Shown here: positions 1 to 64,000 of the stretch, in pieces
Position numbering within the stretch: the first letter of the stretch is position 1
How the letters are laid out: every line of letters begins with the position of its first letter
Source of the DNA: a virus
Lineage: Duplodnaviria > Caudoviricetes
Virus record (IMG/VR): IMGVR_UViG_3300037295_000263
Coordinates: 128,001-192,000 of that record
Direction: 5' to 3' (one strand)
DNA length: 64,000 nt
Notes under the pieces: generated by a model
What the model was told of the DNA's origin: nothing
What the model saw: only the letters and a program-made list of their open reading frames with translations
Database searches by the model: none
Made by a program: the position numbers and the translations under genes

Positions 1-3000
1 GATATACTTCTTCAGTATCTTCAAATACTAATCCAGTACTAGGTCGCGTGGCAACATTTACTACATTGCCTGTAAGCACGATAGATTCTAGCTGCCGAAT
101 GGTCATTTTAGTATTATTAGGAACAGAGGCAACTAGTCCAGATGAGCCAAAACCTGAATTAGCATCCAATGACAATCTTGCAACCCCAACAGGCAATGCG
201 TCTGTTGATACTGCAGAAATTCCATATCTGAAAATTCCCAACGGGCCGTGATCAATTTCTATTTCACTATTGTTTAACGGAACGTACTTGTAATTTGAAA
301 CATAAATTACAACACCCTCGACAGTATTGGCAAAGCTCGGCGACGGAAAGTAGCAAGTAACTCCTTGCGAAAAATCAAAATAGTTGGTTACTGGTGTAGG
401 AACTTCTAACGGGTCAGCGCCTTCGGCAACTAACGCATATACGCCATGCGCACTAGAGCTTGAAATACTTCTAATCTGTGCGCCATTTAACGAATACATC
501 GAAGTATAACAATAGTATGTAAACACACTCACAGCTTCGCATAAGCCGCTGTTGGTGGCTAAAATACCGTAACCCATGTCGTTAATTTGAGTAAAGTCGT
601 TTGCCAGCATACTTCTGTTACCTGGCATCAATACTTCGTGAATTCTAGAATCGGGAGGAAACGGCCACGGTGTAGTTTCATCTAACACAAACGATGCAGT
701 AGAACCTTCAGTGTTAAATGAAAAATCTCTAACATAATTAATACGGTACCTGATATCGTTAACGATGAAACTTGCTGGCAACTGAGGAAAACGGGTCAAC
801 CCTGATACTCTTAAAAAAGTGTCGGAGTCTTTGCTTGTAATTTGGAATTGTAAATTACCTGAAAAACCGTCAATAAACATTCCACCTGCAAATGTTTGTT
901 TGTTGATACTTCGCGAAAAACTAGAACATTCCTGTGCATACGGCGACTTTGATAATATTTGACCAGTTGGGTCCAACACCATTGCAAATCCGCCTTGTCC
1001 TTGCATTCCCATTGCTTGAAATCTAACAGCATCGTTACACATAAACATATCTAAACTGTCGTTAGACTTAGGCATATTCACGACATTTATATCTTGTATA
1101 ATATCCAGAGATGCATCAAGAAGTGCTGTTGATACGCCTCCTAAATTGTTTGCTAACCCGCCACTAACATAACTGCTAAATCCTAAACCGTTGACTGCTT
1201 GCAACAAACCTGGATCGGAGTATAATTCAAAAGTTGTTTGATCTACAACAGAAACATAAAAATTTCCATTTATTTCTGCCATGCCAGTTACATTTGCAAT
1301 ATTAATTTTCTCTCCACGTAAAAATCCGTGGTTACTTGCGGTTGTAATTACAACAGGGTTCGATGAAGTAGCATTAATAACTGTAGCAGTATTGTCGACG
1401 CTGCTGCTTTCTGCAGTATATGAAGGATCGATAATTTGTATAGCAGCCAATTGATAAGTTACATCGATTGGCTGATTTTTAATTACAGATGTTATTAAAC
1501 TCTTTAGATGAGTTAATGTAGCAACAAATTCTGCAAGACTTGTTTCGATATCAAATAATTCAGCATTATGAAATTTCAACGCAGTAGAAATGGTCCTGTC
1601 TGACTCTCCCCACTTTAAATCGTATATCATCGAATCGACAATGAATGCAATACTCTTTTCTAAAGATACTTGATTAAATGTAAAAACAGAAGTGAACGGG
1701 CTAACGCTATTGCTAATTTGATAGTTAACCCATGCTATTATTTCTCTTTTTAGAAAATCTCTGTTTACGCTTAATAATTGTGCAGCCGAATTAAAAAAAC
1801 CTTTGTTGTTTATAGGTGAATAAATCGGAAAAGATACGTCGGAAAGATAATGATAACCGAATGGCTGAGATGCAATTGTTAAATTATCAATTAACGGATC
1901 TCTTCTAAAATTAATAAAAGCCCATGGGCTAGTGCTATCCCCAGCTTTTGGTCTTATCAACACACGCCGGAATTCGTCGCCGACGATAGAGACATTTGCA
2001 GGAACTCGTAACGGTAAGTTTTCTTCGTATATACCGCTTTCTACAAGTATAGTGATTTGTTTAGTATTAGCAATGTCGCCGTAAGCGATTGTTTCTCCTA
2101 ATTCGAAAGATCCATATTTAATATCCATGTCAAACAATTCATTGCCATCACCGTCGAGAACTCCGTTGTGAGACAGTATTTGAGCAAGAGCGTTAGAATT
2201 GTTTCCTTTTAAGTATAAACCTTCTCTAATATCTCGAGTTCTACTAGCTGCAATTGTAGGATTTACTACATCTCCGGTAAAATCAGTTCGCAAGCCGTTT
2301 GTAAAAATAGCAAACCTTGGCAGATTTACCAGTACGTTAGGTAATGAACTAAAATTACTGCCAGCATCAGTTATTGTTATACCTTGAATAGCAGTGTTTA
2401 ATACTTCAGCAGTACCAAACGCGCCAGTCCCGCCACCGCCGATAATTCTAACAGATACTAGTCCGTATCCGGTTCCTTGAGAAATAATATTTACTTTACT
2501 AACTTTATACGTAAGATCAAACGTTGCACTATTTCCTGGAGGGAGTTCAATAGTAGGTACTCCAATATTTCCTGGCAATAAGCTATAAGAGCCGCCAGTA
2601 ATCAATTTTGCTGAAATAATTGCACCCGGTGACCCTAGTGTAGATAATACTTCAAATTTAGCAGGCTCCGAAAAGTCCCCACCCGAGACAGTTATAATAT
2701 CTCCTTGAGTGTAATTAAAACCTCTGGAGTTAATTTTAAAAGAATCGATGGTCATTAACACTTGACCAGTAAATCCTACGCCGGAATTTGGAACAGCTTC
2801 GATAGAACTTAAAGTACACTCATTAGCACCGTTATCGTAAGTTAATGTCTTTGCATAAGGCCCTAATTCGAGCCTTGAAGATAACATGTCATCTTCCGCA
2901 CGTTTTAGTGCATATTCAAGCGAACTATACGCATACGCGAGTGCCCTGCCTTGAACTTCATCGCTGACCCCAGGGCGATAATCTGCTCCAGACTTAGCAA

Positions 3001-3676
3001 CGTATAAGTTAATGCTGCTGCCAAACGCTGCATTATCTACATAGCGTTTTGTAGCAGCTATTAATCCAGAGTATGCTTCGTCATCACTAAGTTGCGGATC
3101 TCTTGATAATATTAGCGGTCCTGACATAATTCCAAATTGTGAATTTTTTAAACCAGTGCCAGGGTCTATTGCATCGATTCCGCTTAGAGATACTTTGGAA
3201 TCTGCGTAAGCTTTGTTGACCGCTTCGTGTTTAAATAGCGGCTGTAATGGAGTTTCTGTGGTTCCGAGATTTATAATACGGCGTTGTATTACTCCGCTGA
3301 TTGCGCTTAGGTCTCCGCCTAATGTCGGGTTAGGATCTGTTTCTATAATGTTGAAAGTAGAAGTAACCTTAATTTCATCAGGATTTGAAACATAATCAAA
3401 ATTAACCCCCAACCCGGCAGTTAGTTTTTTAAACATTATTCCGTTTTGTTCGTTATTTACTGTAACAATAGGAGTAGCGTTCAGTGAAGTTACTAACCCG
3501 TCATAACTAACTAGGTCAGGAGTGTCGCTCAACCCTAAAAATGTTAAGCGTTCTCCTAACCCTAGTGAACTGTATAGCTCTCGAAAGTTGTCATTAACTT
3601 TCCTAAACGAGTCGCGTATGCTATCGCCCGTGCCGTCGTTTCCTACAGCTCCAATATCGATGATTTTTCTTGCCAT
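1..3676 (-). CDS. Large virion structural protein (baseplate/tail-fibre associated), 3'-partial, over 1225 aa
   Basis: ATG at 3676; I translated it by hand with no stop to the window edge. N-terminus MARKIIDIGAVGNDGTGDSIRDSFRKVNDNFRELY resembles the T4 gp9/gp10-type DGTGD motif. Gly/Thr/Ser-rich beta-repeat segments. Absent from the ORF track. Confidence 0.85.
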   Translation of the reverse strand, partial: MARKIIDIGAVGNDGTGDSIRDSFRKVNDNFRELYSSLGLGERLTFLGLSDTPDLVSYDGLVTSLNATPIVTVNNEQNGIMFKKLTAGLGVNFDYVSNPDEIKVTSTFNIIETDPNPTLGGDLSAISGVIQRRIINLGTTETPLQPLFKHEAVNKAYADSKVSLSGIDAIDPGTGLKNSQFGIMSGPLILSRDPQLSDDEAYSGLIAATKRYVDNAAFGSSINLYVAKSGADYRPGVSDEVQGRALAYAYSSLEYALKRAEDDMLSSRLELGPYAKTLTYDNGANECTLSSIEAVPNSGVGFTGQVLMTIDSFKINSRGFNYTQGDIITVSGGDFSEPAKFEVLSTLGSPGAIISAKLITGGSYSLLPGNIGVPTIELPPGNSATFDLTYKVSKVNIISQGTGYGLVSVRIIGGGGTGAFGTAEVLNTAIQGITITDAGSNFSSLPNVLVNLPRFAIFTNGLRTDFTGDVVNPTIAASRTRDIREGLYLKGNNSNALAQILSHNGVLDGDGNELFDMDIKYGSFELGETIAYGDIANTKQITILVESGIYEENLPLRVPANVSIVGDEFRRVLIRPKAGDSTSPWAFINFRRDPLIDNLTIASQPFGYHYLSDVSFPIYSPINNKGFFNSAAQLLSVNRDFLKREIIAWVNYQISNSVSPFTSVFTFNQVSLEKSIAFIVDSMIYDLKWGESDRTISTALKFHNAELFDIETSLAEFVATLTHLKSLITSVIKNQPIDVTYQLAAIQIIDPSYTAESSSVDNTATVINATSSNPVVITTASNHGFLRGEKINIANVTGMAEINGNFYVSVVDQTTFELYSDPGLLQAVNGLGFSSYVSGGLANNLGGVSTALLDASLDIIQDINVVNMPKSNDSLDMFMCNDAVRFQAMGMQGQGGFAMVLDPTGQILSKSPYAQECSSFSRSINKQTFAGGMFIDGFSGNLQFQITSKDSDTFLRVSGLTRFPQLPASFIVNDIRYRINYVRDFSFNTEGSTASFVLDETTPWPFPPDSRIHEVLMPGNRSMLANDFTQINDMGYGILATNSGLCEAVSVFTYYCYTSMYSLNGAQIRSISSSSAHGVYALVAEGADPLEVPTPVTNYFDFSQGVTCYFPSPSFANTVEGVVIYVSNYKYVPLNNSEIEIDHGPLGIFRYGISAVSTDALPVGVARLSLDANSGFGSSGLVASVPNNTKMTIRQLESIVLTGNVVNVATRPSTGLVFEDTEEVY

Positions 3677-3712
3677 GATTTACCCTAATAAACAGTGTTG
3701 ACAAGTATTTAT

Positions 3713-4039
3713 CTATACTGTAAAGCTTTCCCCGCACCCGCAACGAGCTTTTTCTTTGGAGTTTATGAATTCAAACCCTTCGTTAAGACCTTTCTTTTGC
3801 CAGTCTATTGTGATGCCATCTATATAGATAATGCTCTTACCATCTACCCAAATTTTAAAACCTGGCTGTTCGAACACCTGTTGATCCCTAGTCATAGGAG
3901 CACAGTCTACATATTCTAGTACATAAGCAAGACCCGAGCATCCTGTGGTTTTAACACCAATACGGATACCTAATCCTCTACCTCTTTTAGACAGCATGCG
4001 ATTAACTTTTTCTACAGCTAGATCAGTTAGTGTAATCAT
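3713..4039 (-). CDS. iscA: Fe-S cluster assembly A-type carrier (IscA/HesB family)
   Basis: GCSGLAY and CGCGESF motifs, 108 aa. Confidence 0.95.
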   Translation of the reverse strand: MITLTDLAVEKVNRMLSKRGRGLGIRIGVKTTGCSGLAYVLEYVDCAPMTRDQQVFEQPGFKIWVDGKSIIYIDGITIDWQKKGLNEGFEFINSKEKARCGCGESFTV

Positions 4040-4419
4040 TAATGTTTCTTTTTGTAATCTTCAACTGCTGCCTTAATGGCCTCTTCGGCCAAAATGCTGC
4101 AATGTATCTTAACTGGTGGTAAGGCCAGTTCTTGAGCAATGTGAGTATTTTTAATCTCTAGTGCTTCATCAAGATTCTTACCCTTGACCCATTCTGTTAC
4201 CAAGCTACTGGAAGCAATAGCTGAGCCACATCCATACGTTTTGAACTTGGCATCTGTTATGATACCTGTGACGGCGTCTACCTGTATCTGCAGCTTTAAA
4301 ACGTCGCCGCAGCTAGGTGCTCCTACTAAACCCGTTCCAACACTGTCATCGTTAACATCCAACTTTCCTACGTTGCGTGGATTTTCGTAGTGATCAAGTA
4401 CCTGGGGTGAATAAGCCAT
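4039..4419 (-). CDS. iscU: Fe-S cluster scaffold IscU
   Basis: DHYENPRNVG, APSCGD, GCGSAIASSS, PPVKIHCS motifs. Confidence 0.97.
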   Translation of the reverse strand: MAYSPQVLDHYENPRNVGKLDVNDDSVGTGLVGAPSCGDVLKLQIQVDAVTGIITDAKFKTYGCGSAIASSSLVTEWVKGKNLDEALEIKNTHIAQELALPPVKIHCSILAEEAIKAAVEDYKKKH

Positions 4420-5011
4420 TAGTCTCTCCTATTATGTTTTTTACTACTTCAGTAGGCTGATCGTAGTGCCACTTTTTACGATTCTCCTCGCCTGTTATAA
4501 ACTGTATATTATTTCTTTTTCCTAGCAACACAGGATCTATTCCTAACTTGAATCCTTGCATTATAGGAATAATATGATCCAACTGCATATCAGACGGCAG
4601 CTTGCCTAGTATTGGAACATGATCCCCATTGCGTTTCATTTCTCTAATAGTCCTATATGTTTCGTATCTTACCTTACTACGATAAATCTTTAACAAATCA
4701 GTCTGTGGATTTTTTGGTCTTAAATTATTTGTTTTACCATTCCAATTAGGATTGCGTTCTCCTAAAATATATTGTCTCGCTAATTCATTTGGAATGCCTT
4801 TATTCCAACCCCGCCCTTTCTCTAATCCTGATGTATTCTGCTTTTCTTTTTGTTCTTTAGTAAGTTTAATACCTTTGTTCCAAGGGGTATGCCCGGGCCT
4901 GTTATTTGGATTCTTACAAGGTTGCGAACAATATAAATTAAATCGTGGACGAGTAGTAAACTCACCATCGCAATACAAACATTTTTTAATGATACCATAG
5001 TTACTTTTCAT
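4394..5011 (-). mobile_element. Free-standing HNH homing endonuclease with Zn-ribbon and NUMOD3-like repeats
   Basis: CxxC...YCSxxC N-terminus, PWNKG and GWNKG motifs, LDHIIP...N...N HNH-like motif. Confidence 0.75.
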
Positions 5012-5063
5012 ACAACTATTTAGTATCGTTGGCGCTCCCGCTATTACGAAAGTTTAACTTTGA

Positions 5064-5183
5064 TTATGTTACAACTACGATTAAATTTGTAACACGTTGC
5101 TGCAAAGATTTAGCCCAATCTGGCTGCGGCAAATTCCAACCTACAAATGCTCCAAGAACTATCCAAAATATTGTTTCTAACAT
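5064..5183 (-). CDS. Small membrane protein MLETIFWIVLGAFVGWNLPQPDWAKSLQQRVTNLIVVVT (39 aa)
   Basis: GGAG RBS upstream, one hydrophobic helix; below the ORF track size cut-off. Confidence 0.75.
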   Translation of the reverse strand: MLETIFWIVLGAFVGWNLPQPDWAKSLQQRVTNLIVVVT

Positions 5184-5194
5184 TTTACTTCTCC

Positions 5195-6118
5195 TTATAA
5201 TAAACTACACAAGTTTTTAATAATACTCTTGCTAGTTTGTATTTCGTTTATATAATTTATGCCTTTTCCTGCAAATACATGTCCTGCAGTACCGGTTTTT
5301 ATACCTTGTACAAGACCTTCGGTGTTATTTTCTTTATTTTGATCAATGTTACTAAAAACTAGAGCATTTTGATTCAAATCATAGGTATCTAAGGTTTCGA
5401 TATTTTTAAAAGTAGACTCTATCATTCTTTTTTTTGTTTCAATACTAAGTATACTTTCTTGAGAAGCAGCAAATAATGTTCCTATTCCTACTGCTCCTGC
5501 TCCGCAATCTATTAATTGTTTCACTTCAACTGGAGATCCGACACCGCCACTTGCTATTATAAATTTGTCAGGATAGTTTTTTATAAACATTTCAGTTAAC
5601 ATCTGTAAAGTGTAGGTTTTATCAGATAACACACGTCCAGCACCGAGTGATCCTTTTACAATAATGCCGTCAAAATTTTCTTTAATATAGTTATTCCACT
5701 TGTTAGCAGAATCTAAAGGTGCAAACATTTTAGTAAGTAGCTTTATATTAGCAGATAACAGATCATCAATCAAGAATTTGACTTTTAAAAATTGTTCATT
5801 ATCTGCAAAAAAATTAACAAGAATTTCTACATATTTAATTTTGTATTCTTTAAAAATCGAAATTAAATAACTATGAGTTAATAAAAAATTATCATCGAGA
5901 CTAATAACTAAGTCATACTGATGGTGGTCAAATAAACTTAAATCATTTCTTAATTTTTCAACATTAAATATATTGTCATTTCTTGTAGATACATAATTAA
6001 AACAAGAAATGGTAGGAATTCCTCCTGCTTCAGCAACTGCAATAGCAAGAGTTATATCAGACACCTTATTCATACCAACTGCTACTATTGGATATTTTGA
6101 ATTAAATATTTTTGCCAT
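5195..6118 (-). CDS. Nitronate monooxygenase / FabK-like FMN TIM-barrel oxidoreductase
   Basis: YPIVAVGMNKVSD...AVAEAGG and ASGGVG...GAGAVGIGTLFAASQES motifs; start moved to ATG 6118. Confidence 0.8.
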   Translation of the reverse strand: MAKIFNSKYPIVAVGMNKVSDITLAIAVAEAGGIPTISCFNYVSTRNDNIFNVEKLRNDLSLFDHHQYDLVISLDDNFLLTHSYLISIFKEYKIKYVEILVNFFADNEQFLKVKFLIDDLLSANIKLLTKMFAPLDSANKWNNYIKENFDGIIVKGSLGAGRVLSDKTYTLQMLTEMFIKNYPDKFIIASGGVGSPVEVKQLIDCGAGAVGIGTLFAASQESILSIETKKRMIESTFKNIETLDTYDLNQNALVFSNIDQNKENNTEGLVQGIKTGTAGHVFAGKGINYINEIQTSKSIIKNLCSLL

Positions 6119-6174
6119 AATTATATTTATCGCTTTTTTTAAAGTGTAAATAATATACAAGGAGAATTAACACT

Positions 6175-6441
6175 ATGTTTAATTGGTTAAAAAAGTTATT
6201 TACAGGTGCTGAGCACACAGCAGCTGGTGCGGTAGGACATGTTCCGGCTGCGCCATACAAGGTAGAACCGCAACAGACGCATCAAGCAGAGGTACGTAAA
6301 GAAAAGCCTGTTAAACCGGCTGTTAAGCTGCAACAGTCTGTACCTAAAAAGTCAGCGCCCCTTAAGGCAAAGCCGGGTCCAAAAAAAGCAGGTAATGGTT
6401 CTAAGCCAAAAGTGAAATCACACCCACCACGTGCTAAGTAA
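6175..6441 (+). CDS. Hypothetical Lys/Pro/Ala-rich basic protein
   Basis: GGAG RBS and TAAATA upstream; low-complexity basic tail. Confidence 0.75.
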   Translation: MFNWLKKLFTGAEHTAAGAVGHVPAAPYKVEPQQTHQAEVRKEKPVKPAVKLQQSVPKKSAPLKAKPGPKKAGNGSKPKVKSHPPRAK

Positions 6442-6450
6442 ATTTTTAGC

Positions 6451-7455
6451 TTACGCTAGAAGGGCGTGAGCAGCAATGTTCTTTCCTTTGCTCTCCGCCA
6501 TTATATCAAAGTAGTCTCGAAAACTTAGTGCCCATTCATTAACTGCTGTATTCCAGTAGAATTCCGAATGTGCTCTGAGCTTTTGCTTTTTGTAACCAGC
6601 AGCTAATAGCGCAGGCATATCCGGTAATGTGTTAGGGCAGTGATCTACCAATACATTTTCTCTGCTAACACTATAATGCATAACAGGACGAACACCGCGC
6701 CAGGAATCCCGTACACGCTTAACGCTATCCGAATTTGGGTCAATATATTCGCCTTCTCTGCACCAGTTGTGGTGAACATCAAGAACAATAGGCACAATAT
6801 CACTAATACTGAGACAATCATCTAATCCCCATGAGTTTTCTTCGTTTTCGATTGTGATACAGTTTCTCGCTTCATTAGAAAGTCTAGGATACGCTGCTCT
6901 AATACCATCTGGGCCGAGTCGGCCGCTAATGTGTACATTGATTTTAAAGTCTTGAAAAGTTCGTCCATATCCCATCCACCTTGCCATATCAGCATGATAC
7001 TCAAATTCTTCTATACTCCTATTTACAATATCAGGAGTTTCGCTTGCCAAAACAGTAAACTGGCCAGGGTGGAAAGAAAGACGTACATTAAGCAGTCTTG
7101 CACTAGCACCCACTTGCTCAAAATGCCTAGACGCATATTCTTGTACGTCATTACGACGCCAGAAATAGCTAAAATCAGGCTGAGTATATACAGGCAAAAT
7201 ATCACTGCCAAGCCGAACCATTCTAAATTCATCAGGTAATTCTCCCACGCGGTTTACCAGCAGTCTAATACTTTCTATGTTTTGAACCATTAAATCCCAC
7301 AGCTTTTGTTCAGCTTCGTCGCGAGGTTGCCGCTTGAGCCAAGCTACTGTAGTACCACCCGTATTATATTTCTTACAGTCGTCTGTAGGTTTGATACCGT
7401 TAATTTGATCTACAGTATCAATCCACTTACAGGCAAATCCAATTTTGTTAGTCAT
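6451..7455 (-). CDS. uvsE: UV DNA damage endonuclease UvsE/UVDE
   Basis: IGFACK, RLSFHPGQFTVLAS, ENEE, LDVHH, HYS, LRAHS, ESKGK motifs. Confidence 0.93.
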   Translation of the reverse strand: MTNKIGFACKWIDTVDQINGIKPTDDCKKYNTGGTTVAWLKRQPRDEAEQKLWDLMVQNIESIRLLVNRVGELPDEFRMVRLGSDILPVYTQPDFSYFWRRNDVQEYASRHFEQVGASARLLNVRLSFHPGQFTVLASETPDIVNRSIEEFEYHADMARWMGYGRTFQDFKINVHISGRLGPDGIRAAYPRLSNEARNCITIENEENSWGLDDCLSISDIVPIVLDVHHNWCREGEYIDPNSDSVKRVRDSWRGVRPVMHYSVSRENVLVDHCPNTLPDMPALLAAGYKKQKLRAHSEFYWNTAVNEWALSFRDYFDIMAESKGKNIAAHALLA

Positions 7456-7658
7456 GCTTTTTTAATCATCTTAAAAAGACTATGATACGAATTTTTACAC
7501 TGCTGAAGTGCCCATGGCACTTGCCGGAGTGGAATATCGTCAACAACTTGATTTATATCTTTGTCTAGATTAGTCGGTGAGTACATGAGTTTGAACACCC
7601 TGTGGTTATGTGTTGATAATTTGCTAAGAAAATTTTTAATTTGTTCACGGCTTGTCAT
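7452..7658 (-). CDS. Hypothetical protein
   Basis: 68 aa ORF coupled to uvsE, sigma70 promoter upstream. Confidence 0.7.
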   Translation of the reverse strand: MTSREQIKNFLSKLSTHNHRVFKLMYSPTNLDKDINQVVDDIPLRQVPWALQQCKNSYHSLFKMIKKA

Positions 7659-7664
7659 GTATCT

Positions 7665-7693
7665 ATTTTAGCATCGATATTGCCGATTGTCAA
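7665..7693 (-). promoter_or_regulatory. Sigma70-type promoter TTGACA-17-TAAAAT
   Basis: Read directly from the minus strand. Confidence 0.75.
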
Positions 7694-7726
7694 AATTCTT
7701 TTATGTAAATAAATGAAGAGGGCATT

Positions 7727-8164
7727 ATGCAATTTAAAGAAACACAAACTCGCACAATAGCTAAAGTTATTTCGTGGAGAGTTTTTATTACCTTAAGTCA
7801 TTTTATAAATGCATTGATAGTAACAGGAAGTATTGCAGTTGGTTTACAGATTGCAGGTTTAGCAACTGTTATCAACAGCGTATTATTCTGGACACATGAA
7901 AGGGTATGGAATTATTTTCAATGGAATAGGAAAAAAGATACACTTTTGAAATTTAACGAAGGGTACCCTAGATCGGTAAGCAAGATTGTTTCTTGGAGAA
8001 TATTGATTACATTTAGTAATTTTTTAATTCCTTTTATTATTACAGGCAGCTGGGGATCAGCAGTAATGTTTGCCGGGATGGCTACTGCGGTTAATATAAT
8101 AATTTACTGGAGTCATGAAAGATTGTGGAACTGGTTTAAGTGGGGCAAAGTTGTTTTAAAATGA
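7727..8164 (+). CDS. Membrane protein with tandem DUF2061-like domains
   Basis: Two repeats of R...KxxSWR...TGS...HERxW. Confidence 0.8.
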   Translation: MQFKETQTRTIAKVISWRVFITLSHFINALIVTGSIAVGLQIAGLATVINSVLFWTHERVWNYFQWNRKKDTLLKFNEGYPRSVSKIVSWRILITFSNFLIPFIITGSWGSAVMFAGMATAVNIIIYWSHERLWNWFKWGKVVLK

Positions 8165-9324
8165 CACCCATTAATAAAAAATTAGGATATTACACAGTAG
8201 ATAGTTTAGAGTTCGATTCTAAGATTCGAGCATGTTTGTATGCATCCTGTGAAAATAAAGAAGTACAATGGCATTTTAATAATAAATGTTTTGAAAATTA
8301 CGATTGGAGTGTAGAACCTGATTACACGCTTGACCAATTGTACGATAAAAGGACTAGAGAATTAAGAGAACAATACGACTATATTATAATTAGTTATAGC
8401 GGCGGCGCCGACAGTCACAACATTGTTGCAAGTTTTATTCGGCAAAACTTGCACATTGATGAAATTATTGTAAACACGATGAAACAGCTTACTGATAAGT
8501 CTACTATTCTAGATTGTAATGTAAAAAATGCTGAAAATGCTGCTGCGGAATATGACCTTCAAACAGTACCAAGATTAAAAGAAATTAGTGCCCAGTGTCC
8601 TAAAACTAAAATCAGTGTGTTAGACATGTCCGACTATCTGTTAAAGTCTTGGTTAGAGATTGGAAATGCTAGTTGGATAATGGACAAACGCGAAGGCCTT
8701 AATCCTCTCAATGTAACTAGATTTAATTATATACACTTTAACAAGGTTCGAAAACAATTCGACAAGAGTAAATCGATTGCACTGATATTAGGCGTCGAAA
8801 AACCTAGAACTACTATCGGGCCTGACAATAAATTCTTTATTTCATTTTCTGACAGAGCAACAAATATAGTAACAATTGCAGAGCATGTAAAAGAATATAC
8901 AAATTCTACAGTAGAATATTTTTATTGGAGTCCGCAAGGCGCCGATATCGTATGCAAACAATCCCATGTTATTAAACAATGGCTAGAACAAGATACCAGT
9001 AGATGGCCACTATGGGACAGGAATTGTAACAACAATGTATATAGATTGTACCATGAAAGAATTTTACGACCATTAATTTATACTACTTGGAAAGACGAGT
9101 GGTATCAAGCCGACAAGGCTACAAAAGATTGGTATAGTGAATTTGACTCTTGGTTTATTAACGGACACAATGGCACTACGCAGCATAGAATATGGCTAGA
9201 CGGTATCGTATATATGCAAAAACATGCTAAAAAGTTTGTAAGCAATCATAATGGAATTAATGATGGACTACTAGTATTTGCCCATCATTATTTTGTAGAT
9301 TATATGAAAGACTATGCACGCTAA
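8161..9324 (+). CDS. PP-loop (adenine nucleotide alpha-hydrolase-like) protein
   Basis: YIIISYSGGADSHN; ATGA overlap with the upstream gene. Confidence 0.7.
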   Translation: MTPINKKLGYYTVDSLEFDSKIRACLYASCENKEVQWHFNNKCFENYDWSVEPDYTLDQLYDKRTRELREQYDYIIISYSGGADSHNIVASFIRQNLHIDEIIVNTMKQLTDKSTILDCNVKNAENAAAEYDLQTVPRLKEISAQCPKTKISVLDMSDYLLKSWLEIGNASWIMDKREGLNPLNVTRFNYIHFNKVRKQFDKSKSIALILGVEKPRTTIGPDNKFFISFSDRATNIVTIAEHVKEYTNSTVEYFYWSPQGADIVCKQSHVIKQWLEQDTSRWPLWDRNCNNNVYRLYHERILRPLIYTTWKDEWYQADKATKDWYSEFDSWFINGHNGTTQHRIWLDGIVYMQKHAKKFVSNHNGINDGLLVFAHHYFVDYMKDYAR

Positions 9325-10234
9325 CAACTTAGATATTGGAATTAATTTTGGTTTCGAAGATAATAAGTTCTATGTAGAATACAGGTCCTGTGGGTATACG
9401 GTCGGAAATCTTCGACAAGAATTTGATAAAAGAGCAAGGCAATTGTACAAAATTAGTGATAAATTAATGTTAGGCATTAGTTCGGGCATGGATAGTCAAG
9501 CAGTTATGCATAGTTTTTGTAGTCAAGACTTGCATATTAAATATGCATTTTTATATATGCCAGGTTACAACGAAATAGAATTTCAGCAATTACAAATACT
9601 AATTAAAAAATATTCTATAGACCCATTCATTATAGAATTAGATCCTGCAGCACTTAAAGACGAATTAATAAACGAATTCAATTTAACTGGGATCGCTCCT
9701 AATCAACAATTGCATCGAAAATTTCTAAGTATGTTGCCTTCGGAAAATGATTTTATTCAGGGAATTCACGGCCCTGATTTCTTTTTTAAAGACAATACAG
9801 TATTCATCGTGGAGACAGCCAATTCTTTAGAGCTATCGAGGTTACTGGCATTTCAAACTCTTAATCGAAAAGGATCAATTATAGGGTGGGAAAGAACTAG
9901 CGAAATCTTAACTAGTTTGTTAACCGATGATGTTGTTACTTCTTTCATATATTCGTATAATTACATATCAAAAAATAGATTAGTATATGACGATGGCCAG
10001 CAAATTCCACTTATTGATTATTGGGATTTGTATATTAAACCCTATGTCTATGGAAAATATTGGAAAGATGAATTGGAATATTTTCCAAAATATCAAGGAT
10101 GTGAAGAAATAGATTGGATAATGAACAGTAGATGGCACGACTTTGGAAAGAATCGAGTAGCAATATCTTACGACCTTTTAATCCAACATCTTACTTCAAC
10201 AGTAAACGGTAGTAAAAAATTTTACGAATCGTGA
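9314..10234 (+). CDS. PP-loop-like protein
   Basis: LMLGISSGMDSQAV motif. Confidence 0.6.
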   Translation: MHANNLDIGINFGFEDNKFYVEYRSCGYTVGNLRQEFDKRARQLYKISDKLMLGISSGMDSQAVMHSFCSQDLHIKYAFLYMPGYNEIEFQQLQILIKKYSIDPFIIELDPAALKDELINEFNLTGIAPNQQLHRKFLSMLPSENDFIQGIHGPDFFFKDNTVFIVETANSLELSRLLAFQTLNRKGSIIGWERTSEILTSLLTDDVVTSFIYSYNYISKNRLVYDDGQQIPLIDYWDLYIKPYVYGKYWKDELEYFPKYQGCEEIDWIMNSRWHDFGKNRVAISYDLLIQHLTSTVNGSKKFYES

Positions 10235-10683
10235 TGTTTAAAGGTATTAAACAATTTATCCCAAATAGGAAAAAACAATCCGTAATTTTTTTCCGGATTA
10301 CTATGGTGAACCAAGTGGGATTTGCCACTAGTTAATACAGGATATAAATCAAACGTTATATCGTGTTCTATTCTTTCTTGAATTATTGCGGCCCAGCAAT
10401 AATAAAATATCGAAATCCACCATTGCCCAGTTAGTATCGAGAATACCAACGTAGGAATTACTTCAGTCAACCATAAATCAATAGTGCTGTTCATTGTATC
10501 ATTAAACAGAAACAAATTATTCCAGTGCCATGTACTTTGATTCTTTTTAGTTTTTAATGAAACAGAGATGAATTTATGGTGATCTCTATGATAGTTTAGT
10601 AAAAATTTATTTGCATGAGCAGCTCTATGAATCCAATATAAAATAAAAGTCCATAATACAAAATAAAAAATATACTCAATCAT
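10222..10683 (-). CDS. Sterol desaturase / fatty acid hydroxylase superfamily membrane protein
   Basis: His boxes YWIHRAAH, HRDHH, HLVHH followed by NYG. Confidence 0.85.
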   Translation of the reverse strand: MIEYIFYFVLWTFILYWIHRAAHANKFLLNYHRDHHKFISVSLKTKKNQSTWHWNNLFLFNDTMNSTIDLWLTEVIPTLVFSILTGQWWISIFYYCWAAIIQERIEHDITFDLYPVLTSGKSHLVHHSNPEKNYGLFFPIWDKLFNTFKHHDS

Positions 10684-11187
10684 TTAACTGAATAAATCCT
10701 CGTTCCATTCTCTATGTCCTTCTCGGAAAGCCATGTTACTTTGTGTTTCGCGAACTTCCACACGATAACACCATAAGCGTTCTGCTTCAGAAGGACCCCA
10801 CATATCTGGAATATAAACACCATTTACATATTTGTACAGCATATCGGCTAATCCTTCGCACCCTAATTTTGGAAGAATTGTTAGTTTAGCTAATTTCTTT
10901 TCTTGTAATAACTTGTAGGTATCTAATTCTGGATCGTCTTCTGCTACTAACAATGTGTGATCGAATTGGTTCTCTAAGATTCCTTTGAGTTCTTTAAGAC
11001 CTCCGTAGTCAGCTGCCCAGTTTCTAACATCCAGACTGTCTGTTCCAAAATAAAACTTCATGCTAAAACTGTAGCCGTGAATCAAATTACAATGGCTGTC
11101 GGCTCTCCACTGTCTATATGCAACAGGAAATGCATCGTGATATTCTTTAGTGCTGGTATATTTGTATTGTCTTGATTGATTTGCCAT
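10684..11187 (-). CDS. queD: 6-carboxytetrahydropterin synthase / PTPS (QueD family)
   Basis: YHDAF...SHCNLIHGYS, DH, E...ET motifs; GGAG RBS before ATG 11187. Confidence 0.8.
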   Translation of the reverse strand: MANQSRQYKYTSTKEYHDAFPVAYRQWRADSHCNLIHGYSFSMKFYFGTDSLDVRNWAADYGGLKELKGILENQFDHTLLVAEDDPELDTYKLLQEKKLAKLTILPKLGCEGLADMLYKYVNGVYIPDMWGPSEAERLWCYRVEVRETQSNMAFREGHREWNEDLFS

Positions 11188-11280
11188 CTCTAGTCTCCTT
11201 AATGGTAGCAAGTTTGACGGCTGCAGAGTATTTAAAGTGGGTTGAAGCCATAAAGTCCACTGGTTGTATTTAACAATAAT

Positions 11281-12444
11281 TTAAACTACTTTCAACAATA
11301 CAGTATCCTCGTTAATTCTGCCATTCAATTTAATGTCAACTGCATTAATATCTTCAAGGAACTTTCTTAATTGGACTTTGCCCATAGAGTTAAAAGACTT
11401 TAGCTGTTCTGCAGGCTTTCTTAATGTTTTTTGTAAGCTCTTTTCCACATCAAAATTAATAATAGTTGTGCCTTTAACACTCAAATCACTAAATTCAGCA
11501 GCAATGTATTTTCCAATTTTTCTAGTTTTAGTATTATAGATCCAAAGTTCTTTAGAACCCACTACATCCAATGGATTAACCGAAACTAATTTTAAACCAG
11601 TATCGGTCTTTTTAAATTTAAGTTTAGCAATTAATTTATCTTTGCTCACTGATTTTACTGCACGGGGCTTTCGATTTATCTTAGCTTCTTGTCCTAGCAT
11701 TTCGCAAGCACTAATAATTTCGTTGTAAAAGTCTAAAATCTTTTTAAGATTCTTTTTGCCAAGATGTTCGTACGCTTCTTTCAGTGTTTCGTCTTTTTTA
11801 TTGGTATATGCTTCTTGCAATTCTTGTTGGTTGTTCTTATACAGCCCTTGAATAATCCGAGCATGCGCTGCTTTAACTTGCCGACTCCTCAAGAGATTTA
11901 CTAATTTAAATGATTTAGGATCGAATGTTTCTGGATCTTTCTGAAATAACTCAATAGCATCTTCAATTTCATCAGTCATCCTTAAACTAGATTCGCGTAA
12001 CCGTTCTTGAATACTAGGAGTATAAGTAGGCTTACTATCTACTACCACTTCTTCTGTATCGTTGATCCCTTCTTTGAGTACTTCATCTATTTCTTTTTTC
12101 AACCACTCGGCAGAGTTTTTACTTTGATTAAATTCTTCTCTCGAATCTGGCATACCACGTAACAAGTTACTAGCAACAGCACCCATAGTGCCACTGCACC
12201 GATAGTCTTTAGTGGATTTGAATTGTTTAATAGTATCCTTAGAGTATTCAACACGACTCATCCAATTAATTACCCGGCTTTTTAGTTCAGCAGATTTATG
12301 ATTAATGTGATAATATTTCATAGCCTCATGAAAGAAACTAAAGAACACTTCATTATTCCATGTTTCATGACCAGCCCAATTAGGACTAGGATCTTTAATT
12401 CGAATTGCACGTGCTTCTGCTGCCTTTGCTGATTTAACTGCCAT
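11281..12444 (-). CDS. Hypothetical phage protein (387 aa)
   Basis: Long ORF with its own promoter; no family recognised with certainty. Confidence 0.8.
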   Translation of the reverse strand: MAVKSAKAAEARAIRIKDPSPNWAGHETWNNEVFFSFFHEAMKYYHINHKSAELKSRVINWMSRVEYSKDTIKQFKSTKDYRCSGTMGAVASNLLRGMPDSREEFNQSKNSAEWLKKEIDEVLKEGINDTEEVVVDSKPTYTPSIQERLRESSLRMTDEIEDAIELFQKDPETFDPKSFKLVNLLRSRQVKAAHARIIQGLYKNNQQELQEAYTNKKDETLKEAYEHLGKKNLKKILDFYNEIISACEMLGQEAKINRKPRAVKSVSKDKLIAKLKFKKTDTGLKLVSVNPLDVVGSKELWIYNTKTRKIGKYIAAEFSDLSVKGTTIINFDVEKSLQKTLRKPAEQLKSFNSMGKVQLRKFLEDINAVDIKLNGRINEDTVLLKVV

Positions 12445-12472
12445 TATTATACTCCGTAGTTAAGATGTACAT

Positions 12473-12501
12473 AGTGTACTATAAAATTTATTTACTGTCA
12501 A
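12473..12501 (-). promoter_or_regulatory. Sigma70-type promoter TTGACA-17-TACACT
   Basis: Read directly from the minus strand. Confidence 0.65.
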
Positions 12502-12503
12502 TA

Positions 12504-13034
12504 TTAGAACTTTTCCCAGTCGCCTCCAGGCGCAAGAACCCAACCTAATGTTTTTAAGTCAGTTCTGATTTCTTCTGTTACACATCCTTCCGGTATACTT
12601 GTATTTTTTGAATCACTAGGATCATAGTTGTGTGACATGCCCGAGCAATACCAATTGATGTAATCGCCTTCTTGCCTCATATCTGCAACAACGCCGCCTG
12701 CATACCTCCAGCTAAATCCCACAGTGTCTTCTTTAAGGATAGAAATTACATCTAATTTTTGAAAACTGTTATTACAAAACGCGGCATATAGACTTTGCGA
12801 ATACACCTCGCTAGTTCGTACTTTTTCTAAAATCCAGTCAGTGGTTAGTAAGTCGTATTCAAGATTATTTTCTCGAGAAGCTGGGTCTGAAAATTTATTT
12901 TTATGTTGGGTAATAACTTTGTCAAACATGTCTACATATTCTTGACTAACTGGCTCATTTTTTTCTTCTTTACGTTTCATGTAATTTGCTTTTTGAAAAG
13001 TAAATCTATCAGGACTTGTTGAATGATTGGACAT
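12504..13034 (-). CDS. Hypothetical protein
   Basis: 176 aa ORF in a tightly packed minus-strand run. Confidence 0.75.
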   Translation of the reverse strand: MSNHSTSPDRFTFQKANYMKRKEEKNEPVSQEYVDMFDKVITQHKNKFSDPASRENNLEYDLLTTDWILEKVRTSEVYSQSLYAAFCNNSFQKLDVISILKEDTVGFSWRYAGGVVADMRQEGDYINWYCSGMSHNYDPSDSKNTSIPEGCVTEEIRTDLKTLGWVLAPGGDWEKF

Positions 13035-13335
13035 CGGTAACTGCCTGCTTGATAGTTTCTGCGTAAGTCAATGCCTGCTGTTCGTTCATAACTAACGTAT
13101 TTTCAAACTTTGCAGAACCTGTAGTTAACAACTGCCAAATGTAGTGCCATCTTGAGCGGTCCCAAAAAGCAGTTCGTACAGTGGTATAGATTGTAACGTT
13201 TACTGAATCGTCAGTCTCAATGTCAATTGTATGCGTATGCTCGTCGTCACCGCACTGGCATACTGCCTTGTACATTTTTGATGTTCCCCAATCGTTTACT
13301 AATAAAATTCCTTCTGCTGGCTTTTGTGGTTTCAC
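13009..13335 (-). CDS. Hypothetical protein with CxC...H motif
   Basis: 108 aa ORF, GTG start. Confidence 0.7.
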   Translation of the reverse strand: MKPQKPAEGILLVNDWGTSKMYKAVCQCGDDEHTHTIDIETDDSVNVTIYTTVRTAFWDRSRWHYIWQLLTTGSAKFENTLVMNEQQALTYAETIKQAVTDVQSFNKS

Positions 13336-13362
13336 TATACTGCCCTTGAGTTAAATGTAAAT

Positions 13363-13602
13363 TTATTGATAGTAATTCGGTGGTGCATTTATAATTTTAA
13401 CATCACCTCGTAAATCCGAAATACGGTCTACAATGTTGTTATAACCTTCTTCCGATAGCACAGTTTTATAAAGAGTTAGTGCGTGAGTCATTAAAATTGC
13501 AGCTATTTCAATAGGGTTATTTTCTTCCATCTTTGTAGCATGAAAATCCCAGTAATCACTGCTAAGATCAGTTAGTTCTGCGTTGTCTGTGTCTATATTC
13601 AC
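13363..13602 (-). CDS. Hypothetical protein
   Basis: 79 aa ORF, packed. Confidence 0.65.
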   Translation of the reverse strand: MNIDTDNAELTDLSSDYWDFHATKMEENNPIEIAAILMTHALTLYKTVLSEEGYNNIVDRISDLRGDVKIINAPPNYYQ

Positions 13603-13741
13603 GTTTTAACCACCATTTGTAATTGTTCCAATATTGATTAATTGTAGCAGGACTTTCGCTGTACGTCAACCGTTCGTCGCAGTTCTGCCTCCACAACTCT
13701 TCGACCCACTGCCTAAAAGCACTTGATTTTTGAATTGACAT
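13568..13741 (-). CDS. Small Trp-rich hypothetical protein
   Basis: GGAGG RBS; start moved to ATG 13741. Confidence 0.65.
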   Translation of the reverse strand: MSIQKSSAFRQWVEELWRQNCDERLTYSESPATINQYWNNYKWWLKREYRHRQRRTN

Positions 13742-13752
13742 AACATGGCCTC

Positions 13753-14589
13753 CTAGGTCCATAATCCGTGGCGTACTCGAATTAATCTTATCATCATATC
13801 TTCTTCTTCCTGCTCGTAATTTGCTTCCATTTTAGTTAGAATTTTGTAAGCACAGTCGTGTTCTTCTCGCAGCACAGGATCTGTCGGCTGACTAAAACTT
13901 AGCCTACCGCCGTTTTCTTGTCGTTGTCGCTCGCAAACGGCTGACCATCCACTAGCATGGTAAGGATCTGGACGGTTACGATATGTGTCAGTCCACCAAA
14001 TGTAGAGATCTAATATTTCTTGAGCTTTGATTGCTTGTTGAGTTAACTTGTCCACATCTGGGCTGTCTTCTCCAACTTCATCTTCTTGCCATCGTAAGTT
14101 ACGTTGCCATTCTAAGTTGTCTAAACCTGCTTGTGTGCTGCGCCATGTTCTTGATCTAAACCAGCCCGTGGCCCAAAATGGTGCAGAATATTTTTTACAC
14201 TGTTCTTCGTCGCCCCACGCAATTTGGCTCCATGCTAGTTCAACTTCGACAAAATCAACTAGTTCATTAAACAGGCAAGGAAGAAACCGGTTGCCGGTAT
14301 CACACCAGCTGCCTGGTTTGATATCTTTTTTATCTGCAGTAAGAGCGTGTGTGCGAGTTACCCATCTGTTGTTTATATAGTACTTGATGCTGTGTAAAGT
14401 ATCCGGAATGTAATAGACTACATTTGAGATATACCGTAGTCCTTCTTCTGCTATCCAGTAACGTATTGGATGTGATAATTTGGCAGCATCGTCCCATTCG
14501 TCCCACCCTTCGCTTGTAGCACAGGAAGGCTTTTTAGTTCCCCTAAGCCAATCGGCAAACTTTGAACAACTCCAATAGTGCGATCTCAT
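13753..14589 (-). CDS. Trp-rich hypothetical phage protein
   Basis: 278 aa ORF, AAGGA RBS. Confidence 0.75.
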   Translation of the reverse strand: MRSHYWSCSKFADWLRGTKKPSCATSEGWDEWDDAAKLSHPIRYWIAEEGLRYISNVVYYIPDTLHSIKYYINNRWVTRTHALTADKKDIKPGSWCDTGNRFLPCLFNELVDFVEVELAWSQIAWGDEEQCKKYSAPFWATGWFRSRTWRSTQAGLDNLEWQRNLRWQEDEVGEDSPDVDKLTQQAIKAQEILDLYIWWTDTYRNRPDPYHASGWSAVCERQRQENGGRLSFSQPTDPVLREEHDCAYKILTKMEANYEQEEEDMMIRLIRVRHGLWT

Positions 14590-14609
14590 ATACTTCCTTT
14601 AGTGTTAAA

Positions 14610-15281
14610 TTACTTTCGATTTCCAAACAACTGTAGTAGCTGTAAAAACAAATTGATAAAGTCCAGGTACAATGTCAATGCGCCCATAATCTCTGCTTTG
14701 CTTGTATCGCCACCATACGACACTGCTTCGCGAATCTTCTGAGTGTCATACGCAGTCAATCCTAGAAACACGATAATAGCAATAGCCGAGATGGTCATTT
14801 GCAGCGCAGTTGATCCAATAAACAGATTTATCACACTGGCAATAATCACAGCAATAAGCCCCACAAACATATATTGACCAAGACTGGTTAAATCTTTTTT
14901 GGTAAAGTAACCATAAAAACTTAGTACTCCAAATAGCACAGCCGCTCCCATAAACGCAGTAAAGATACTGCCCATAGTATAAACAGCAAAGATCATGGAA
15001 AAACTCAATCCCATTAATGCCGCAAAGCCGTATAGGAATAGTTGTAATCCGGTTTTAGTAAAGTGTTCCATGGCAAAGCTCATTACTAGTATAGCAGCCA
15101 ACGGAGAAAGAATCACGATCCATTTTAATATGCCAGTAAAAAAGAACTGTAGTAATTCTGGACTTGATCCTACAAAATAGCTAACCACCATACTGATTAA
15201 TACTGCTATGCCCATATGGCCATAAACTCGACCCATTGCTTCGTTTAGTTCCGAAGCTGAACGATAAGAAGTTGCGTACAT
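14610..15281 (-). CDS. Bax inhibitor-1/YccA family membrane protein
   Basis: About 7 TM helices, YDTQKI and ALTLYLDFINLF motifs. Confidence 0.92.
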   Translation of the reverse strand: MYATSYRSASELNEAMGRVYGHMGIAVLISMVVSYFVGSSPELLQFFFTGILKWIVILSPLAAILVMSFAMEHFTKTGLQLFLYGFAALMGLSFSMIFAVYTMGSIFTAFMGAAVLFGVLSFYGYFTKKDLTSLGQYMFVGLIAVIIASVINLFIGSTALQMTISAIAIIVFLGLTAYDTQKIREAVSYGGDTSKAEIMGALTLYLDFINLFLQLLQLFGNRK

Positions 15282-15292
15282 TATAATCCTTG

Positions 15293-16135
15293 TTAAACAG
15301 CCATATCGGCCTTGATTGGTGGGTGCGGAATGTACCCATCTAGTTTAAAGCTATCAACAGTATACTGGTCTATTGGCTTTGTGTCAAACTTTAAAGTAGG
15401 AAGTGGACGAATATCTCTACTTAATTGTTCGCGTACCGCATCAAAGTGGTTGTTGTAGATATGACAATCACCACCTGTCCAAATAAAGTCGCCTACTTCG
15501 AGTCCACACTCCCTAGCAATGATATGAGTAAGTAAGCTATAGCTGGCAATGTTAAAAGGTACACCTAAAAACATATCACAACTACGTTGATACATTTGAC
15601 AACTAAGTTCACCGTCTGTAACATCAAATTGGCTCAGTATGTGGCACGGAGGTAATACCATGTAGTTTAGCTCAGCAGGATTCCACGCTGACACAATATG
15701 ACGCCTACTGCTAGGATCTTTCTTGATACCGTCAATTAAATTTTTAATTTGATCAACGGAAACTCCGCCTCTTGGAGATTCCCATCTACGCCATTGTACT
15801 CCGTATACTCGTCCTAGGTCACCCGGAAACAGAGCTTTTTGTTTCCAGTAATCGGCTTGAGCATTTGCTGTCCAAATAGTTTTCTTGTCCGATTCGTCCG
15901 AACCATGCAATATCTTGGCCAGTCTGCGCTCATTACCACTTCCTTCCAAAAACCAAAGTAGCTCACTTACTACAGCACGCCATGCCAATTGCTTTGTAGT
16001 AACTGCCGGAAACGAATGACGCAAGTCAAATCTCATTTGGTATCCAAATACTGACCTAGTACCTACTCCAGTACGATCTGTCTTGTCACGTCCATGGGCC
16101 ATGACATGTTCTAATGCTTGACTATATTCTTTCAT
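15293..16135 (-). CDS. thyA: Thymidylate synthase
   Basis: DRTGVGT, LPPCH, YQRSCDMFLGVPFNIASY. Confidence 0.98.
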   Translation of the reverse strand: MKEYSQALEHVMAHGRDKTDRTGVGTRSVFGYQMRFDLRHSFPAVTTKQLAWRAVVSELLWFLEGSGNERRLAKILHGSDESDKKTIWTANAQADYWKQKALFPGDLGRVYGVQWRRWESPRGGVSVDQIKNLIDGIKKDPSSRRHIVSAWNPAELNYMVLPPCHILSQFDVTDGELSCQMYQRSCDMFLGVPFNIASYSLLTHIIARECGLEVGDFIWTGGDCHIYNNHFDAVREQLSRDIRPLPTLKFDTKPIDQYTVDSFKLDGYIPHPPIKADMAV

Positions 16136-16604
16136 AAACCTCCACAGTGCAGGAACTACAGTCTCTGCTATTTGTTAATTTAAATCCTGATAAAATTTCC
16201 GGTAAATTTAAATGAGTATCGCACATAAAATCTCCAGGAATCCGTGTAATGTACAAGCATTCTAAAACAGGCAATGCTTGTTTTAATATGTTAGCACCTC
16301 CTATAACAAATAAATTTTTAGTAGGTCGAAGCTTGTAAAATTTTAAAAGGCCTTCACATACATCCCCGCTAAATTGATCGATGTCTAGACGATCAAGAAA
16401 GTTATTAGTTATTACAACATTAACTCTATTAGGTAACGGTTTGACCATATCAGGACTGTCCCAGGTCTGTCTTCCCATTACTACCACACTATCTGTAGTT
16501 ATATGTTTAAACCACTGCATGTCTTCCTTGTTACGAGGCCATGGTATAGTTCCATCTCTTCCTATTCCACCGAGGTCATCGACTGCAAATACTGCTCCGA
16601 TCAT
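16122..16604 (-). CDS. folA: Dihydrofolate reductase
   Basis: GGIG...IPW...DMQWF, VVMGR.TW, PLPNRVN, IGGA. Confidence 0.93.
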   Translation of the reverse strand: MIGAVFAVDDLGGIGRDGTIPWPRNKEDMQWFKHITTDSVVVMGRQTWDSPDMVKPLPNRVNVVITNNFLDRLDIDQFSGDVCEGLLKFYKLRPTKNLFVIGGANILKQALPVLECLYITRIPGDFMCDTHLNLPEILSGFKLTNSRDCSSCTVEVYERI

Positions 16605-16996
16605 CTTTTTAAAATCTCCATTAATTTTTCTTTCTCTAAGATTTCTTTTTCCAATGCTTCATATTGTTCTTTTATTTGCCTAAGACTATCCCACTTTGTT
16701 TCTAGTTCAGGATTACCATTTAAAATAACTAAGCGTTTTTCTATAGCGTCTAACGATTTAACTAAACTTTTGCCTGCAAGTACTATGTCATCTTCTGTTA
16801 TGCAAGTGCGACCGACAGTAATGTACGATGTTGGAGAATAACTCATATCCGGATTACAGGTGTAGTTGTAGTTAACAGGGTACGTTGATGAATCCATAGT
16901 AATAGTATTAGTAGTGCTTCCGCCAGTAATAGTTAAATCACTATAAGTGTAGCCACTACCAAGACTAACAGTTACAATGTCGTCTTGATCGTCCAT
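16601..16996 (-). CDS. Hypothetical protein with Thr/Ser-rich N-terminus and coiled-coil C-terminus
   Basis: 131 aa ORF, packed. Confidence 0.7.
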   Translation of the reverse strand: MDDQDDIVTVSLGSGYTYSDLTITGGSTTNTITMDSSTYPVNYNYTCNPDMSYSPTSYITVGRTCITEDDIVLAGKSLVKSLDAIEKRLVILNGNPELETKWDSLRQIKEQYEALEKEILEKEKLMEILKR

Positions 16997-16998
16997 AG

Positions 16999-17196
16999 TT
17001 ACGCTGCTTTTTTAGCTTCTGCTCTAGCATTTTTTTCAGCAGTAATTTCATTGCGGCGTGCTTTTACACCTTTGGCAACTTCTTGCAATGCTTTGCGACT
17101 GCGTGTGCCTGCTGCTGCATTTCCTGCTGAAAACTTAGTATCTTCTGCTAAAAATTCTTCAAAGTCTTTTTTTAATTGCTCTACTGTGTTTGACAT
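16999..17196 (-). CDS. Histone H1-like Hc1-family nucleoid protein
   Basis: GNAAAGTRSRKALQE motif, Ala/Lys-rich, 65 aa. Confidence 0.7.
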   Translation of the reverse strand: MSNTVEQLKKDFEEFLAEDTKFSAGNAAAGTRSRKALQEVAKGVKARRNEITAEKNARAEAKKAA

Positions 17197-17240
17197 ATTG
17201 TTTCCTTTTAAAATGTCTTTTACTTATATCGTATTACTTA

Positions 17241-17340
17241 TATGGCTGGTAGGACTCGAACCTACAAAGCGGTATCTATGATGTTGCTATTCCCTTTAAA
17301 CTAAGTTTATCGGAGGTCTGCCAATTCCTCTCACAGCCAT
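17241..17340 (-). ncRNA. tRNA-like RNA (Leu-type D and T arms) lacking a normal anticodon loop
   Basis: Acceptor ATGGCTG/CAGCCAT, D arm AGG-AATTGGCAGA-CCT, T arm GTAGG-TTCGAGT-CCTAC; no CCA. Confidence 0.6.
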
Positions 17341-17346
17341 GTCACT

Positions 17347-17375
17347 AGTATATAACCGCATTTTATTAAAATCAA
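17347..17375 (-). promoter_or_regulatory. Sigma70-type promoter TTGATT-17-TATACT driving the tRNA-like RNA and Hc1 operon
   Basis: Read directly; ends 6 nt before the RNA 5' end. Confidence 0.6.
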
Positions 17376-17400
17376 TGCCGCGTTTATTAAATAATACTAG

Positions 17401-18393
17401 ATGATGACAACTAAATTTAAAAATATTCCGTTTCAAAGTATTGCGAAATTTGGACAGCGTACTATGCTGTCGCGCCCTTTATTCTCAACAAGTTGGATTT
17501 TGGGAAGGTTCTGCAACTATAAGTGTAGCTACTGCTGGCCTTATGCTCGCAGTGACAAAATAGATCACCAGTCATTGGAAACTTACACGCATACTATAGA
17601 CGAAATTAAACGGCAGGCTCGCCAAAATGGATTCACCGAGTTCCACTGGAGCTTTAGTGGAGGTGAGCCTACTGCTTACAAACAGTTAACAGAATTAATT
17701 AAACACTTAGACGATGGTGATGCAACACCGTATCAAAGCATTCACATGACAACCAATTTATCGCCAGGTGTGAAATGGTGGAAATCATGGGTTGAAACAA
17801 CAAGAGTACTGCAACGATGCAGCATCACTGCCAGCTTTCATGATGAGTTTGCCAAGGAACAAGAGTTTGGAGACAAGATCTTATACCTAATGAGTGAGGG
17901 GGTGCATGTCACAATCAATCAAGTAATGGTTCCGGAAAAGTTTAACGAACTGTATGAACGCTTAGCACGTTTTGCCTACCTCGGGATTAATGTCACCCTG
18001 AAACCTCAAAGTGATCCCACTGCCAGTCAAGTAGTATCCGGTTATACCGATAGCATGATTTCCGCCATGCGTACAGGATTCCCACAACACGCCAACGGTG
18101 AAGACACTTATCAGATAGCACTATACGATGCAAATGATACTGAATACTTGTTTGATCAAGCAGAACGATTTAATGCGTTTGGATTCAACAAGTTTACCAA
18201 TTGGACTTGCAATTCAGGGTATCAAAGTGTTATAATAAGAGGTAATGAAGTTAAACGTGGCTATAGTTGCCACGATCACCCGTTAGGCAATATATTAACA
18301 GGATTTGATCTGTTCAATGAGCCACAATCATGTATAACACCCAGTTGTGTTAGTTCAGCGGATTCAAAGATACCAAAATGCAAAATTATTTAA
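17401..18393 (+). CDS. Radical SAM protein with C-terminal Cys-rich (SPASM/twitch-like) domain
   Basis: CNYKCSYC, SGGEPT, C-terminal CNSG...SC...C...C. Confidence 0.9.
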   Translation: MMTTKFKNIPFQSIAKFGQRTMLSRPLFSTSWILGRFCNYKCSYCWPYARSDKIDHQSLETYTHTIDEIKRQARQNGFTEFHWSFSGGEPTAYKQLTELIKHLDDGDATPYQSIHMTTNLSPGVKWWKSWVETTRVLQRCSITASFHDEFAKEQEFGDKILYLMSEGVHVTINQVMVPEKFNELYERLARFAYLGINVTLKPQSDPTASQVVSGYTDSMISAMRTGFPQHANGEDTYQIALYDANDTEYLFDQAERFNAFGFNKFTNWTCNSGYQSVIIRGNEVKRGYSCHDHPLGNILTGFDLFNEPQSCITPSCVSSADSKIPKCKII

Positions 18394-19139
18394 TCTGGAA
18401 TACAATGTTAGATGACGTCAGGAAGAATAGATTTCTCCCTGTAGATTGCAAAATGTCTAAGATCTTTGCAGAATCAGACACTGAAGAGCTGTTTAATGCT
18501 AACTTAAAAACTCAACCCGCAGATTGGGAATATCGAACTAAACCAATTAATTATACCTATAACAAAGACTTCTACAGAACAGGTGAATTTAAAAACTTAG
18601 ATTGGGCAAATAGTATTGTGATATTCGGATGCAGTAATGTTTTTGGAGTTGGGCAAGACGAGTACGACACCGTGTCCAGCACAGTAGAACGACTGGTAGG
18701 AATGCCAGTTATCAATATGGGGGTAGGTGGGTCGAGTATTAATTTTTCATTGCATAACAGCATTATAATGAGTCGAGAGTACCCAACACCAAAGGCTGTA
18801 GTGCATCTCTGGACCGAAGAGTCTCGATGCGTATATTATTCTAAAAAGAAATTATTTAATCTAGGTAGTTGGAATAGGAGAGAACGATATGATTATTTTA
18901 ATGCGTGGACTGCTGACCCTTATAACTATAAGACTAATGCACTTTTTGCTAGTTTAATTAGCCAACAGCTATGGGAAGGAAAATGCAAGTATTATGAGGC
19001 CAGTTATTTTGAAGAAACCTCCAAGACTTTAAAGTGCGATAAACTTAAAAGTATTGATCTATCAAGAGATATTATACATTACGGTCCCAAGACAACATTG
19101 TATGCAGCAACAAAAATTGCTAATAATTTAAACTTATGA
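18378..19139 (+). CDS. SGNH-hydrolase-like protein
   Basis: IFGCSNVFG and INMGVGGSS blocks. Confidence 0.55.
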   Translation: MQNYLIWNTMLDDVRKNRFLPVDCKMSKIFAESDTEELFNANLKTQPADWEYRTKPINYTYNKDFYRTGEFKNLDWANSIVIFGCSNVFGVGQDEYDTVSSTVERLVGMPVINMGVGGSSINFSLHNSIIMSREYPTPKAVVHLWTEESRCVYYSKKKLFNLGSWNRRERYDYFNAWTADPYNYKTNALFASLISQQLWEGKCKYYEASYFEETSKTLKCDKLKSIDLSRDIIHYGPKTTLYAATKIANNLNL

Positions 19140-19726
19140 ACATAGATACAGATCACTTGCATTATTGGATGCAAGCAATACGTCAGAGCACAGATCCTAT
19201 GCGTACTATGGATGCGTTTTGGTCAGGACAAATTAAAAGCAAAGAATGGCTAATTAGTTGTTTAACACAATATGTAAACAAACCGGTGACTATAGATATA
19301 CACGGTGGATGGGTTGGCACTTTAGCAAGTTTATTATTTCAAAGCAGTCTTCCTATAAAACACATTAATAGCATCGACATAGATCCATGTGTGAATTCGA
19401 TTGCTATTAACATGAATAAACTAGAAGAAATAGAAGGAAGATTTCAAGCGTTTACAGCAGATATGTGCAACACTCATTCAGTTGCAGATATTATTATAAA
19501 TACTAGCTGCGAACATATTACCCAAGAACAATACAATACGTGGCTTAAGAATCAGCCAACCGATAGTATATTACTAGTACAAAGTAACAATTACGATATA
19601 CCTGAGCATATAAGAACAGCAAGTTCCTTAGATCATTTTGTTGAACAAAGCAACCTGGATGTATCATTAGCAGTAGAACTAACATTACCGTTATATAAAA
19701 GATTTATGATTATCGGAAAAAAATAG
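19136..19726 (+). CDS. Class I SAM-dependent methyltransferase
   Basis: IHGGWVG, IDID, ADM, NTSCEH. Confidence 0.75.
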   Translation: MNIDTDHLHYWMQAIRQSTDPMRTMDAFWSGQIKSKEWLISCLTQYVNKPVTIDIHGGWVGTLASLLFQSSLPIKHINSIDIDPCVNSIAINMNKLEEIEGRFQAFTADMCNTHSVADIIINTSCEHITQEQYNTWLKNQPTDSILLVQSNNYDIPEHIRTASSLDHFVEQSNLDVSLAVELTLPLYKRFMIIGKK

Positions 19727-19802
19727 CATATCTGTTTTGTTTATAGGTTAAATTTTCTTTGATAATTAAGTGTACAACATTACTTTTAAACTTAAAAATT
19801 AT

Positions 19803-20723
19803 ATGAAAATTTTAATAACAGGAACTTCAGGGTTCATCGGTTCGCATTTGTCAACGTTTCTGGCAGTGAACAATGCAGTACACTCGCTAACGAGCGATTT
19901 GCTAGACCATGCAGCAGTACAAGAAGAAGTAAAATCTATATCTCCCGATATCATTGTACACTTGGCAGCAAGAACAGAAGTAGAAAAAAGCTTTTACGAA
20001 CAAGTAACATTTAGCGAAATAAATTATGTAGGCACAGTCAATCTAATTGAAGCTGCTGCCAAAGTAAAAAATTTAAAAAACTTTGTATTCGCTAGTACTA
20101 TGGAAGTATACGGGTGGCAGCCAATTAGCGACGAAGTTCAGTCACATAGTATTCCACAGACATTTATTTCATTCGATGAAAATACTCAGCCTAATCCGAA
20201 TGCTCCGTATTCTGTAGCTAAGTATGCTTGTGAAAAATATTTACAGTATGCCCATAGATGCTTAGGACTCCCGTTTACAATTATACGTCAAACAAATGCA
20301 TACGGTCGCAGAGATAATGTATTTTTTGTAACTGAACAAATTATTACACAAATGCTAAATTGTCCTACTGAAATAAATCTAGGATACTCCGAACCTTATA
20401 GAAATTTTATTTTTATCACCGACTTATTAGCAGCATGGCAAGTAGTTGTTGGCAACCCCGCGAAAGTTAATGACGGCAAAATTTTTACCATCGGGCCTGA
20501 CAATCCTATCAAAATACGAGACTACGCTAATCTAATTGCTAAAAAGCTAAATTGGAATGGGCAAATTAATTGGGACACTAAACCGCATCGTCCAGGAGAA
20601 ATATTTTGGTTAAATAGCAATCATAACTTGATTACAGAGCTTACCGGGTGGAAACCTGAAGTTAGCTTAGATACCGGACTAGATTTAACTATCGACATTT
20701 GGAAACAAAAAATTAAAAAATGA
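19803..20723 (+). CDS. NAD-dependent nucleotide-sugar epimerase/dehydratase
   Basis: GTSGFIG, HLAA, STMEVYG, YSVAK, N.YG. Confidence 0.92.
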   Translation: MKILITGTSGFIGSHLSTFLAVNNAVHSLTSDLLDHAAVQEEVKSISPDIIVHLAARTEVEKSFYEQVTFSEINYVGTVNLIEAAAKVKNLKNFVFASTMEVYGWQPISDEVQSHSIPQTFISFDENTQPNPNAPYSVAKYACEKYLQYAHRCLGLPFTIIRQTNAYGRRDNVFFVTEQIITQMLNCPTEINLGYSEPYRNFIFITDLLAAWQVVVGNPAKVNDGKIFTIGPDNPIKIRDYANLIAKKLNWNGQINWDTKPHRPGEIFWLNSNHNLITELTGWKPEVSLDTGLDLTIDIWKQKIKK

Positions 20724-21403
20724 CTACTAAAAACTGGAAACCTTATCTCAAGTTAGGTGCTAACGGTTTTCCGTGCATGGCACAGCAGACGTATGAACCA
20801 CTAGTAAGCCCTGACGGAGATACATTTTGTAAAAATTATAACTTTCCAAATAACTATCAGTATTTAGAAACTAAAGATAGACCGTTATATACTCAAGAAG
20901 TAGTTGACTGGTTTTTCCAAAACGAAGTAAGATGGATTGAATATTTTAAAAACAAACCATACAGTCCTGAAATAATCGACATTGATTTCAAACGTAAAAA
21001 AATATTCTTAAAATGGTATAAAGAATCGTGCAACCAAGTAATGTTTTCCGGCAGAAGTTGGCCTACTGAATGGCTAGATAAAATAAAAAATATAATTCTA
21101 GACCAGTATGCTACAGGAGTGTATAAATTAACCATGTATCCACATTGTCACTATATCGACAGTCACGACAACATGCGAGCAATCGATTGGTACGGATGTG
21201 TGTTAGTGGCAAATCCGTACATAGAAGAAAAATACATGCAAGGGATTATTCACGAAACTGCACAATTTCGATTAGATGAAACAGGATCTGCTATCGATAA
21301 TAAACTAAATTTAGAGATTATGTTTAAAAGAAGTTTAGGACAACATGTTATGTGGGGAGAACAAAACATGAGTTATATATACAAGGAATTATTCGATGCC
21401 TAA
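20720..21403 (+). CDS. Protein-kinase-like fold protein with degenerate motifs
   Basis: FQNEV...PEIIDID...KLTMYP...AIDWY; paralog of 32349-33047. Confidence 0.45.
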   Translation: MTTKNWKPYLKLGANGFPCMAQQTYEPLVSPDGDTFCKNYNFPNNYQYLETKDRPLYTQEVVDWFFQNEVRWIEYFKNKPYSPEIIDIDFKRKKIFLKWYKESCNQVMFSGRSWPTEWLDKIKNIILDQYATGVYKLTMYPHCHYIDSHDNMRAIDWYGCVLVANPYIEEKYMQGIIHETAQFRLDETGSAIDNKLNLEIMFKRSLGQHVMWGEQNMSYIYKELFDA

Positions 21404-21977
21404 GTTTATTTGCAATACTAATAATTTTATAAACTGGAATAATTTTATAGAAACTATCGACTATCACGGCAGTGTTATGCCTAACTTCTTATTTGATGTG
21501 TCAAAAACTATAGAAGAAAATTTAGTTATAGAAGTACCAGAAGGAAAAGGATTGCCTACTGATGATTACACATCCATCGAAAACACTACTCGGTCTCCAT
21601 TTAACTGGCATTCGGTAAATTGGACTGACTATAACTTAGAACACTCTGCAATCGTTGACAAGATTTCTTTATATTTAGAAGTAAATGTGCTGCGATCATT
21701 TGTTTCAAAAGTAGATCCCGGTATCTGTGTTCCGTTGCACTGGGACATCGGAGATGTACAATTTAGGACCAAGGATAACTTAGATAAAATATTCAGATAT
21801 ACTTGTTTCATACGTCCGCCTGTAGCAGGACAGACATTTTCGGTCGATCAGCATTGCTTTTATAACGAAAAAGAAGGAAACTTGTACGAGTGGAACCACT
21901 ACACCGATGTGCATTCTACATTCAATGCCAGCACAGAACCACATTATATATTCCATCTAGTAGGCGAGAAAAAATGA
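21396..21977 (+). CDS. AspH-like 2OG-Fe(II) oxygenase
   Basis: PLHWD...VHSTFN facial triad. Confidence 0.75.
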   Translation: MPKFICNTNNFINWNNFIETIDYHGSVMPNFLFDVSKTIEENLVIEVPEGKGLPTDDYTSIENTTRSPFNWHSVNWTDYNLEHSAIVDKISLYLEVNVLRSFVSKVDPGICVPLHWDIGDVQFRTKDNLDKIFRYTCFIRPPVAGQTFSVDQHCFYNEKEGNLYEWNHYTDVHSTFNASTEPHYIFHLVGEKK

Positions 21978-22561
21978 AAATTAAATTAATAGGAAATACT
22001 GCAGACTTAATCGATTGGGATCGTATTATATTAACATGTCAAGAGAATTTCGAAAATTCCGACAAAAATACGGTTACCTCAGTAGTAGACCGAAGTGAGG
22101 CTGGAGATTCAACAGAAGACAATTGGTTATTAGATAATTACCGATCTGTAATTGGTAATTGGAAAAATGCAGGATATAACTTATCAGAAATAGTGTGGTA
22201 CGACTATTATCCAGGGCAACACTTTCCGATGGAGATACAGGAAGTATTTTCTAAATTTGTCGGAGCTGAACCGTTGCGTGTTTTTATTAGCGAAGTTCTT
22301 CCAGGCGCAGTTATTCCTTATCACTGGGACGTGGAAGATAAAGAACAAGAATGGCTTGCAAATTATGGACAATTGTACAGATATGTATGTTGCATAGATA
22401 AACCCAAAACTGGTGCTGGGCTGTTTTTCGATGAAGATTACTTATATCTTAATAAACAAGGAGATGTTTACGAATGGGCCAATTATAAAGATCATCATTC
22501 TAGTGCAAATTCAGGGGAGCATCCATCATATTACTTCCACTTTTTAGGATACAAAAAATGA
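21974..22561 (+). CDS. AspH-like 2OG-Fe(II) oxygenase
   Basis: PYHWD...HHSSAN; start moved to ATG 21974. Confidence 0.75.
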   Translation: MKIKLIGNTADLIDWDRIILTCQENFENSDKNTVTSVVDRSEAGDSTEDNWLLDNYRSVIGNWKNAGYNLSEIVWYDYYPGQHFPMEIQEVFSKFVGAEPLRVFISEVLPGAVIPYHWDVEDKEQEWLANYGQLYRYVCCIDKPKTGAGLFFDEDYLYLNKQGDVYEWANYKDHHSSANSGEHPSYYFHFLGYKK

Positions 22562-23106
22562 AATATATTGGAAATTGTAGTAACATTATTGATTGGGATA
22601 CTGTTATATCCAGTTTCGAATTTGCAACTCCTTCTTATGTAGGACCTAGCCACAAAAAAGGCGACAACATTCCTGGATTAGACGAAGTTGCTGACTTATG
22701 GGAACGAGCAAAATTTAGAACAGTTCACGACGACTCTAATGGTACTGTGGGATGGGATATGTTTTTATCTGGAAAAGATTTTGACGAAAGAATCACAGAG
22801 AAATTTTTAAATTTTGTAAACGTTCCTGGATACACTTCTTGTTGGATAAGCAGAATTAATATAGGAAAGATGGCTCCGTGGCATTGGGACGTAAATGATA
22901 ACGAAGAACAATTATCAAAAGAACCTGAAAAGAAAAGATTTCACTGTCATATAGGTAAACCTCAACACGGGCATGTCTTTTTACTAGAAGACCAGTGCTT
23001 TTATAATCAAAAACAAGGAGCAACTTACGAATGGTCTGCAAGAACATTGTGGCATGCAGGTATGAATTCCGGATTAACTCCCAAATACATTTTAAACTTA
23101 TGGTAA
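22558..23106 (+). CDS. AspH-like 2OG-Fe(II) oxygenase
   Basis: PWHWD...WHAGMN. Confidence 0.75.
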   Translation: MKYIGNCSNIIDWDTVISSFEFATPSYVGPSHKKGDNIPGLDEVADLWERAKFRTVHDDSNGTVGWDMFLSGKDFDERITEKFLNFVNVPGYTSCWISRINIGKMAPWHWDVNDNEEQLSKEPEKKRFHCHIGKPQHGHVFLLEDQCFYNQKQGATYEWSARTLWHAGMNSGLTPKYILNLW

Positions 23107-23110
23107 CATT

Positions 23111-23713
23111 ATGATGGTTGAAAAAGAAATATTAAATATGCCCCGCATTTCTGTTTTTACTAACGTACTAAGCGACGAAGAATCTGACTACATTGTCGAC
23201 AAATATTCTAAAATAGGATTGAATCCAGTAGCAGGTATGGAATCGAGACAGCAAACGTATGGGCAAATTACAGAAGAAGTAGAACAACGTAGCATTAGTT
23301 GGGACACTTCAATAGAAGATAAAGATTTATTTAAAAATAAGTTGTTGCAAGCAGTAGGAATTCCAGTAAGTCATATCGAAGCTGGTGATATTTACAAATA
23401 CGATCCAGGGCAGGAATTCGGTCCACACCATGATTTTCCATACGTTCCGAAAAAAGTTCCTTATTATCAAAATGGTGGTGACAGAGCTGCTACTGCAATA
23501 TTTTGGCTTAATGACGGGTATACTGGAGGGGAGCTAATTTTTCCATTATTAGATATTCGAATAACTCCAGTCAAGAATGGATTAGTGTATTTTGAATACG
23601 ATTACGATGACGAAATATTAAACATGTCGACATGGCATAAAGCACTGAGTGTTAGGCATAATCCAAAATGGATTGCAGCATTTTTCTGTGCCAATGGCCC
23701 TCGTGTAGAGTAA
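23111..23713 (+). CDS. Prolyl-4-hydroxylase-like 2OG-Fe(II) oxygenase
   Basis: PHHD, RAATAIFWLND...GGELIFP, WHKA...KW. Confidence 0.85.
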   Translation: MMVEKEILNMPRISVFTNVLSDEESDYIVDKYSKIGLNPVAGMESRQQTYGQITEEVEQRSISWDTSIEDKDLFKNKLLQAVGIPVSHIEAGDIYKYDPGQEFGPHHDFPYVPKKVPYYQNGGDRAATAIFWLNDGYTGGELIFPLLDIRITPVKNGLVYFEYDYDDEILNMSTWHKALSVRHNPKWIAAFFCANGPRVE

Positions 23714-23714
23714 T

Positions 23715-24734
23715 ATGTATCCTAGTAAATCTTCAGTAATACATATTGAGCTTACTGACAAGTGTCAAGCTAGTTGTCCTATGTGTGCTAGAAATATCAA
23801 CGGAGGTGCCGAAAGAAACTTTGTTGGCAACAATGAAATTACACTTTCCCAGTTTAAAGCATGGTTTCCTGCAGAATTTTTATCTAACGTAGTTAATTTT
23901 TATGCTTGCGGAAATTACGGAGACCCTATTATTGCTAAAGACTGTTTGGAAATTTTTGAATATGTCAGAAGTGTTAACAACGAATGCCGATTATCTATCC
24001 ATACAAACGGTAGTGCTAGGTCTACAGAATGGTGGAAGAAATTAGCAAACGTGTTAGGCGATCACCATATGGTAACATTTGGAATCGATGGATTCTCTGA
24101 TAGTCATAAATTATATCGCAGAGGAACAGATTGGCATAAAATTATTGAAAATGCATGTGCATTTATTAGTGTCGGAGGTAAAGCAGAAATAGATTGTTTA
24201 GTTTTCAAGCATAACGAAAACGAAGTAGACGAATTCAAAAGACAAATGCTCGAGAAGGGATTCTTTAAAGTAAATTTAAAATATACAAGAAGGTTCTATG
24301 ACATGCTAGCATTTCCTGTTCAAGATAAATCTGGTAACTTTGAATACAATCTCGAGCCGGCAAGTTTTAAACAGAATGTACAATTTATACCTCTTGAAAA
24401 AATTAGTAAAGATATTAAAATATGGGAACGTACTGTTGAGGCTTCGGAAATATCTCCTAAATGCATCAGTAATAACGAAATGTACATCGATGCTCGCGGC
24501 AACGTGTTTCCTTGTTGCTGGATCGGTTCTGATTTAATAGAGGAACCGATTGTAGAAAAAATGCCAATTCAAAAATTGAGAAATTTAGTAGTAGAAAATT
24601 CTAAAGATAAATTTTCAAAATATGCAATGGGTAATCTTAATGAAACAGAAATTTCAAAAATTATTTGGTATAACTTCGACAGCTTTATAAAAAATGAAAA
24701 ACCTTGGACTTGTGTGAAAAATTGTAATGGATAA
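23715..24734 (+). CDS. Radical SAM/SPASM-like protein
   Basis: CQASCPMC, GNYGDP, C-terminal C...YIDARGNVFPCC...C..C. Confidence 0.9.
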   Translation: MYPSKSSVIHIELTDKCQASCPMCARNINGGAERNFVGNNEITLSQFKAWFPAEFLSNVVNFYACGNYGDPIIAKDCLEIFEYVRSVNNECRLSIHTNGSARSTEWWKKLANVLGDHHMVTFGIDGFSDSHKLYRRGTDWHKIIENACAFISVGGKAEIDCLVFKHNENEVDEFKRQMLEKGFFKVNLKYTRRFYDMLAFPVQDKSGNFEYNLEPASFKQNVQFIPLEKISKDIKIWERTVEASEISPKCISNNEMYIDARGNVFPCCWIGSDLIEEPIVEKMPIQKLRNLVVENSKDKFSKYAMGNLNETEISKIIWYNFDSFIKNEKPWTCVKNCNG

Positions 24735-26139
24735 AATATTTTGGCTGCAACCCGCTGAAAGTAAAATTGGTCAGTGGCAAAACAGGATAAAAACTTTAAG
24801 TAACAGTGATACATTTTGTGTGTTGCCATGGATTCATTTTGCTACTAGGCCAAATGGAGATATGCGACTATGTTGCAACAGCAACTCTAGTGGTGCTGGT
24901 GGAGATCATGAAATTGGATTAGTTAAAAATGAAACAGGGCGTCCTGCTAATTTTGGAAAAGAAACTCCAATGAGCGCATGGAACAACGACTATATGAAAT
25001 CAGTCAGAACAACCATGCTAAGTGGAAATATTCCGGCAAGCTGCAAAAAATGTTTCGACGAAGAATCTAAAGGAGTAGCCAGCAAGCGTATATGGGAAAC
25101 TGCAACGTGGGTTGAAGAAGGTATTAGCATTGAAGAGCTTGTTGCAGAAACACAACAAGACGGAACTGTTCCTGAAAAATTAGTCTACTTAGATCTCAGG
25201 CTGGGACATACTTGCAACTTAAAATGTATTATGTGCAGTCCGCACGATAGTAGCAAATGGGTAGCGGATCATAAGAAAGTATTTCCGTTATTTCAAAATA
25301 GCGAATTAAAAAGGCAAATGCAATGGGACCAATCATCATTTAATAATAAATGGCACGAAAATCCAGATTTTTGGAAAGAAATGTATTCTCAAATTCCTAA
25401 TCTTCGTCAAGTATATTTTGCTGGTGGCGAACCGTTAATGATTAAAGAACATAAAACATTTCTAGAAGAAATTGTGCGACAAGGCTATGCTGACAAAATA
25501 TTAATAAGGTATAATACAAACGGATTATTAATCGATGATGATATGATCGAGCTGTGGACTAAATTTAAAAAAGTAAAAGTAGGTGTGAGTATCGATGCAG
25601 TAGGAGAACGTAATCACTATATTAGATATCCAACTGACTGGAAAACAATAGTATCAACTTTACATAAGCTAGATAATAGTCCTATCAATATTCAAACTAG
25701 TATTGCAACAGCTATCCAAATACTCAACATTAAACATTTACCCGAGTTGGCAAAATGGAAAATACAACAAGGATTTAAAAAGATAAATTTTGAAAATGTC
25801 ACCGGCGGAATAGAAGCTGGCGGCGGTATATTCAATATGCATTTGTTGTATATACCTACTTACTTGAGTATACGATGTTTGCCCGAGCAAGATAAAATAG
25901 AAGTAAGAAAGAAGTTTGCAGAATTTGCAGATTGGTTATACAACAACTATAGAACTGACGAAGACTTTTGGAAAACTAACCCGTACGGATGGAAAAGGTG
26001 GCAGGCTATTTTAGATTTTATGAATAGTGAAGATCACACTCACTTACTTCCCGCCTTTCAAGAATATATCAACAAAATGGATTCTGTTAGAAAGATTAAT
26101 TGTAGCTACATATTTCCAGAGATTTCACATTTAATATGA
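24727..26139 (+). CDS. Radical SAM protein with N-terminal twitch/SPASM-like domain
   Basis: FCVLPW...RLCC...CKKC, then CNLKCIMC, AGGEP, YNTNG. Confidence 0.92.
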   Translation: MDKIFWLQPAESKIGQWQNRIKTLSNSDTFCVLPWIHFATRPNGDMRLCCNSNSSGAGGDHEIGLVKNETGRPANFGKETPMSAWNNDYMKSVRTTMLSGNIPASCKKCFDEESKGVASKRIWETATWVEEGISIEELVAETQQDGTVPEKLVYLDLRLGHTCNLKCIMCSPHDSSKWVADHKKVFPLFQNSELKRQMQWDQSSFNNKWHENPDFWKEMYSQIPNLRQVYFAGGEPLMIKEHKTFLEEIVRQGYADKILIRYNTNGLLIDDDMIELWTKFKKVKVGVSIDAVGERNHYIRYPTDWKTIVSTLHKLDNSPINIQTSIATAIQILNIKHLPELAKWKIQQGFKKINFENVTGGIEAGGGIFNMHLLYIPTYLSIRCLPEQDKIEVRKKFAEFADWLYNNYRTDEDFWKTNPYGWKRWQAILDFMNSEDHTHLLPAFQEYINKMDSVRKINCSYIFPEISHLI

Positions 26140-27128
26140 AAAAAATTATTAAAATAGACTCTAATACTCCTTCAAATTTTTTAAGAATAGAATTATTTTT
26201 AAGTAATCTTTGTAACTACAAATGTTGGTATTGTTTTCCAGGATGTAATGAAGGAACAGTAAATTGGCCGGAATTAGAATTGTTGAAAAAAAATCTCGGA
26301 CACTTACTTAAATATTATAAAGACAAACAAAATAAAGAAGTAATACTTCTGCATATCATCGGGGGCGAGCCTACATTGTGGAGTAAATTGGGGGAATTTG
26401 TTAAGTATTTTAAAGAAATACATAATTGCTTAATTAGCATTTCAACGAACGGATCTAGGACTTATAGGTGGTGGGACGAATATGGACATTATATGGACCA
26501 CATTATGTTTAGTTGTCATCATGAAAATATGGATAACAATCATATTATAAAGGTAATGGACTTGCTATATTCCAAGGACGTTAATGTGTCTGCTATGGTA
26601 TTAATGGATGCTTATCAATGGGATAAATGTGTAAGCATTGTAGAAGATTTAAAAAATAGTCAGTATCGATGGTCAATTACAGCTATTAATTTAATCACTG
26701 ACAAGTTCAAGTACACTGATGAGCAAAAAAAATATCTCGAACATGCTGATAAAAGAATGCCAGATCTTGAGTACTGGCACCGAACTAATAAACGACCACG
26801 CGAAGACTCTACTATTACGTTCGACGATGGCGAACGACTACAAGTTAACGACAATTGGGTGGCGTTAAACAATTTAAATTATTTTTATAATTGGGAATGT
26901 TCTTTGGGTATTGAAACCTTTTATATCGACACTGACGGATACATTCGAGGAGCATGCAACCAATACTTATATAATTTAGATTATCGTTATAATATTTTCG
27001 ATTCTGATTTTACAAATTTATTTAAACCAAATATTGTTCCAGTAATATGCAAACGAGCCAATGCGTGTACTTGCCAACCAGAAATTAATGCATCAAAGAA
27101 AAAAATTATTCCTATAATTGCTTCTTAG
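26136..27128 (+). CDS. Radical SAM protein with C-terminal Cys-rich domain
   Basis: CNYKCWYC, GGEPT, STNG, C...GAC...C...CTC. Confidence 0.9.
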   Translation: MKKIIKIDSNTPSNFLRIELFLSNLCNYKCWYCFPGCNEGTVNWPELELLKKNLGHLLKYYKDKQNKEVILLHIIGGEPTLWSKLGEFVKYFKEIHNCLISISTNGSRTYRWWDEYGHYMDHIMFSCHHENMDNNHIIKVMDLLYSKDVNVSAMVLMDAYQWDKCVSIVEDLKNSQYRWSITAINLITDKFKYTDEQKKYLEHADKRMPDLEYWHRTNKRPREDSTITFDDGERLQVNDNWVALNNLNYFYNWECSLGIETFYIDTDGYIRGACNQYLYNLDYRYNIFDSDFTNLFKPNIVPVICKRANACTCQPEINASKKKIIPIIAS

Positions 27129-27999
27129 TTATTGGAATATCTGCTGCACAAGTGCAATAATTCCTATCGCATATAACAGGCTCAATAGGTAAAATAAAAC
27201 TACTTTGGTAAATATTTCCCAAGCTGCCTCCGACTCTGCAAGTAGCACGATGTACATCACCATCCCAATTTATCATAAGACTTTCTATACCCGCATTGCA
27301 TGACCAGCCTTTATACTTGTTTAAATGTAATTTAATTATATCGTTGGCATGGATAGTTTGTGTTCCATCAATTACACAATTACCCTGCACGGTTGCATCT
27401 TGTTCTTTAATCCATTTTAAGTCATCTGGATGGTATCGCATATCATCAAACAAGTCGTGATCACCTTCAGTCCAGCGTATACGGCGAACGGTGCTAGGAA
27501 TTTCAGCTAGTAAACACCTAGCACGTAACTGCATTACAGCATCCATGTAATCGTGGTGTGCCATAATCTGTGCTATTACTTTTGTTTGAGTTAAATCTAC
27601 TATACTTTCTACAGTATTAAATACACGTTTCCAGTCGTACTCTAAATGAATACTAAACACTAGTTGATCAACTTTTAGACCAGCATAAAACTCATAAGGC
27701 AATGTGCCATTAGTTGTGACACTAATCCACTCAACACCTGCATGATTACAGTGGTGTATTAGTTCTTTAAATTTAGGGTGTACACAAGGTTCTCCACCTG
27801 TAAAACTTAATCGCACAGGTTTTCCCAAAGTGATGAGTTTATCTACTGTGGATTTTAAGATTTCGATATCAGTGTGTGGACTTGTGCTATCGTGTATAGA
27901 ACTAGGGCAGTAACTGCAATCGTAGTTGCAACGCTTGCCCAGGTTCCATTCAATCTTAATACTACCCTGATGTGGCCACCTGCTGGTTACACTATGCAT
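27112..27999 (-). CDS. Radical SAM protein with C-terminal Cys-rich domain
   Basis: CNYDCSYC, TGGEP, TTNG, CNAG...ATC...CDRNYCTC. Confidence 0.9.
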   Translation of the reverse strand: MHSVTSRWPHQGSIKIEWNLGKRCNYDCSYCPSSIHDSTSPHTDIEILKSTVDKLITLGKPVRLSFTGGEPCVHPKFKELIHHCNHAGVEWISVTTNGTLPYEFYAGLKVDQLVFSIHLEYDWKRVFNTVESIVDLTQTKVIAQIMAHHDYMDAVMQLRARCLLAEIPSTVRRIRWTEGDHDLFDDMRYHPDDLKWIKEQDATVQGNCVIDGTQTIHANDIIKLHLNKYKGWSCNAGIESLMINWDGDVHRATCRVGGSLGNIYQSSFILPIEPVICDRNYCTCAADIPITKKQL

Positions 28000-29308
28000 A
28001 CGGTTTAAACTCTGGTATTGTTTCTAATAAATTTTGATTCCTGGTAGCATCTAATTGGTAGTTAAATTCTAAAAAATCTGGCCACAGATTAAATTGGTCT
28101 CTGGATTCGAGATAATTTATATTATCTCGAATTTGTTGTTGTGTTATGATTTCAAGCAACGGATATTTTGTAACAGCTTCCCAGGTGTTTACTTTTAAAC
28201 TAACTGCTTTTAATCTGTCTATTGCAATTATCTTTAAATCTGCAGGTAGCACTTGTGCCGATAGACAATTTGGATAACTCACTCTATGACTGTAAAATAC
28301 AATGCCCATCTTGTTAATAAAATAATCAATGCATTCCGCAGCTTGCAATATATTTCCAGCTTGGGCGGTGAACGCACCTACTACTCTACTTACATTGGGG
28401 ATTTTTTTTATTTCTTTAATGTTCTCTTCCACTTGAGAAAAGTCACCGTTGCCGCGAATGTAATTATAAACATCATGAATGCCGTCAATGCTGACATTAA
28501 CTGCAACACTTTTGAAATGTGGCCAATAGTCATGGACGGTTCTTCCTTTACTAATGCCTAGAGTAGTTCCATTAGTAGCATATTTAATTTCGATATTTTT
28601 ACCATAGGGTTTCAACATGTCCAATATACGGTAATGTTGCGGATCCATTAATGGCTCGCCTCCTGCAAATTCTACCCTTCTAAAATAAGGTAATAATTTC
28701 TTAAAGCTATCCCACCAGTTATCACTATCGTCAAACGCTCCTATATATTGTCCAGGCGATTTAACAAGCTTTTCAATTGTAGGCACAAGGTAATTATTTT
28801 CTTTTTTATAAAAAGGAACTACTTTGTTCCAATCTTTCCAATTAGTGCTATCTAACGGATTGCACATTCGACATTTAAGATTGCACAAGTTGTTTAGTTT
28901 AATTTCCATTGTAGGAAATTCAAATGGCATCGAGTAGTCTTCTCGTAATGTATCTAAAGCATTGGGATACAAATTAATCCTAGCTTCGGGTATAATACCT
29001 TTTATGTGACGTTGACGTAGACTTTCTACTCCTTGGTCTTCTAGATCAAAACACGGTTTGCATACATCTGCACGTTCTCCGCATAAGACTTTTTTTCGTA
29101 CATCTTTAATAATGTCGTTATTCCAAATTTCTTCCAAAGTATTATCTTGAATGTTTCCAATTGGCGCACTTCGACAACAGACTTTAACAGCCCCGTCTTC
29201 CCTTGTTGCTAATCCAGTAAACGGATGCATACAAAATGTTTTACTTTGTTTGTTCAATTGCCCACTCTCTTTCTTTGCACCAAAAGCACTTTCCACATAC
29301 TGGAACAA
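27992..29308 (-). CDS. Radical SAM protein with N-terminal twitch-like domain (start uncertain)
   Basis: FCMHPF...KVCC...CKPC, CNLKCRMC, AGGEP. Confidence 0.9.
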   Translation of the reverse strand: MFQYVESAFGAKKESGQLNKQSKTFCMHPFTGLATREDGAVKVCCRSAPIGNIQDNTLEEIWNNDIIKDVRKKVLCGERADVCKPCFDLEDQGVESLRQRHIKGIIPEARINLYPNALDTLREDYSMPFEFPTMEIKLNNLCNLKCRMCNPLDSTNWKDWNKVVPFYKKENNYLVPTIEKLVKSPGQYIGAFDDSDNWWDSFKKLLPYFRRVEFAGGEPLMDPQHYRILDMLKPYGKNIEIKYATNGTTLGISKGRTVHDYWPHFKSVAVNVSIDGIHDVYNYIRGNGDFSQVEENIKEIKKIPNVSRVVGAFTAQAGNILQAAECIDYFINKMGIVFYSHRVSYPNCLSAQVLPADLKIIAIDRLKAVSLKVNTWEAVTKYPLLEIITQQQIRDNINYLESRDQFNLWPDFLEFNYQLDATRNQNLLETIPEFKPYA

Positions 29309-30011
29309 GCTGATGGTGTAGATAATTAGTATAATCTAATCCTTCAATTATGCCTTCGCAACTACGAGTAATTGACAATAAATCAGTGATTCCTAAACGG
29401 GAATATTGTTTTATAATCCAATCTTTAGTTGTAAATCTAAATGGATGACATGCAATTATACCTAAATGATTCATTATAGTCAAGTGAAAGTTTTCTTTAC
29501 AAGGTTCTGCATCTCTAGTAGGCATTCCTCCCGAAACTACAGGTGGATTTTTTGTAACAGCATTAAAGTATGCAGGAATATCGTTAGTAGTGCATACATA
29601 TTCAGTAAATGCTCTTAACTCTATGTTATCTCCACTAACTAGCTTTCCGTACTCATCTAGCATAGTCGGTCCGGTATCTCCCCATTCAAACTCCGGAGGT
29701 ATAAAATTTTTATGTAAAAAAAATTTAATATTGGTAAATCTATCATTAAAATACGTAACAACTTCTGCTGCAATATGTTGTTGCCACGGTTTTGTCTTCC
29801 ATTCTCGTATACTGTTAATGAAATGAACTTCTACTGACAAATCGAATTCTGTTATTATTTGACATATTAAAAATGCCAACATCGCACTGTCTGCGCCACC
29901 GCTTAACGCAATGCTTACTTTTTTCCAAGATTTGTCGAAAGGAATTATTTGTCCGTCTATTTCGTGCATAATTTTATTGTACGGACTATCATTATATAGT
30001 TGTTGTATCAT
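29241..30011 (-). CDS. QueC-like PP-loop ATPase
   Basis: IALSGGADS plus TRSC...CGKCFWC..R zinc motif; start moved to ATG 30011. Confidence 0.65.
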   Translation of the reverse strand: MIQQLYNDSPYNKIMHEIDGQIIPFDKSWKKVSIALSGGADSAMLAFLICQIITEFDLSVEVHFINSIREWKTKPWQQHIAAEVVTYFNDRFTNIKFFLHKNFIPPEFEWGDTGPTMLDEYGKLVSGDNIELRAFTEYVCTTNDIPAYFNAVTKNPPVVSGGMPTRDAEPCKENFHLTIMNHLGIIACHPFRFTTKDWIIKQYSRLGITDLLSITRSCEGIIEGLDYTNYLHHQLVPVCGKCFWCKEREWAIEQTK

Positions 30012-30051
30012 GATAATATTTACACAGGATCGACAGTGCATAAATATTTTC

Positions 30052-30720
30052 ATGTTATCTAAAACTATTCACACTGTGCCATTATCTATAATAGATAATG
30101 CTATTGAAGAAATGCCTTTAGTAGATTTTAAAATGCCATTAAATGCGCCTTCTGGGAATTTCTTCTACGATCCCTGGCATATTCGCCCTGAATTTGTAGG
30201 ATCTATATGGGAAACTATTTTAAATACTTTACCTTTTGATTTAGGGGAAGCACGCATTATTAAATTAGAACCTGGAAATAGTTATCTAAGCCACGCTGAC
30301 ATAGACGATAGATGGCACTTGTCATTGACTGGAAATAGATCATATTTAATTGATCTAGATAGCCATAAGGTTCACTTATTAAAAAAAGACGGGATATGGT
30401 ACAAGATGAATGCTGGCAAGTTACACACTGCTTCTAACTTTGGCCAAATACCTCGATATCAGCTAGTAGTAAGAAAGCTATTAAAAAATAGCTGCTTAAC
30501 TAATGTAAAATTGGTAAAAATTGAACCTGCATACCCACAATTTGACTATCGATATACATTTGATAATACAATAAGCCCTTGGCTAAACTACGCAGCCAAA
30601 CAACATTATCTTTTAAATTTTTCAGTAAATGAATCGACAGTTCAATTTCATTTATTAGAATCTCAAATTAGTAGTTTAAATGGTATTTTAACTAATAATT
30701 TTAAAGTAACTTATGAATAA
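30052..30720 (+). CDS. AspH-like 2OG-Fe(II) oxygenase
   Basis: SHAD.DDRWH...LHTASN; TAAATA just upstream. Confidence 0.75.
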   Translation: MLSKTIHTVPLSIIDNAIEEMPLVDFKMPLNAPSGNFFYDPWHIRPEFVGSIWETILNTLPFDLGEARIIKLEPGNSYLSHADIDDRWHLSLTGNRSYLIDLDSHKVHLLKKDGIWYKMNAGKLHTASNFGQIPRYQLVVRKLLKNSCLTNVKLVKIEPAYPQFDYRYTFDNTISPWLNYAAKQHYLLNFSVNESTVQFHLLESQISSLNGILTNNFKVTYE

Positions 30721-31204
30721 GGTATGCTGTATAACTGGACATACTACAGGGCTTGGAAAATTCTTATATGATTATTTTATAAATCAAGGGTGGACAGTAG
30801 TAGGATTTAGCAGATCTTCGGGATTTAATATTGAACAAGATCCTGTCAAAGTGGCAAACCTGATACAGGGTTGCGAGTTGTTTATTAACAATGCGTATGC
30901 CCACGGAGCTCAATTAGACTTAATTAATCTTACAGTAGGGCATGTTAAAAAAATGGTAGTATGCGGATCTGTTGCTGCAGACTATCCTGATCCTGCAATG
31001 GTTGAATATAGTCAACATAAAAAAATTATAGAAGATAGATGCAATGCTCTTTCTGATGTAAAAATAAATAACACTGACATATTGTTACTAAAGCTCACAA
31101 GCAGTTCTTACAAAGACTACCTTACAGTTTCTAGTACTATCAATTTTTGGTTAGATAACCCGTCTATTACCCAAATTAAATTTAATGTAAAGGAAATAAT
31201 ATGA
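30713..31204 (+). CDS. Minimal short-chain dehydrogenase/reductase
   Basis: ITGHTTGLG, NNA, YSQHK. Confidence 0.7.
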   Translation: MNKVCCITGHTTGLGKFLYDYFINQGWTVVGFSRSSGFNIEQDPVKVANLIQGCELFINNAYAHGAQLDLINLTVGHVKKMVVCGSVAADYPDPAMVEYSQHKKIIEDRCNALSDVKINNTDILLLKLTSSSYKDYLTVSSTINFWLDNPSITQIKFNVKEII

Positions 31205-31815
31205 AATGTGTAATAACTGGCCATACGTCTGGTATAGGAAAAACTCTATACGAACACTACACAGCATTAGGGTGGACAGTAGTTGGATTGTCGAGATCTA
31301 ACGGTTACAATATTAAAGAAAATTTTAAAAAAGTTGTAGATGCCGTACAAGGATGCGACTTGTTTATTAACAATGCTTACCGAGATCAACAACAACTAGA
31401 ATTACTAATAGCACTAAAACGTAGTGTTAAAAAAATAGTAGTGTGTGGCTCTGTTAGCAGATTGTATCCTGACCTTATTAAAACCGACTACGTAGAAGAT
31501 AAACTAGACTTATCGGAATATTGCAGGATGATGTCATTAAGTGATGATCCAACATTAGCAACGGTATTGCATTTAGATTTAAGTTTTATCGAAAGTACGC
31601 CTGTTGACTTGTCCGACCCTAATAGTTTTACTAGTGACTATTTTATTACCTATTCTCAAATAACATCAGCTATTGACTTTTGGCTATCTAATACATCAAT
31701 ACGACAAATAGAATTTACTTGGAAATTAACGCCTTTTGTTTATGAACAACTTCAACGTGCAAATACAAATACAGCACCGTTAAATAAATTGCTTGAACAA
31801 GTTAAATCCATCTAG
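31201..31815 (+). CDS. Minimal short-chain dehydrogenase/reductase
   Basis: ITGHTSGIG, NNA, YVEDK; tandem paralog of the upstream gene. Confidence 0.7.
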   Translation: MKCVITGHTSGIGKTLYEHYTALGWTVVGLSRSNGYNIKENFKKVVDAVQGCDLFINNAYRDQQQLELLIALKRSVKKIVVCGSVSRLYPDLIKTDYVEDKLDLSEYCRMMSLSDDPTLATVLHLDLSFIESTPVDLSDPNSFTSDYFITYSQITSAIDFWLSNTSIRQIEFTWKLTPFVYEQLQRANTNTAPLNKLLEQVKSI

Positions 31816-32356
31816 GATATTTGTTTAAACTTTCCTCAAAAGCATCAGCATCTAACTTCCATACTGTTTGTTCGAGGCCTCTGTATACTACGTTCTTTAT
31901 TCTAGCAGCTATGCCTTTTTGTTCTAACCCTGGAAAGTAGTAATTATGCACAAGTCTTTGCGACCCCATTTTACTGTCGTTAGATGTAGCATATAAATTT
32001 TTTCTACCAGCCCAGTCTGCACAAATTGGAAAGAAAAACTGATCTGTTAAAGTTTGATGTTCCATTAGTTTTTTAAAAGTCAGCAGCTTTTTATCTTTCC
32101 TTGCTTCAGCAAAACTGCAAACCCTAGTTAGCACTCGATAACTACCTTCTCCCATAACATCGTCAAAGCTATGTGCAGCTACTGAACCCACCGGATCGTT
32201 ATCTTGATAAAGTATCCATACTTGTTTTTGTTTTTCATTATTAAAACAATCTACCATTACTTTTTGACTAGAATTATTTTCAAATCCTCGCACAGCAGCT
32301 TTGGCATAAAATTCAGTCAAGTCTAAATCAACAGACCATTCTTTTAACTTATACAT
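31802..32356 (-). CDS. GNAT-fold acyltransferase-like protein
   Basis: VWILY....VGSVAAH...YRVLTR pattern. Confidence 0.45.
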   Translation of the reverse strand: MYKLKEWSVDLDLTEFYAKAAVRGFENNSSQKVMVDCFNNEKQKQVWILYQDNDPVGSVAAHSFDDVMGEGSYRVLTRVCSFAEARKDKKLLTFKKLMEHQTLTDQFFFPICADWAGRKNLYATSNDSKMGSQRLVHNYYFPGLEQKGIAARIKNVVYRGLEQTVWKLDADAFEESLNKYPRWI

Positions 32357-33047
32357 ATAGCAGTTTTGCTTCTTCCATGAAATCGTCGGGGAAATTAGTT
32401 TTAAAACTTTCAAATGCTAATAATTGTATTTTTGAAAAAGCAACAGGCAACGCAGGATCGATTCCGAGAGCAGTCATTTTAGGAAATAGATCTTCTTGCC
32501 TATTTTCACTTATATGACTCATTACGCTATTCATTGAAATATTTTTATCGTCGTTTGTGTAACAAAAAAAGTAATTGATACTTTTAAGTTTTCCATCAAC
32601 AATAAAATAACTACTAGGATGTAAACTGTATTTAAAAATACCTAGCGAATGATGTGCTTTAAATATGTCCATCATTTGTGTACGCCAATCAGGCAACACC
32701 AAATCAAAAGGGCAGTTATTGTTGTCTATGCTACGTTGCCAAATGTCATCTCCGTCGATGCTTAAATAAATCTTTTTATTGTTTAAATCGATATCGATTA
32801 TATCAGGTACCATGTTTGGATATTTTGCATTCATCACAGTTAAGAACGTTAGTTCTCTGTTCCATTTCTCGTCCATTAAGGAAGGATCAACTACTTGATT
32901 CTGTCCTCGGTGATAGTCAGTATCGTTATGATACCATTGGCAAAATACTTTCTTGTCGTTGCTAATAAGGCTAGTGTAAATCAGATTATTCCTGCAAAGT
33001 CCTTTTCCAGGCACATTATTATAATAATAATTAAAATTGTTTTCCAT
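32349..33047 (-). CDS. Protein-kinase-like fold protein with degenerate motifs
   Basis: WNREL...PDIIDID...KYSLHP...SINYF. Confidence 0.45.
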   Translation of the reverse strand: MENNFNYYYNNVPGKGLCRNNLIYTSLISNDKKVFCQWYHNDTDYHRGQNQVVDPSLMDEKWNRELTFLTVMNAKYPNMVPDIIDIDLNNKKIYLSIDGDDIWQRSIDNNNCPFDLVLPDWRTQMMDIFKAHHSLGIFKYSLHPSSYFIVDGKLKSINYFFCYTNDDKNISMNSVMSHISENRQEDLFPKMTALGIDPALPVAFSKIQLLAFESFKTNFPDDFMEEAKLLYV

Positions 33048-33072
33048 GAAATATTTAATTAATAAATACATT

Positions 33073-33888
33073 ATGATACGCGGAATTGGTAGCTTACCCT
33101 ATATTAATTTAGATCCCTACTTAGACATAGACGGATTCAAACTATTACACCCCGAGATTTGTAAAGGATTTGCGTTGGCTCGCGAATATGCTAAAGAAGG
33201 CACCTGGATGTCTCCGGGGTTTGATTGGAAAGATGCTAGTTATATTATTAACTGGAAGCCTATATACCAAGCGTTTAATGAGTATCAAAATCTTCCAGAT
33301 AATGATCCTATCAAATTAGCAGGTAACGATATCTTTCCTGCAGATTTTAAAGATTATAAACAACGAAATATTTTCACAAGATATCTTAAAACTACCATGA
33401 ATGCAAATGATCCGTACACATATTATTTTTTGTGGAACGAAGGCGATTGGAATTCAAGAAATTCAGAAAAGCAAAAGACTAATGAAAGTAAATTCTTCCC
33501 GGGTGTAGTAACATGGGTAGAAAAATTAGTCACCGATGGCATTATTGATCAAATTGGACGTGTTTTGTTTTTTCATTGTGATCACAATGGAAAAGCATTT
33601 GAACACAGGGATCTAGATGCTAAAAATGGAATTTTAGAAAAAAATACATACACCACGCACAATAACGAATTTATTCATATACGGTATAGAACAAAAAGAG
33701 GATTTTATATTTGGGATCCTGAAACAGAAAATAAATTTTATATTAATGCAAATGCAGCATTTTGGAATGACCAAGATTGGCACGGTGGAGAAGAATCTAA
33801 AGAGATAGAATACGGATTACGTATCGATTGCAAGTTTTCAAATTCATTCAAAAAAACTTTAAATATCGAGAATTTACAAGGATATTGA
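33073..33888 (+). CDS. Putative 2OG-Fe(II)/cupin oxygenase
   Basis: FEHRD...WHGG...LRID. Confidence 0.6.
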   Translation: MIRGIGSLPYINLDPYLDIDGFKLLHPEICKGFALAREYAKEGTWMSPGFDWKDASYIINWKPIYQAFNEYQNLPDNDPIKLAGNDIFPADFKDYKQRNIFTRYLKTTMNANDPYTYYFLWNEGDWNSRNSEKQKTNESKFFPGVVTWVEKLVTDGIIDQIGRVLFFHCDHNGKAFEHRDLDAKNGILEKNTYTTHNNEFIHIRYRTKRGFYIWDPETENKFYINANAAFWNDQDWHGGEESKEIEYGLRIDCKFSNSFKKTLNIENLQGY

Positions 33889-34444
33889 TGTCACCGACAT
33901 ATTGTCCATTAGCTTGGACTTCAGTTAATTTTCACGACAACAGAGCGTCTCCGTGCTGTGGTTGGCTGGGAGAAGGAACCAAAGTAGCAAGTGTAGCAGA
34001 TGCGTTAACTTCCCAGTTATTCATACAAACTAGATCAAATATGCTAACGGGAAAGGAAAGTCACGGATGCGCACAATGTTATCAAGAAGAAAGCTTAGGA
34101 ATTTCATCAAGAAGAATGCATGCGTTAGCACAAGTTGGAGTAACTACTAACATTAAATTACGTTCTTTAGATATATCATTTGATAACATTTGCAATTTAA
34201 AATGCCGAGGATGTGTTAGTAGTAACAGTCATTTAATACGCAATGATGAAATAGAAATATATGGTGAATCTTTTTCTGAAACAAAATACTGGCAAAATAA
34301 TATACCAGTAGATGTATCCAATTTAGAAGAAATAAACATTGCAGGAAGAGAGCCATTTCTTTCAAAAAATTTTAAGAATTTTTCAAATGCACTACTGTTT
34401 CTAGTAAAAAGTTTTTTGCAATACAAAAAGAAATAATAAAATGA
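33888..34444 (+). pseudogene. Internally deleted twitch-domain radical SAM gene
   Basis: Twitch Cys pattern and CNLKCRGC intact; GGEP changed to GREP; stop at 34436 mid-barrel; an alternative frame ends at TGA overlapping the next ATG. Confidence 0.65.
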
Positions 34445-34935
34445 TTTTTATAAAAAACTATAGCTCTTGGATTAGTGCAAAATGGATTAATACAATAATT
34501 AACAATCCAGGCCAAGCACGTCCTAGAGATTGGCCTCCTGAATCTGCTGCAGAAAGTGCAGAATATTCTAAGTACAAAGAAGCAGGGTATGATCTCGATG
34601 ATGTAAATTGGTGGGTATACGAACAAGTTGATCTCGGTGAAGAATTATACCCTCCATGGACTAGCGGAAAAGTACATTGGTGGTTTACTAAATTAAACCC
34701 TGGACAATATATGCCAATGCACAAAGATCCTCATGTAGTTGGTAATAATTGTTTACGGTACTGGATGCCATTACAAGACTACGAATCCGGGCATGTTTTT
34801 ATCTATAATAATTATATGATTAACGATTATAAAAAGGGAGATGTTTTTCAATTTAGTAATTCGGAAGAAGTGCATGGAGCTGCTAATATAGGCCACACTC
34901 CCCGGATCATGTTGTTAATTACAGAATATTTATGA
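34441..34935 (+). CDS. 2OG-Fe(II)/AspH-like oxygenase
   Basis: PMHKD...VHGAAN. Confidence 0.75.
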   Translation: MIFIKNYSSWISAKWINTIINNPGQARPRDWPPESAAESAEYSKYKEAGYDLDDVNWWVYEQVDLGEELYPPWTSGKVHWWFTKLNPGQYMPMHKDPHVVGNNCLRYWMPLQDYESGHVFIYNNYMINDYKKGDVFQFSNSEEVHGAANIGHTPRIMLLITEYL

Positions 34936-35603
34936 AGATTGGATTTTACGGCGATAGCTTTTGTAATGAGGTGAACAATGCACATAATTTGTACTACAAG
35001 TATGAAACGTACATAAAAAAATTAAAAAAGCATTACAATGCTGACATTACGCATTTGGGCACAGGCGGAAGTTCTCATTGGGACGTTATTCTAAATCAAT
35101 TTAAAATCGATAATAATTTACCAGATGTTTGTATTTTTTGTTGGACTGATTATGCTAGATTATATAATTCAAAAGTTCGAGACTTAACATATAATTCAGT
35201 ACTATCGGCCAAAGCTAAAGATTGGAAGCCCAACAGGTTATTAAATCCTTTTATACATACCGCAGCAAAACACTATTTTAACCATTTATACGATAATGAT
35301 AAATCTATGATTGAATATCTTTCAGCATTATATTATTTTGATAAAATGATTCTGTCTCAAATAAGCAGTAGTACTAAAATTATACATTTATGGAGTTTTA
35401 ATAGCAACGGTCATCGTTGGACCACTGGGCTCACTGTAAAAACACCACTAGTATCAATAACTAATCTCAAAGACGAATTGCCTAATAGTAGTATTGGTCC
35501 AAATCATTTCGGTGATGCAAATAAAAATCAGATAGCATTTGAATGGATAAAAGAAGCAATTGACAATTATCAGCTAGGGGACGAATTAGAGTTTAAGATT
35601 TAA
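34932..35603 (+). CDS. SGNH-hydrolase-like protein
   Basis: IGFYGDSF, HLGTGGSS, PNH. Confidence 0.55.
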   Translation: MKIGFYGDSFCNEVNNAHNLYYKYETYIKKLKKHYNADITHLGTGGSSHWDVILNQFKIDNNLPDVCIFCWTDYARLYNSKVRDLTYNSVLSAKAKDWKPNRLLNPFIHTAAKHYFNHLYDNDKSMIEYLSALYYFDKMILSQISSSTKIIHLWSFNSNGHRWTTGLTVKTPLVSITNLKDELPNSSIGPNHFGDANKNQIAFEWIKEAIDNYQLGDELEFKI

Positions 35604-36838
35604 TTCCATTCTTGGTTAAATCTCCAAGTTGGTTTTTTAAGTAAAGACAAAGGTATCGATTCAAACTCTCGAGCTCTTCCTTGACACGGCGCATCGATAA
35701 ATCCAGCTGAAGCTCTTGAAGAAAATGTTATATACGATTCGGGGGAAATATCTTTAATAGCTTCGAGTAATTGATTCTCTTTATATAGTCGATAAGACAT
35801 CGGACTTAGTGCAATAGTTCCTTCGTAACAAAAGATATTAGACAAGCTAATCATTAATCTATTTTTATCTGTTGGTATTTGTCTGATTAAATTTAAAAAA
35901 CTAGTTTGATCTGCTAATAAATCAGAATGTATATATTCGTATTTTATATTTTTTTTCTTAGGGGCATGCTTTTTCCAATAATCGATAGCATTTAGATTAT
36001 AATCATAAAATACTACTTTAGATTTAACTTTTGGATCTAGCCAATCGAACCATAATGTGCCACTTGCTGGAATTACAATAGCATCCAGAAGATTTTCTAT
36101 TTTAAATGATTGTTCTGTATTACGAATATGAATCATTTCAAGAGCACAGTAGCGTTCTCTAAAATAAATCCACTGAGTAGATTTTAGAAAGTCTATATTC
36201 GATTCCGGGTAATAATGCTTCTTGCTATTCCTAAACTCTTCGTTGAAAATAATAATAGGGAAGTTTTTCTCAAATCCTGCTTTTAAAATATTCCACCCAT
36301 GGCATGCATGATTGTACAATTTCTTAGACTTTCCTTTAAAAACTTCTTTAGGGGTATAATCGTCGTGATGATTGGTCGTACTTCTTCCGGGTTTGGTCTG
36401 TTTATGAGAAAATCCTAGTTGCTGATTTCCTACATCCGGTTGATTTATTTTTTTATACAATTCTAAATTTAAAATATAGCATTGTTGGTGTAATTCGTAA
36501 TATGCATCTTTTCTGTCAAGAACATGGCCGCAGATAAAAAAATCTTGTTTTATTATTTTTTCTAAATTTTTAAAAAACGAATCGCCGTCTATAAATTCTG
36601 TTCCTGTACTGAATACAACCGCATGTTTATATCCTAACTGGGCTACATGACGAATTAACTGATCTTCGTCTAGTCCTTGATATAAATCGTATTTTTTGTG
36701 AAATATATTTGATATTACAAAATCAGATATATTTTTAATTATTTCTTTAGCCCATTCCGATTGTATCGACGCTGTTCTGTCAACAAGGCAAAATGCTACT
36801 GAAGACTTTGTACTACTTTTAAATTCTATAATGTTCAT
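35600..36838 (-). CDS. Hypothetical protein (412 aa)
   Basis: Long ORF in the enzyme island; no family recognised. Confidence 0.75.
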   Translation of the reverse strand: MNIIEFKSSTKSSVAFCLVDRTASIQSEWAKEIIKNISDFVISNIFHKKYDLYQGLDEDQLIRHVAQLGYKHAVVFSTGTEFIDGDSFFKNLEKIIKQDFFICGHVLDRKDAYYELHQQCYILNLELYKKINQPDVGNQQLGFSHKQTKPGRSTTNHHDDYTPKEVFKGKSKKLYNHACHGWNILKAGFEKNFPIIIFNEEFRNSKKHYYPESNIDFLKSTQWIYFRERYCALEMIHIRNTEQSFKIENLLDAIVIPASGTLWFDWLDPKVKSKVVFYDYNLNAIDYWKKHAPKKKNIKYEYIHSDLLADQTSFLNLIRQIPTDKNRLMISLSNIFCYEGTIALSPMSYRLYKENQLLEAIKDISPESYITFSSRASAGFIDAPCQGRAREFESIPLSLLKKPTWRFNQEWN

Positions 36839-37571
36839 ATTGTTTTTTGTAGCTGTTAGCTATAAGAGTTGCGAATTGAGAAATCTGTGTACCGTATCCA
36901 AAGCTATGTCCAATAACGTGTACACGCGGAGTATTAGAGAAATTTAATACCGAATGAGTATGCCTAATATTTATTATAAACATCTTACCTTGTTTAAACG
37001 GAACTATTCCTTTGCCCTCTAAAACCATAAAACATTCTGCTGGATGAATAACTGCAATATTAACAGGTACTCCGAATTGTAATGCATCGAAGTTGTCCTC
37101 CCCCGGAAGTCTACCAGGCATGTCGCTATGTGGATGAATTGCACTATCAGGCATTAATTCCATAAACCTTATTCGCCTATAGCTATCTGAAGGAAATTTA
37201 CTTTGCCAAAAATCTTTAATTACAGGAGTAGTTACTGACAAGCTAGTCCAGTTATAGGGAACTTGCGATTCTTCTGTATAACCGTATCTATTCCACGAAC
37301 CCGTTTTATCAATCGATATGCCATGTATACAACAACTATTCCACCCTTGATTATCTCGATGTTCCACAAAGTGCATTTTAGCATTGTTAGATTCCTGCTG
37401 CCATTGTGGCAAATCTATAGGAATATCTAACTCAATCCATCCGAAGTCGGAGTAGTTTAGTAACCAATTAGCAATTTCTGTATCAGTAGTTAGATTAGAA
37501 GGTATAGGGTCCAGAGTCCAGTTACAAGATTTATTTTTATTGAAAAAATCTAAAGCAGAGTTTGTTATCAT
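36819..37571 (-). CDS. AspH-like 2OG-Fe(II) oxygenase
   Basis: RIRFMEL...HPHSD...HTHSVLN....RVH. Confidence 0.8.
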   Translation of the reverse strand: MITNSALDFFNKNKSCNWTLDPIPSNLTTDTEIANWLLNYSDFGWIELDIPIDLPQWQQESNNAKMHFVEHRDNQGWNSCCIHGISIDKTGSWNRYGYTEESQVPYNWTSLSVTTPVIKDFWQSKFPSDSYRRIRFMELMPDSAIHPHSDMPGRLPGEDNFDALQFGVPVNIAVIHPAECFMVLEGKGIVPFKQGKMFIINIRHTHSVLNFSNTPRVHVIGHSFGYGTQISQFATLIANSYKKQYEHYRI

Positions 37572-38560
37572 GGCAAGGTGTAGTTTTTAATTGGTATTAC
37601 ATTATTATAAGATTTTTTTACAGAAAAATCATTATTACTAGGGCACATATCACATTGAGGTACTGACTGGAATTTAGATCCAGAAAACGCAGTAACCTGC
37701 TCTGCTGTACAATTTTCTAAGTCTAGTGGATTGTACTGTAAGTACTGCTTCCAGGCTGTATCTTCTTTTGATTTATGTAGTTGTAAAAATTTCTCTAAAG
37801 TTCCTAGTGCTCCACATTTATACAATTTAGTTTCAAATAAAAAACTACAAAATGGACTACAGCATCCGTTCTCATAAGACATTTGTGGATCGCCACTGGC
37901 AAACGGCTTAGGTTTTCCGTTTTGCAAATAGTAATGAGACTTAAACTCGTTTTGATCTTTAAACAATATTATGATAGTTCTATCGTTGTTAGTGTATGCA
38001 AAATTACCCCCAAGGTCTTCTGTTGCTTTTCCGCTACGATTAAGGAATTCTTGCCAATCTGGATCTGCACTTTGGTTATATAGATCGAAATGCAGATCAG
38101 ATATTTCAAACATTGGTACTTGTTTTAAGTTAAGTTTTTTAACAATTTCCATGCAGTTATTAGATAATTGAGAAGATAATGTTTTATCTGCAAATGCAGA
38201 AAAATGATTTGAAATAGAAAGGGTAATTTTATAATTTTCTATAATATCGAGCACAGAGCTTTGAAATTTATTAATTAGTGTTCCGTTGGACGGAAGGAAA
38301 ATATTGGTCGACGGAGCGATTGATCTAATATGTTCCAACAGGTTTTTAGTTTTGTCTAAGTATAACAAAGGTTCACCGCCCAACAATGAGTAGTTGTCTA
38401 TTTTAAAATTTTCAGATGCTAATAATATCCCCAGTTTTGTTTTTTCTAAATCCGGGTCTAATTTCTTAGTTCGTATTTCATCGCTTCTGGTATCACATTG
38501 CTTACAGGTAAGATTGCATTGGTTGCCAATAAAGACGTCGAGAATTTTTAAACTATTCAT
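37568..38560 (-). CDS. Radical SAM protein with C-terminal Cys-rich domain
   Basis: CNLTCKQC, GGEP, C...C...YKC...CDMC; start moved to ATG 38560. Confidence 0.85.
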   Translation of the reverse strand: MNSLKILDVFIGNQCNLTCKQCDTRSDEIRTKKLDPDLEKTKLGILLASENFKIDNYSLLGGEPLLYLDKTKNLLEHIRSIAPSTNIFLPSNGTLINKFQSSVLDIIENYKITLSISNHFSAFADKTLSSQLSNNCMEIVKKLNLKQVPMFEISDLHFDLYNQSADPDWQEFLNRSGKATEDLGGNFAYTNNDRTIIILFKDQNEFKSHYYLQNGKPKPFASGDPQMSYENGCCSPFCSFLFETKLYKCGALGTLEKFLQLHKSKEDTAWKQYLQYNPLDLENCTAEQVTAFSGSKFQSVPQCDMCPSNNDFSVKKSYNNVIPIKNYTLP

Positions 38561-38599
38561 AAGTATAATTATGCAAAAACACATCTGATAAGTAGTATT

Positions 38600-39475
38600 A
38601 TGGATAGAGCATATACCGACTTCGTGTCTTTTTACATTACTAATGTCTGCGGACTTAGTTGCAAAGGATGTGCTAGTTTTAATAACTACGCAGTAAAGCA
38701 CCATTATAAATGGGAAGTTGCTAGAGAAAAAACTTATAAATGGGGAACTCTATTATCAACCAGGCAAATTAGTATAATCGGCGGCGAGCCATTGCTAAAT
38801 CCAGAAATTGATCTTTGGGTTGCTGGCATCAGAGATGCATTCCGACACGTTGACGATATACGAGTATACACAGGGCTTACCGGAAAGAGTTTACTAAGAT
38901 ACAAGGATCAAATTAGAAAATGGTTAAGTCAAAATGTTATAATACAAATTAGTGTACACGATCCTTCTTGGTGGGAAGAATCTATTGAAACTGCCTGTGA
39001 GATTTTAGAAGGCTTGGATTTTGAAATTCAAAAAACAATAGACCAGGGAACTTTCCCATTAAAAGCTGTCAATTTTATATCCCCCGAAGGAGTAGTACTT
39101 TTCTCTATGTTAGAACAATGGGCATTTTTCCCCAGCGCAATACAAAAAGTGCAAAATGGTACTATATATTTCCATAACAACGATCCTGAAAAATCTCATG
39201 CAGCGTGTCATTGTAAAGATTGCCATTATCTAGTAGATGGGGATATGTATAAGTGTGTCATTACTGGAACTGCAAAAATGGTACTGGATCAATTGCCCAT
39301 AGATCAAAGGTCATCGGAATTACTTAAACAGGTTAAAGGATTAGATCCATTTATCGACGGGTGGAACCCAAATATTAAAGAAGTAATTCCGCAGTGTTCG
39401 CTATGTACTAGCGATACGCAAACACGGGTAATGGCATTTCCTATTCCTGTTAAAAAAGAAAAAATACCAAAATGA
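38600..39475 (+). CDS. Radical SAM protein with C-terminal Cys-rich domain
   Basis: CGLSCKGC, GGEP, CHCKDC...YKC...CSLC. Confidence 0.85.
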   Translation: MDRAYTDFVSFYITNVCGLSCKGCASFNNYAVKHHYKWEVAREKTYKWGTLLSTRQISIIGGEPLLNPEIDLWVAGIRDAFRHVDDIRVYTGLTGKSLLRYKDQIRKWLSQNVIIQISVHDPSWWEESIETACEILEGLDFEIQKTIDQGTFPLKAVNFISPEGVVLFSMLEQWAFFPSAIQKVQNGTIYFHNNDPEKSHAACHCKDCHYLVDGDMYKCVITGTAKMVLDQLPIDQRSSELLKQVKGLDPFIDGWNPNIKEVIPQCSLCTSDTQTRVMAFPIPVKKEKIPK

Positions 39476-40398
39476 CTATTAGATATCCTTACGATAAAAG
39501 GCATTTGAATTTTGGAAATTCGTCTGCTATAAAAGATCCTGCAGTATTGTCGTTATTATCTAATTTAAATTTAAATTTAGTAGATATTTTACAAAACGAA
39601 CGGATTGTTAAAGAATTTATAAACGATTACAAAACGTGGATTGAATCTTCTAAATTAAATAAAATAAAAGGCCTTGCAGATTTTAACTATGCATGCTACT
39701 CTAATGGAACTACTGAAGCATTTGATAAGTTTTATTTAAAAAATAACACTAGACGATTTAGATGCTTTCACGGCGAATATATGTATCATCAACTAATGTG
39801 GAGGAATTGTTATCCTTCTTGGGAATTTATTAGTGACTGCGATCTAGATATCAACGATGCAGTTGTAATTAGTTTGCCTTTTGCCGATACAGGAAATCAA
39901 CATTCTGAATATAAAAAATTAATTGCTACTTGCGAAAAACTTAATGTTCCAGTTTTAGTCGACTGTGCATATTTAGGAATTTGCCAAGGTATTGAATTTG
40001 ACTTTTCTAGTACTTGTATAACTGATGTGACTTTTAGCTTATCAAAAACTTTTCCTATATCGCATGCAAGGATAGGACTAAGGCTCACACGTAGCGACAA
40101 TGACGATTCTTTATTTGTTGTAAATAAGGGCGACTATGTTAATCGTCTAGGTGCATATATAGGCTCAACACTAATTAAGAATTTTTCTTCCGATTATATT
40201 GTTACCGAATATCGAGACATTCAAACAAAATTTTGTAACCACCTTAAGGTAGTGCCAAGTAATACTGTGCTATTTGGCATTGGCAATTTATTGTGGAATG
40301 AATATAATCGAGGTAGAGGATCGAATCGTTTAAGTTTCCATAACTACTATCATTTACAGTCTGATAAATTTTATGAAGAAAATTCTCCCCGTGCCTAA
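39472..40398 (+). CDS. PLP-dependent fold-type I aminotransferase-like protein
   Basis: VLVDCAY and SLSKTF.....RIG. Confidence 0.75.
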   Translation: MTIRYPYDKRHLNFGNSSAIKDPAVLSLLSNLNLNLVDILQNERIVKEFINDYKTWIESSKLNKIKGLADFNYACYSNGTTEAFDKFYLKNNTRRFRCFHGEYMYHQLMWRNCYPSWEFISDCDLDINDAVVISLPFADTGNQHSEYKKLIATCEKLNVPVLVDCAYLGICQGIEFDFSSTCITDVTFSLSKTFPISHARIGLRLTRSDNDDSLFVVNKGDYVNRLGAYIGSTLIKNFSSDYIVTEYRDIQTKFCNHLKVVPSNTVLFGIGNLLWNEYNRGRGSNRLSFHNYYHLQSDKFYEENSPRA

Positions 40399-41569
40399 CG
40401 CTAAAATATTAAATTTTGAATTATTGTACTTAAATGAGAATAACTACTCAGATCAAAAAATTGCTGATGTTAATTTTAGATTAGTATCTGCTGATATTAA
40501 AAATGCAGCAAAGGAAGGTTGCGATACAATATTTGGATTGTTATTGCTAGATGGATTTTTATATAAAAACAATACATTGTTTTTTGATTGGTTACGATCT
40601 ATAGAAAAATTATGCTATCAAGAAAATATACATAATCTTATATTAGTTCCAGGGATGTGTGAAGATTTTAAAAATGTATTAGAACAACAGGAAATAACTG
40701 CCAATATAGAATTTTTTGATTTTACACACAGAATGGTGTACAATAGTTATTGTAATAAACTTGATACATTGCCTCGCTGGAATAAAGATGCAACAGATTT
40801 TCTTTTTCTGGGCGGAATTCCTTCTAGGCCGAATAGGATCAGGTTACTATCAAAATTTTATCAAAAGACAGGATTAAAAAATTGCAAGTGGAGTTTTTTT
40901 AAACCGGTGTCCGATGAAGATAAATCCATTTGTAGATTGCTAATGAAAGATTTTTCCAATGAAGAATATCGAGATTTCGTTGATAGTTGCGAAAACTCTG
41001 TCGATGACTTATATATCGAAACGCAAGAGTATTCACGGCTGACCGGCCCTGATATTATAAAAACTAATATATACAGTAAACCTTGGCTTAAAGACCCGGT
41101 GTGGATAGATACTTCAATATTTGAAAATACTAAATTCAGTATCGTGTCAGAGGGCAACGCTTATCCTCCTGCAACTAGTTATAAATTCCTTACAGAAAAA
41201 ACATGGAGAGCTGTTGCAAATCGGCATCCTTTTATCATAGCAGGTCATGCAGATCAAATATATTATGCACATCGGCGTGGCTTATGCACCTTTGAAAATT
41301 ATATGGACTCGGATTTTTATAATTCCCCTGAAGAAGAAAAGTTTGATGCAATTGTACGCAATGCAACGGAATGGCTCGATAATTTAAACTTCCATGAAGT
41401 CAACAACGATGTAGAAAAGAATTATCAAAGATTTTTAGAAATTGCTCAAGAGCAAAATTATTGGCTACAAACGTTAAACGAAGAATATCAAGTACCACTT
41501 GTAGAAATTAATAAATGGTTTAACCAGCTAGGATTTTCTCATTTAATAAGAGTGCCCGATGGATTCTAA
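40373..41569 (+). CDS. Glycosyltransferase-like protein (GT10/GT-B-like C-terminal LTEK motif)
   Basis: KFSIVSE...FLTEKTW...HPFII; paralog of 62207-63397. Confidence 0.45.
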   Translation: MKKILPVPNAKILNFELLYLNENNYSDQKIADVNFRLVSADIKNAAKEGCDTIFGLLLLDGFLYKNNTLFFDWLRSIEKLCYQENIHNLILVPGMCEDFKNVLEQQEITANIEFFDFTHRMVYNSYCNKLDTLPRWNKDATDFLFLGGIPSRPNRIRLLSKFYQKTGLKNCKWSFFKPVSDEDKSICRLLMKDFSNEEYRDFVDSCENSVDDLYIETQEYSRLTGPDIIKTNIYSKPWLKDPVWIDTSIFENTKFSIVSEGNAYPPATSYKFLTEKTWRAVANRHPFIIAGHADQIYYAHRRGLCTFENYMDSDFYNSPEEEKFDAIVRNATEWLDNLNFHEVNNDVEKNYQRFLEIAQEQNYWLQTLNEEYQVPLVEINKWFNQLGFSHLIRVPDGF

Positions 41570-42482
41570 ATGTGCAGCATTTTGGCATCATACTAATATT
41601 CGAAGCGACAATCGAATCTTTCCATGTTGCCGATTTAAAGAACCTGTTGCTACATTCCATGGGACTGTAGATAATATTTTGCTACTACCCGAGTACGTGC
41701 AGTTAAGGAAACAAAGCTCTGAAGGCGAATATATATCTAGTTGCCAAAAATGCTACAAAGAAGAATCGCAAGGCAAACAAAGCCTGCGTCAAGTGTTTAA
41801 CAAAGAATACAATACAGATACTGTTAGTTTAGAATATTTAGAAATTGGATTTGATAATATATGCAATTTAACTTGCGATGGTTGTTGGGAGGAATTTAGT
41901 TCGGAATGGGGCAAAAAACTTATGGTAGTAAAATCAAAAATTGTTAAGTCTACTGCCGAATTTACACAAATTTCTGATACTATTTCCAAAGTACTATTCT
42001 TAGGTGGCGAGCCTTTAATGACTACTCGACACCAAAAGTTTTTAGAATCATTTAACGATTTATCAAAATTAACGGTAATATACAATACTAACGGAACATT
42101 TTTGCTAGATGACAAAACTATAAATATTCTTAATCAGTGTAAGTCTGCAGAATTTATTGTAAGTATAGACGGATATGCTGACCTTAATTCCCGAGTACGA
42201 CCAGGTAGTAATTGGAAGGATATCTTATTGTTAATAGATCAAATTAAGTCTCTACAATTTAAATTATCAGTACATTCAGTAATACATTTAAATAACTGGA
42301 AAGGATTAAAAGAGTTATCTAAATTTGTTAAATCGTTAGATGTAAACTGGACAGTGAATGTGCTTACGTATCCACATCGTCTTGATATTATTAATATAGA
42401 AAATAAACAAGAATTTATTAGTTTAATCGAAAGTATAGATGTTCCAACTAAAGAGTATATTATTGCACATGTTAAAATTTAA
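41559..42482 (+). CDS. Radical SAM protein with N-terminal twitch-like domain
   Basis: C...PCC...CQKC, CNLTCDGC, GGEP, YNTNG. Confidence 0.9.
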   Translation: MDSKCAAFWHHTNIRSDNRIFPCCRFKEPVATFHGTVDNILLLPEYVQLRKQSSEGEYISSCQKCYKEESQGKQSLRQVFNKEYNTDTVSLEYLEIGFDNICNLTCDGCWEEFSSEWGKKLMVVKSKIVKSTAEFTQISDTISKVLFLGGEPLMTTRHQKFLESFNDLSKLTVIYNTNGTFLLDDKTINILNQCKSAEFIVSIDGYADLNSRVRPGSNWKDILLLIDQIKSLQFKLSVHSVIHLNNWKGLKELSKFVKSLDVNWTVNVLTYPHRLDIINIENKQEFISLIESIDVPTKEYIIAHVKI

Positions 42483-43068
42483 AAACTACGTCGATCATCA
42501 AATTATAAATGATGCATTGTTTACTATCAAAAGCAGCGTCAAGGCCTTCGATTGGCGAGAACTTGGAAACTTGTTAAGGTTGGAAGAAAAAGATTTTTCT
42601 TCATTTTTATTTTCTTGGTTTTCTTTAAAAACCGATGACTCCGGATCATATTTCGAATCTAGCGGTAGCTTTCCTGAACTTGACCAAACTAACTGTTCGT
42701 TGCCTAGTTCTGAATTATTGTCGATAGATTTACAACTATTAGATGCTCCGCAATTTAAAGAATTAAAAGAACTAGTAAACAATATTAAAGGCGTAGATTA
42801 CGCAGGATTTATGTTTATGAGTCCTGGATCACATATACCTGCACACAACGACGGAGAAGTTAACAGTATAATAATAACATTAAACATAGAAGAAAATAAT
42901 GCAGATGCGTTTCTTAGAATTAATAAAGATCATTATTATTTTAGTAAATCAGAAATTTTTACATTCGATGCATCTATTCCACACGAAGCTAAGAATCTTT
43001 CAAAAACTGACTGGATTATGTTCGTGTTAAGAATAGAAAAAGAATATTTCACAAAGGAAGAATATTGA
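42469..43068 (+). CDS. AspH-like 2OG-Fe(II) oxygenase
   Basis: PAHND...FDASIPHEAKN. Confidence 0.8.
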   Translation: MLKFKNYVDHQIINDALFTIKSSVKAFDWRELGNLLRLEEKDFSSFLFSWFSLKTDDSGSYFESSGSFPELDQTNCSLPSSELLSIDLQLLDAPQFKELKELVNNIKGVDYAGFMFMSPGSHIPAHNDGEVNSIIITLNIEENNADAFLRINKDHYYFSKSEIFTFDASIPHEAKNLSKTDWIMFVLRIEKEYFTKEEY

Positions 43069-44120
43069 AAGTATTAACAAACAACCACTGGGACCCGTTA
43101 CAAGAAATTATTGTAGGGATTGCTGACTATGCAAGAGTTCCTACAGTAGACAGAAGCACAATGAGCATGAGTTATACAAATCATCCTATAGACTTAATCA
43201 AACCATTAGAGGGAGAGTATCCCAGATGGCTGATAGACGAAGCCAACGAAGACTTGCAAGGGTTAGTGGATGTGCTATCAAAAGCAGGAGTCATAGTGCA
43301 TAGACCTGCTGCTATAGACCATAGCGTAGAATTTAGTACTCCGGATTGGAAAACGACTGGATGGTATACATGGTGTCCGCGTGATTTATTATTACCTTTA
43401 AATAATTTAGTAATAGAGACTCCGAGTGCATGTCGCGCAAGACACTACGAAACTCGAGCATATAAACATATCATGTTAGAAGCAATTAACGATGGAGTCG
43501 AATGGATTGCAGCACCTAAACCTACGTTACTAGACAATAGCTATCAATTTGAAGATATTGACGGTAAGCCTAGCTTACTAAATTTAGAGCCTATTTTTGA
43601 TGCACCTAACTGTGTAAGAATGGGTAAAGATATATTGTTTCAAATTTCTAATACAGGAAATCACTGGGGATTAAAATGGCTACAAAATACATTAACCCCC
43701 CGGGGATACAATATACATCCTGCTGAACACATTTACAGCTACGGGCATTTTGATAGTACTATAGTGCCTTTACGTCCAGGGTTAGTGTTGCTGAACAGCA
43801 GCAGAGTAACTAAGGAAAATTGTCCTAAGATTTTTGAAAAATGGGATAAAATATGGTTTGACGACTGCATTTCTCAAGGAAGTAAAATTCCAGGAGGAGT
43901 AGCACCATGTAGTCCGTATATAGGTATGAATATATTAAGCATCGATCATAATACTGTTGTTGTAGATGATACACAGATTCCACTGATGCGAGAATTGGAA
44001 AAATATAATATCACTAGTGTTCCTATTAGATTTAGACACGCAATGACTCTAAGTGGTGGTATACATTGCACAACTTTGGATCTTCGTAGAAAAGGGTCGC
44101 TTGAAGATTATTTTTCATGA
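43065..44120 (+). CDS. Amidinotransferase (glycine/inosamine-phosphate amidinotransferase family)
   Basis: WDPLQEIIVG, CPRD, FDAP, HFDST, GGIHCTTLD. Confidence 0.92.
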   Translation: MKVLTNNHWDPLQEIIVGIADYARVPTVDRSTMSMSYTNHPIDLIKPLEGEYPRWLIDEANEDLQGLVDVLSKAGVIVHRPAAIDHSVEFSTPDWKTTGWYTWCPRDLLLPLNNLVIETPSACRARHYETRAYKHIMLEAINDGVEWIAAPKPTLLDNSYQFEDIDGKPSLLNLEPIFDAPNCVRMGKDILFQISNTGNHWGLKWLQNTLTPRGYNIHPAEHIYSYGHFDSTIVPLRPGLVLLNSSRVTKENCPKIFEKWDKIWFDDCISQGSKIPGGVAPCSPYIGMNILSIDHNTVVVDDTQIPLMRELEKYNITSVPIRFRHAMTLSGGIHCTTLDLRRKGSLEDYFS

Positions 44121-44614
44121 TACGATTTTTCGGAACTATCGAAGATTTTTGGTCAGCCGATTTAAAAAGCTATCAATTTGTAAATAGATATTCTGCAGGA
44201 CAACGATCTTCTTTTCATAAAAACTATTCAAATACAAACAATGATCTACTGCAAGGATTTGATAGCGAGCTACCAGTAAAAGGAAGATTATTCCTCCAGC
44301 AACTAAAGTTAACAATTGGAACAGTATCCTGGACATGCATTGAACCAGGTCAATCTATTCCAGTGCATACTGATGCATTTTATAAATTTAGAATAGAAAA
44401 CGATATCGACATCAGCCAGTGTATAAGATATTTAATATTTTTACAAGATTGGAGTTTTGGGCATGTAGTAGAATTTGAAGAGCTGTCACTTACTAAGTGG
44501 AAATGTGGCGACGTCTGGGTGTTTGATCACAATTCTAAACATTTTGCATCAAATGCAAGCAATACCGATTTTATAACATGTCAAGTGAATACAATAGTAA
44601 ATACTGGTACTTAA
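44117..44614 (+). CDS. 2OG-Fe(II) oxygenase
   Basis: PVHTD...KHFASN. Confidence 0.7.
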   Translation: MIRFFGTIEDFWSADLKSYQFVNRYSAGQRSSFHKNYSNTNNDLLQGFDSELPVKGRLFLQQLKLTIGTVSWTCIEPGQSIPVHTDAFYKFRIENDIDISQCIRYLIFLQDWSFGHVVEFEELSLTKWKCGDVWVFDHNSKHFASNASNTDFITCQVNTIVNTGT

Positions 44615-44625
44615 TAGGAATTATC

Positions 44626-45747
44626 ATGTCATTAGACGCTCTTCAGATTCACTGGGACAATCAAACACTAAATTATGATTTGGAAAAATATAACTGGCCG
44701 GCATGGGCACTATCGGTAATACAAGAAGTTGCACCGCAAGTAACAGAATTAGAAACATTGCATAATGTATTGACCCCTGTTGAAATTGTAAAAGTTAGTC
44801 AACATGTACAGAATGCCTGTAGTAGACTTGACTTTATGAAAAAGTTTGATGACTTTGTGCAAGGATTCGTTCCTGAAAGAATACAAAATAAAAGATATTT
44901 AATTCAGCGTCAAGGAACATTAAGAGTTGTTATTCCTAATCAGTCTAGCGTTGGCAGACGATTAGCGTTTCATCAAGGCATTTTCGTCGGTAATGGGCGA
45001 GGCTGCAGAACTATATGGACTCCATTTACTCAAGCTAAAGGCACCAACACTATGTGGATGATGGACCTTGATATTTCAAGAGAAATATCCAAGCGTGTGC
45101 TATCAGAAAAATGGAGTTTAGAAAAGTTCGAAGATGAATGTTTAAAATATGCATGGCCAGTTACGCTACAGCCAGGGCAAAGTCATTTATTTTTTCAAGA
45201 ACATATTCACGGCAATGTAGATAATAAAGAAAATTATACCCGAGTTAGTATGGATATGCGTATACTAATCGAAGGCGAAGAGTGGGGTAGAAGACTTCCT
45301 GGGGGATTTATGAGATTACCGGGAGATTATCAAGTTACAGAACAGTTAGACTACACCGGTAAAAAGTTTATTACATACGCAGGTTGGAATAGTCAGTTCA
45401 GTAAAGGAATCCCGCTGCCAATGCAACGTGCGATAATCGAACCTTATTGCCAGTCTAATAAAATTAATTATTCATCTTACGAGTTTGAAAATGAACACAT
45501 GGATTGGCAGCCTGGACTGGAACATTATATTAAAGAAAAACCTGACGGAATAGTATTGTGCAGCATGTACAGCTTAACTGACGACGCTGAAAGATGCTTA
45601 GAGTTGTTAAATCTCGCACTAGACAGTGGCGTTGAGCTACATTTTGCAAATGAGCTGTGTTCATTAAGAACAAAAGACGATTTAGAAAGAATTGTAACTT
45701 ATATAAACTTTGCGGTACCTAAAAAAGGTCCGCAAGTTTGGGAATAG
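44626..45747 (+). CDS. Two-domain protein: PhyH-like 2OG-Fe(II) domain with HxG motif plus C-terminal alpha/beta domain
   Basis: AFHQG...IWTPF...HIHGN...RVSMDMR; the C-terminal domain resembles the sporadic carbohydrate cluster protein family as I recall it. Confidence 0.7.
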   Translation: MSLDALQIHWDNQTLNYDLEKYNWPAWALSVIQEVAPQVTELETLHNVLTPVEIVKVSQHVQNACSRLDFMKKFDDFVQGFVPERIQNKRYLIQRQGTLRVVIPNQSSVGRRLAFHQGIFVGNGRGCRTIWTPFTQAKGTNTMWMMDLDISREISKRVLSEKWSLEKFEDECLKYAWPVTLQPGQSHLFFQEHIHGNVDNKENYTRVSMDMRILIEGEEWGRRLPGGFMRLPGDYQVTEQLDYTGKKFITYAGWNSQFSKGIPLPMQRAIIEPYCQSNKINYSSYEFENEHMDWQPGLEHYIKEKPDGIVLCSMYSLTDDAERCLELLNLALDSGVELHFANELCSLRTKDDLERIVTYINFAVPKKGPQVWE

Positions 45748-45751
45748 TTAT

Positions 45752-47023
45752 TTAAGGATTGATTGCGTACAACGGCATTGCGTATAGAGTTGATCCTACT
45801 TTTATTTTTACAAAAGCTGTAGGACCGCTGTTATTTACTTGTCCACTACCAGAACCAGCAACTACTAAATTTCGGTCATTAAGACTTATAATTTGATCTG
45901 ATCCAATTATAAGACCTGTTCGCATAACGCCTGTTGGGTCGTTAGTGTTTATTTCGAATCTTCCAGGAGTTGTACTAGTTTGATTGTTGCCGTCTACTGC
46001 AACTTGTATATCCGCAAGCATTGAAAAATTACTGCTGTTATCATATCCGCCCCATACAAAATTAAATACCCGCTGATTTGCTACTAACGGTCCAGGATTT
46101 TCAACAGTGTTAGATCCGGTAACAAATAATGATGAGTTAGCAATAGGAGTATTATTGGCGCTTTCTATGCTGAAAATATCATAGTCAACGTTAGGACTAT
46201 TATTAACAATCTTTATTCCAGCACCGTTGCCCAAAGTGGACAATACTAAGCTGGTCGATTTAATAGTATTGTTATCGACGTCGGCAAAGACGATTCCCGA
46301 TACTGCATCGACTAGAATAGTACTGGTTTGATCTAACACAGATCCAGTTAAGTCTCCGTATATTCCCCCTAGTGCAGTAATACTACTTTCACCAGAGTCT
46401 ACTATTCTATCTCCTGAGAAATCTAAAACATTTATATCGTAGCTTCCTCCAGGAATTACTCCACTTCCAGAATTAATAATTTCTCCACCGACTGTTGACC
46501 CAGTAGGCAAATTAATAGTAGAACCTGATGAATTAATTAATGCTGCATTAAGGTATATATTGTTACCTCGTAAATATAAATCTTTAAACCGATTGGTATT
46601 GTCGCCTAGATCGTAAGATGCATCCGAAAAAGGCACTATATTTGTACGAACGGTACCGTTTAATTGAAATGATTTTAATGTAGCATCGACTAGCAGATCA
46701 TTGTCGTAGGCAAACAGTGATCCTTTAAATCCTCCGGTTGCTGAAATAGATCCTGAAAAATCTGTTAAATCTACCGAAGCACTAATAGTTTTCCCTACTT
46801 CATCATACACAAAATCGATATTTGAATGAGTTCCTGTCTCGAACATCGAACCGCTAATATCCTTAACTGCGTCGTCGGATATGGAACCGGTAGTAATACC
46901 GCCGGGTGTTGAGTTATCTCCTATGTATAATAGGTTTTCTTCAGAATCGTATACTAGTTCTCCTGCAAGAGGAGTAATAGTTAGTCGTTCTGTAGTCGAT
47001 CCTCGTCTGATTTGTAATGGCAT
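45752..47023 (-). CDS. Tail fibre / receptor-binding-like virion protein
   Basis: MPLQIRRG...GELVYD...YIGD...GG N-terminus typical of Mtd-N-like fibre anchors; TAAATA upstream. Confidence 0.7.
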   Translation of the reverse strand: MPLQIRRGSTTERLTITPLAGELVYDSEENLLYIGDNSTPGGITTGSISDDAVKDISGSMFETGTHSNIDFVYDEVGKTISASVDLTDFSGSISATGGFKGSLFAYDNDLLVDATLKSFQLNGTVRTNIVPFSDASYDLGDNTNRFKDLYLRGNNIYLNAALINSSGSTINLPTGSTVGGEIINSGSGVIPGGSYDINVLDFSGDRIVDSGESSITALGGIYGDLTGSVLDQTSTILVDAVSGIVFADVDNNTIKSTSLVLSTLGNGAGIKIVNNSPNVDYDIFSIESANNTPIANSSLFVTGSNTVENPGPLVANQRVFNFVWGGYDNSSNFSMLADIQVAVDGNNQTSTTPGRFEINTNDPTGVMRTGLIIGSDQIISLNDRNLVVAGSGSGQVNNSGPTAFVKIKVGSTLYAMPLYAINP

Positions 47024-47091
47024 ATATAAACTCCAGGAATTATAATAATATTATTTATGCCATTATTGACCAAAAATCTAAATAAAGATGA

Positions 47092-47703
47092 TTAATCGGC
47101 ACAGTTGTTTAAATTTTTTGTGTTTTTAAACCCTGCAACGCCGCCTTGATCGATGATTTTTTGTACTACTTCCTCTAAGAGAATAGGAGCAAACCCAATA
47201 TGTTCTACACATGCACACCAATATCTGGGATCAATTTCTGTCGAATACTGTATTTCTCCAGTAAGTGCGTCTATACCGGATGGCTTGCATACGCGATTAG
47301 AGTGAAGATGGCCATGTATGTTACAGCCGAATCTTCCAAGACTATCTTCGTGTACCGGAATATGACTTAAAATCATACCGTTTATAACATGGTATGCACG
47401 AAGTTCTCTAAAATATTTTCTGTAGTCAGTATCTTGAAAAATATCATGGTTTCCGCGAATTAGTACTTTGTCACCATTAAGTCTAGCTATAGTAGGCAAA
47501 GCTTTGCGGTTAATCACTACATCACCTAAGTGATAAACTTTATCGGAAGGTTTGACTCTCTGATTCCACAATTCTACCATGGCTTCATCCATCTCGTCAG
47601 CATTATCCCAGGGACGGAGTTTAGTTATACCGTCATTCCTTGTAAATTGGCAAACGCCTGTATGTCCAAAGTGTGTATCGCTAACTAACCATACTGATGG
47701 CAT
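47092..47703 (-). CDS. Calcineurin-like metallophosphoesterase
   Basis: SDTHFGH, HLGD, GNHD, HGHLH. Confidence 0.9.
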   Translation of the reverse strand: MPSVWLVSDTHFGHTGVCQFTRNDGITKLRPWDNADEMDEAMVELWNQRVKPSDKVYHLGDVVINRKALPTIARLNGDKVLIRGNHDIFQDTDYRKYFRELRAYHVINGMILSHIPVHEDSLGRFGCNIHGHLHSNRVCKPSGIDALTGEIQYSTEIDPRYWCACVEHIGFAPILLEEVVQKIIDQGGVAGFKNTKNLNNCAD

Positions 47704-47733
47704 TTTTTCTCCGTAATTTTATTATATAAATTA

Positions 47734-47762
47734 ATTATACACGAGTTTATGTAACTTGTAAA
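47734..47762 (-). promoter_or_regulatory. Sigma70-type promoter TTTACA-17-TATAAT
   Basis: Read directly. Confidence 0.6.
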
Positions 47763-47770
47763 ATACAGAG

Positions 47771-47968
47771 TCAATTGTATTTTAATAAAAAGAATGTTTC
47801 ATCATTAGCAGATTCGAATTTTAATTTCATCGTAAATGTGAGAGTTTTGCTATTAAAGTGATGTACTACTGTGTAATTTCCAGGAAAATTCTCTTGCATC
47901 GCGTTATGCGCTTTGCTTTCTAAACTTTCCGGAGTGGGCGTGTTACTGTCAAAGATTATCATGTTCAT
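47771..47968 (-). CDS. Small hypothetical protein (C-terminal FLLKY motif)
   Basis: 65 aa; C-terminal motif shared with neighbour. Confidence 0.65.
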   Translation of the reverse strand: MNMIIFDSNTPTPESLESKAHNAMQENFPGNYTVVHHFNSKTLTFTMKLKFESANDETFFLLKYN

Positions 47969-48020
47969 TCCGTCTAAATATTATTGCCAACCTTTTGTTG
48001 GATTTGCTCTTAGAAACATC

Positions 48021-48221
48021 TTAACTCCACTTTAATAAAAATATAATACTGTGATTAGCGTCTTTAAAATAATAGTCTATCTTGTCAGAATGATATATTA
48101 CAGACCACTCTTTACCTCTATACCCTACTTTCTGAGTTAGCCACAATTCTCTGCTGTTATCGTTTACGGTATCTATCCTAGCTTTACCCGGCCACAGAGT
48201 GCGATTTAGTTCTCGAGTCAT
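48021..48221 (-). CDS. Small hypothetical protein (C-terminal FLLKW motif)
   Basis: 66 aa. Confidence 0.65.
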   Translation of the reverse strand: MTRELNRTLWPGKARIDTVNDNSRELWLTQKVGYRGKEWSVIYHSDKIDYYFKDANHSIIFLLKWS

Positions 48222-48258
48222 TATGTTTACTTTAATAAAAATAGCACTTACGTGACAA

Positions 48259-48480
48259 TTACCAGTTTTCTGAGCCTGAAACTTCTACTTCAAAGTTCCC
48301 AATAATCCCGTTGACTTCTGTTTGAAGTCGCATAATAACTGTTGATCCGATGCCGCTACTTGAATCTTGTATTAATTCTACTGAGGTACTTTCTGGAAAT
48401 TGTTTTAATACTTTCATAATTTTTTCTATTTCATGTATATTTAATTTCACTTTATTCACCTGTTTGTTGTCTGCGTTCAC
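48259..48480 (-). CDS. Hypothetical protein
   Basis: 73 aa, packed. Confidence 0.65.
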   Translation of the reverse strand: MNADNKQVNKVKLNIHEIEKIMKVLKQFPESTSVELIQDSSSGIGSTVIMRLQTEVNGIIGNFEVEVSGSENW

Positions 48481-49009
48481 GTCTGGCTGCTGCTAAAGCA
48501 AATACTTTTTCATTGTTAGTTTCCCACTCTATTTGTTGAGCTGGTACAGTAACGCCACTAGCAGTTTCATACCCATTAAATGAATGTTGTTCTTGTTCAT
48601 CATACAACCATCCTAGTTCCTTCATCATCAGGTGTTTGACCATTAAATTGGGACTGCGAAATATGCCTGTGTCCTCAAAGCCCAACATAACTCCAACTTC
48701 GCATACAGCACCTGATCTACAAATACCTGCATGGCAATGGACAATGACGTTTTTACCATCACGTAGTGCATATTGTAAAACGGTGACTAAATTTTTAGCA
48801 TCCTTTTCTTTGACTTTATCAGATTCCGGATTAGGATCTTTAACTTCAGCATCTAGGAATTTGAATTGATAAATTTGCTCAAATTGATGCGTGGGTATTG
48901 GGAATTCAGTATCGGGATCAACAATTTGAATTAGTATTGAATTGACACCTGGATCAACGTGAGTTCCATTCTTTACTGCTGACAACGAAACGTTTTGTAT
49001 AAATGGCAT
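48452..49009 (-). CDS. Cys-based (PTP/dual-specificity) phosphatase-like protein
   Basis: VIVHCHAGICRSGA (HCxxGxxRS). Confidence 0.85.
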   Translation of the reverse strand: MPFIQNVSLSAVKNGTHVDPGVNSILIQIVDPDTEFPIPTHQFEQIYQFKFLDAEVKDPNPESDKVKEKDAKNLVTVLQYALRDGKNVIVHCHAGICRSGAVCEVGVMLGFEDTGIFRSPNLMVKHLMMKELGWLYDEQEQHSFNGYETASGVTVPAQQIEWETNNEKVFALAAARRERRQQTGE

Positions 49010-49017
49010 ATTATTCC

Positions 49018-49239
49018 TCAATAATCACTTTCGTATTCTTCTGTGTAGCCTTCGCTCATGTCAATAATGTTACTGAGGTTATTAGCGCCACGACGAATGT
49101 AACTGTTGCCGCCATCTGTGAATATCTCTCCACATTTACAATGTACCATATCATGGCGATAGGTACTAGTAATAATGTCTTCACATAATTTACATTGGCA
49201 GCGATTAAGTGTTACAACTACTCTAGTTCTTGTAGGCAT
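49018..49239 (-). CDS. Small zinc-binding protein
   Basis: CKLC...HD...CKCG...DGG. Confidence 0.75.
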   Translation of the reverse strand: MPTRTRVVVTLNRCQCKLCEDIITSTYRHDMVHCKCGEIFTDGGNSYIRRGANNLSNIIDMSEGYTEEYESDY

Positions 49240-49496
49240 TAGTTTTCCTTTTTTAACAAATACATGGTTACCATAGCAGGATCTGCTTTAACTAAATCTT
49301 TTGCATATTTATTGACATTGCTATTACCCCATTTTCTCTTACTATCGAGACTATTGATGGTCACCATCTTAGCTGTAAATTTAACTATTGTGCCTACATC
49401 GAGTCCTTTATTAAAACCAACAAATAGTACACAATCTTCAACTGCTAACAGTGTTCCAAATTTGTCATATTTCGAAGAAGGCAGTTTTTTAGCCAT
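49239..49496 (-). CDS. Hypothetical protein (KOW/SH3-like pattern)
   Basis: DKFGTLLAVEDCV...GTIVKFT. Confidence 0.65.
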   Translation of the reverse strand: MAKKLPSSKYDKFGTLLAVEDCVLFVGFNKGLDVGTIVKFTAKMVTINSLDSKRKWGNSNVNKYAKDLVKADPAMVTMYLLKKEN

Positions 49497-49691
49497 TTAT
49501 AAAAAGTCTTTTAAATTTGCCAGTTGCTGCTGACTTAAAATTATTTCAAATTGTGTTTGTGCAGATCCGTCACGTCTTGCGTGGTCCCACACCGTTGTAA
49601 ATTTTAATAATTTATATCCCGGCGGATGCGCGGCTGGACTCACTTCGACAATATGTTTAAAGCCATCGTTATTATTTAATACCATTTCCAT
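49497..49691 (-). CDS. Hypothetical protein
   Basis: 64 aa, packed. Confidence 0.65.
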   Translation of the reverse strand: MEMVLNNNDGFKHIVEVSPAAHPPGYKLLKFTTVWDHARRDGSAQTQFEIILSQQQLANLKDFL

Positions 49692-49703
49692 GTTTGTTCC
49701 TAA

Positions 49704-50288
49704 TTATAGTATATTTTCTTGAGTTAATATAGATACAACTTCTTCACTTAGCGGAATCTCTGTTTTAACATTTAAATTTAATACTTCGTCGTTTAATTTT
49801 TGTTTTTGTTTTTTAAGATTTAGTATTTCAATTCTTGCTTGATCAATTTGACTTTGAGAAAGCACTCCTGTGATAATTCCTTCAGAATGTCCAAATATTG
49901 TTCGACTTGTTTCTTTATAATTTTTCAATTTTTCAATTTGACCATGTATCATTTCAATAGGTTTCATCGGTGTAGCACCAGATAACGAATTTAGTTGAGA
50001 GATACGCTTCTCCAAAAAAGCTGCCTTTGTTAATGCAATATCGATACCAGAGCTAGAGTTAGCAGTACCAACTAGCCCACGGATGTTATATACTGCTAAT
50101 AGCAATTTTTGTCTGCGCATATCTTTAGTAAAAACTAAATCATTAGCCGATTGCAGAGTTGAAGTAACATTTTCAAATTCACTAATATCAACAACTAAAT
50201 TTAATTCAATTTTTTCTAATAGTTCTACTATATTGTGCTGCAATGCATTTGCTTGCCTCAAAGATATATTCATTATCGAATTCTCCAA
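49704..50288 (-). CDS. Coiled-coil hypothetical protein
   Basis: 194 aa. Confidence 0.7.
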   Translation of the reverse strand: MENSIMNISLRQANALQHNIVELLEKIELNLVVDISEFENVTSTLQSANDLVFTKDMRRQKLLLAVYNIRGLVGTANSSSGIDIALTKAAFLEKRISQLNSLSGATPMKPIEMIHGQIEKLKNYKETSRTIFGHSEGIITGVLSQSQIDQARIEILNLKKQKQKLNDEVLNLNVKTEIPLSEEVVSILTQENIL

Positions 50289-50506
50289 TTAGTGTTACGT
50301 GTGACTTTGTCAGCTTTAAAGTTTTTTAAATAATCTTCCCAAGTGTACCTTCCTTCTTCGATATCTCGAATAGCAGATATTACAATTCCTTCTTTTCTTG
50401 GTAAGTCTTGTTTATCAAGCTGCCTTGCTCGTTGCACAGCAGCTAGTACTAATCTAAACTGACCGCCGACTTGCTTAGCAGCTTCTTGTGAAGTATAACG
50501 AGCCAT
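50273..50506 (-). CDS. rpoZ: RNA polymerase omega subunit-like protein
   Basis: MARYTSQEA...FRLVLAAVQRARQL...AIRDIEEG matches the RpoZ pattern; AAGGA RBS. Confidence 0.75.
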   Translation of the reverse strand: MARYTSQEAAKQVGGQFRLVLAAVQRARQLDKQDLPRKEGIVISAIRDIEEGRYTWEDYLKNFKADKVTRNTNWRIR

Positions 50507-50524
50507 TTAATTTCCTTAGGTTAA

Positions 50525-50724
50525 CGAATTAGTAAAAGGTTGAGCGGTAAACTGTACAATATACATGCAGCGTACTGCAAACAGCTGACATCTAACAACT
50601 TACAATAAGGTATATTTCCGGTTAGCAAAATACAAAGTTTTAAACCGGATCATACTCAAGAAGGCAAATAAGCCAAGTTTCAAGAAAAATCTTGTTGTCT
50701 ACTCTCTTTACCCTTTACTATTCG
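50525..50724 (-). ncRNA. Candidate structured RNA of about 200 nt in the leader of the rpoZ-like operon
   Basis: About 15-bp closing stem and at least six internal helices; promoter at 50772-50800. Confidence 0.55.
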
Positions 50725-50771
50725 GACAGATATTACAGAATCTGTCAGTCTGATTAACTATAATATAAACA

Positions 50772-50800
50772 ATTATACAAGTTTTTTAACATTAAGTCAA
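50772..50800 (-). promoter_or_regulatory. Sigma70-type promoter TTGACT-17-TATAAT
   Basis: Read directly. Confidence 0.75.
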
Positions 50801-50853
50801 CTGTTGTGTAATATTTTTTCATTATAGATATATACACGATAAGGAAATTTAAT

Positions 50854-52050
50854 ATGAAAATTGCAGTCACCGGTCTCGGTGTAGTATCGTGTCTTGGTAA
50901 TTCGGTAGACGAATTATGGGATAATATTTGCCAAGGCAATACTGGCATACTGCCGTTTGAATTTGAGTCTGACGTTATTAAAACTAAAAAAGTTGGAAAG
51001 GTGAAAAATTTTATATTAAATCCAGAGTTCGATGCAAGATGGAAATCTAAAACTGACAAACATATACAATTTGCATTAAATGCTACTAAACAAGCAATTG
51101 ATCAAAGTGGATTAAATTTCGAATCCGTTGATCCGGGCAGAGTGCATACTGTAATCGGAACAACTGCAGGCGGCTACGATTTTATTATCAATAACCAAAA
51201 AAGAATCGATGCAGGAAAACCCTGCTTACCTAATTTTATTCCAGGACATATTAACAATATGATGAGTTCTTATATTAATATGCACTGGGGCATCGAAGGC
51301 AGCGGACTAGGAATCTCTGGAGCATGTGCTGCAGGAAGCCAGGCAATATCTGTTGCTGCCATGTTAATAGAAACTGGTCAAGCGGACGTTGTAGTATGCG
51401 GAGCCAGCGACAGTTGGCTATCCGAACTAACTATTAGCGGATTCGAAAGTTTAGGAGCACTTAGCTTTAATGAAGTTATGCCAAAACCGTTTGATCAATT
51501 TCGAGATGGATTTGCAATTAGTGAAGGGTCTGCCATTATAATTTTAGAAAGTATGGAACATGCGCAGTCCAGAAATGCAAATGTGTTAGCTGTGTTGTCT
51601 GGATATGGAATCAGTAACGATGCTTATCATCCTACTAGTCCTAATCCCGAAGGCCGGGCGTTTTTAAGAATGACTGACCAAGCAATGAATAGGGCAGGTA
51701 TCTCACACAACCAAGTTGATTATATAAATGCGCATGCTACTGCTACCAAAGTCGGAGATGCTGTAGAGTGTCAAAACTTATTTAAAATATTTAAAGATAA
51801 TCCGTTTATAAGCAGCACTAAAAGTATGACAGGACATAGCATCGGAAGTACTAGTGCTATAGAAGCTGTTATATCTATTCTTTCAGTAAAAAACAATATT
51901 ATTCCTGGAACTATTAATTTAACTAATATAGATCCACTCTGCCCAGGAAAACATGTTAAAGAAACTATTAGTCATTCTATAAATCATGCAGCTAGCACTA
52001 GCTTTGGTTTCGGAGGTACCAATGGAATTTTACTTTTTAGTAAAAATTAA
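50854..52050 (+). CDS. fabF: Beta-ketoacyl-ACP synthase II family
   Basis: VTGLG, GACAAG catalytic Cys, NAHATAT, KSMTGHS, SFGFGGTN. Confidence 0.92.
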   Translation: MKIAVTGLGVVSCLGNSVDELWDNICQGNTGILPFEFESDVIKTKKVGKVKNFILNPEFDARWKSKTDKHIQFALNATKQAIDQSGLNFESVDPGRVHTVIGTTAGGYDFIINNQKRIDAGKPCLPNFIPGHINNMMSSYINMHWGIEGSGLGISGACAAGSQAISVAAMLIETGQADVVVCGASDSWLSELTISGFESLGALSFNEVMPKPFDQFRDGFAISEGSAIIILESMEHAQSRNANVLAVLSGYGISNDAYHPTSPNPEGRAFLRMTDQAMNRAGISHNQVDYINAHATATKVGDAVECQNLFKIFKDNPFISSTKSMTGHSIGSTSAIEAVISILSVKNNIIPGTINLTNIDPLCPGKHVKETISHSINHAASTSFGFGGTNGILLFSKN

Positions 52051-52325
52051 TCTGCGTACTCTTGATAGGTATCAGTAGAATGATCCCAGTGTCTGCCATC
52101 GTAAAATTGAAAATGAAAGCAAAATCCCAACGCTCCGATCTCGAAATCCAATCCAGCATGACTTTGGCGTGTAGTAATATCTAGAGATAGAGATACAAGC
52201 CTGGAATCACGATATACTTCCAATTCAACGCATTTGTTTTTAAACGGAGTTGAAAAAGAAGTATGCCATAAATTACTGAACCTATCACTGTAGGGGTTTC
52301 TAATATTGAAACGAAACTGTATCAT
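52047..52325 (-). CDS. Hypothetical protein
   Basis: 92 aa. Confidence 0.7.
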   Translation of the reverse strand: MIQFRFNIRNPYSDRFSNLWHTSFSTPFKNKCVELEVYRDSRLVSLSLDITTRQSHAGLDFEIGALGFCFHFQFYDGRHWDHSTDTYQEYAD

Positions 52326-52555
52326 TCAATAGTACCAAACGGTTCTGGAGCAGTGTACCTTGCTAACTCTCCACGCAGGTCGGCTACTTGTTCTTTTAAT
52401 TCGCTAATCTGCTGTAACATTGCGTACAACACTAAGTATGTGTCTTTTGGATGTTGTTTAATCATTTGGTTAATTTCTTCTAACTCTGAATCGTAGTAAT
52501 CGTTCATAATCTCTCCAAATTCTTCTACTTCTACTTCTAAATCATACCATTCCAT
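52322..52555 (-). CDS. Acidic hypothetical protein
   Basis: 77 aa, AAGGA RBS, promoter upstream. Confidence 0.65.
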   Translation of the reverse strand: MEWYDLEVEVEEFGEIMNDYYDSELEEINQMIKQHPKDTYLVLYAMLQQISELKEQVADLRGELARYTAPEPFGTIE

Positions 52556-52578
52556 AATATGTCCTTATTTTAACTTGT

Positions 52579-52607
52579 ATTGTAACATGCACAGCAACAT
52601 TGGTCAA
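52579..52607 (-). promoter_or_regulatory. Sigma70-type promoter TTGACC-17-TACAAT
   Basis: Read directly. Confidence 0.65.
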
Positions 52608-52655
52608 CTCCATTTTAACAAGAAGAATGTTCAGCCGCAGGGTGTGAAGTTAGTA

Positions 52656-52679
52656 ACGACACTGATATATCAGTGTCGT
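52656..52679. repeat. Perfect 24-bp palindrome ACGACACTGATATATCAGTGTCGT
   Basis: Arms checked base by base. Confidence 0.9.
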
Positions 52680-52704
52680 ACATGATATTCCTAGGAATTA
52701 TTAA

Positions 52705-53787
52705 TTAAAACGCATCGAAGTAATTGCCGTACTGCGGTGCTTTTACTTTGTCTAACACCACAGTAAATCCTTCTTGATTTGTAAACACAAAATTTCCAGT
52801 CTGACTGTCAATTTTAACTAAGTCTATAGAATGAAATCTAGCGGCTAACCATTCGCGATCACCATCTTCGTCAAGTGTTTTTCCATGATAGTCGATTCGA
52901 ACAACACCTTGCAACGGATTGCCACTCCAACGTTGTGAATCTAAATCATCGCCCGACATTTCTTCACCATGGTGAATTAATTTAACATTATAATGATTGC
53001 CATCATCAAATTCTGCTTTAACGTTGAGCATGCGTAGTGCATCCTGCGGACCTTCGTTGTAGCGATTCATTTCTTCAACTACGGCTTTTAACATGTCAAA
53101 GTTAAACTGTTTAAATAAAGAAGCGATTTGACACAGCTTGTCAATATGAATTTTAAGTTGATCTTTCAAGTTGTCGTTACAGTATTCTGTGATAAACTCA
53201 GCGTCAAGACCTTTGTAATCCAGCATGTAAAACAGTCGTCCAGGGCGGTTACGCATGTGTTGGTTAACACGCCATTTGTCATTACATGTCAGCACAAACA
53301 GCTTCTGGCTAGAAAACACACCGTCTAATAGAGTTAGTGCTTTTTCTTGATCCTCGTCGTCGTACACTTTTTCAAATTCGTCAAACAGCACAACACATGG
53401 CTGTTCGATAGTCTGCATAAAAGTATTAAACTTGTCACCACACCACGGAGCATTGATTACAATGCAAGGAATACTGTGTCGATCAGCAGCCACAACTGCT
53501 AAATTCTTAGCCAATAAACTTTTTCCAGAACCTTTCTCACCAGCTAACATAACGCCTGTGCTGTTGCTACGACTCAGGAACGTGGTGAGTATACGATCTG
53601 TATTTTTATCAAGATCGCCGTACCGCTTGCCTTTGATTTCAAACGAGTCAATATGTTCAAGATACAATGGGCCGTCCATGGGTCTTTCTTTAACAACATA
53701 GTTGCCTGCTGGCAAAAGGTCGTGGATATCAACTTCTTCGTTTGAAGCTACGCTATATGTGTTGCCTGATTTGATAAAATATGACAC
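52705..53787 (-). CDS. AAA+ family ATPase
   Basis: Walker A GEKGSGKS, Walker B VLFDEFEK, RPGR arginine finger. Confidence 0.9.
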   Translation of the reverse strand: MSYFIKSGNTYSVASNEEVDIHDLLPAGNYVVKERPMDGPLYLEHIDSFEIKGKRYGDLDKNTDRILTTFLSRSNSTGVMLAGEKGSGKSLLAKNLAVVAADRHSIPCIVINAPWCGDKFNTFMQTIEQPCVVLFDEFEKVYDDEDQEKALTLLDGVFSSQKLFVLTCNDKWRVNQHMRNRPGRLFYMLDYKGLDAEFITEYCNDNLKDQLKIHIDKLCQIASLFKQFNFDMLKAVVEEMNRYNEGPQDALRMLNVKAEFDDGNHYNVKLIHHGEEMSGDDLDSQRWSGNPLQGVVRIDYHGKTLDEDGDREWLAARFHSIDLVKIDSQTGNFVFTNQEGFTVVLDKVKAPQYGNYFDAF

Positions 53788-53816
53788 GTGTGTCCTTAGT
53801 GTGTGAGTATTAGTTA

Positions 53817-53845
53817 ATTATAACAAATTTGTTGATTACTGTCAA
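53817..53845 (-). promoter_or_regulatory. Consensus sigma70 promoter TTGACA-17-TATAAT
   Basis: Read directly. Confidence 0.85.
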
Positions 53846-54462
53846 TCCTTTCGTTTAACATAATTAAGTCGAGACATGTTATTGGCTTGGTGTTTTTTAA
53901 TTTTGCCAGTAATAACAACTTTTTCATCAGCTTGATATTTTTCTTTAGTAAAAAATGTTACATAGTGACTGTCCACCCATCCGCCTACAGCATATTTTCC
54001 GTAAAATTCAACCCATTCGGATTTAGTAACATTTAAGGTGCCACCTACTTTGTCTCCGCGGTCACCACTAATAGGACTAGTGTATAATAATTCACGGTTT
54101 AAATTAATGCTAATGCGTTCTTCTCTAGCTATTTTAGGTAAACAGCTAACTATTGAAATTTCAGTAGTATCTGAACCAGTAAACTCGTTTATGTTGCACG
54201 TCTTAACAACCATTTTTTCAAACCCAGATAACGAACGTTTTAGCATAGTTAATAAATAACAATTAAAATGTTTCCTGTAATCTTGGCCTGCTTCTACTTC
54301 TTCTGGAGTAGCTTCTATATTTTCTATTAACCATTTTTTTAATAAAATCTTGTTGGCTATTTTGTCTTCTGTTTCGGTATGTATGGAGATTTTACAATAC
54401 CCATCATTAAGCGTATCGGCTCTAACAGCAAGCCCCCATACTTGATCAGCTGAATATGTCAT
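53842..54462 (-). CDS. Hypothetical protein, possible C-terminal OB fold
   Basis: Start moved to ATG 54462 (ATGA overlap). Confidence 0.7.
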   Translation of the reverse strand: MTYSADQVWGLAVRADTLNDGYCKISIHTETEDKIANKILLKKWLIENIEATPEEVEAGQDYRKHFNCYLLTMLKRSLSGFEKMVVKTCNINEFTGSDTTEISIVSCLPKIAREERISINLNRELLYTSPISGDRGDKVGGTLNVTKSEWVEFYGKYAVGGWVDSHYVTFFTKEKYQADEKVVITGKIKKHQANNMSRLNYVKRKD

Positions 54463-54626
54463 TCTGTAGTGTCCCATACAAGTTTAGCAGCAACGCAAGC
54501 CATCAAAAACAATCCAAGTATACAAATGAAAAGACTAGGAAATATATCGGCTCCGTTATCCAGAGCTCCTACACCTCCATACACCATTAATAGCCCGACA
54601 ATAAAACAAAATGTAGATAAATTCAT
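54459..54626 (-). CDS. Small two-helix membrane protein (55 aa, MNLSTFCFIVG...)
   Basis: GGAG RBS, two hydrophobic segments; not in the ORF track. Confidence 0.7.
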   Translation of the reverse strand: MNLSTFCFIVGLLMVYGGVGALDNGADIFPSLFICILGLFLMACVAAKLVWDTTE

Positions 54627-54661
54627 TTCTGCTCCTAGTGTGTATAGTTTTAGTAGTTGTC

Positions 54662-54690
54662 ATTGTAGCGCAGATATTTTCAAGTGTCAA
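54662..54690 (-). promoter_or_regulatory. Sigma70 promoter TTGACA-17-TACAAT
   Basis: Read directly. Confidence 0.8.
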
Positions 54691-54696
54691 ACGTTT

Positions 54697-54885
54697 TTAA
54701 ATATTATTATCGAGAGTACTGTCTGCCCGTTTAAGCCCTGATAAACTGCAGGCTCCTCAGTAGCTGTGCGGCCCACCACAGGCCATCTCCAAATTGAAGA
54801 CATAGGTACAAGGATCGTATTCGCTTTAGACAGTTAAGCTGTTGGTTAAACACTTTACTCCCGGACTCTCGATAATAATATTTAA
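54697..54885 (-). ncRNA. Candidate structured RNA closed by a perfect 21-bp inverted repeat
   Basis: ttaaatattattatcgagagt / actctcgataataatatttaa; several internal hairpins. Confidence 0.55.
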
Positions 54886-54917
54886 CACTGTTTACTTAGA
54901 TTCTAAGTAAACAGTGT
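54885..54917. repeat. 16-bp perfect inverted repeat with 1-nt spacer
   Basis: acactgtttacttaga-t-tctaagtaaacagtgt. Confidence 0.9.
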
Positions 54918-55039
54918 CTGCACTAACGTTACGACGTCGGCAATATTTCTCGAACTTGATATCCATATTTTTTAATAACGTGGTTAGGTTGTTGTGACGC
55001 TTTCATTATAATATTATCGTTAGTTAATGTTATGCTGTA

Positions 55040-55068
55040 ATTATACACAAGATACTACACAGTGTCAA
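55040..55068 (-). promoter_or_regulatory. Consensus sigma70 promoter TTGACA-17-TATAAT
   Basis: Read directly. Confidence 0.85.
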
Positions 55069-55080
55069 CTGTTTAAAAAT

Positions 55081-55171
55081 CGGCGGAAGGCTAGAGAGTC
55101 GAACTCTAAAGGCGCTATTAACACTCGGCTGTTTTCAAGACAGATCCCATCACCAGTTGGGTTGGCCTTCC
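55081..55171 (-). tRNA. tRNA-Ser(TGA)
   Basis: Acceptor GGAAGGC/GCCTTCC, loop CTTGAAA, long V arm, TTCGA; ends CCG rather than CCA. Confidence 0.85.
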
Positions 55172-55178
55172 TTTACTT

Positions 55179-55254
55179 TGGAGTACATGACAGGAATCGA
55201 ACCTGCATACACAGGATTTGCAATCCTGTCCCTAGCCTTTCGGGTCACATGTAC
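55179..55254 (-). tRNA. tRNA-Cys(GCA)
   Basis: Full cloverleaf, CAGGA-TTGCAAA-TCCTG, CCA. Confidence 0.93.
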
Positions 55255-55261
55255 ATTGTTT

Positions 55262-55337
55262 TGGCATCCCCGGAAGGCCTCGAACCTTCAACCTCTGGTT
55301 TTGGAGACCAGCACTCTGCCAATTGAGCTACGGAGAT
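55262..55337 (-). tRNA. tRNA-Trp(CCA)
   Basis: CTGGT-CTCCAAA-ACCAG, CCA end. Confidence 0.93.
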
Positions 55338-55343
55338 ATTGAT

Positions 55344-55400
55344 TGGTACAGCGTACGGAATTCGAACTCTCAAATACACCTTGGCAAGGTGTCAGGCGTG
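55344..55400 (-). pseudogene. Degenerate tRNA-Gly(GCC) remnant
   Basis: Perfect anticodon arm ACACC-TTGCCAA-GGTGT, TTCGAAT and CCA; T stem broken and 5' half missing. Confidence 0.6.
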
Positions 55401-55446
55401 ATAACGATTGTGGGTTTAGTATAGCTGTTCATGATATTTCCTGTAG

Positions 55447-55547
55447 GTTATATTAAAGCACACAGTGTTTTGAGGTATTTAAACTATGCCATTGGGGTTA
55501 CCAAATTCACGAGATTCCCGTCTCGATCCTATGTGCTTTAATATAAC
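55447..55547 (-). ncRNA. Inverted-repeat-bounded element A (16-bp perfect stem)
   Basis: gttatattaaagcaca / tgtgctttaatataac; begins just after promoter 55552-55580. Confidence 0.5.
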
Positions 55548-55551
55548 AATA

Positions 55552-55580
55552 ATTGTACTAGGTTAACGTTGACTTGTCAA
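55552..55580 (-). promoter_or_regulatory. Sigma70 promoter TTGACA-17-TACAAT
   Basis: Read directly. Confidence 0.8.
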
Positions 55581-55588
55581 CTATGTTG

Positions 55589-55664
55589 TGGTATCTCCAA
55601 CCGGATTTGAACCGGTGTGGTTCCCGTGAAAGGGGAAAATCCTAGGCCGCTAGATGATGGAGAT
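55589..55664 (-). tRNA. tRNA-Glu(TTC)
   Basis: TTCCC-CTTTCAC-GGGAA, CCA end. Confidence 0.93.
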
Positions 55665-55762
55665 AATTGTTGGCTCCAAATATTAGCTTGGAACCTAGTA
55701 GACATAAATTATGAAAATTAAAACAACTAGTTAATGAGTACGATAAGAAATAATACACTCTG

Positions 55763-55843
55763 CTCCGCCTCGAGGATTCGAACCTCGCCCTTTCGGATCT
55801 CCGGTTAACAGCCGGGTGCCTTCGCCTAGCCAGCCCAAGCGGA
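55763..55843 (-). tRNA. Atypical tRNA-Asn(GTT) with extended variable arm
   Basis: Loop CTGTTAA, T arm CGAGG-TTCGAAT-CCTCG, V region GATCCGAAAGGG, no CCA. Confidence 0.75.
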
Positions 55844-55939
55844 GCACAGTATACTGCATCGAAATAAACTTTACTTCTATTAATTATCTTGTTAAACAAG
55901 ATAAAACTAATTCTTACGGTTTTACACAAGACAGGATAA

Positions 55940-56158
55940 CCGAAAACTTGTCATATTTCCTTACGGACTTGTTTCTATTTAATTCCATTAATTATGTTGT
56001 TTCGTTATGGAACAGGCCCAACCCCGTTCATTTGCTTTTAACAAACTATGCTTACATACAGGATGATCAATCCAATCTCGTCATAGTTTAACTCGTGTAC
56101 CTTGATAGTCGACATCCAGTACAGTGAGAGTGCATTATGATATACGCCCAATTTTCCA
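55940..56158 (-). ncRNA. Candidate structured RNA of about 220 nt
   Basis: Helices AAACTATG/CATAGTTT, GGAT/ATCC, TTCCAT/ATGGAA, TGTAC/GTACA and a TCC-GTAA-GGA GNRA hairpin. Confidence 0.45.
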
Positions 56159-56234
56159 AAACAACATAATTAATGCAATTTATCTTTAGATGAATTAAAA
56201 AATAAAATTAAAATCTGGAATCAAAAGTACATCG

Positions 56235-56307
56235 AGCGGCGTATCGGGCTTGAACCGATGACCTCTAACTTGGAAGGATAGCGTTCTACCAACTGAACTA
56301 ACGCCGC
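56235..56307 (-). tRNA. tRNA-Gly(TCC)
   Basis: GCGGCGT/ACGCCGC, loop CTTCCAA; no CCA; flanks pair for 10 further bp. Confidence 0.9.
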
Positions 56308-56361
56308 TCGATGTACTCTGTTACCATTAAACTAATCCCGCATATTAATTACTATACACTA

Positions 56362-56390
56362 ATTATAAACTACTTGTTACTGTTTGTCAA
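56362..56390 (-). promoter_or_regulatory. Consensus sigma70 promoter TTGACA-17-TATAAT
   Basis: Read directly. Confidence 0.85.
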
Positions 56391-56424
56391 CCTATTTACT
56401 ACATAAAGATTATTTAAAATGGTA

Positions 56425-56574
56425 TCTTGTTCCCGTCCTTCGGGCCAATGTGTTGGGCTTTATTGCTCTCTACCTATTCAGCCATTCCCACCGTCGAGAG
56501 TCAGTGGGAAACATCTTAACACACCATCTGATAAAATACTAGCACTTGTAAACAAGCTCTTATCAGCAGTCAGT
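56425..56574 (-). ncRNA. Candidate kissing-loop structured RNA of about 150 nt
   Basis: CTGATAA/TTATCAG, TTCCCAC/GTGGGAA and GGCT/AGCC stems; loop CTCTC complementary to loop GAGAG. Confidence 0.55.
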
Positions 56575-56663
56575 TACCATAGTAAAACATATTGTGTGCT
56601 TGCGCCCTTACTTCCAGTTCTCTGAGTTGAGTTCTTTACGTCACAATATGTTTTACTATGGTA
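56575..56663 (-). ncRNA. Inverted-repeat-bounded element E (22-bp perfect stem)
   Basis: taccatagtaaaacatattgtg / cacaatatgttttactatggta, 45-nt interior. Confidence 0.5.
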
Positions 56664-56665
56664 TA

Positions 56666-56761
56666 TAAGTAGTGTGGGATTCGAACCCACGGACATAATA
56701 AACATGTATCAGCGAATTGACATTGTCAAAAGGCCGTCTTAATCCACTCGACCAACTACTC
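56666..56761 (-). ncRNA. Class II-type tRNA-like RNA without a canonical anticodon loop
   Basis: Acceptor GAGTAGT/ACTACTT, D arm GTC-GAGTGGATTAA-GAC, T arm GTGGG-TTCGAAT-CCCAC. Confidence 0.6.
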
Positions 56762-56766
56762 ATGTA

Positions 56767-56842
56767 CCATATTGAAACACACTACTTACGTCTTCGTGTA
56801 GAACCAAATAACACGATATTTGGCTAATGTGTTCTAATATGG
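56767..56842 (-). ncRNA. Inverted-repeat-bounded element B (76 nt) with internal pseudoknot
   Basis: 15-bp closing stem; CCAAATA/TATTTGG stem whose loop TCGTGT pairs with downstream ACACGA. Confidence 0.5.
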
Positions 56843-56858
56843 CGTGTACCATATACTA

Positions 56859-56887
56859 ATTATAAACTACTTTTTATATCTTGTCAA
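56859..56887 (-). promoter_or_regulatory. Consensus sigma70 promoter TTGACA-17-TATAAT
   Basis: Read directly; sits just upstream of element B. Confidence 0.85.
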
Positions 56888-56904
56888 CTATAATTTAATG
56901 CATT

Positions 56905-56996
56905 TGGCGGAACGGGTGAGATTCGAACTCACGGTACGTAATAAAACGTACGACAGGTTAGCAACCTGCTGCCTTAGGCCACTCAGCCACCGTTCC
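56905..56996 (-). tRNA. tRNA-Ser(GCT)
   Basis: GCAGG-TTGCTAA-CCTGT, long V arm, GCCA end. Confidence 0.95.
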
Positions 56997-57006
56997 GTAA
57001 AATATA

Positions 57007-57035
57007 ATTATACTGTATATTTTATACAATGTCAA
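57007..57035 (-). promoter_or_regulatory. Consensus sigma70 promoter TTGACA-17-TATAAT
   Basis: Read directly. Confidence 0.85.
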
Positions 57036-57183
57036 ATTTTATAATTGACACATGCTTATTTCCGTACAAAGCTTTTGCATGTTTGATAGCTTCTTTACGA
57101 TCTGCCACATGTACAATTCTACGATCTAATGCTTGTCCCATAGGAGAAATTACGTATTTGTAAAGTTGCTTTGATTCGTTCAT
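57022..57183 (-). CDS. Small hypothetical protein MNESKQLYKYVISPMGQ... (53 aa)
   Basis: AAGGA RBS and dedicated promoter; not in the ORF track. Confidence 0.65.
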   Translation of the reverse strand: MNESKQLYKYVISPMGQALDRRIVHVADRKEAIKHAKALYGNKHVSIIKFDIV

Positions 57184-57207
57184 AGTGTTTCCTTGTAAAA
57201 TAGAATT

Positions 57208-57236
57208 ATTATAAACTATTTGTTGCCGTTTGTCAA
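57208..57236 (-). promoter_or_regulatory. Consensus sigma70 promoter TTGACA-17-TATAAT
   Basis: Read directly. Confidence 0.85.
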
Positions 57237-57241
57237 ATTGT

Positions 57242-57314
57242 TTTTAATATAGCAGTCGCTACTGGGCATTGTAACTCCGCCCATATTACAGTTAGTTGGA
57301 CTGCTATATTAAAA
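57242..57314 (-). ncRNA. Inverted-repeat-bounded element C (73 nt) with internal pseudoknot
   Basis: 16-bp perfect stem; TGTAAT/GTTACA crossed by TGGGC/GCCCA. Confidence 0.55.
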
Positions 57315-57320
57315 CAAACT

Positions 57321-57396
57321 TGGTGCCGCCACGAGGATTCGAACCCCGGACATCTTCATTACAAGTGAAACACTCTACCAACTGAGCTATGGCGGC
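57321..57396 (-). tRNA. tRNA-Thr(TGT)
   Basis: Full cloverleaf, CTTGTAA loop, ACCA end. Confidence 0.95.
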
Positions 57397-57424
57397 AATA
57401 CTGTACAATTTTTACTACACTGTT

Positions 57425-57453
57425 ATTGTAACACTAAAAACTTTACGTGTCAA
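57425..57453 (-). promoter_or_regulatory. Sigma70 promoter TTGACA-17-TACAAT
   Basis: Read directly. Confidence 0.8.
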
Positions 57454-57462
57454 CTACTTGTT

Positions 57463-57536
57463 TGGTGGAGAATAAGAGAATCGAACTCTTAATTTCGGCA
57501 TGCAAAGCCAACGTTATCCCATTTAACTAATTCCCC
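57463..57536 (-). tRNA. tRNA-Ala(TGC)
   Basis: GGGGAAT/ATTCTCC with G3:U70, loop TTTGCAT, ACCA end. Confidence 0.92.
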
Positions 57537-57541
57537 ATAAC

Positions 57542-57621
57542 TGGTCTCTTGTGTAGGATTCCAACCTACGTTATTCTTGGTCCCAAACCAAGTGCCATTG
57601 AGCAGACTAGGCGAACAAGAG
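57542..57621 (-). tRNA. tRNA-Pro(TGG), atypical D and T loops
   Basis: CTTGG-TTTGGGA-CCAAG, ACCA end; T loop TTGGAAT; D loop lacks GG. Confidence 0.8.
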
Positions 57622-57627
57622 TAAAAC

Positions 57628-57702
57628 TGGCGACTCGTGCCGGAATCGAACCGGCGTAATAGGATAGACAATCCCACGTAATAACCTCTATACGAACGAG
57701 CC
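57628..57702 (-). tRNA. tRNA-Asp(GTC)
   Basis: TGGGA-TTGTCTA-TCCTA, GCCA end. Confidence 0.92.
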
Positions 57703-57711
57703 TTAAATTGT

Positions 57712-57794
57712 TGGTGGAGTATACTGGAATTGAACCAGTCGTGCCTAAGGCAGCGGAAGGCCTTCCACTGCATCACCATTGATGCTTCTACTCC
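57712..57794 (-). ncRNA. Tyr-type tRNA body with the anticodon loop replaced by 6-nt AGGCCT
   Basis: D arm GCATC/GATGC, stem GTGGA/TCCGC, V arm GCC-TTA-GGC, T arm ACTGG/CCAGT, ACCA end. Confidence 0.65.
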
Positions 57795-57847
57795 GTAATT
57801 TTAACACACTCTTTAGAATGTGTGTACTAAAGCAGACTAAAATGAGT

Positions 57848-58297
57848 TTATTTTAAAGGAAAGTAATCTTGGTTTGAAAATTTACTAACTAAGCTAGTTT
57901 GTCGATTTTGTCGAGCAGGTTGTCCAGTTCCACTCTCGTCGTGGGTAAAAACACCATAAAGTCTAATTATATGCGGATTGTTACCTGATATAGAATAAAA
58001 TATACTAATATCGACAGTAAGTTTCGAATGCCGTATATTAGACCATATATTTTTGTTTTTAAACCCTTCGTCTTTTCCGTAAGGACTAGTTGGATTTTGT
58101 GATTTAAATATTAGAAATTGTTCCAAGTTATTTTTAACTTGTACATTATCTCTTTTGTCTAACAATGATTTCTTGTACAGTTCACTAATTTCGAATACAA
58201 CTTCAGGTGCTGGATTAGCTACAGGCAAAGGAATCGATGGTGTTTTCTTCTTTGACGCTTCGTTAATGATATCGATATATTTACGCAAAATGCTCAT
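57848..58297 (-). CDS. Putative RelE/YafQ-fold endoribonuclease
   Basis: HSKLTVDISIFY...IRLYGVFTHDE resembles the YafQ C-terminal H...LLIY...L...GSH pattern. Confidence 0.5.
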   Translation of the reverse strand: MSILRKYIDIINEASKKKTPSIPLPVANPAPEVVFEISELYKKSLLDKRDNVQVKNNLEQFLIFKSQNPTSPYGKDEGFKNKNIWSNIRHSKLTVDISIFYSISGNNPHIIRLYGVFTHDESGTGQPARQNRQTSLVSKFSNQDYFPLK

Positions 58298-58473
58298 TTT
58301 AATAAAGATTCGTTTAATGATAGAAGCTGCGATAGAGATAAGATTTCTGTCTTGGCATTGCGCGATTCTAAAATAATATTGCTCAGATCTTCCGTTGAAA
58401 AATTTGTATTATTTTCCAAGTTAGTTTGTTCACAAATTATTTTGATTTCTTTAGGTAACAAGTTAGTAGTCAT
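58294..58473 (-). CDS. Small hypothetical protein, possible antitoxin
   Basis: ATGA overlap with the RelE-like gene; start moved to ATG 58473. Confidence 0.5.
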   Translation of the reverse strand: MTTNLLPKEIKIICEQTNLENNTNFSTEDLSNIILESRNAKTEILSLSQLLSLNESLLK

Positions 58474-58675
58474 AATATTATTTATCCTGTAAGTTGCTAT
58501 ATTAGTCAACATTATAACAAACTTTATCAAGTATGTCAAGTAGCAATAATCTGCTTTAATACGCTGTAGTTTTTCACACCACAAAAGGTGTTTTCATCGT
58601 ACAGGCCGCCCATTTAAAACTTTTATAGTGGTTTAAGGATCTCGTTTCCTATATCACTTTAGTGCTGCGCTAATG

Positions 58676-58709
58676 AAAAACTCCAGGGTTTTTATTCCTG
58701 GAGTCTTTT
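58676..58709 (-). terminator. Intrinsic terminator-like hairpin
   Basis: ACTCCAGG/CCTGGAGT stem followed by a T run on both strands. Confidence 0.7.
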
Positions 58710-58713
58710 AAAG

Positions 58714-58867
58714 TTACAGTATTTTGTATTTCTACACAACACCTACCTCTCCAGACTCCGTCTTAATCCCCTCTGGTGTACAATCATTACTATTAAATTC
58801 GCATACCTGCCAAGGGGTGGACATTGTGCCCGCCGGATTAGCGTTAACATGCGATTGATAACTGTAA
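58714..58867 (-). ncRNA. Candidate kissing-loop structured RNA of about 155 nt with its own promoter and terminator
   Basis: TTACAGT/ACTGTAA closing stem; TCGCAT/ATGCGA and CCAGA/TCTGG arms with complementary loops. Confidence 0.6.
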
Positions 58868-58907
58868 TTCTGTACTAACATAAGTTTTTCCTTTTATTCT
58901 ATAACTA

Positions 58908-58936
58908 ATTTTACTATCTTTTATTTATGCTGTCAA
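58908..58936 (-). promoter_or_regulatory. Sigma70 promoter TTGACA-17-TAAAAT with embedded TAAATA
   Basis: Read directly. Confidence 0.75.
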
Positions 58937-58980
58937 TCATTTTATTACTTTAATAGAGAATTCGTTCCACTGTCCGTACA

Positions 58981-59046
58981 TTAGTGGTTCGATTTTGATT
59001 TTGACCATTCCCAACCGGATGTGTGCTGAGTTGTTTCTGATTTCAT
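58981..59046 (-). CDS. 21-aa peptide MKSETTQHTSGWEWSKSKSNH, candidate darobactin-like RiPP precursor
   Basis: AAGGA 5 nt before ATG; starts 26 nt after the radical SAM stop codon; WxWSKS motif. Confidence 0.55.
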   Translation of the reverse strand: MKSETTQHTSGWEWSKSKSNH

Positions 59047-59072
59047 ACCAGTCCTTTTTATGCATTATAATA

Positions 59073-60428
59073 TCATAATACTACACTGGAACAATGTTTT
59101 TGAATTAATTCTTTGACATCTCTTAATGTTGTACGCCAGTTAGTGCCTCGGCGAATGTCGAGGATGTCCATAACTCTAACAAATTCTTGGATTGCTGCTT
59201 GATTTTCAAAATCAATATAAGAATTTAACAAATTGATCTGAGACCGTATCCATCGTTCTCTTGTAGGTGTATTTTCAATCTTTTGCAATCTGTCTATTAT
59301 TTCTAATTTTGCAGATTTAGGCAAGTTTCTAATATCGTAACATACTGGACCTTCTATATATCTTATGTTTAAATCTACTTCTAATTCTTCAGATAACGGT
59401 AACAGTCTTTCAAGGGTATAAGGAGTAGCAATGCCGATACAACTTGAAATATAAGTAATTTCTATTCCATTGTTTTTAATTATTTTTAAGTTTTCGATTA
59501 TTCTTTCATACTTTCCAGGAAATCGAATTAAGTTATACCTGTCTTCGGTTTCGTCAAGACTTATACACAAAAATACTTTTTTAAAATGTTTCCATCTGTT
59601 TATTATTTTGTTGTTGATTACACTTAAATTTGTATCGTATCTAAGATATATGTTTTTAGCTGAACCATTTGCTATTAATCTATCCAAACACTCAGCCATT
59701 GCCGGTACGATCAACGGTTCTCCACCAGTAAAATAAATATGTCTCAACTGCGAAGAAATATGTTCAAATTTACTCCACCATACATTAGTTTCCCACCACG
59801 GCACAGTAACATTGCCAGTATTTGATTTCAAGTAAAAAGATTTGTAATTTTCTTTTTTAAAATTACTAGTCATTATATTATTTCTCATAGGCAATCTTCC
59901 TACTGCCTCCCAATCATCATACCATTGATTACTGTGTTCTGGGCTACACATGATACATTTTTGATTGCATAAATTTCCAAATCTAATATCTAAATTTATA
60001 ACTTTTGGATTAGTTATCGATCCGTCGGCGTTCATTACACTTTTAGCAGTGTCTACTGTGATGTATTCAGGTATATTTTTTACAGTTACGTTTAAAACTC
60101 GTTGGCGCTTGCTTATTCCTGTTTTTGCATTTTTGCCCCATGAAATTATTCCCCGAGTACTATCCTCCGAGTCGTAACAACTCCTGCATCGTTTTACTTT
60201 AATATTTTGTGCAAGTTCTAATCTATGACTTTTATGAGTTTCGCTATTAATAGCTTCTTCAAACGAATGCGTCATGATGTTCATAGTTTTTCCATTACTA
60301 TCAACAGCCATCCCAAAGTCTTTATCAAAATTGGCAAGGCAGCAAATTTTAAAATCTCCACTAGGGCTTATTTCCAACTGACTCCATGGTTCCGGGCAAA
60401 AGCTCTCGATGTTAAAATTTGTTGTCAT
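59073..60428 (-). CDS. Radical SAM protein with N-terminal twitch/SPASM-like domain
   Basis: FCPEPW...KICC...CRSC, CNQKCIMC, TGGEP, YDTN. Confidence 0.92.
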   Translation of the reverse strand: MTTNFNIESFCPEPWSQLEISPSGDFKICCLANFDKDFGMAVDSNGKTMNIMTHSFEEAINSETHKSHRLELAQNIKVKRCRSCYDSEDSTRGIISWGKNAKTGISKRQRVLNVTVKNIPEYITVDTAKSVMNADGSITNPKVINLDIRFGNLCNQKCIMCSPEHSNQWYDDWEAVGRLPMRNNIMTSNFKKENYKSFYLKSNTGNVTVPWWETNVWWSKFEHISSQLRHIYFTGGEPLIVPAMAECLDRLIANGSAKNIYLRYDTNLSVINNKIINRWKHFKKVFLCISLDETEDRYNLIRFPGKYERIIENLKIIKNNGIEITYISSCIGIATPYTLERLLPLSEELEVDLNIRYIEGPVCYDIRNLPKSAKLEIIDRLQKIENTPTRERWIRSQINLLNSYIDFENQAAIQEFVRVMDILDIRRGTNWRTTLRDVKELIQKHCSSVVL

Positions 60429-60439
60429 TTTTAAGTTCC

Positions 60440-61573
60440 TTATCTGTAATAAAAGTTGTAATCTGTATCGATAGCCAATACTTTTTTGTTCAAGTACAGT
60501 TTGGCATTTTTAGGCGTACTAACTTCCTTGTTCTTGTATTTAAAGTAATCTAAGTCATTGTTGAATTCATAAATGTATTTTTTGTAAATATACTTCTGAA
60601 TGTTCCCTCGGCTCATTAATTCTTGTCCGAGTAAGCTTACTGCCCAATTTTGAAATTCTTGTCCGTTATACCAAAAAAAACAATTTTGTTCTATAAACTT
60701 CTTTGAATTAATAGTGTCATCGAGCTGTTGGTAATTCCACAACATAGATACAATGTCGATATCGTGCCCCCAATTAAAATTTACCCACCATAAAAATTCA
60801 TAAACAGTGCGTAAATCAATCTTGGCAGACTGAGCAGTTTCAATTATTTCATTGTATGTAAAAACAGCAGAGTTAATATTTGTATTTTCAGTAAAATATT
60901 TTAAAATCTCGTTCACGTGATTTTTCCAAGGACGAGTGTGTATACCCGGATATCGTTCATTAAAGTTTTCAAAGCTGTCAAATGATATTAACGGGCCACC
61001 GATTTCTCCCGAAGTGTATAAGTTGTTGTGAGAGAACTGTATGTTACTATCAAAAAACTCATCTGTAGATATAGTAGCTAATTTTCCTTCTATGTAATTT
61101 GTGTACATATCAGGATATTCTGCAATGCTATGCTTGTTTAAAACTACTACAATCTTCGAAAGATTTTTAAAATTTCTAAGAACAGAACATAGCACTAACG
61201 TGGAATCTATTCCGCCACTCCAAAATATATACACTTTATCATAGTCTTCCGCAGAAGCTTGCAACTGTAAAGATCTAAGATCAAACAAGGAAGTACTATC
61301 CAATGCAGTTTCATGATTTGGAATAAAATGAATGGATGGATTACGCTTTACAGTATGACTTATTCTATCTAGATTAAATCTAGGATATACCAGAGTTTCA
61401 TTAGTAGCTATATGTATCATAAATCTTGCACGATCTATGCTATCTATATTTTTTAAAAATTCATATTTATTTTTAGTAGTATAAATTATTCCGTTAACAT
61501 TAATGTAGATTAATTCTTTTTCTTTTAATGGCAGTGATTTAGTTGTTTGCTGTAAATGAATATATGTTGACAT
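60440..61573 (-). CDS. PP-loop / asparagine-synthase-like protein
   Basis: VYIFWSGGIDST, TSGEIG. Confidence 0.65.
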   Translation of the reverse strand: MSTYIHLQQTTKSLPLKEKELIYINVNGIIYTTKNKYEFLKNIDSIDRARFMIHIATNETLVYPRFNLDRISHTVKRNPSIHFIPNHETALDSTSLFDLRSLQLQASAEDYDKVYIFWSGGIDSTLVLCSVLRNFKNLSKIVVVLNKHSIAEYPDMYTNYIEGKLATISTDEFFDSNIQFSHNNLYTSGEIGGPLISFDSFENFNERYPGIHTRPWKNHVNEILKYFTENTNINSAVFTYNEIIETAQSAKIDLRTVYEFLWWVNFNWGHDIDIVSMLWNYQQLDDTINSKKFIEQNCFFWYNGQEFQNWAVSLLGQELMSRGNIQKYIYKKYIYEFNNDLDYFKYKNKEVSTPKNAKLYLNKKVLAIDTDYNFYYR

Positions 61574-61575
61574 TG

Positions 61576-62214
61576 TTAAAATTCAAATCCGTAGTCTTGA
61601 ATATCGGTTTTATATATTTCAGCAATTATTTTTTTAGTCTCGTCGGTATAGTACAGCTGATGTTCATTTGATTGTGGACTGATCCCACTAGGTAATTCTA
61701 CCGGCATGTTGGTACAGAAAAAATTCTGAATCTGCGTAAAGTCGTCGACGAAGTATTCTTTTCTAATAGTAAATGTAGGCTTTTGTAATATGCCGTTGTC
61801 ATCTGTATAAGTAATCCATGCAGTTCCGGTGGTCGCCGGAGTGAACCATACTTGCGGAATATGTCGATGATGCGGTAGTTGTTTAATAAAATTTTCAAAT
61901 GACGATAAATCGAAATTAAAAAGAACGTGCATAGGATGCGATGTTCCTTGCGATTCTAACATTGTTAACTTTTTAAATGCATTAAAATTTTTAATCCATG
62001 GATTTGAAATAATTGCAACAGTTTCAACTCCAGGATATACTGATCGAATCATTTTTAAATTCGGAACTTGTTCATCAATTACATTATCGATAATATGCCT
62101 ATATCTAAACTGCGGCACTTTAAAAGACCAATCATAATAGTAATTGGGCCACATAAAATCTCCTGCAGTTAAGGTTATAAAAAAATTGTCGTTTTCTTTA
62201 TAATTGTTAATCAC
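61576..62214 (-). CDS. Sulfotransferase-family-2-like protein (degenerate)
   Basis: AIISNPW and IRKEYFVDDF resemble the VRNPW / RFENL.EDF motifs; C-terminal Y...T...I...Y..D...FG. Confidence 0.5.
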   Translation of the reverse strand: MINNYKENDNFFITLTAGDFMWPNYYYDWSFKVPQFRYRHIIDNVIDEQVPNLKMIRSVYPGVETVAIISNPWIKNFNAFKKLTMLESQGTSHPMHVLFNFDLSSFENFIKQLPHHRHIPQVWFTPATTGTAWITYTDDNGILQKPTFTIRKEYFVDDFTQIQNFFCTNMPVELPSGISPQSNEHQLYYTDETKKIIAEIYKTDIQDYGFEF

Positions 62215-63397
62215 TCAAATCCTTTATAATATTGTTAAACTGATATTTTGCTCTGTTCTTGTAAAATATATACATTTCAGATTTGGCGAAATTTATATTC
62301 TTTTCGAACCTTGCACGGTTGTTGGACCATAATTCTTTAGTACGTTGATTGTCAGTCAACAACACAATGTTATTCTTAATGGCACTATACATTCGTTCGA
62401 TCGGGTCGTCTATTTGATCATACGTGTGGTCAACTATATCATCGAATGTGTCCATGCCCATGTTTCTTAAGAAATCAACAGTGCCTTTACTACTTAATAA
62501 TATAGGAAAACTACAGCCGTATATGCTATTTAATGTTTTTTCAGTTAGCAAGAAACATTTTTCAAAATACGAAGTTTCGCTTACTAGTTCAACAAATGTA
62601 TTTCGGTAATGAATAGCTAATTTATTTTTAAAATTACTAACATTATCATTTCCTTGCGTTGGGTATATATCTGGACTTTCTGTTAGCAATATCGATGAGT
62701 TTTTAAAATTGTAGTAACCGGTAGCTACTAGATTATATATCAAATTTTGTTCTGAAGAAAATAACTGTTTACCTTCCAATACTTCAGCTTCATGAAACTC
62801 GTCTTTAAACATTGCCGAAACTAGCCCGTGCTCTGCTGTCTTTAATCCGTGTTGTAGAAATACAGACAATGCTCGGTGTAACCTCATTCCTCTATTTAGA
62901 CTAAGATAAGTCGATGTACTGTCCAGATTTTTTTCCAGAACAGGAGACATTGCCTTGTACTCTAGTTCTTGGTTAGTAATATCCCCTCCCCACGGAACTA
63001 TAAACAGGTTATCTCGTTTTATACATTGTTCTAGATTTTCCAGCGATGTTAATATTATAAATTTTTTATCAGGATATAAATCAAACAGCATACTTAAATT
63101 ATCAATAGAAGAATTCACACACTGTTTTTCAAAGTTATATTTCCCGTATGTTAAATGATCCTTGATCCCTATAATAATCAAATCTTGTTTAATATTATCT
63201 AAAATTGAATTTCGAAAATCTAATTCAAATTTGTTAATGTTTTCATTTGTTAAATGTACTATTTCTGAATATGTTGGTTCGAATATAATAGACCAAATAT
63301 AAAAACTATCATTCGCGATAGGCACATTGTTGGTCAACTCATAAAATAATCGAAATGCAAAAGCATCGCCGGGCGGTCTTTTTATTATTGTTTTCAT
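62207..63397 (-). CDS. Glycosyltransferase-like protein (LTEK motif family)
   Basis: FVELVSET...LLTEKT...FPILL...GMDTF. Confidence 0.45.
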   Translation of the reverse strand: MKTIIKRPPGDAFAFRLFYELTNNVPIANDSFYIWSIIFEPTYSEIVHLTNENINKFELDFRNSILDNIKQDLIIIGIKDHLTYGKYNFEKQCVNSSIDNLSMLFDLYPDKKFIILTSLENLEQCIKRDNLFIVPWGGDITNQELEYKAMSPVLEKNLDSTSTYLSLNRGMRLHRALSVFLQHGLKTAEHGLVSAMFKDEFHEAEVLEGKQLFSSEQNLIYNLVATGYYNFKNSSILLTESPDIYPTQGNDNVSNFKNKLAIHYRNTFVELVSETSYFEKCFLLTEKTLNSIYGCSFPILLSSKGTVDFLRNMGMDTFDDIVDHTYDQIDDPIERMYSAIKNNIVLLTDNQRTKELWSNNRARFEKNINFAKSEMYIFYKNRAKYQFNNIIKDLSD

Positions 63398-64000
63398 TTA
63401 GATAATATCGACTTCATCTTACCATATTCGTTTTGTAAAAAATTCGAATCAACTGATACAGGAGTTTGGATTCCTACTTGCGATGTCAATTCATCTCTTA
63501 AATCATTATTGTTAAGACGTTTAGACAATTCAGTTAATACAGCAGGATCCGATGAAGAGTTAGCCACTACAGAATGCCATCTGTAATATTCTTTATCATC
63601 AACTCCTAATTCGCCAAGAGTTGGTATATTCGGATATTCAGAAAGTCGATGGTTGGACAATACAGCAATAGGGATTAAGTCTCCTGATGAAATAAACCCG
63701 GACAATGTTGCATTGGATTCCAATAGCCATTGAACATCGTTGGCAAGTAAGCCCAAAATAGCAGCACTACCTCCTTGGTATGGCACATGTATCAAATTTT
63801 TATTGTTATTGGCAATTATATTTGCAGATATATGACTATTAGTTCCTATTCCTGCTGAGCCGTAAAATAGAGTTTTTTCTTTGAAAGTTTTTTGAAATTC
63901 TTGAAAAGATTTAATTCCACTTGATTTGTTAACTACTAAAATAGTAGGTTCTATTCCTACATAATCTATTAGCACAAAGTCTTTTTCTATTTGGTATTTA
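63394..64000 (-). CDS. Tripartite tricarboxylate transporter substrate-binding protein (Bug/TctC family), 5'-partial
   Basis: YGSAGIG...H, HVPYQGG, P.IPTL.E.G; the frame stays open to the window edge (KYQIEKDF...). Confidence 0.85.
   Translation of the reverse strand, partial: KYQIEKDFVLIDYVGIEPTILVVNKSSGIKSFQEFQKTFKEKTLFYGSAGIGTNSHISANIIANNNKNLIHVPYQGGSAAILGLLANDVQWLLESNATLSGFISSGDLIPIAVLSNHRLSEYPNIPTLGELGVDDKEYYRWHSVVANSSSDPAVLTELSKRLNNNDLRDELTSQVGIQTPVSVDSNFLQNEYGKMKSILSK

Follow-up and report, generated by a model that had tools for sequence, protein, structure and literature searches.

What does a phage make with an island of ten radical SAM genes (one of them truncated), about ten iron oxygenases and two predicted sugar transferases? 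We addressed this question in a window of 64,000 nt, the whole stretch of DNA analysed, to which all positions refer; it is part of a 217-kb IMG/VR contig that, by its gene content, derives from an uncultured T4-like water phage, in line with the phage origin given in a preliminary description of the locus.

Layout and conservation of the island

The dense tailoring-enzyme island that had been proposed for positions 17401-45747 is real: 35 ORFs (Table 1) are packed into ~28 kb, mostly overlapping and with barely any intergenic DNA. The strand alternates over the island, giving 7 gene blocks, and about ten pairs of same-strand neighbours show the 4-nt overlaps (ATGA type) described before. In contrast, the remark that TAAATA motifs stand at operon heads is without support, since the window contains 93 copies of TAAATA compared to ~137 expected from composition, i.e. 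not above chance, and the two occurrences of TATAAATA in the window never lie ahead of a gene start. These motifs were also the sole stated basis for calling the island late-expressed.

The island genes are functional, as judged from strongly purifying selection and from the thousands of homologues of g11 and g33 (70-90% identity). We obtained pN values of about 0.12-0.21 and pS values of about 0.73-0.88, the latter saturated; where dN/dS could be computed (dS being saturated), it is ≤0.1, not near 1 as expected under the relaxed selection that would have spoken against the preliminary description. The gene content of the island varies among close relatives. A divergent homologue of the fibre-like gene at its right border (g36; 26-42% identity) adjoins the island in related phages too. 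The island is less unusual than it had appeared, because earlier papers note radical-SAM-rich modules in T4-like phages (PMC2853527, PMC5332604, PMC7029224), and islands of this type turned up in at least seven other genomes in our analysis; it is one more example of a recognised class.

Table 1. Genes of the island and associated genes outside it (positions in the window).
Gene	Position	Strand	Assignment	Evidence
	4039..4419	-	NifU/IscU-like Fe-S cluster scaffold	PHROG 8429 E 8e-40
g01	17401..18393	+	Radical SAM, C-terminal Cys-rich part; core gene	Pfam Radical_SAM E 2e-11; CNYKCSYC
g02	18378..19139	+	Variable gene	Weak profile link to g24 (hhalign 63%)
g03	19136..19726	+	Class I SAM-dependent methyltransferase; core gene	Atlas structure matches, TM 0.72-0.86
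g04	19770..20723	+	NDP-sugar epimerase/dehydratase (extended SDR)	Pfam Epimerase E 6e-39; GDP_Man_Dehyd E 1e-38
g05	20720..21403	+	Paralogue of g20	hhalign g05-g20 99.7%
g06, g07, g08	21396-21977, 21890/21980-22561, 22558-23106	+	Three tandem cupin paralogues	Mutual BLASTP
g09	23111..23713	+	2OG-Fe(II) oxygenase, prolyl-4-hydroxylase type	Pfam 2OG-FeII_Oxy_3 E 2e-10
g10	23715..24734	+	Radical SAM + C-terminal SPASM; core gene	Pfam Radical_SAM, SPASM
g11	24727..26139	+	N_Twi_rSAM (N-terminal twitch + radical SAM core)	NF033640 403 bits
g12	26136..27128	+	Radical SAM, g01/g13 family	Pfam E 7e-12; BLASTP to g13, g01
g13	27112..27999	-	Radical SAM, g01/g12 family; core gene	Pfam E 8e-12
g14	27992..29308	-	N_Twi_rSAM; core gene	NF033640 314 bits
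g15	29241..30053	-	PP-loop ATPase + C-terminal Cys cluster (QueC-like layout)	Invariant SGGADS
g16	30052..30720	+	Asp/Arg-hydroxylase-like cupin; core gene	Atlas structural neighbours
g17, g18	30713..31815	+	Short Rossmann (SDR-like) paralogues, mutual identity 42%	Weak adh_short, Epimerase N-terminal matches
g19, g20	31802..33071	-	g19, faint GNAT/FeeM hint; g20, paralogue of g05	Profile searches
g21	33037..33888	+	Conserved, invariant H-R-D...H residues	Alignment
g22	33828..34436	+	Truncated N-terminal half of N_Twi_rSAM gene	Alignment to homologues
g23, g24	34441..35603	+	g23, Asp_Arg_Hydrox-like cupin; g24, no assignment	g23: Pfam E 2.5e-4
g25	35600..36838	-	Predicted GT-A fold (~residues 9-225) + class I methyltransferase fold (~220-390)	AF2 pLDDT 90
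g26	36819..37571	-	Asp/Asn beta-hydroxylase-family oxygenase	Pfam Asp_Arg_Hydrox E 2e-9
g27	37568..38560	-	Radical SAM, called as 330 aa	Pfam Fer4_12, Radical_SAM
g28	38600..39475	+	Radical SAM	Fer4_12 E 2e-5; CGLSCKGC
g29	39472..40398	+	PLP aminotransferase-like (weak)	Aminotran_1_2 E 0.004; NCBIfam transaminase 8e-6
g30	40373..41569	+	Predicted GT-B fold, glycosyltransferase-like	AF2 pLDDT 84
g31	41559..42482	+	Short N_Twi_rSAM	NF033640 189 bits
g32	42469..43068	+	Asp_Arg_Hydrox oxygenase	Pfam E 1.5e-10
g33	43065..44120	+	Amidinotransferase/DDAH (pentein) superfamily	Source names; PF02274 in relatives
g34	44117..44614	+	Cupin (Asp_Arg_Hydrox-like)	Pfam E 0.0013; hhalign to g23
g35	44626..45747	+	Highly conserved; PhyH-like 2OG enzyme as lead	Invariant H-Q-G motif in alignment
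g36	45752..47023	-	Fibre-like protein (Mtd_N), right border of island	Pfam Mtd_N 27.6 bits
	59073-60428	-	Outlying N_Twi_rSAM	NF033640 288 bits
	60440-61573	-	Partner of outlying N_Twi_rSAM: 377 aa, PP-loop-like N-terminus	Marginal QueC N-terminal match

Radical SAM enzymes, oxygenases and accompanying genes

Genes were called radical SAM if a CX3CX2C motif was accompanied by a Pfam Radical_SAM or Fer4_12 match. All ten claimed for the island and the eleventh at 59 kb were found; however, g22 is a truncated half-gene, matching residues 1-165 of 383-394-aa homologues from related phages. Since it retains only the N-terminal ~165 residues of an enzyme of ~385 aa, nine island radical SAMs look intact. 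The two architectures noted before are evident: an N-terminal twitch/SPASM-like domain precedes the core in g11, g14, g31, the outlying gene and the g22 fragment, and the core comes first, with a Cys-rich part at the C-terminus, in g01, g10 (SPASM), g12, g13, g27 and g28. The four full-length genes of the former type all score above the NF033640 (N_Twi_rSAM) cut-off of 170 bits; by this profile they can be assigned, for the first time here, to a family that is named but uncharacterised, and close to which we found no solved structure. The best conserved island gene is g11, with 3938 homologues (top ones 75-86% identical). Among 80 related loci, g01 is present in 78 (median identity 66%), g13 in 79 and the methyltransferase gene g03 in 76; g01 also has weak NCBIfam matches to STM4011, viperin and MoaA.

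Nine of the eleven oxygenases claimed are supported, six of them by Pfam or Atlas (starting at 23111, 29911/30052, 34441, 36819, 42439 and 44117) and three (21396, 21890 and 22558) via profile kinship to the one at 34441, g06, g07 and g08 aligning with g23 at 97-99% (hhalign); g35 stays a PhyH-like lead, PhyH occurring in 17% of the members of its Atlas neighbour cluster. A similar kinship links g23 and g34 (hhalign 99.5%). The Atlas entry of g16 begins at residue 48 and has Asp_Arg_Hydrox clusters as structural neighbours. The oxygenase gene g26 is translationally coupled to g25, and genes resembling these two adjoin each other in L105, a Bdellovibrionales MAG, and share one island in L087.

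Further enzymes had been named in the preliminary description, of which the methyltransferase (g03), the epimerase (g04), the QueC-like PP-loop enzyme (g15) and the amidinotransferase (g33) are borne out. For g15, whose true start probably lies near 29935, there are weak PP-loop/TilS matches and no QueC Pfam match, and its Cys cluster reads C232...C253-x2-C256-x2-C259; g33 is 35% and 30% identical to the 'inosamine amidinotransferase' of phages S-SCSM2R and CP220, respectively. The two SDRs (g17 and g18) and the PLP enzyme (g29) do have matches, but weak ones, and the GNAT-like gene amounts to a hint (FeeM, E 0.2). A PLP enzyme like g29 co-occurs with N_Twi_rSAM in Bdellovibrionota loci. Family searches gave no match for g02, nor did PDB and Pfam searches for g21; the profile of g05 yields a Ser/Thr kinase in the PDB as a lead (E 0.0016).

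Predicted glycosyltransferases and sugar-gene neighbourhoods

The two genes previously described as GT-like, g25 and g30, had been unannotated and, according to their structure models, fold as glycosyltransferases, which is new here. By predicted fold, the nearest likeness of g25 is the capsid-glycosylating A64R of chlorovirus PBCV-1 (GT-A domain, VIA Z 10.3), followed by the LH3 GT domain (about 10); its C-domain resembles EgtD/NodS (Z 9.5), and AFDB gives a 'Glycosyltransferase 2-like' match (E 1e-15). Every top Foldseek match of g30 is a GT-B enzyme (VIA Z 11.6 over 275 residues); among its neighbours are T4 AGT/BGT and GT4 enzymes. Sequence identity of both proteins to their structural matches is 4-13%.

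We also discovered that orthologues of island genes have sugar genes as neighbours in five independent settings. In Bdellovibrio sp. HCB2-146, orthologues of g10, g03, g01, g11 and g14 (40, 34, 50, 45 and 24% identity), the g03 orthologue adjoining those of g01 and g10, are interleaved with four GT2-family genes, an acetyltransferase and a faint Glyco_transf_7C match, next to the gene for a 1959-aa Peptidase_S74 fibre protein. Two N_Twi_rSAM genes of Poseidonocella are surrounded by FdtA, an NDP-hexose 2,3-dehydratase and an EryCIII-type GT; in Hahella, a faintly methyltransferase-like gene is followed by N_Twi_rSAM and then by an EryCIII-like GT. On a marine MAG contig, this core is accompanied by a carbamoyltransferase, a GFO_IDH_MocA-radical SAM fusion, a nucleotide-sugar transferase and an NDP-sugar epimerase. 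Cultured phages share with the island a second module (cupin, PLP enzyme, amidinotransferase, radical SAM, GT): Synechococcus phage S-SCSM2R carries a g34-like oxygenase, a g27-like radical SAM and a g33-like amidinotransferase amid five annotated glycosyltransferases, and in Campylobacter phage CP220 five radical SAMs accompany an amidinotransferase, together with two genes of the nucleotide-diphospho-sugar-transferase fold.

A proposed sugar pathway and its alternatives

The earlier reading, modification of a macromolecule or synthesis of a small molecule, fits in general, and the GT-A/GT-B fold proteins, the NDP-sugar epimerase and the sugar and glycosyltransferase neighbours of the orthologues now narrow it towards sugar chemistry. 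With moderate confidence, we propose that the island is a phage-borne cytoplasmic pathway that builds, tailors and transfers an unusual sugar. In the order that we infer, a nucleotide-activated sugar would be made or drawn from the host, with g04 and g17/g18 acting here. Amination and amidination by g29, g33 and g15, the PP-loop ATPase, would come next, then methyl transfer by g03 and the C-domain of g25, then hydroxylation, for which about nine cupin/2OG enzymes are at hand; nine radical SAM enzymes, including four N_Twi_rSAM, would rewrite the sugar at unactivated carbons, sugars being suggested as their substrates by gene neighbourhood, and the phage's own g25 and g30 would transfer the product. 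The coupled pair g26 and g25 might first create a protein hydroxyl and then glycosylate it. Since membrane proteins are absent from the island, we expect a cytoplasmic acceptor; our conjecture for it, the least certain part of the scheme, is that it is most likely a virion protein, perhaps of the fibre encoded next door or of the capsid. The fibre-like gene at the border, the NifU/IscU scaffold and the lack of membrane proteins, flippases, polymerases and transporters among the island proteins were also counted for the sugar pathway; counted against it were the rarity of g04 (12 of 80 related loci, ~76% identity), the lack of a sugar-activating nucleotidyltransferase in the island and the lack of a Pfam GT2 match in the 217-kb contig.

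The sugar-gene associations would fit equally well if unusual nucleotide sugars (or a modified glycan) entered the LPS, capsule or S-layer machinery of the host, altering the cell surface and blocking superinfection by other phages. Such host-surface remodelling has been proposed in print for analogous regions, the glycosyltransferase-rich host-recognition clusters of pelagimyophages and the polysaccharide clusters of cyanophages (PMC7029224; PMC7824862, section 3.4.10); moreover, its variation between close relatives makes the island resemble an O-antigen locus, and the last gene of the CP220 module encodes a PAP2 phosphatase-family membrane protein. We nevertheless regard it as rather unlikely: with neither a membrane protein, an initiating phosphoglycosyltransferase, a flippase, a polymerase nor an exporter in the island, it would depend on host machinery to act at all, the short lytic cycle suggested by the T4-like gene content would leave little time for surface turnover, and it is with a fibre gene, not with lysis or early genes, that the island is linked. 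It is quite unlikely that the radical SAM/SPASM-twitch enzymes, the Asp/Asn hydroxylases, the methyltransferase and the amidino/deiminase-type enzyme directly cross-link, epimerise, hydroxylate and methylate side chains of a phage protein (the fibre, for instance) or of a short ribosomally made peptide without any sugar, as in RiPP pathways such as proteusins. Peptide maturation is another typical role of SPASM/twitch radical SAMs and Asp/Asn hydroxylases, hydroxylation by Asp_Arg_Hydrox enzymes is directed at protein residues, protein arginine deiminases belong to the pentein superfamily, and a Nif11 leader-type domain occurs in 14-18% of the members of bacterial clusters structurally near g16. 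The weak NCBIfam matches of the radical SAMs are mostly RiPP maturases, but their scores of 20-50 bits are far under the cut-offs of 300-650; there is no small conserved precursor-like ORF at the left edge of the island and hardly any intergenic room elsewhere, Pfam, NCBIfam and PHROG scans gave no RRE, leader peptidase or exporter, and the orthologues neighbour glycosyltransferase and deoxysugar genes.

The enzyme density also resembles a biosynthetic gene cluster, as for a diffusible aminoglycoside-, nucleoside- or aminocyclitol-like metabolite (e.g. a toxin, antibiotic or signal of use to the infected cell or the phage). This would agree with the resemblance of g33 to inosamine amidinotransferases of aminocyclitol pathways, the N_Twi_rSAM genes within a polyketide-deoxysugar cluster of Poseidonocella and the sugar/amino-acid-derived metabolite that Iyer et al. 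proposed for a cyanophage cluster (PMC7824862). Yet scaffold synthase, exporter, resistance gene and regulator are all absent from the island, which in phages and Bdellovibrio goes together with fibre genes, and a lytic phage would have no clear gain from a metabolite, so we deem this very unlikely. Very unlikely as well, finally, is DNA hypermodification, in which some of the island genes would serve to decorate the bases of phage DNA, by extending a 7-deazaguanine system or glycosylating a modified base, even though g15 combines a QueC-like PP-loop with a Cys cluster, a canonical QueC was not found on the contig, T4 alpha- and beta-glucosyltransferase are among the top structural neighbours of g30, and CP220, in which every G is replaced by 7-amido-7-deazaguanine (10.1101/2023.04.13.536721), has a related radical SAM/amidinotransferase module. 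The QueC model gives g15 no score, and the thymidylate synthase adjoining the island is paired with DHFR, as in ordinary dTMP synthesis, and hence gives no sign of hydroxymethyl-pyrimidines to glycosylate; the island content differs among close relatives, unlike that of DNA-modification modules, and the same core resides amid GT2 genes in Bdellovibrionota chromosomes.

Outside the island, the marginal QueC N-terminal match in the partner of the outlying N_Twi_rSAM spans 61151-61228 (189151-189228 of the IMG/VR record). The NifU/IscU-like scaffold, a homologue of which adjoins the island in the relative L173, likely supplies cofactor to the radical SAM enzymes.

Gene content, paralogy and conservation of the island

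The dense enzyme island noticed in the preliminary description is borne out by the ORF listing: 35 genes (g01-g35, numbered left to right) fill the region in seven alternating-strand blocks, and many of them overlap by 4 or 8 nt (for positions see the table). Its count of ten radical SAM genes plus one at 59 kb stands in part, as CX3CX2C with a Pfam Radical_SAM or Fer4_12 match is found in ten and the eleventh lies where it had been placed, but g22 is truncated. Pfam model PF04055 exceeds its gathering score nine times in the window, i.e. in eight island genes and in the outlier at 59 kb (g38); radical SAM gene g28 lies under the Radical_SAM cut-off and over that of Fer4_12. For the eleven oxygenases claimed, nine cupin/2OG genes are supported (by Pfam for g09, g26 and g32 and by the Atlas for g16, among others), while g35 offers only a PhyH-like lead. 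This last protein, one of the best conserved of the island (81% mean column identity), has F-H-Q-G as an invariant stretch and some PhyH proteins among its Atlas neighbours; a replacement of HxD by HxG at the iron site would be the signature of 2OG-dependent halogenases. We further assigned g03 as a class I methyltransferase, g04 as an NDP-sugar epimerase/dehydratase, g33 as a pentein-superfamily amidinotransferase and g15 as a PP-loop ATPase with an invariant SGGADS, a C-terminal C...CxxCxxC cluster and a QueC-like layout. The QueC model PF06508 itself does not match g15; its sole marginal match (E 0.07) falls in the 377-aa gene next to g38. Permissive Pfam scans of g02, g05-g08, g19-g21, g24 and g35, which covered the 'SGNH-like' and 'GNAT-like' candidates, returned only noise at E > 0.01, and a cluster look-up of ten unannotated proteins gave nameless singletons.

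Positions of the features discussed in the text, and paralogue families of the island
Feature	Position	Strand	Remarks
Baseplate/fibre protein	2-3676		Structural gene
NifU/IscU-like Fe-S cluster assembly protein	4039-4419	-	PHROG 8429, E 8e-40; listed together with 3713-4039 (-)
NMO/FabK-like flavoprotein	5195-6160	-	
Bax inhibitor-1/YccA-family membrane protein beside thymidylate synthase and DHFR-like gene	14610-16604	-	Pfam E 1.5e-55 (Bax inhibitor-1/YccA); E 6e-106 (thymidylate synthase)
Very basic Ala/Lys-rich ORF	16999-17196	-	65 aa
tRNA-like 3' fragment	17243-17275	-	GGTTCGAGTCCTACCAGCCA
Enzyme island, g01-g35	17401-45747		
g22	33828-34436	+	Truncated radical SAM gene
g35	44626-45747	+	PhyH-like lead
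FabF-type beta-ketoacyl synthase	50854-52050	+	Pfam E 5e-42
tRNA gene array	55179-57702	-	10 genes: Cys, Trp, Glu, Asn, Gly, Ser, Thr, Ala, Pro, Asp
Second small operon	59073-63975	-	
g38	59073-60428		N_Twi_rSAM
377-aa gene	60440-61573		PP-loop-like N-terminus
Bdellovibrionota island, Bdellovibrio sp. HCB2-146 (G001)	C1:1858482-1894914		These two islands: 30-36 kb, 6 to 14 N_Twi_rSAM paralogues
Bdellovibrionota island, second genome (G002)	C1:745513-774880		See preceding line
N-terminal-twitch radical SAMs			g11, g14, g31, g22 fragment, g38 (59 kb)
Second radical SAM group			g01, g12, g13
Third radical SAM pair			g27, g28
Cupins			g06, g07, g08, g23, g34; more loosely g16, g26
Further paralogue families			g05/g20; g17/g18

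All-against-all BLAST and hhalign comparisons show that the paralogue families are old (20-40% identity). The truncated gene g22 aligns only with the first ~165 residues of its 383-394-aa homologues in related phages, where full-length copies (~385 aa) occupy the same place; it is therefore a truncated N_Twi_rSAM remnant and gives direct evidence that genes decay and turn over within the island.

Relatives of the island genes are widespread. The N_Twi_rSAM gene g11 has 3938 homologues in the databases and the amidinotransferase gene g33 has 1313, the nearest being 70-90% identical, and a g11 relative is encoded in 336 viral contigs. From synteny maps of 80 loci around g11 and 71 around g33 we defined a conserved core (g01, g03, g10, g11, g12, g13, g14, g15 and g16) and a second conserved module consisting of the g34 cupin, the g29 PLP enzyme, the g33 amidinotransferase, a radical SAM of the g27/28 type, g30 and g31, which is retained even where the identity of g33 drops to ~55%. 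Outside the core and this module, presence and order of the genes vary among relatives, and a divergent fibre-like gene (g36, with an Mtd_N domain) stands at the island border here and in several of them. The preliminary description had named relaxed selection as the finding that would speak against its reading. Instead, compared with orthologues at least 70% identical, pN is low (0.12-0.21) relative to a saturated pS (0.73-0.88), with dN/dS <=0.1 where computable, and thus the genes are under strong purifying selection. Given how common these genes are in aquatic T4-like phages and how strongly they are conserved, they must be important for infection, with adsorption, the evasion of defences or grazers, and particle stability as possible roles.

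The TAAATA motifs noted earlier at the operon heads did not hold up, with 93 occurrences against ~137 expected. As for the T4 late consensus TATAAATA, it is present just twice, neither time before a gene, and is not enriched; counts in the promoter and terminator consensus scans were likewise at or below shuffle expectation. No RNA runs are listed for a 4.6-kb stretch or for g11 alone.

The N_Twi_rSAM family and its relatives in Bdellovibrionota

With membership of N_Twi_rSAM (NCBIfam NF033640) defined by whole-protein scores over 170 bits, the curated cut-off, four proteins belong to the family, namely g11 (402.7 bits), g14 (314.2), g38 (288.0) and g31 (188.8), whereas the remaining radical SAMs reach 25-40 bits and are non-members. 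An N-terminal Cys-rich twitch/SPASM-like domain is present, with Pfam SPASM at residues ~26-109 and Radical_SAM starting from ~140-160; in the alignment, invariant C31, C49, C50, C106 and C109 precede C163, C167 and C170. We found no characterised member of NF033640 in the literature, and nothing relevant that links the twitch with nucleotide sugars or Bdellovibrio fibres with radical SAM. A profile search of PDB sequences with N_Twi_rSAM recovered generic radical SAM cores only, and a look-up of the N_Twi_rSAM gene of the related locus L105 returned no gene on record with exactly that product.

In a scan of one genome per species, the relatives of N_Twi_rSAM are found mainly in Bdellovibrionota. 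NF033640 occurs in 14 of the 81 Bdellovibrionota genomes of an even sample, with at most 11 copies each, compared with none of 14 control genomes of model organisms. In one Bdellovibrionia MAG, ~20 copies exceed the cut-off; a stretch of 30 kb contains fourteen of these along with Asp_Arg_Hydrox genes and a relative of g25. These bacterial islands have in common with the phage a core of four to five genes (24-50% identity to g01, g03, g10, g11 and g14), as well as Asp_Arg_Hydrox genes and genes related to g25, g29 and g33; unlike the phage island, they sit on the chromosome of a predatory bacterium, and the one Bdellovibrio genome examined has clear GT2 genes. In that genome, Bdellovibrio sp. 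HCB2-146, orthologues of g10, g03, g01, g11 and g14 (40, 34, 50, 45 and 24% identity, respectively) are interspersed with four GT2-family genes, a faint Glyco_transf_7C match and an acetyltransferase, and the island adjoins a protein of 1959 residues whose Peptidase_S74 domain is the self-cleaving chaperone found in phage-type fibres. That Bdellovibrio-type predators have these genes too suggests a shared requirement among agents attacking Gram-negative cells.

Outside this phylum the settings differ in detail. Poseidonocella has two N_Twi_rSAM copies among FdtA, an NDP-hexose 2,3-dehydratase, B12-radical SAMs, an EryCIII-type glycosyltransferase and a polyketide synthase; in Hahella one copy is flanked by a faintly methyltransferase-like gene on one side and an EryCIII-like glycosyltransferase on the other, and the single copy of Beijerinckia stands alone. 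On a marine MAG contig, which may itself be viral, the same core is accompanied by a carbamoyltransferase, a fusion of GFO_IDH_MocA with radical SAM, a nucleotide-sugar transferase and an NDP-sugar epimerase. At 59 kb, N_Twi_rSAM is paired with a PP-loop ATPase, as it is in g14 and g15 and in two Bdellovibrionota loci (L086 and L111). The small operon to which the 59-kb pair belongs also encodes two unknown proteins (212 and 396 aa) and a fragment of a TctC/Bug-family periplasmic receptor (Pfam E 2e-26).

Proposed glycosyl transfer and its possible acceptor

Sugar activation, tailoring and glycosyl transfer form the common denominator of the orthologue neighbourhoods, which leads us to interpret the island as a pathway for making and transferring one or more heavily modified sugars, the transfer being carried out by its own GT-A (g25) and GT-B (g30) enzymes. 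Both are putative glycosyltransferases, assigned by fold at <15% identity on models predicted from alignments of phage homologues. The N-domain of g25 adopts a GT-A fold (model pLDDT 90), its nearest structure being PBCV-1 A64R (Z 10.3, rmsd 3.9 A, 166 residues), with further matches to the LH3 GT domain (Z ~10), STIV A197 (9.9) and Mimivirus R699 (9.2). Its C-domain folds like a class I methyltransferase (Z ~9.5 to EgtD/NodS); full-length A064R likewise joins GT domains to a methyltransferase domain. As regards the DXD motif of GT-A enzymes, an invariant D108 (H-x-L-D) closes the fourth model strand of g25 and no canonical DXD is present, as judged from the alignment and the model. For g30, two Rossmann domains make up a GT-B fold (pLDDT 84), and 49 of the 50 top Foldseek matches are GT-B enzymes or GT-B-like proteins; VIA Z is 11.6-9.5 over 255-284 residues (11.6 over 275), with T4 alpha-/beta-glucosyltransferase tied with many GT4 enzymes at the top. 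At the sequence level, Pfam GT2 has no match in the whole contig, a peptide-pattern search found no g30 relatives in viral contigs, tblastn gave no match for g25 and g35 in cultured phages, and PDB sequence profile searches with g25, g30, g35, g21 and g15 yielded nothing significant.

A hydropathy scan found no credible transmembrane segment in any island protein (three weak ones are a PP-loop strand or spurious N-terminal extensions), and hydropathy and Pfam together revealed no initiating transferase, flippase, polymerase or exporter of a Wzx/Wzy- or ABC-dependent polysaccharide locus in the island. With all proteins soluble and these components missing, one would expect a cytoplasmic acceptor or, alternatively, products that are passed to the machinery of the host. 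The second option corresponds to host-surface remodelling, the published guess for similar regions (PMC7029224, PMC7824862), which is plausible if the host machinery performs the membrane steps. For the first option, the most likely acceptor would be a virion protein. We infer this from the constant presence of a fibre gene next to the island, in phages as in one Bdellovibrio genome, from the fact that the nearest structure of g25 is A64R, which glycosylates the major capsid protein of PBCV-1, and from the translational coupling of g25 with g26, a member of the Asp/Asn-hydroxylase family, which recalls the hydroxylate-then-glycosylate order of LH3/COLGALT1.

Other products are conceivable for such a set of enzymes. 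Hypermodification of the phage DNA is suggested by g15, whose layout is QueC-like, and by the resemblance of the g30 fold to the T4 glucosyltransferases, but the variable content of the island, the ordinary ThyA-DHFR pair that adjoins it and the homologous islands in bacteria all argue against it. Direct peptide chemistry of the RiPP kind would suit the enzyme classes, yet it does not fit the neighbourhoods, and the island radical SAMs score far under the cut-offs of all RiPP maturase models. The left edge of the island showed no ORF resembling a precursor gene; an ORF at 16985-17281 (+) was rejected as an upstream precursor gene, the real gene there being the 65-aa basic protein on the opposite strand. 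A free metabolite would need a scaffold synthase and an exporter, and the island has neither.

If the product of the preferred pathway is a virion glycan made by radical chemistry, it would represent a new class of phage surface decoration and provide a first function for the large N_Twi_rSAM family, with its thousands of environmental sequences. A more far-reaching version, which we consider rather improbable, is that phages and predatory Bdellovibrionota have an undescribed glycan chemistry in common: paralogous N_Twi_rSAMs would edit sugars at unactivated carbons, the products would decorate the attack fibres of both predators, the hydroxylase-glycosyltransferase pair might first create the attachment site on the fibre, and the diversity of paralogues would amount to a combinatorial code that varies fibre surface chemistry. 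Acting on one scaffold, nine radical SAMs and about nine oxygenases would hold the promise of new reactions for enzymology.

Known phage systems and genomic setting

Multi-radical-SAM modules in T4-like phages have already been reported, and the island is a further, well-populated member of a recognised kind; its interest is its chemistry and not a first sighting, and its value would lie in being one more well-annotated example, with explicit if model-based glycosyltransferase assignments. The Campylobacter phages CP220 and CPt10 carry 11-12 radical SAMs, called 'highly unusual', and interchangeable modules that each include a putative amidinotransferase; the authors' guess was that they bring a metabolic advantage when oxygen is low (Timms et al. 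2010, PMC2853527). The CP220 module lies just after the baseplate genes and comprises five radical SAMs, an amidinotransferase, two genes of the nucleotide-diphospho-sugar-transferase fold and a PAP2 phosphatase. CP220 resembles our phage in being T4-like and in combining several radical SAMs with an amidinotransferase (30% identical to g33), but similarity at the N_Twi_rSAM level was not detected, only partial matches of 25-29% to g10, g13 and g28 are found, and no cupin/2OG swarm is annotated in CP220/CPt10. In Synechococcus phage S-SCSM2R, genes resembling g34, g27 and g33 are strung together with five annotated glycosyltransferase genes and one gene of the AHBA-synthase type.

Radical SAM cassettes and glycosyltransferases have also been described in the host-recognition cluster (HRC) of pelagimyophages and cyanomyophages, which is defined by its position between VrlC and the neck gene gp14 and for which host O-antigen modification was proposed (Zaragoza-Solas et al. 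2020, PMC7029224), and a T4-like marine genome contains 12 radical SAM genes together with Fe-S assembly genes (Nishimura et al. 2017, PMC5332604). Like the HRC, the island is a variable region among structural genes, with content shuffled around a conserved core and a fibre-like gene at its right border, a comparison that rests on gene content and on neighbouring structural genes. Asp/Asn beta-hydroxylase is a core gene there, and a phage IscU-type scaffold accompanies many radical SAMs. In contrast to those phages, whose papers deal with gene content only, the island lacks a Pfam-recognisable glycosyltransferase, and its share of radical SAM and cupin genes is far higher. Iyer et al. [quoted passage not shown] These share with the island the jumbo T4-like phage background, 2OG dioxygenases, cupins and methyltransferases (plus a halogenase there), but they are a third of its size and include carbamoyltransferases and HAD phosphatases, of which the island has none, and the term radical SAM is absent from PMC7824862. 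Chlorovirus PBCV-1 A64R (PDB 2p6w and related entries), Mimivirus R699 and the mycobacteriophage systems (virion glycosylation: Freeman et al. 2023, as cited in PMC12619734) provide virus-encoded soluble cytoplasmic glycosyltransferases that decorate virion proteins, although sequence identity is only 6-9% and those systems contain no radical SAM enzymes. We found no report in the literature of a glycan on any T4-like aquatic phage virion.

On the source contig (IMG/VR; 216.7 kb, ~59% complete according to CheckV), of which the window covers bases 128001-192000, the island region is flanked by T4-type baseplate/fibre, endonuclease and clamp-loader-like proteins. The sole sequencing run that contains DNA of the island is labelled as a salt-lake metagenome, which is probably the source sample, and a search of 50,697 phage records found no nucleotide similarity to cultured phages for the island or its left flank. 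The NifU/IscU-like protein near the left end of the window likely supplies cofactor to the island enzymes: a homologue directly adjoins the radical SAM island in a relative (L173), and a scaffold of this type encoded in the window fits the need to load many Fe-S enzymes fast.

Some features of the surroundings are recorded here in their own right. At the left border of the island, a short stretch resembles a tRNA T-arm with the 3' acceptor strand; neither ARAGORN nor Rfam makes a call at ~17243-17275, and the fragment is possibly the remnant of a tRNA that marks a site of recombination. The neighbouring basic ORF, between the DHFR-side genes and the island, has a histone H1/Hc1-like composition, and further left a Bax inhibitor-1/YccA-family membrane protein lies beside thymidylate synthase. 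An array of tRNA genes is found to the right of the island, and the FabF-type synthase and the NMO/FabK-like flavoprotein represent auxiliary genes of the fatty-acid-synthesis type in a phage.

What the first reader, a model, noticed from the sequence alone, without database searches (positions are those of the whole stretch)
44626..45747. 2OG-Fe(II) enzyme with a halogenase-type HxG motif fused to a second domain
Seen: the facial-triad position reads CAT CAA GGC (H-Q-G), with a distal His (HIHGN) and a 2OG-binding Arg (RVSMD). The other ten oxygenases here all have HxD. Known: replacing the Asp/Glu ligand by Gly/Ala opens a halide site in 2OG halogenases (BesD and WelO5 HxG, SyrB2 HxA). The C-terminal domain (IPLPMQRAIIEPYC...DGIVLCSMYSL) resembles the partner protein of the sporadic carbohydrate cluster oxygenase, which I recall as two separate genes in bacteria. 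Inference: a possible phage radical halogenase acting on a sugar or amino acid.
Basis: partly seen in the sequence, partly recalled or inferred. Interest (0 to 1): 0.75.

Follow-up and report, generated by a model that had tools for sequence, protein, structure and literature searches.

The report
Phage iron oxygenase with Gly-Gln iron site
A giant water phage carries a two-domain iron/2-oxoglutarate enzyme in which the usual iron-binding aspartate is glycine and a strictly coupled glutamine sits where a related sugar enzyme (HygX) keeps its relocated iron ligand, so it is either an oxygenase with an unusual iron site or a new kind of halogenase, and only an assay or a metal-bound structure can tell.

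Summary
ORF 44626-45747 (+, 373 aa) reads F-H116-Q-G118, with the distal His195 and Arg206 kept. It is a fusion of a PhyH-fold Fe/2OG oxygenase (TIGR04324-like) and a TIGR04323-like domain.

HxG is not a private mutation:
- 118 of 120 close homologues keep HQG.
- 24 diverged cluster representatives (at 50% identity) keep HxG.
- Remoter relatives have HxD.

Gly118 comes with Gln191 (Q-x3-His195) in 23 of 24 HxG rows. Only 1 of 62 HxD rows has Gln there. Position 118 is never Ala and position 191 never Glu in the HxG forms seen. Residue 191 is the position of the relocated Glu in HygX (H-x-G...E-x3-H), a sugar-modifying oxygenase that is not a halogenase. The true halogenase CytC3 has Ser at that position.

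G and D switched more than once in the clade (AU test p 0.003).

My odds:
- An oxygenase with a relocated, neutral Gln ligand or pocket-filler, acting on an amino- or guanidino-sugar-like intermediate: about 0.45.
- A true radical halogenase: about 0.3.

The gene sits in a tailoring operon beside a StrB1-type amidinotransferase. This scan found the same Gly/Gln family earlier on other phage DNA (e1-5370145, e1-5349411). I could not measure distances in the model.

The parts
44616..44619 (+). Shine-Dalgarno-like AGGA, 6 nt before the ATG at 44626
   Evidence: Sequence read. The upstream gene's TAA is at 44612-44614.
44626..45747 (+). Whole gene, 373 codons plus stop (P0001): fused Fe/2OG oxygenase and TIGR04323-like domain
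   Evidence: The AF2 model has pLDDT 96 and pTM 0.91.
44626..45345 (+). N-terminal PhyH-type double-stranded beta-helix oxygenase domain (about residues 1-240)
   Evidence: VIA: PtlH Z 13.6, PHYHD1 Z 12.7, SyrB2 Z 11.2, CurA-Hal Z 11.1, HygX Z 9.9. Foldseek: CurA-Hal E 2e-9. TIGR04324 at 64 bits.
44971..44979 (+). H116-Q117-G118 (cat caa ggc): proximal His ligand, with Gly at the carboxylate position
   Evidence: Invariant in the HxG clade.
45196..45198 (+). Gln191 (caa), four residues before the distal His. It covaries with Gly118 and is the positional equivalent of HygX's relocated Glu.
   Evidence: The HygX motif H-X-G...E-X3-H comes from PMC13374393. CytC3 has Ser at this position.
45208..45210 (+). 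His195 (cac), the distal iron ligand
   Evidence: Invariant in 58 of 58 rows. Aligns on the distal His of PtlH.
45241..45261 (+). R206-V-S-M-D210-M-R212, strand with the putative 2OG C5-carboxylate-binding Arg
   Evidence: R206 and D210 are invariant. The stretch aligns on RMSMDTR of PtlH.
45358..45705 (+). C-terminal TIGR04323-like domain (about residues 245-360) with the fold of a serine-recombinase catalytic domain, but without a conserved Ser nucleophile
   Evidence: TIGR04323 E 1.4e-11. VIA: 3guv Z 12.4 with rmsd 2.3, Bxb1 Z 12.2. Conserved residues are Y251, Q267, R268, E288, P296, S313, F340 and E343, while 253-257 vary.
43065..44120 (+). Context: StrB1-type amidinotransferase in the same overlapping-gene operon
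   Evidence: PDB 1bwd, E 1.1e-92, full length. It lies within about 5 kb of the fusion gene in 25 of 34 related phage loci that have enough flank.
44117..44614 (+). Context: small cupin/AspH-like oxygenase with HTD, directly upstream

Best explanation
The gene encodes an active Fe(II)/2-oxoglutarate enzyme of the fused 'sporadic carbohydrate cluster' lineage.

Shown:
- It has a PhyH fold.
- Both His ligands and the 2OG-binding Arg strand are kept.
- Gly replaces the carboxylate ligand.
- Gln191 is strictly coupled to that Gly.

Inferred:
- The Gln191 side chain reaches into the space vacated by Asp, from the same i-4 position that HygX uses for its relocated Glu. There it either ligates iron through its amide oxygen (a 2-His-1-Gln site) or fills and polarises that site.
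- The enzyme is therefore an oxygenase with an altered first coordination sphere, not a halogenase.
- A neutral, relocated third ligand probably biases the ferryl intermediate away from plain hydroxyl rebound, towards desaturation, cyclisation or epimerisation, as in HygX.
- The substrate is probably an amino- or guanidino-sugar or cyclitol-like intermediate made by the neighbouring PLP enzyme, radical SAM enzymes and StrB1-type amidinotransferase.
- The C-terminal resolvase-fold domain is a non-catalytic partner that binds substrate or mediates assembly. In split systems it is a separate protein.
For: - Fold and ligand mapping.
- G118/Q191 coupling: 23 of 24 HxG rows have Q191 against 1 of 62 HxD rows. 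Only 1 of 69 tree rows is discordant, and all 3 independent pairs on well-supported branches go the same way. Q191 is invariant in 18 diverged HxG proteins.
- Size complementarity: HxD relatives and solved HxD enzymes have small residues at i-4 (Ala in PtlH, Gly in AndA and EasH).
- Gly only: position 118 is never Ala in 24 diverged HxG rows and is Gly in 118 of 120 close homologues.
- HygX precedent: it has H-X-G...E-X3-H with the acidic ligand relocated, and it is a sugar-modifying non-halogenase (PMC13374393). HygX is among the fold neighbours (Z 9.9).
- The true halogenase CytC3 has Ser at the Q191 position.
- D and G forms interconvert repeatedly within one clade. The AU test rejects a single HxG clade, p 0.003.
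- The published criterion for a halogenase is that no other coordinating residue lies near the 2-His site.
- Asp-to-Gly or Asp-to-Ala alone does not make prolyl 4-hydroxylase a halogenase.
- Context: a sugar and amidino tailoring operon.
Against: - Gln is never Glu in the HxG sequences seen, although the two differ by one base. If relocating the ligand were all that was needed, Glu would be expected at least sometimes. A neutral amide next to an iron site that has lost one negative charge would also suit a bound halide.
- I know of no characterised Fe/2OG enzyme with a 2-His-1-Gln site (from memory).
- I could not measure the Gln-to-His distances, because the model's coordinates are not exposed by the tools.
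- The equivalence with HygX rests on the motif spacing quoted in a review and on a shared fold, not on a residue-level superposition.
- The substrate assignment is inference from neighbouring genes. The amidinotransferase link holds only for close relatives (at least about 70% identity).
Confidence: 0.45

Rival explanations
1. It is a true Fe/2OG radical halogenase. Iron is held by His116 and His195 only, a halide takes the site left by Gly118, and the Gln191 amide NH2 hydrogen-bonds and positions the halide. The enzyme chlorinates or brominates a sugar, cyclitol or amino-acid-like intermediate, perhaps cryptically to set up a later ring closure or elimination.
For: - HxG at the carboxylate position is conserved across a large clade.
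- The best Foldseek hits are CurA-Hal, E 2e-9, and SyrB2 also appears. The HxG profile picks up CytC3 weakly, with HQG aligned on HQA.
- Gln is selected over the isosteric Glu in every HxG sequence seen. This points to selection against a carboxylate and leaves the iron site one negative charge short, which a halide would supply.
- Halogenases and non-halogenase counterparts are known to be intermixed within families. The G/D switching therefore fits this reading too.
- Another halogenase class, the dimetal-carboxylate enzymes, is marked by a halogenase-specific Gln.
Against: - Known halogenases keep a small residue at i-4 (Ser in CytC3; Ser231 in SyrB2 from memory). That leaves room for the halide, whereas Gln would largely fill the pocket.
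- The strict need for Gly rather than Ala suggests that a side chain packs over position 118.
- HygX shows that H-x-G with a long i-4 side chain is an oxygenase solution.
- Asp-to-Gly alone is not sufficient for halogenation.
- No carrier protein, halide transporter or dehalogenating or cyclising partner was recognised next to the gene.
Confidence: 0.3
2. It is a 2-His-only oxygenase in which the third facial position is taken by water or by a group of the substrate itself, such as a carboxylate, phosphate or vicinal hydroxyl of a sugar acid or sugar phosphate. Gln191 acts only as a second-sphere residue that orients that ligand.
For: - The metal and 2OG residues are conserved while the carboxylate is missing.
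- The family lives in carbohydrate clusters, where anionic sugar substrates are common.
- From memory: the FIH D201G variant still hydroxylates, so two His ligands can suffice.
Against: - No direct evidence.
- It does not explain why Gly (never Ala) and Gln (never Glu, Asn or Ser) are both required.
Confidence: 0.15
3. It is a catalytically dead or non-oxidative scaffold: a pseudo-enzyme, or an iron-independent binding protein retained in the cluster.
For: - Loss of a facial-triad ligand is a common mark of pseudo-enzymes.
- No Pfam model recognises the protein.
Against: - H116, H195, R206, D210, N200 and Q191 are invariant over sequences down to about 30% identity.
- The gene is kept in hundreds of phage contigs.
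Confidence: 0.05

Closest known systems
TIGR04324 / TIGR04323 'sporadic carbohydrate cluster' 2OG-Fe(II) oxygenase and LIC12192-family partner (NCBIfam)
   Same: Both halves match these two models and no others (E 1.4e-17 and 1.4e-11). Relatives sit in glycan or sugar clusters with glycosyltransferases, DegT aminotransferases and epimerases. A split pair is 34% identical in the partner domain.
   Different: Scores are below both curated cut-offs (64 against 150 bits, 44 against 55 bits). The two proteins are fused here. The aspartate ligand is replaced by Gly plus the coupled Gln191. I found no paper on the function of either family.
HygX (hygromycin B orthoester-forming Fe/2OG oxygenase; PDB 4XC9/4XCA/4XCB)
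   Same: PhyH-like fold neighbour (Z 9.9). It acts on a carbohydrate. Its iron motif is H-X-G...E-X3-H, with Gly at the old carboxylate site and the third ligand four residues before the distal His. That spacing equals G118...Q191-x3-H195 here.
   Different: This protein has Gln, not Glu, at i-4. There is no detectable sequence match to HygX by HMMER. It has an extra C-terminal domain, and it is phage-borne.
SyrB2 / CytC3 / CurA-Hal carrier-protein-dependent Fe/2OG halogenases
   Same: Same PhyH-type fold (CurA-Hal E 2e-9; SyrB2 Z 11.2). The proximal motif HQG aligns on the HQA of CytC3. There is no carboxylate ligand.
   Different: They have Ala, not Gly, and Ser, not Gln, at i-4. They act on carrier-protein-tethered amino acids, and no carrier protein is encoded nearby. 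Identity is only 10-14%.
PtlH (1-deoxypentalenic acid 11-beta-hydroxylase, PDB 2RDN)
   Same: It is the best solved relative both by profile (E 2e-7) and by structure (Z 13.6, 214 residues). The FHQ(D/G), W-x-P and R-x-S-x-D-x-R motifs align.
   Different: PtlH has the canonical Asp and an Ala at i-4. It is a terpenoid hydroxylase and a single-domain protein.
Serine recombinase (resolvase) catalytic domain, for the C-terminal domain only
   Same: Same fold: Z 12.4 with rmsd 2.3 Å over 100 residues (3guv), and Bxb1 Z 12.2.
   Different: The Ser nucleophile region (residues 253-257) is not conserved. There is no DNA-binding domain. No Pfam Resolvase hit.

Membership tests
Fe(II)/2OG oxygenase superfamily, PhyH-type | Double-stranded beta-helix fold of the PhyH type | tested here: met
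   AF2 pLDDT 96. PtlH Z 13.6 and PHYHD1 Z 12.7. 298 Foldseek hits at E <= 0.001, the listed top 50 all Fe/2OG or related DSBH proteins.
Fe(II)/2OG oxygenase superfamily, PhyH-type | Two His iron ligands (H-x-D/E ... H) | tested here: met
   H116 and H195 are invariant in 58 sequences. They align on the FHQD and distal CH-K of PtlH.
Fe(II)/2OG oxygenase superfamily, PhyH-type | Carboxylate ligand two residues after the proximal His | tested here: not met
   Gly118.
Fe(II)/2OG oxygenase superfamily, PhyH-type | Basic residue binding the 2OG C5 carboxylate on the strand after the distal His | tested here: met
   R206 is invariant, and the R-V-S-x-D-x-R strand aligns on RMSMDTR of PtlH. Binding itself was not tested.
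TIGR04324 (sporadic carbohydrate cluster 2OG-Fe(II) oxygenase) | Score at or above the curated cut-off (150 bits) | tested here: not met
   64.1 bits. All fused relatives tested, HxD or HxG, score 57-105 bits.
TIGR04323 (LIC12192-family partner) | Score at or above the curated cut-off (55 bits) | tested here: not met
   44.4 bits, E 1.4e-11. 34% identity to a stand-alone partner.
Fe/2OG radical halogenases | Gly or Ala in place of the carboxylate ligand | tested here: met
   G118, conserved. Aligns on Ala of the CytC3 HQA motif.
Fe/2OG radical halogenases | No other coordinating side chain near the 2-His site, giving an open halide pocket (criterion of Kipouros and Chang 2026) | tested here: inconclusive
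   Invariant Gln191 sits at the i-4 position that ligates iron in HygX. CytC3 has Ser there. Distances in the model could not be read.
Fe/2OG radical halogenases | Halide-dependent C-H halogenation | not testable with these tools
   Needs an enzyme assay.
HygX-type relocated facial triad (H-X-G...E-X3-H) | Gly at the old carboxylate site, with the third-ligand position four residues before the distal His | tested here: met
   G118 and Q191-x3-H195. HygX motif.
HygX-type relocated facial triad (H-X-G...E-X3-H) | An acidic residue (Glu) at that i-4 position | tested here: not met
   Gln in 23 of 24 HxG rows, never Glu. Gln is also invariant in 18 diverged HxG proteins.
Serine recombinases (C-terminal domain) | Catalytic Ser after strand 1, conserved Arg residues, and a DNA-binding domain | tested here: not met
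   Positions 253-257 are variable. There is no further domain, and no Pfam Resolvase match. Only the fold is shared.

The most novel reading that the evidence does not exclude
This is the first virus-encoded Fe/2OG radical halogenase family. It would use a new halide site built from Gly118 plus a hydrogen-bonding Gln191, and would chlorinate or brominate a sugar- or aminocyclitol-type intermediate that decorates the phage or the infected cell. Hundreds of uncultured giant phages of lakes and seas carry it.
Probability: 0.3. Interest if true: 0.85.

Novelty: new variant of a known kind. Interest (0 to 1): 0.62.

Why it matters
Both surviving readings are new. If Gln191 binds iron, this is a natural and widespread Fe/2OG enzyme with a 2-His-1-Gln site. 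I know of no characterised example. It would show how the first coordination sphere can be retuned, with Asp swapped for a relocated neutral amide, and swapped back several times within one family. If the site binds halide, it is the first viral radical halogenase and the first aimed at a carbohydrate-type substrate.

The family is also a warning for motif-based halogenase mining, because HxG alone is not enough. The gene further marks a conserved but chemically unknown tailoring pathway in giant T4-like phages, made of a StrB1-type amidinotransferase, a PLP enzyme, radical SAM enzymes and cupin oxygenases. Its product, a guanidino- or amidino-sugar-like decoration, is undescribed.

Tried and rejected
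Searches that found nothing or little:
- Megablast and tblastn against 50,697 phage records: no match.
- Pfam and PHROGs: no family for the protein.
- phmmer against PDB sequences: nothing.
- The phrase 'sporadic carbohydrate cluster' occurs in no held paper. 'SyrB2 Ser231 chloride' found no paper, so the SyrB2 Ser231 remark stays a memory.
- The search for related loci with the 58-row alignment in bacterial genomes failed, because no conserved 7-10-column stretch was available.
- Widening the clade with P0159 as query gave only 4 proteins.
- The primary HygX paper (McCulloch 2015) is not held. I rely on a 2026 review for the motif.
- The supplement of Kipouros and Chang is not held, so I could not see whether this family is in their halogenase or 2His-Gln lists.

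Readings rejected:
- Glu192 as the substitute carboxylate. It is acidic in only 71% of HxG rows, with Gly, His or Ala in the others.
- Asp210 as a compensating ligand. It is invariant in the HxD relatives too.
- A private mutation or a sequencing error.
- A recombinase function for the C-terminal domain.

Left open:
- Parsimony cannot tell whether G+Q or D is ancestral in the clade: 7 against 8 changes.
- I did not use complex prediction. No binding claim depended on it.
- The tools do not expose model coordinates, so the key Gln191-to-His distance is unmeasured.

Full report
**The object.** The window is part of a 216.7-kb uncultured virus record. Earlier notes of this scan describe it as a giant T4-like water phage. 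ORF 44626-45747 (+) encodes 373 residues (P0001). The start at 44626 has AGGA 6 nt upstream and follows the stop of the preceding gene by 11 nt. Homologues start at the same point. The gene closes a run of overlapping plus-strand genes from 38600 to 45747:
- a radical SAM enzyme;
- a weak fold-I PLP-enzyme match;
- an unknown 398-aa protein;
- a twitch-domain radical SAM enzyme;
- a cupin/AspH-like oxygenase;
- an amidinotransferase;
- a second small cupin oxygenase;
- this gene.

A tail-fibre-like gene with an Mtd_N domain converges on it from the minus strand.

**Checking the observation.** The codons cat caa ggc at 44971-44979 give H116-Q-G118. The codon cac at 45208 gives His195 in the motif HIHGN. 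The codons from 45241 give RVSMD.

NCBIfam finds only two families:
- TIGR04324, the 'sporadic carbohydrate cluster 2OG-Fe(II) oxygenase', over residues 33-213 (64 bits; cut-off 150);
- TIGR04323, the LIC12192-family partner, over residues 262-359 (44 bits; cut-off 55).

A split form exists in L087. There a 229-aa HTD oxygenase is followed after 7 bases by a 121-aa protein that is 34% identical to this C-terminal domain. The fusion itself is the rule among relatives rather than a phage oddity. Most full-length hits of the exhaustive search are 330-410 aa and span both halves. Eight of nine fused HxD relatives tested hit both models, all below the TIGR04324 cut-off.

**Structure.** With a 58-sequence alignment, AlphaFold2 gives pLDDT 96 and pTM 0.91.

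Residues 1-240 form a PhyH-type double-stranded beta-helix.
- The best VIA matches are PtlH (Z 13.6), ThoJ and PHYHD1. SyrB2 (Z 11.2), CurA-Hal (Z 11.1) and HygX (Z 9.9) are also listed.
- Foldseek ranks CurA-Hal first, at E 2e-9.
- A family profile hits PtlH at E 2e-7. It aligns FHtDewyGhG on the FHQDGFYIG of PtlH, and the distal His and the R-x-S-x-D-x-R strand on their PtlH counterparts.
- In SEQRES numbering these PtlH residues are H140, D142 and H229. With the 3-residue offset they match the His137/Asp139/His226 ligands that I remember for PtlH.
- Gly118 therefore lies exactly at the carboxylate position.

Residues 245-355 have the fold of a serine-recombinase catalytic domain (3guv Z 12.4, rmsd 2.3 Å over 100 residues; Bxb1 Z 12.2). 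The region that would hold the Ser nucleophile (253-257) is not conserved. The conserved residues are Y251, Q267, R268, E288, P296, S313, F340 and E343. It shares the fold but is not a recombinase.

**Is HxG a private mutation?** No.
- Of 120 close homologues (75-87% identity), 118 read HQG. There are 611 such hits in the protein collection and at least 80 loci in viral contigs.
- ESM Atlas clusters near the protein are 88-97% viral.
- In the exhaustive search of 50%-identity representatives (326 hits), 24 diverged proteins have H-x-G (HQG, HTG or HNG) and 62 have H-x-D.
- On a maximum-likelihood tree of 69 full-length proteins, all 19 HxG rows fall in one clade of 27 (SH-aLRT 100). That clade also holds 8 HxD rows. 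The other 42 rows are all HxD.
- The G/D state needs 8 changes on the best tree, and at least 3 are forced by well-supported branches. An AU test rejects a tree with the HxG rows as one group, p 0.003.
- Parsimony cannot say which state is ancestral in the clade: 7 against 8 changes.

**The coupled glutamine.** I contrasted HxG and HxD rows column by column. Position 191, four residues before the distal His, stands out.
- It is Gln in 23 of 24 HxG rows. The exception, P0222 (244 aa), does not align over this segment.
- It is Gln in only 1 of 62 HxD rows. Those rows have Ser, Ala, Asn, Pro, Gly or Met there.
- On the tree only one of 69 rows is discordant (P0131, HND with Gln).
- All three independent pairs on supported branches change together. 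That is too few for a sign test, and 8 pairs exist on the full tree.
- In 18 diverged HxG proteins the invariant residues are P104, H116, G118, W131, G184, F189, Q191, H195, G196, N200 and R206. Gln191 is thus conserved as strictly as the metal ligands.
- The neighbouring Glu192 is acidic in only 71% of HxG rows, so it cannot be a general substitute ligand.
- Asp210 is invariant in HxD rows too.
- Position 118 is never Ala and position 191 never Glu in the HxG forms seen, although Gln and Glu codons differ by one base.

**What the coupling means.** Three comparisons bear on it.
1. HygX is the hygromycin B orthoester-forming Fe/2OG oxygenase. [quoted passage not shown] The spacing is the same as G118...Q191-x3-H195. 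HygX is a fold neighbour, acts on a carbohydrate and is not a halogenase. I checked the motif in the review. The primary paper is not held.
2. The profile of the HxG clade aligns the true halogenase CytC3, weakly, with WHQA on FHQG and F-W-S-N-T-M-H on F-t-Q-e-h-l-H. The halogenase therefore has Ser where this family has Gln. From memory, SyrB2 likewise has Ser231 lining its chloride pocket four residues before His235.
3. Canonical HxD enzymes have Ala or Gly at this position (PtlH, AndA, EasH).

The pattern is this. A side chain is lost at 118 and a long one is gained at 191. Both are obligatory, and Gly rather than Ala is required. That is the signature of a compensating pair in contact. It suggests that the Gln side chain occupies the vacated ligand position.

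Kipouros and Chang (Nature 2026) classify a 2-His site as a halogenase only if no other coordinating residue lies nearby. They also report that predicted 2His-X sites in cupins include X = Gln. Asp-to-Ala or Asp-to-Gly does not turn prolyl 4-hydroxylase into a halogenase.

**Why halogenation is not excluded.** Consistent selection of Gln over the isosteric Glu suggests that a carboxylate is disfavoured. A neutral amide leaves the iron site one negative charge short, which a halide would supply, and the amide NH2 could hydrogen-bond the halide. [quoted passage not shown] Repeated G/D switching therefore fits either reading. The Gln-iron distance would decide it, but the tools do not give model coordinates.

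**Context and substrate.**
- The upstream 351-aa protein is a full-length relative of StrB1, the inosamine-phosphate amidinotransferase of streptomycin synthesis (1bwd, E 1.1e-92). It also matches HsvA, AGAT and SxtG.
- A homologue of it lies within about 5 kb of the fusion gene in 25 of 34 related phage loci with enough flank, although gene order is shuffled.
- More distant family members lack it. They sit among glycosyltransferases, DegT-type aminotransferases, epimerases and radical SAM enzymes (P0129, an HQG form in a phage-like contig), or next to a PhyH protein and a GT2 in a Planctomycetota MAG (P0148, an HTG form).
- The family therefore belongs to sugar tailoring. In this phage the likely substrate is an amino- or guanidino-sugar or cyclitol-type intermediate. 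This is inference.
- Iyer et al. 2021 predicted an 'amino acid halogenase' in a cluster of cyanophage S-SSM6a. tblastn of P0001 against the phage collection found nothing. I therefore have no evidence that it is the same family.

**Verdict.** The halogenase reading is possible (about 0.3). It is weaker than an oxygenase with a relocated, neutral Gln at the third facial position (about 0.45). A substrate- or water-completed 2-His site (about 0.15) and a dead enzyme (about 0.05) make up the rest. Either leading reading is a new variant of a known kind.

The same Gly/Gln family was already found by this scan on other phage DNA (e1-5370145, e1-5349411, e1-5335683). Here I re-derived the coupling on my own alignment. 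I added the CytC3 alignment, the AU test, the StrB1 identification, the split-form check and the link to the published structural criterion.

Noticed in passing
window 43065-44120 (+): Full-length StrB1-type amidinotransferase (PDB 1bwd, E 1.1e-92; also matches HsvA, AGAT and SxtG). Pfam and NCBIfam barely see it. It travels with the fusion gene in 25 of 34 related phage loci with enough flank, which suggests a guanidino or amidino decoration.
   Followed up: partly
window 45358-45705 (+), residues 245-360 of P0001: The TIGR04323 'LIC12192-family' domain has the fold of a serine-recombinase catalytic domain (Z about 12, rmsd 2.2-2.3 Å) but lacks a conserved nucleophile. I found no paper that mentions this family or its function.
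   Followed up: partly
window 41559-42482 (+) and 27992-29308 (-): Radical SAM proteins with the SPASM/twitch Cys-rich segment at the N-terminus, ahead of the radical SAM core. The first matches NF033640 'N_Twi_rSAM' at 189 bits. The island holds several more radical SAM genes.
   Followed up: no
window 45752-47023 (-): A 423-aa protein with an Mtd_N (major tropism determinant N-terminal) domain converges on the end of the tailoring operon. A receptor-binding protein next to a sugar-tailoring island may be worth a look.
   Followed up: no
P0131 and P0143 (relatives, no window coordinates): Two in-clade relatives carry both an Asp at 118 and a long polar residue at 191: HND with Gln in P0131, and HSD with Glu in P0143. 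They are possible intermediates of the ligand swap.
   Followed up: no
L085/L086 (P0126 context): An HKD relative sits in a phage-like contig beside a full Suf iron-sulfur assembly set (SufB, SufC, SufD, SufS and an FeS_assembly_P protein), plus HSP20 and ClpS.
   Followed up: no

What the first reader, a model, noticed from the sequence alone, without database searches (positions are those of the whole stretch)
55447..57314. Family of tRNA-sized RNA elements closed by long inverted repeats, interleaved with tRNAs
Seen: A 55447-55547 (16-bp stem), E 56575-56663 (22-bp perfect), B 56767-56842 (15 bp, one mismatch) and C 57242-57314 (16-bp perfect). They are 73-101 nt long. B, C and E lie within about 6 nt of a tRNA or tRNA-like gene, and A and B start just downstream of sigma70 promoters, so all four should be in the precursor transcripts. 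Arms share a loose motif (tattaaagcaca / tattgaaacaca / tagtaaaacata / taatatagcagt) while interiors differ. B and C each fold into an H-type pseudoknot inside the stem. They do not match the twister, pistol, hammerhead or HDV cores I compared by eye. Inference: an undescribed phage ncRNA class, such as tRNA-mimic decoys, nuclease sponges or RNase III-processed cargo RNAs.
Basis: partly seen in the sequence, partly recalled or inferred. Interest (0 to 1): 0.8.

Follow-up and report, generated by a model that had tools for sequence, protein, structure and literature searches.

The report
Stalk-closed RNA cassettes between phage tRNAs
Three of the four hairpins (A, B, E) belong to a large, phage-only and apparently undescribed family of small RNA cassettes in tRNA operons, in which one almost invariant 18-19-base-pair stem encloses a different, exchangeable insert each time; the fourth (C) is built alike but is unrelated in sequence.

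Summary
The four hairpins are real. They lie on the minus (tRNA) strand of a jumbo-phage tRNA cluster driven by seven consensus sigma-70 promoters. No other exact inverted repeat of 16 nt or more with this spacing exists in the 216-kb contig, apart from one around tRNA-Gly in the same cluster.

A, B and E share a stem consensus, 5'-NCCAUAUNNAAACACAYU ... AGUGUGUUUNNAUAUGGN-3'. I found 266 unique copies of it in 130 tRNA-array loci of uncultured phages. It is absent from Rfam, and among 185,579 prokaryote genomes it occurs only on three tRNA-array contigs in MAGs. C is not a member, although its stem also starts on a tRNA CCA end.

Comparative tests show selection on an RNA helix on the tRNA strand: compensatory changes, and a G.U-specific asymmetry between the two arms. 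In half of the copies the stem begins with the preceding tRNA's discriminator plus CCA, most often tRNA-Lys(UUU). Inserts fall into about 195 classes. Many are conserved and structured, and they are swapped between otherwise identical tRNA contexts.

Best reading: a processing and stabilising stalk that also serves as an exchange socket for diverse small RNAs. This is inferred; no expression data exist.

This scan has met the same family before on other DNA (e1-5407280, e1-5318426, e1-5318449, e1-5361671).

The parts
55447..55547 (-). Element A: divergent family member. 19-bp stalk (one U.G pair) around a 63-nt insert. It begins 4 nt after the -10 hexamer of the promoter at 55580-55552.
   Evidence: Model R1 scores it 27.0 bits, E 9e-5, and it was not in the training set. 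In salt-lake relatives its 5' RNA arm carries C>U and U>C changes opposite G; the table of differences, which was cut short, lists no change in the 3' arm.
56576..56662 (-). Element E: family member. Perfect 22-bp stalk around a 45-nt insert. Its ACCA starts 3 nt after the discriminator of the tRNA-like RNA.
   Evidence: R1 gives 51.5 bits (this sequence was in the training alignment). 2 and 3 mismatches to the consensus arms.
56766..56843 (-). Element B: canonical family member. 18-bp stalk with the family's A.C mismatch at position 9 and U.G at position 17, around a 40-nt insert. It lies 15 nt after the -10 hexamer of the promoter at 56887-56859 and 5 nt before the tRNA-like RNA.
   Evidence: R1 gives 61.4 bits (in the training alignment). 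2 and 0 mismatches to the consensus arms.
57234..57322 (-). Element C: same architecture but not a family member. 16-bp perfect stem (57242-57314), extendable to 24 bp, starting in the CCA of tRNA-Thr and ending in the -35 hexamer of the next promoter. 41-nt insert.
   Evidence: No R1 hit at E up to 10. No similar arms in any fetched locus.
56666..56761 (-). tRNA-like RNA (Rfam tRNA, 38 bits, not called by ARAGORN), bracketed by B and E.
   Evidence: The 3' arm of B and the 5' arm of E are mutually complementary across it (pair I3).
57321..57396 (-). tRNA-Thr(UGU) with encoded CCA, directly upstream of C.
56224..56319 (-). tRNA-Gly(UCC) without encoded CCA, enclosed by a 17-19-bp leader-trailer helix. 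This is a stalk with a real tRNA as its insert.
   Evidence: (pair I5).
55552..55580 (-). Sigma-70-type promoter (TTGACA-17-TACAAT) in front of A.
56859..56887 (-). Sigma-70 consensus promoter (12 of 12 matches) in front of B.
57208..57236 (-). Sigma-70 consensus promoter abutting the 3' arm of C. It is one of the repeated promoter copies that bound the 850-nt indel.

Best explanation
A, B and E are copies of a modular RNA cassette used by a large group of uncultured tRNA-rich phages. The RNA of the tRNA strand folds into an 18-19-bp stalk of nearly fixed sequence, with a frequent A.C mismatch at position 9 and a U.G pair at position 17. This stalk clamps an insert that differs from copy to copy.

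The stalk is set in register with the neighbouring tRNAs. Its first four bases are often the discriminator plus CCA of the preceding tRNA, and its last three are often bases 1-3 of the next tRNA. I infer that the ordinary tRNA-end enzymes cut the cassette out: RNase P on its 3' side and 3'-end maturation on its 5' side. I also infer that a duplex of about 20 bp can be cut by host RNase III. What would remain is a hairpin-clamped small RNA protected from exonucleases.

The same fixed arms give flanking homology, so inserts can be exchanged between phages. The stalk would therefore act as a universal socket for expressing and swapping many different small structured RNAs. In this window the phage also places cassettes directly behind its own strong promoters.

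Shown: the helix is under selection in RNA sense; the register with tRNA ends; phage-only distribution; conserved yet exchangeable inserts.
Inferred: the cutting enzymes, accumulation of the RNAs, and what the inserts do. Decoys or mimics aimed at host tRNA-directed defences are the most likely role.
For: 1. The helices are real and far beyond chance.
2. The family is large: 278 copies (266 unique) in 130 of 135 oriented tRNA-array loci. Model R1 finds B, E and the untrained A in the window, and always scores the tRNA strand higher.
3. There is covariation: 94% of cells are paired, 10 of 19 pairs show changes on both sides, 0 of 500 shuffles reach this, and slid controls give 29-53% paired.
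4. A test with symmetric ascertainment supports an RNA helix on the tRNA strand. With the 3' arm fixed (n=119), the 5' arm shows 73 G.U, 2 A.C and 14 other departures outside positions 9 and 17. With the 5' arm fixed (n=87), the 3' arm shows 0 G.U, 6 A.C and 10 other. This is the pattern expected if only wobble-preserving changes are tolerated. In near relatives of the window, 2 of the 3 changes in A's 5' arm follow the same rule.
5. Register with tRNAs: 134 of 278 copies share ACCA with the upstream tRNA, 55 share GGU or GU with the next tRNA, and about 50 more lie within 9 nt of it. 97% of the array tRNAs encode CCA.
6. [quoted passage not shown] Internal mismatches can restrict cutting to one strand and leave a protective hairpin (PMC1540722, Introduction).
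7. The inserts are conserved and structured, fall into about 195 classes, and 23 of 266 carry a T-arm-like hairpin.
8. Inserts are exchanged: all 5 pairs of copies whose two flanking tRNAs are both at least 90% identical have inserts at random-level identity.
Against: There are no expression or end-mapping data. No RNA run holds the sequence, so accumulation and cut sites are untested.

A processing or stability role needs pairing, not a fixed sequence. Yet both arms are far better conserved than the acceptor stems of the adjacent tRNAs, and position 9 stays mismatched in about half of the copies. This points to recognition by a specific partner that I did not identify.

About 45% of copies do not abut a recognisable tRNA. 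Tight hairpins directly on the CCA could hinder 3' trimming rather than help it. The window's own A, B and E are not in the canonical CCA register. The inserts of the four window elements have no homologues in the data, so their structure and function are open.
Confidence: 0.45

Rival explanations
1. Protein handle (Y-RNA-like particle). The fixed stalk, with its A.C mismatch and U.G pair, would be the docking site of a specific phage or host protein. The variable insert would be the working or bait module, as in Ro60-Y RNA particles.
For: Sequence, not only pairing, is conserved across phages whose ATPase is only 54-59% identical. Position 9 is mismatched in about half of the copies. Some inserts are tRNA-like, as in bacterial YrlA. 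DUF2828/DUF7788 genes, which earlier notes of this scan call Ro60-like (not tested here), lie in 13 of 135 arrays and inside the arrays of G004 and G005.
Against: There is no TROVE, DUF2828, dsRBD or RNase III domain in the complete 364-kb relative G001, nor in the held 59% of this phage, although both carry the elements. Earlier notes of this scan assign the DUF2828 proteins a different handle (a short clamp plus ACAGCAA, like Dictyostelium Class I RNA). RNAs of that kind occur separately in the same arrays: RF01414 scores 40.4 bits at L076:6904-6957. No candidate partner was found.
Confidence: 0.2
2. tRNA-directed regulator. The stalk exists to sequester the CCA end, and sometimes the next tRNA's 5' end. 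This would delay or control the maturation of particular phage tRNAs, above all Lys(UUU), Glu(UUC) and Gln(UUG), which are the usual prey of anticodon nucleases. The insert would be secondary.
For: An element follows 59 of 85 tRNA-Lys(UUU), 21 of 85 Glu(UUC) and 19 of 79 Gln(UUG), but 0 of 72 Asn, 2 of 162 Met and 2 of 84 Pro. The UGGU:ACCA pairing is the same contact that T-box RNAs and RNase P RNA use for tRNA 3' ends (established knowledge).
Against: About 45% of copies have no tRNA in register, including A and B here. Inserts are themselves conserved and structured. The tRNA bias may partly reflect shared ancestry of the arrays. The idea that stalk positions 9-11 carry the codon of the upstream tRNA failed.
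Confidence: 0.15
3. DNA-level mobile or recombination element (like a MITE, an integron attC site or a PeSL). The arms would be terminal inverted repeats or recombination sites, and the RNA hairpin would be a by-product.
For: The arms are TIR-like with fixed left-right differences. Insert length varies from 9 to 198 nt. Inserts are replaced between otherwise identical flanks. In this very cluster an 850-nt module comes and goes by recombination between repeated promoters.
Against: The strand-specific tolerance of G.U-preserving changes is not expected for double-stranded binding sites. Orientation relative to the tRNAs is fixed, and the tRNA strand scores higher with the model. The elements are in register with CCA. 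There is no target-site duplication. Neither a transposase nor an integrase was among the ten commonest array proteins checked. The copies are not identical, as recently active MITEs would be. A single-stranded DNA hairpin is not formally excluded.
Confidence: 0.1
4. Self-cleaving ribozymes that release tRNA 3' ends, in the manner reported for HDV-like theta ribozymes beside phage tRNAs.
For: The position directly after the CCA. Possible pseudoknots in B and C (sequence).
Against: No conserved unpaired core exists; only the stem is conserved, and inserts are unrelated to each other. No ribozyme family is hit even at E up to 10. The HDV topology did not fit when checked by eye.
Confidence: 0.03

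Closest known systems
RNase III processing stalks: leader-trailer helices around 16S and 23S rRNA, and the phage T7 early-RNA sites
   Same: A helix of about two turns formed by sequences flanking an RNA that is cut out of a polycistronic transcript. Internal mismatches can leave a protective hairpin (PMC1540722).
   Different: Here the stalk has a nearly fixed sequence in hundreds of copies, is set in register with tRNA CCA and 5' ends, encloses small unrelated inserts, and occurs only in phages. Cleavage has not been shown.
Small stable RNAs of phage tRNA clusters: T4 species 1 and 2 (rnaC, rnaD) and the T5 stable RNAs
   Same: Non-tRNA RNAs embedded in a phage tRNA operon, abutting tRNAs, of unknown function. 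The T4 rnaC fold shows a T-arm and a closing helix.
   Different: There is no sequence or model similarity: R1 finds nothing in the T4 region. T4 has two unique RNAs, not a repeated stalk with many inserts.
Ro60 (Rsr) with Y RNAs, including the tRNA-like YrlA (Rfam RF02553; Chen et al. 2014, PMC4201824 as cited in earlier notes)
   Same: A sequence-conserved terminal stem with a helix irregularity, joined to a variable module that is sometimes tRNA-like.
   Different: No Ro60, TROVE or DUF2828 gene is present in G001 or in the held part of this phage. No Rfam match. The Ro60-like genes in related arrays seem to go with a different handle.
MHV68 tRNA-miRNA-encoding RNAs (TMERs), from memory
   Same: A viral tRNA-like gene directly followed by hairpins that are released by a tRNA 3'-end enzyme.
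   Different: That system is eukaryotic, transcribed by RNA polymerase III and processed by Dicer. The hairpins there are the product, whereas here the insert is the variable part.
Integron attC sites and T4-type PeSL shuffling cassettes, from memory
   Same: Imperfect inverted repeats of variable length with conserved ends that border exchangeable modules. Inserts here are swapped between identical flanks.
   Different: The evidence here favours an RNA helix on the transcribed strand. There is no integrase. The exchanged unit is a 10-200-nt RNA insert, not a gene.

Membership tests
Stalk-closed cassette family of phage tRNA arrays (consensus NCCAUAUNNAAACACAYU ... AGUGUGUUUNNAUAUGGN; model R1) | 18-19-bp closing helix matching the consensus arms | tested here: met
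   B scores 61.4 bits and E 51.5 bits (both in the training alignment). A scores 27.0 bits, E 9e-5, and was not in training. C has no hit at E up to 10, so C is not a member.
Stalk-closed cassette family of phage tRNA arrays (consensus NCCAUAUNNAAACACAYU ... AGUGUGUUUNNAUAUGGN; model R1) | Lies inside a dense tRNA array, on the tRNA strand | tested here: met
   The minus strand scores higher than the plus strand for all three members.
Stalk-closed cassette family of phage tRNA arrays (consensus NCCAUAUNNAAACACAYU ... AGUGUGUUUNNAUAUGGN; model R1) | First four bases are the discriminator plus CCA of the upstream tRNA (true of about half of the members) | tested here: not met
   A and B follow promoters. 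The ACCA of E starts 3 nt after the discriminator of the tRNA-like RNA. This feature is frequent in the family but not universal: 134 of 278 copies.
Bacterial RNase III substrate | Helix of about two turns (around 20 bp); cleavage with 2-nt 3' overhangs | tested here: inconclusive
   Helix length: E 22 bp, A 19 bp, B 18 bp with one mismatch, C 16-24 bp. Cleavage cannot be tested here. The criterion is taken from PMC1540722.
Y RNA / YrlA | Ro60 (TROVE) partner gene in the genome; match to RF02553 | tested here: not met
   No TROVE or DUF2828 in G000 or in the complete G001. No Rfam hit.
Known self-cleaving ribozymes (twister, pistol, hatchet, hammerhead, HDV-like) | Match to the family covariance model or conserved catalytic core | tested here: not met
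   Nothing at E up to 10 on the region or at E up to 1 on five other arrays. No conserved unpaired core appears in alignment A1.
tRNA | Cloverleaf recognised by ARAGORN or Rfam RF00005 | tested here: not met
   None of A, B, C or E is called.
MITE | Near-identical copies including the interior, target-site duplication, dispersal through the genome | tested here: not met
   The interiors are unrelated. All copies in the 216-kb contig lie in the tRNA cluster. No duplication is seen at the ends.

The most novel reading that the evidence does not exclude
The stalk is the universal socket of a phage 'RNA cassette' system. It would be a single docking and processing handle that lets tRNA-rich phages express, stabilise and horizontally exchange well over a hundred different small decoy or mimic RNAs, an RNA counterpart of integron cassettes. 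These RNAs would be deployed with tRNA-Lys, Glu and Gln against host tRNA-targeting defences, and the stalk would be read by a partner that is still unknown.
Probability: 0.2. Interest if true: 0.85.

Novelty: new variant of a known kind. Interest (0 to 1): 0.66.

Why it matters
Phage tRNA arrays are now seen as counter-defence loci, yet their non-tRNA content is almost never annotated. This family adds hundreds of conserved, structured, exchangeable small RNAs to those arrays, all carried on one stalk that is absent from Rfam and from cellular genomes.

If the stalk is a processing and stability module, it is a natural, compact way to release arbitrary small RNAs from a tRNA operon, which is useful for engineering. 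If it is a handle for a protein, a new RNA-protein particle awaits discovery.

The inserts are a ready-made catalogue of candidate decoys or mimics to test against anticodon nucleases and related defences.

Tried and rejected
- **RNA-seq support.** No RNA holder was listed for the region in either look-up, so expression could not be examined.
- **Close relatives through the neighbouring ATPase.** Fourteen viral and 18 metagenome loci were found (53-66% identity), but none has a syntenic tRNA cluster. The relatives' arrays were found elsewhere in their contigs.
- **Cultured phages.** blastn of two elements against 50,697 phage records gave only chance-level hits. This is weak, because the arms are short and the low-complexity filter is on.
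- **Literature.** Two word searches found no description.
- **Phage-encoded RNase III, dsRBD, TROVE or PF04308 in G000, G001, G004 and G005.** None was found. DUF2828 is present only in G004 and G005.
- **Inserts as copies of rRNA pieces.** blastn-short against the E. coli rrnB operon gave nothing above shuffled inserts, apart from T-arm matches to the spacer tRNA.
- **Stalk positions 9-11 as the codon of the upstream tRNA (a T-box-like specifier).** Rejected. A is the commonest base at position 9 behind Glu (11 of 18) and Gln (10 of 18) as well as behind Lys.
- **Promoter adjacency as a family trait.** Rejected: 3 of 129 copies.
- **Mini-III ACC^U specificity (PMC4357697).** Considered as a cutter at ACCA|U. 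The motif does not match and nothing supports it.
- **HDV-like topology for C and G1a.** Checked by eye; it does not fit.
- **C as a member of another stalk family.** No similar arms exist in any fetched locus.
- **Relaxed arm-matching detector.** It gave 4 chance hits in 5 shuffles of the 216-kb contig, both strands. I therefore base A's membership on the covariance model, not on that detector.
Full report
**Setting.** The window is bases 128001-192000 of a 216.7-kb IMG/VR phage contig estimated to be 59% complete, so it is a jumbo phage. DNA runs that hold it come from salt-lake and other aquatic metagenomes. Between 55085 and 57800 the minus strand carries ten ARAGORN tRNAs. Rfam adds a tRNA-like RNA at 56666-56761 and a Sec-like tRNA. 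Seven promoters match TTGACA-17-TATAAT at 11 or 12 of 12 positions, all on the minus strand. The elements must therefore be read as minus-strand RNA.

**Observation.** All four inverted repeats are present as described. As minus-strand RNA they fold into closed stems with z-scores of -4.6 to -6.7. Across the whole contig, the only exact inverted repeats of 16 nt or more with a 25-90 nt gap are A, E, C and a helix around tRNA-Gly, and all four lie in this cluster. Rfam reports nothing but tRNAs, even at E up to 10.

**A family far beyond this window.** Relatives found through a neighbouring ATPase (54-59% identical) keep their tRNA arrays elsewhere in their contigs. After fetching those arrays, a structure-only hairpin scan found elements whose arms nearly match B and E, although the proteins are so diverged.

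73 of the 80 returned loci held tRNAs.
- With a second scan for the other arm and a relaxed detector, I counted 278 copies (266 unique) in 130 of 135 tRNA-array loci. Inserts run from 9 to 198 nt, with a median of 53.
- The consensus on the tRNA strand is 5'-NCCAUAUNNAAACACAYU, then the insert, then AGUGUGUUUNNAUAUGGN-3'.
- A covariance model built from 29 copies (A1, R1) scores B at 61.4 bits, E at 51.5 bits and the untrained A at 27.0 bits (E 9e-5). C is not hit.
- C's arms have no relative in any fetched locus. Its extended stem nevertheless starts in the CCA of tRNA-Thr, so it is built alike without being a member.
- In the whole contig only A, B and E match.

**RNA or DNA?** Three results bear on this.

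- On alignment A1, 94% of cells pair and 10 of 19 pairs change on both sides. No shuffle out of 500 reaches any measure, and slid controls give 29-53% paired.
- The first scan favoured copies with a perfect 3' arm, so I made the test symmetric. With the 3' arm fixed (n=119), the 5' arm departs 89 times outside positions 9 and 17, and 73 of those departures are G.U pairs. With the 5' arm fixed (n=87), the 3' arm departs only 16 times, none of them G.U. The A/C-rich arm can drift to G/U without breaking RNA pairs, while the G/U-rich arm cannot. This fits a helix selected on the tRNA-sense strand and is not expected for double-stranded protein sites.
- The model scores the tRNA strand higher in the window and for nearly every element of the relatives' arrays (one weak match ties). 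In contigs of near relatives laid on the window, A's 5' RNA arm has three changes: C>U opposite G, U>C opposite G, and one that breaks a pair. Among the differences listed (the table was cut short), the arms of E, B and C are unchanged and the changes fall in the inserts.

A single-stranded DNA hairpin cannot be formally excluded.

**Register with tRNAs.**

- In 134 of 278 copies the first four bases are the upstream tRNA's discriminator plus CCA.
- In 55 copies the last two or three bases are the start of the next tRNA, and about 50 more end within 9 nt of it.
- Counting T-loops in register that ARAGORN missed, 146 of 264 copies directly follow a tRNA-type 3' end.
- 97% of the array tRNAs encode CCA. 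The element follows 59 of 85 tRNA-Lys(UUU), 21 of 85 Glu(UUC) and 19 of 79 Gln(UUG), but 0 of 72 Asn and 2 of 162 Met. Shared ancestry of the arrays may inflate this bias.

In the window the register differs. A and B sit behind promoters, and E's ACCA starts 3 nt after the tRNA-like RNA. Promoter adjacency is rare elsewhere in the family, at 3 of 129 copies.

**Inserts.**

- They fall into about 195 sequence clusters. Many recur in different contigs with visible compensatory changes.
- 23 of 266 hold a T-arm-like hairpin.
- They do not copy E. coli rRNA at the sequence level.
- The window's four inserts are singletons, so the pseudoknots proposed for B and C remain untested. One variant in relatives (plus-strand 57287 T>C) would keep a proposed C pair as G.U.
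- Inserts are exchanged. In all five pairs of copies whose two flanking tRNAs are both at least 90% identical, the arms are 72-97% identical but the inserts are at random-level identity (0.41-0.55, against 0.48 for shuffles).

**Distribution.** In 185,579 prokaryote genomes it gives four stretches on three small MAG contigs that are themselves dense tRNA arrays. No cultured phage matched (a weak test). Rfam has no matching family, and two literature searches found none. Earlier notes of this scan describe the same family on other DNA and reached a similar reading. I re-derived their main claims independently and added the symmetric G.U test, the tRNA bias, the insert-swap test and the comparison between cellular and viral collections.

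**Mechanism.** The anatomy best fits a stalk that defines and protects small RNAs cut out of tRNA operons.

- RNase P at the next tRNA, and 3'-end maturation of the previous one, would free the cassette.
- The cluster also wraps a CCA-less tRNA-Gly in a 17-19-bp leader-trailer helix. By established RNase P substrate rules (an inference), such pairing of leader and trailer should require cutting or unwinding before the 5' end can be matured.
- No phage RNase III or dsRBD was found, so host enzymes are implied.

What this reading does not explain is why the sequence of both arms, and the mismatch at position 9, are kept. That leaves room for a specific partner (the Y-RNA-like rival). However, TROVE and DUF2828 genes are missing from the complete relative G001. 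The Ro60-like genes seen in 13 of 135 arrays appear to go with a different handle RNA that is also present in those arrays.

A role in holding back particular tRNAs, and a DNA-level cassette mechanism, are the other live rivals. A ribozyme is unlikely.

**Verdict.** Function is inferred only.

Noticed in passing
window 56391-57241: In contigs of related phages from three other runs, 850 nt are missing, with the joint between two repeated promoter copies (56352-56390 and 57200-57236). The missing module holds B, the tRNA-like RNA, E, a further structured stretch, tRNA-Ser and a 53-codon ORF. Whole promoter-bounded units therefore come and go by recombination.
   Followed up: partly
window 56224-56319 (-): tRNA-Gly(UCC) lacks an encoded CCA and is enclosed by a perfect 17-bp (19 with one mismatch) leader-trailer helix that extends its acceptor stem. 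tRNA-Asn and tRNA-Ser show weaker extensions (pairs I7 and I10).
   Followed up: partly
window 56649-56779 (-): The 3' arm of B and the 5' arm of E are complementary across the tRNA-like RNA 56666-56761 (25 nt, 84%). An alternative stalk could therefore enclose that RNA instead. Neighbouring cassettes can in principle re-pair with each other.
   Followed up: no
window 55349-55430 (-) and 57712-57794 (-): Two further tRNA-like stretches that ARAGORN does not call. One ends in ACCA and has a GCC anticodon-like loop but an aberrant D region. The other has a long extra arm (weak RF01852 hit, 21.9 bits).
   Followed up: no
window 55085-55171 (-): A tRNA that scores as tRNA-Sec (RF01852) at 47.2 bits, just over the 47-bit threshold, and is not called by ARAGORN.
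   Followed up: no
window 57022-57183 (-): A 53-codon ORF with its own consensus promoter inside the tRNA cluster. It has no PHROG match.
   Followed up: partly
L076:6904-6957, L092:13032-13086, L061:4798-4853: Near-threshold matches to the Dictyostelium Class I RNA model (RF01414, up to 40.4 bits against a 41.5-bit cut-off) inside phage tRNA arrays. DUF2828/DUF7788 genes, which earlier notes of this scan call Ro60-like, occur in 13 of 135 arrays. This looks like a second, separate RNA family in the same loci.
   Followed up: partly
L227, L228/L229, L230 (MAG contigs labelled Planktophila, Gammaproteobacteria, Polynucleobacter): Small contigs in bacterial MAGs that are dense tRNA arrays (9 tRNAs in 1.5 kb; 16 and 21 tRNAs in the two stretches held of a 14-kb contig; 12 in 3.9 kb) and carry the phage stalk element. 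They are probably phage DNA binned with the bacteria.
   Followed up: partly
L048:13913-14302 and L004:6878-7294: tmRNA genes on phage contigs: next to the tRNA array in L048 (beta-type, 137 bits) and next to the ATPase gene, with no tRNAs in the locus, in L004.
   Followed up: no
tRNA-array loci L032-L204 (ORF clusters): Proteins most often encoded in or beside the arrays: RNaseH_like PF04308 (33 loci), metallophosphoesterase (32), endonuclease I-like (23), dCMP/cytidine deaminase (22), HNH endonuclease (19) and dual-specificity phosphatase (18).
   Followed up: partly
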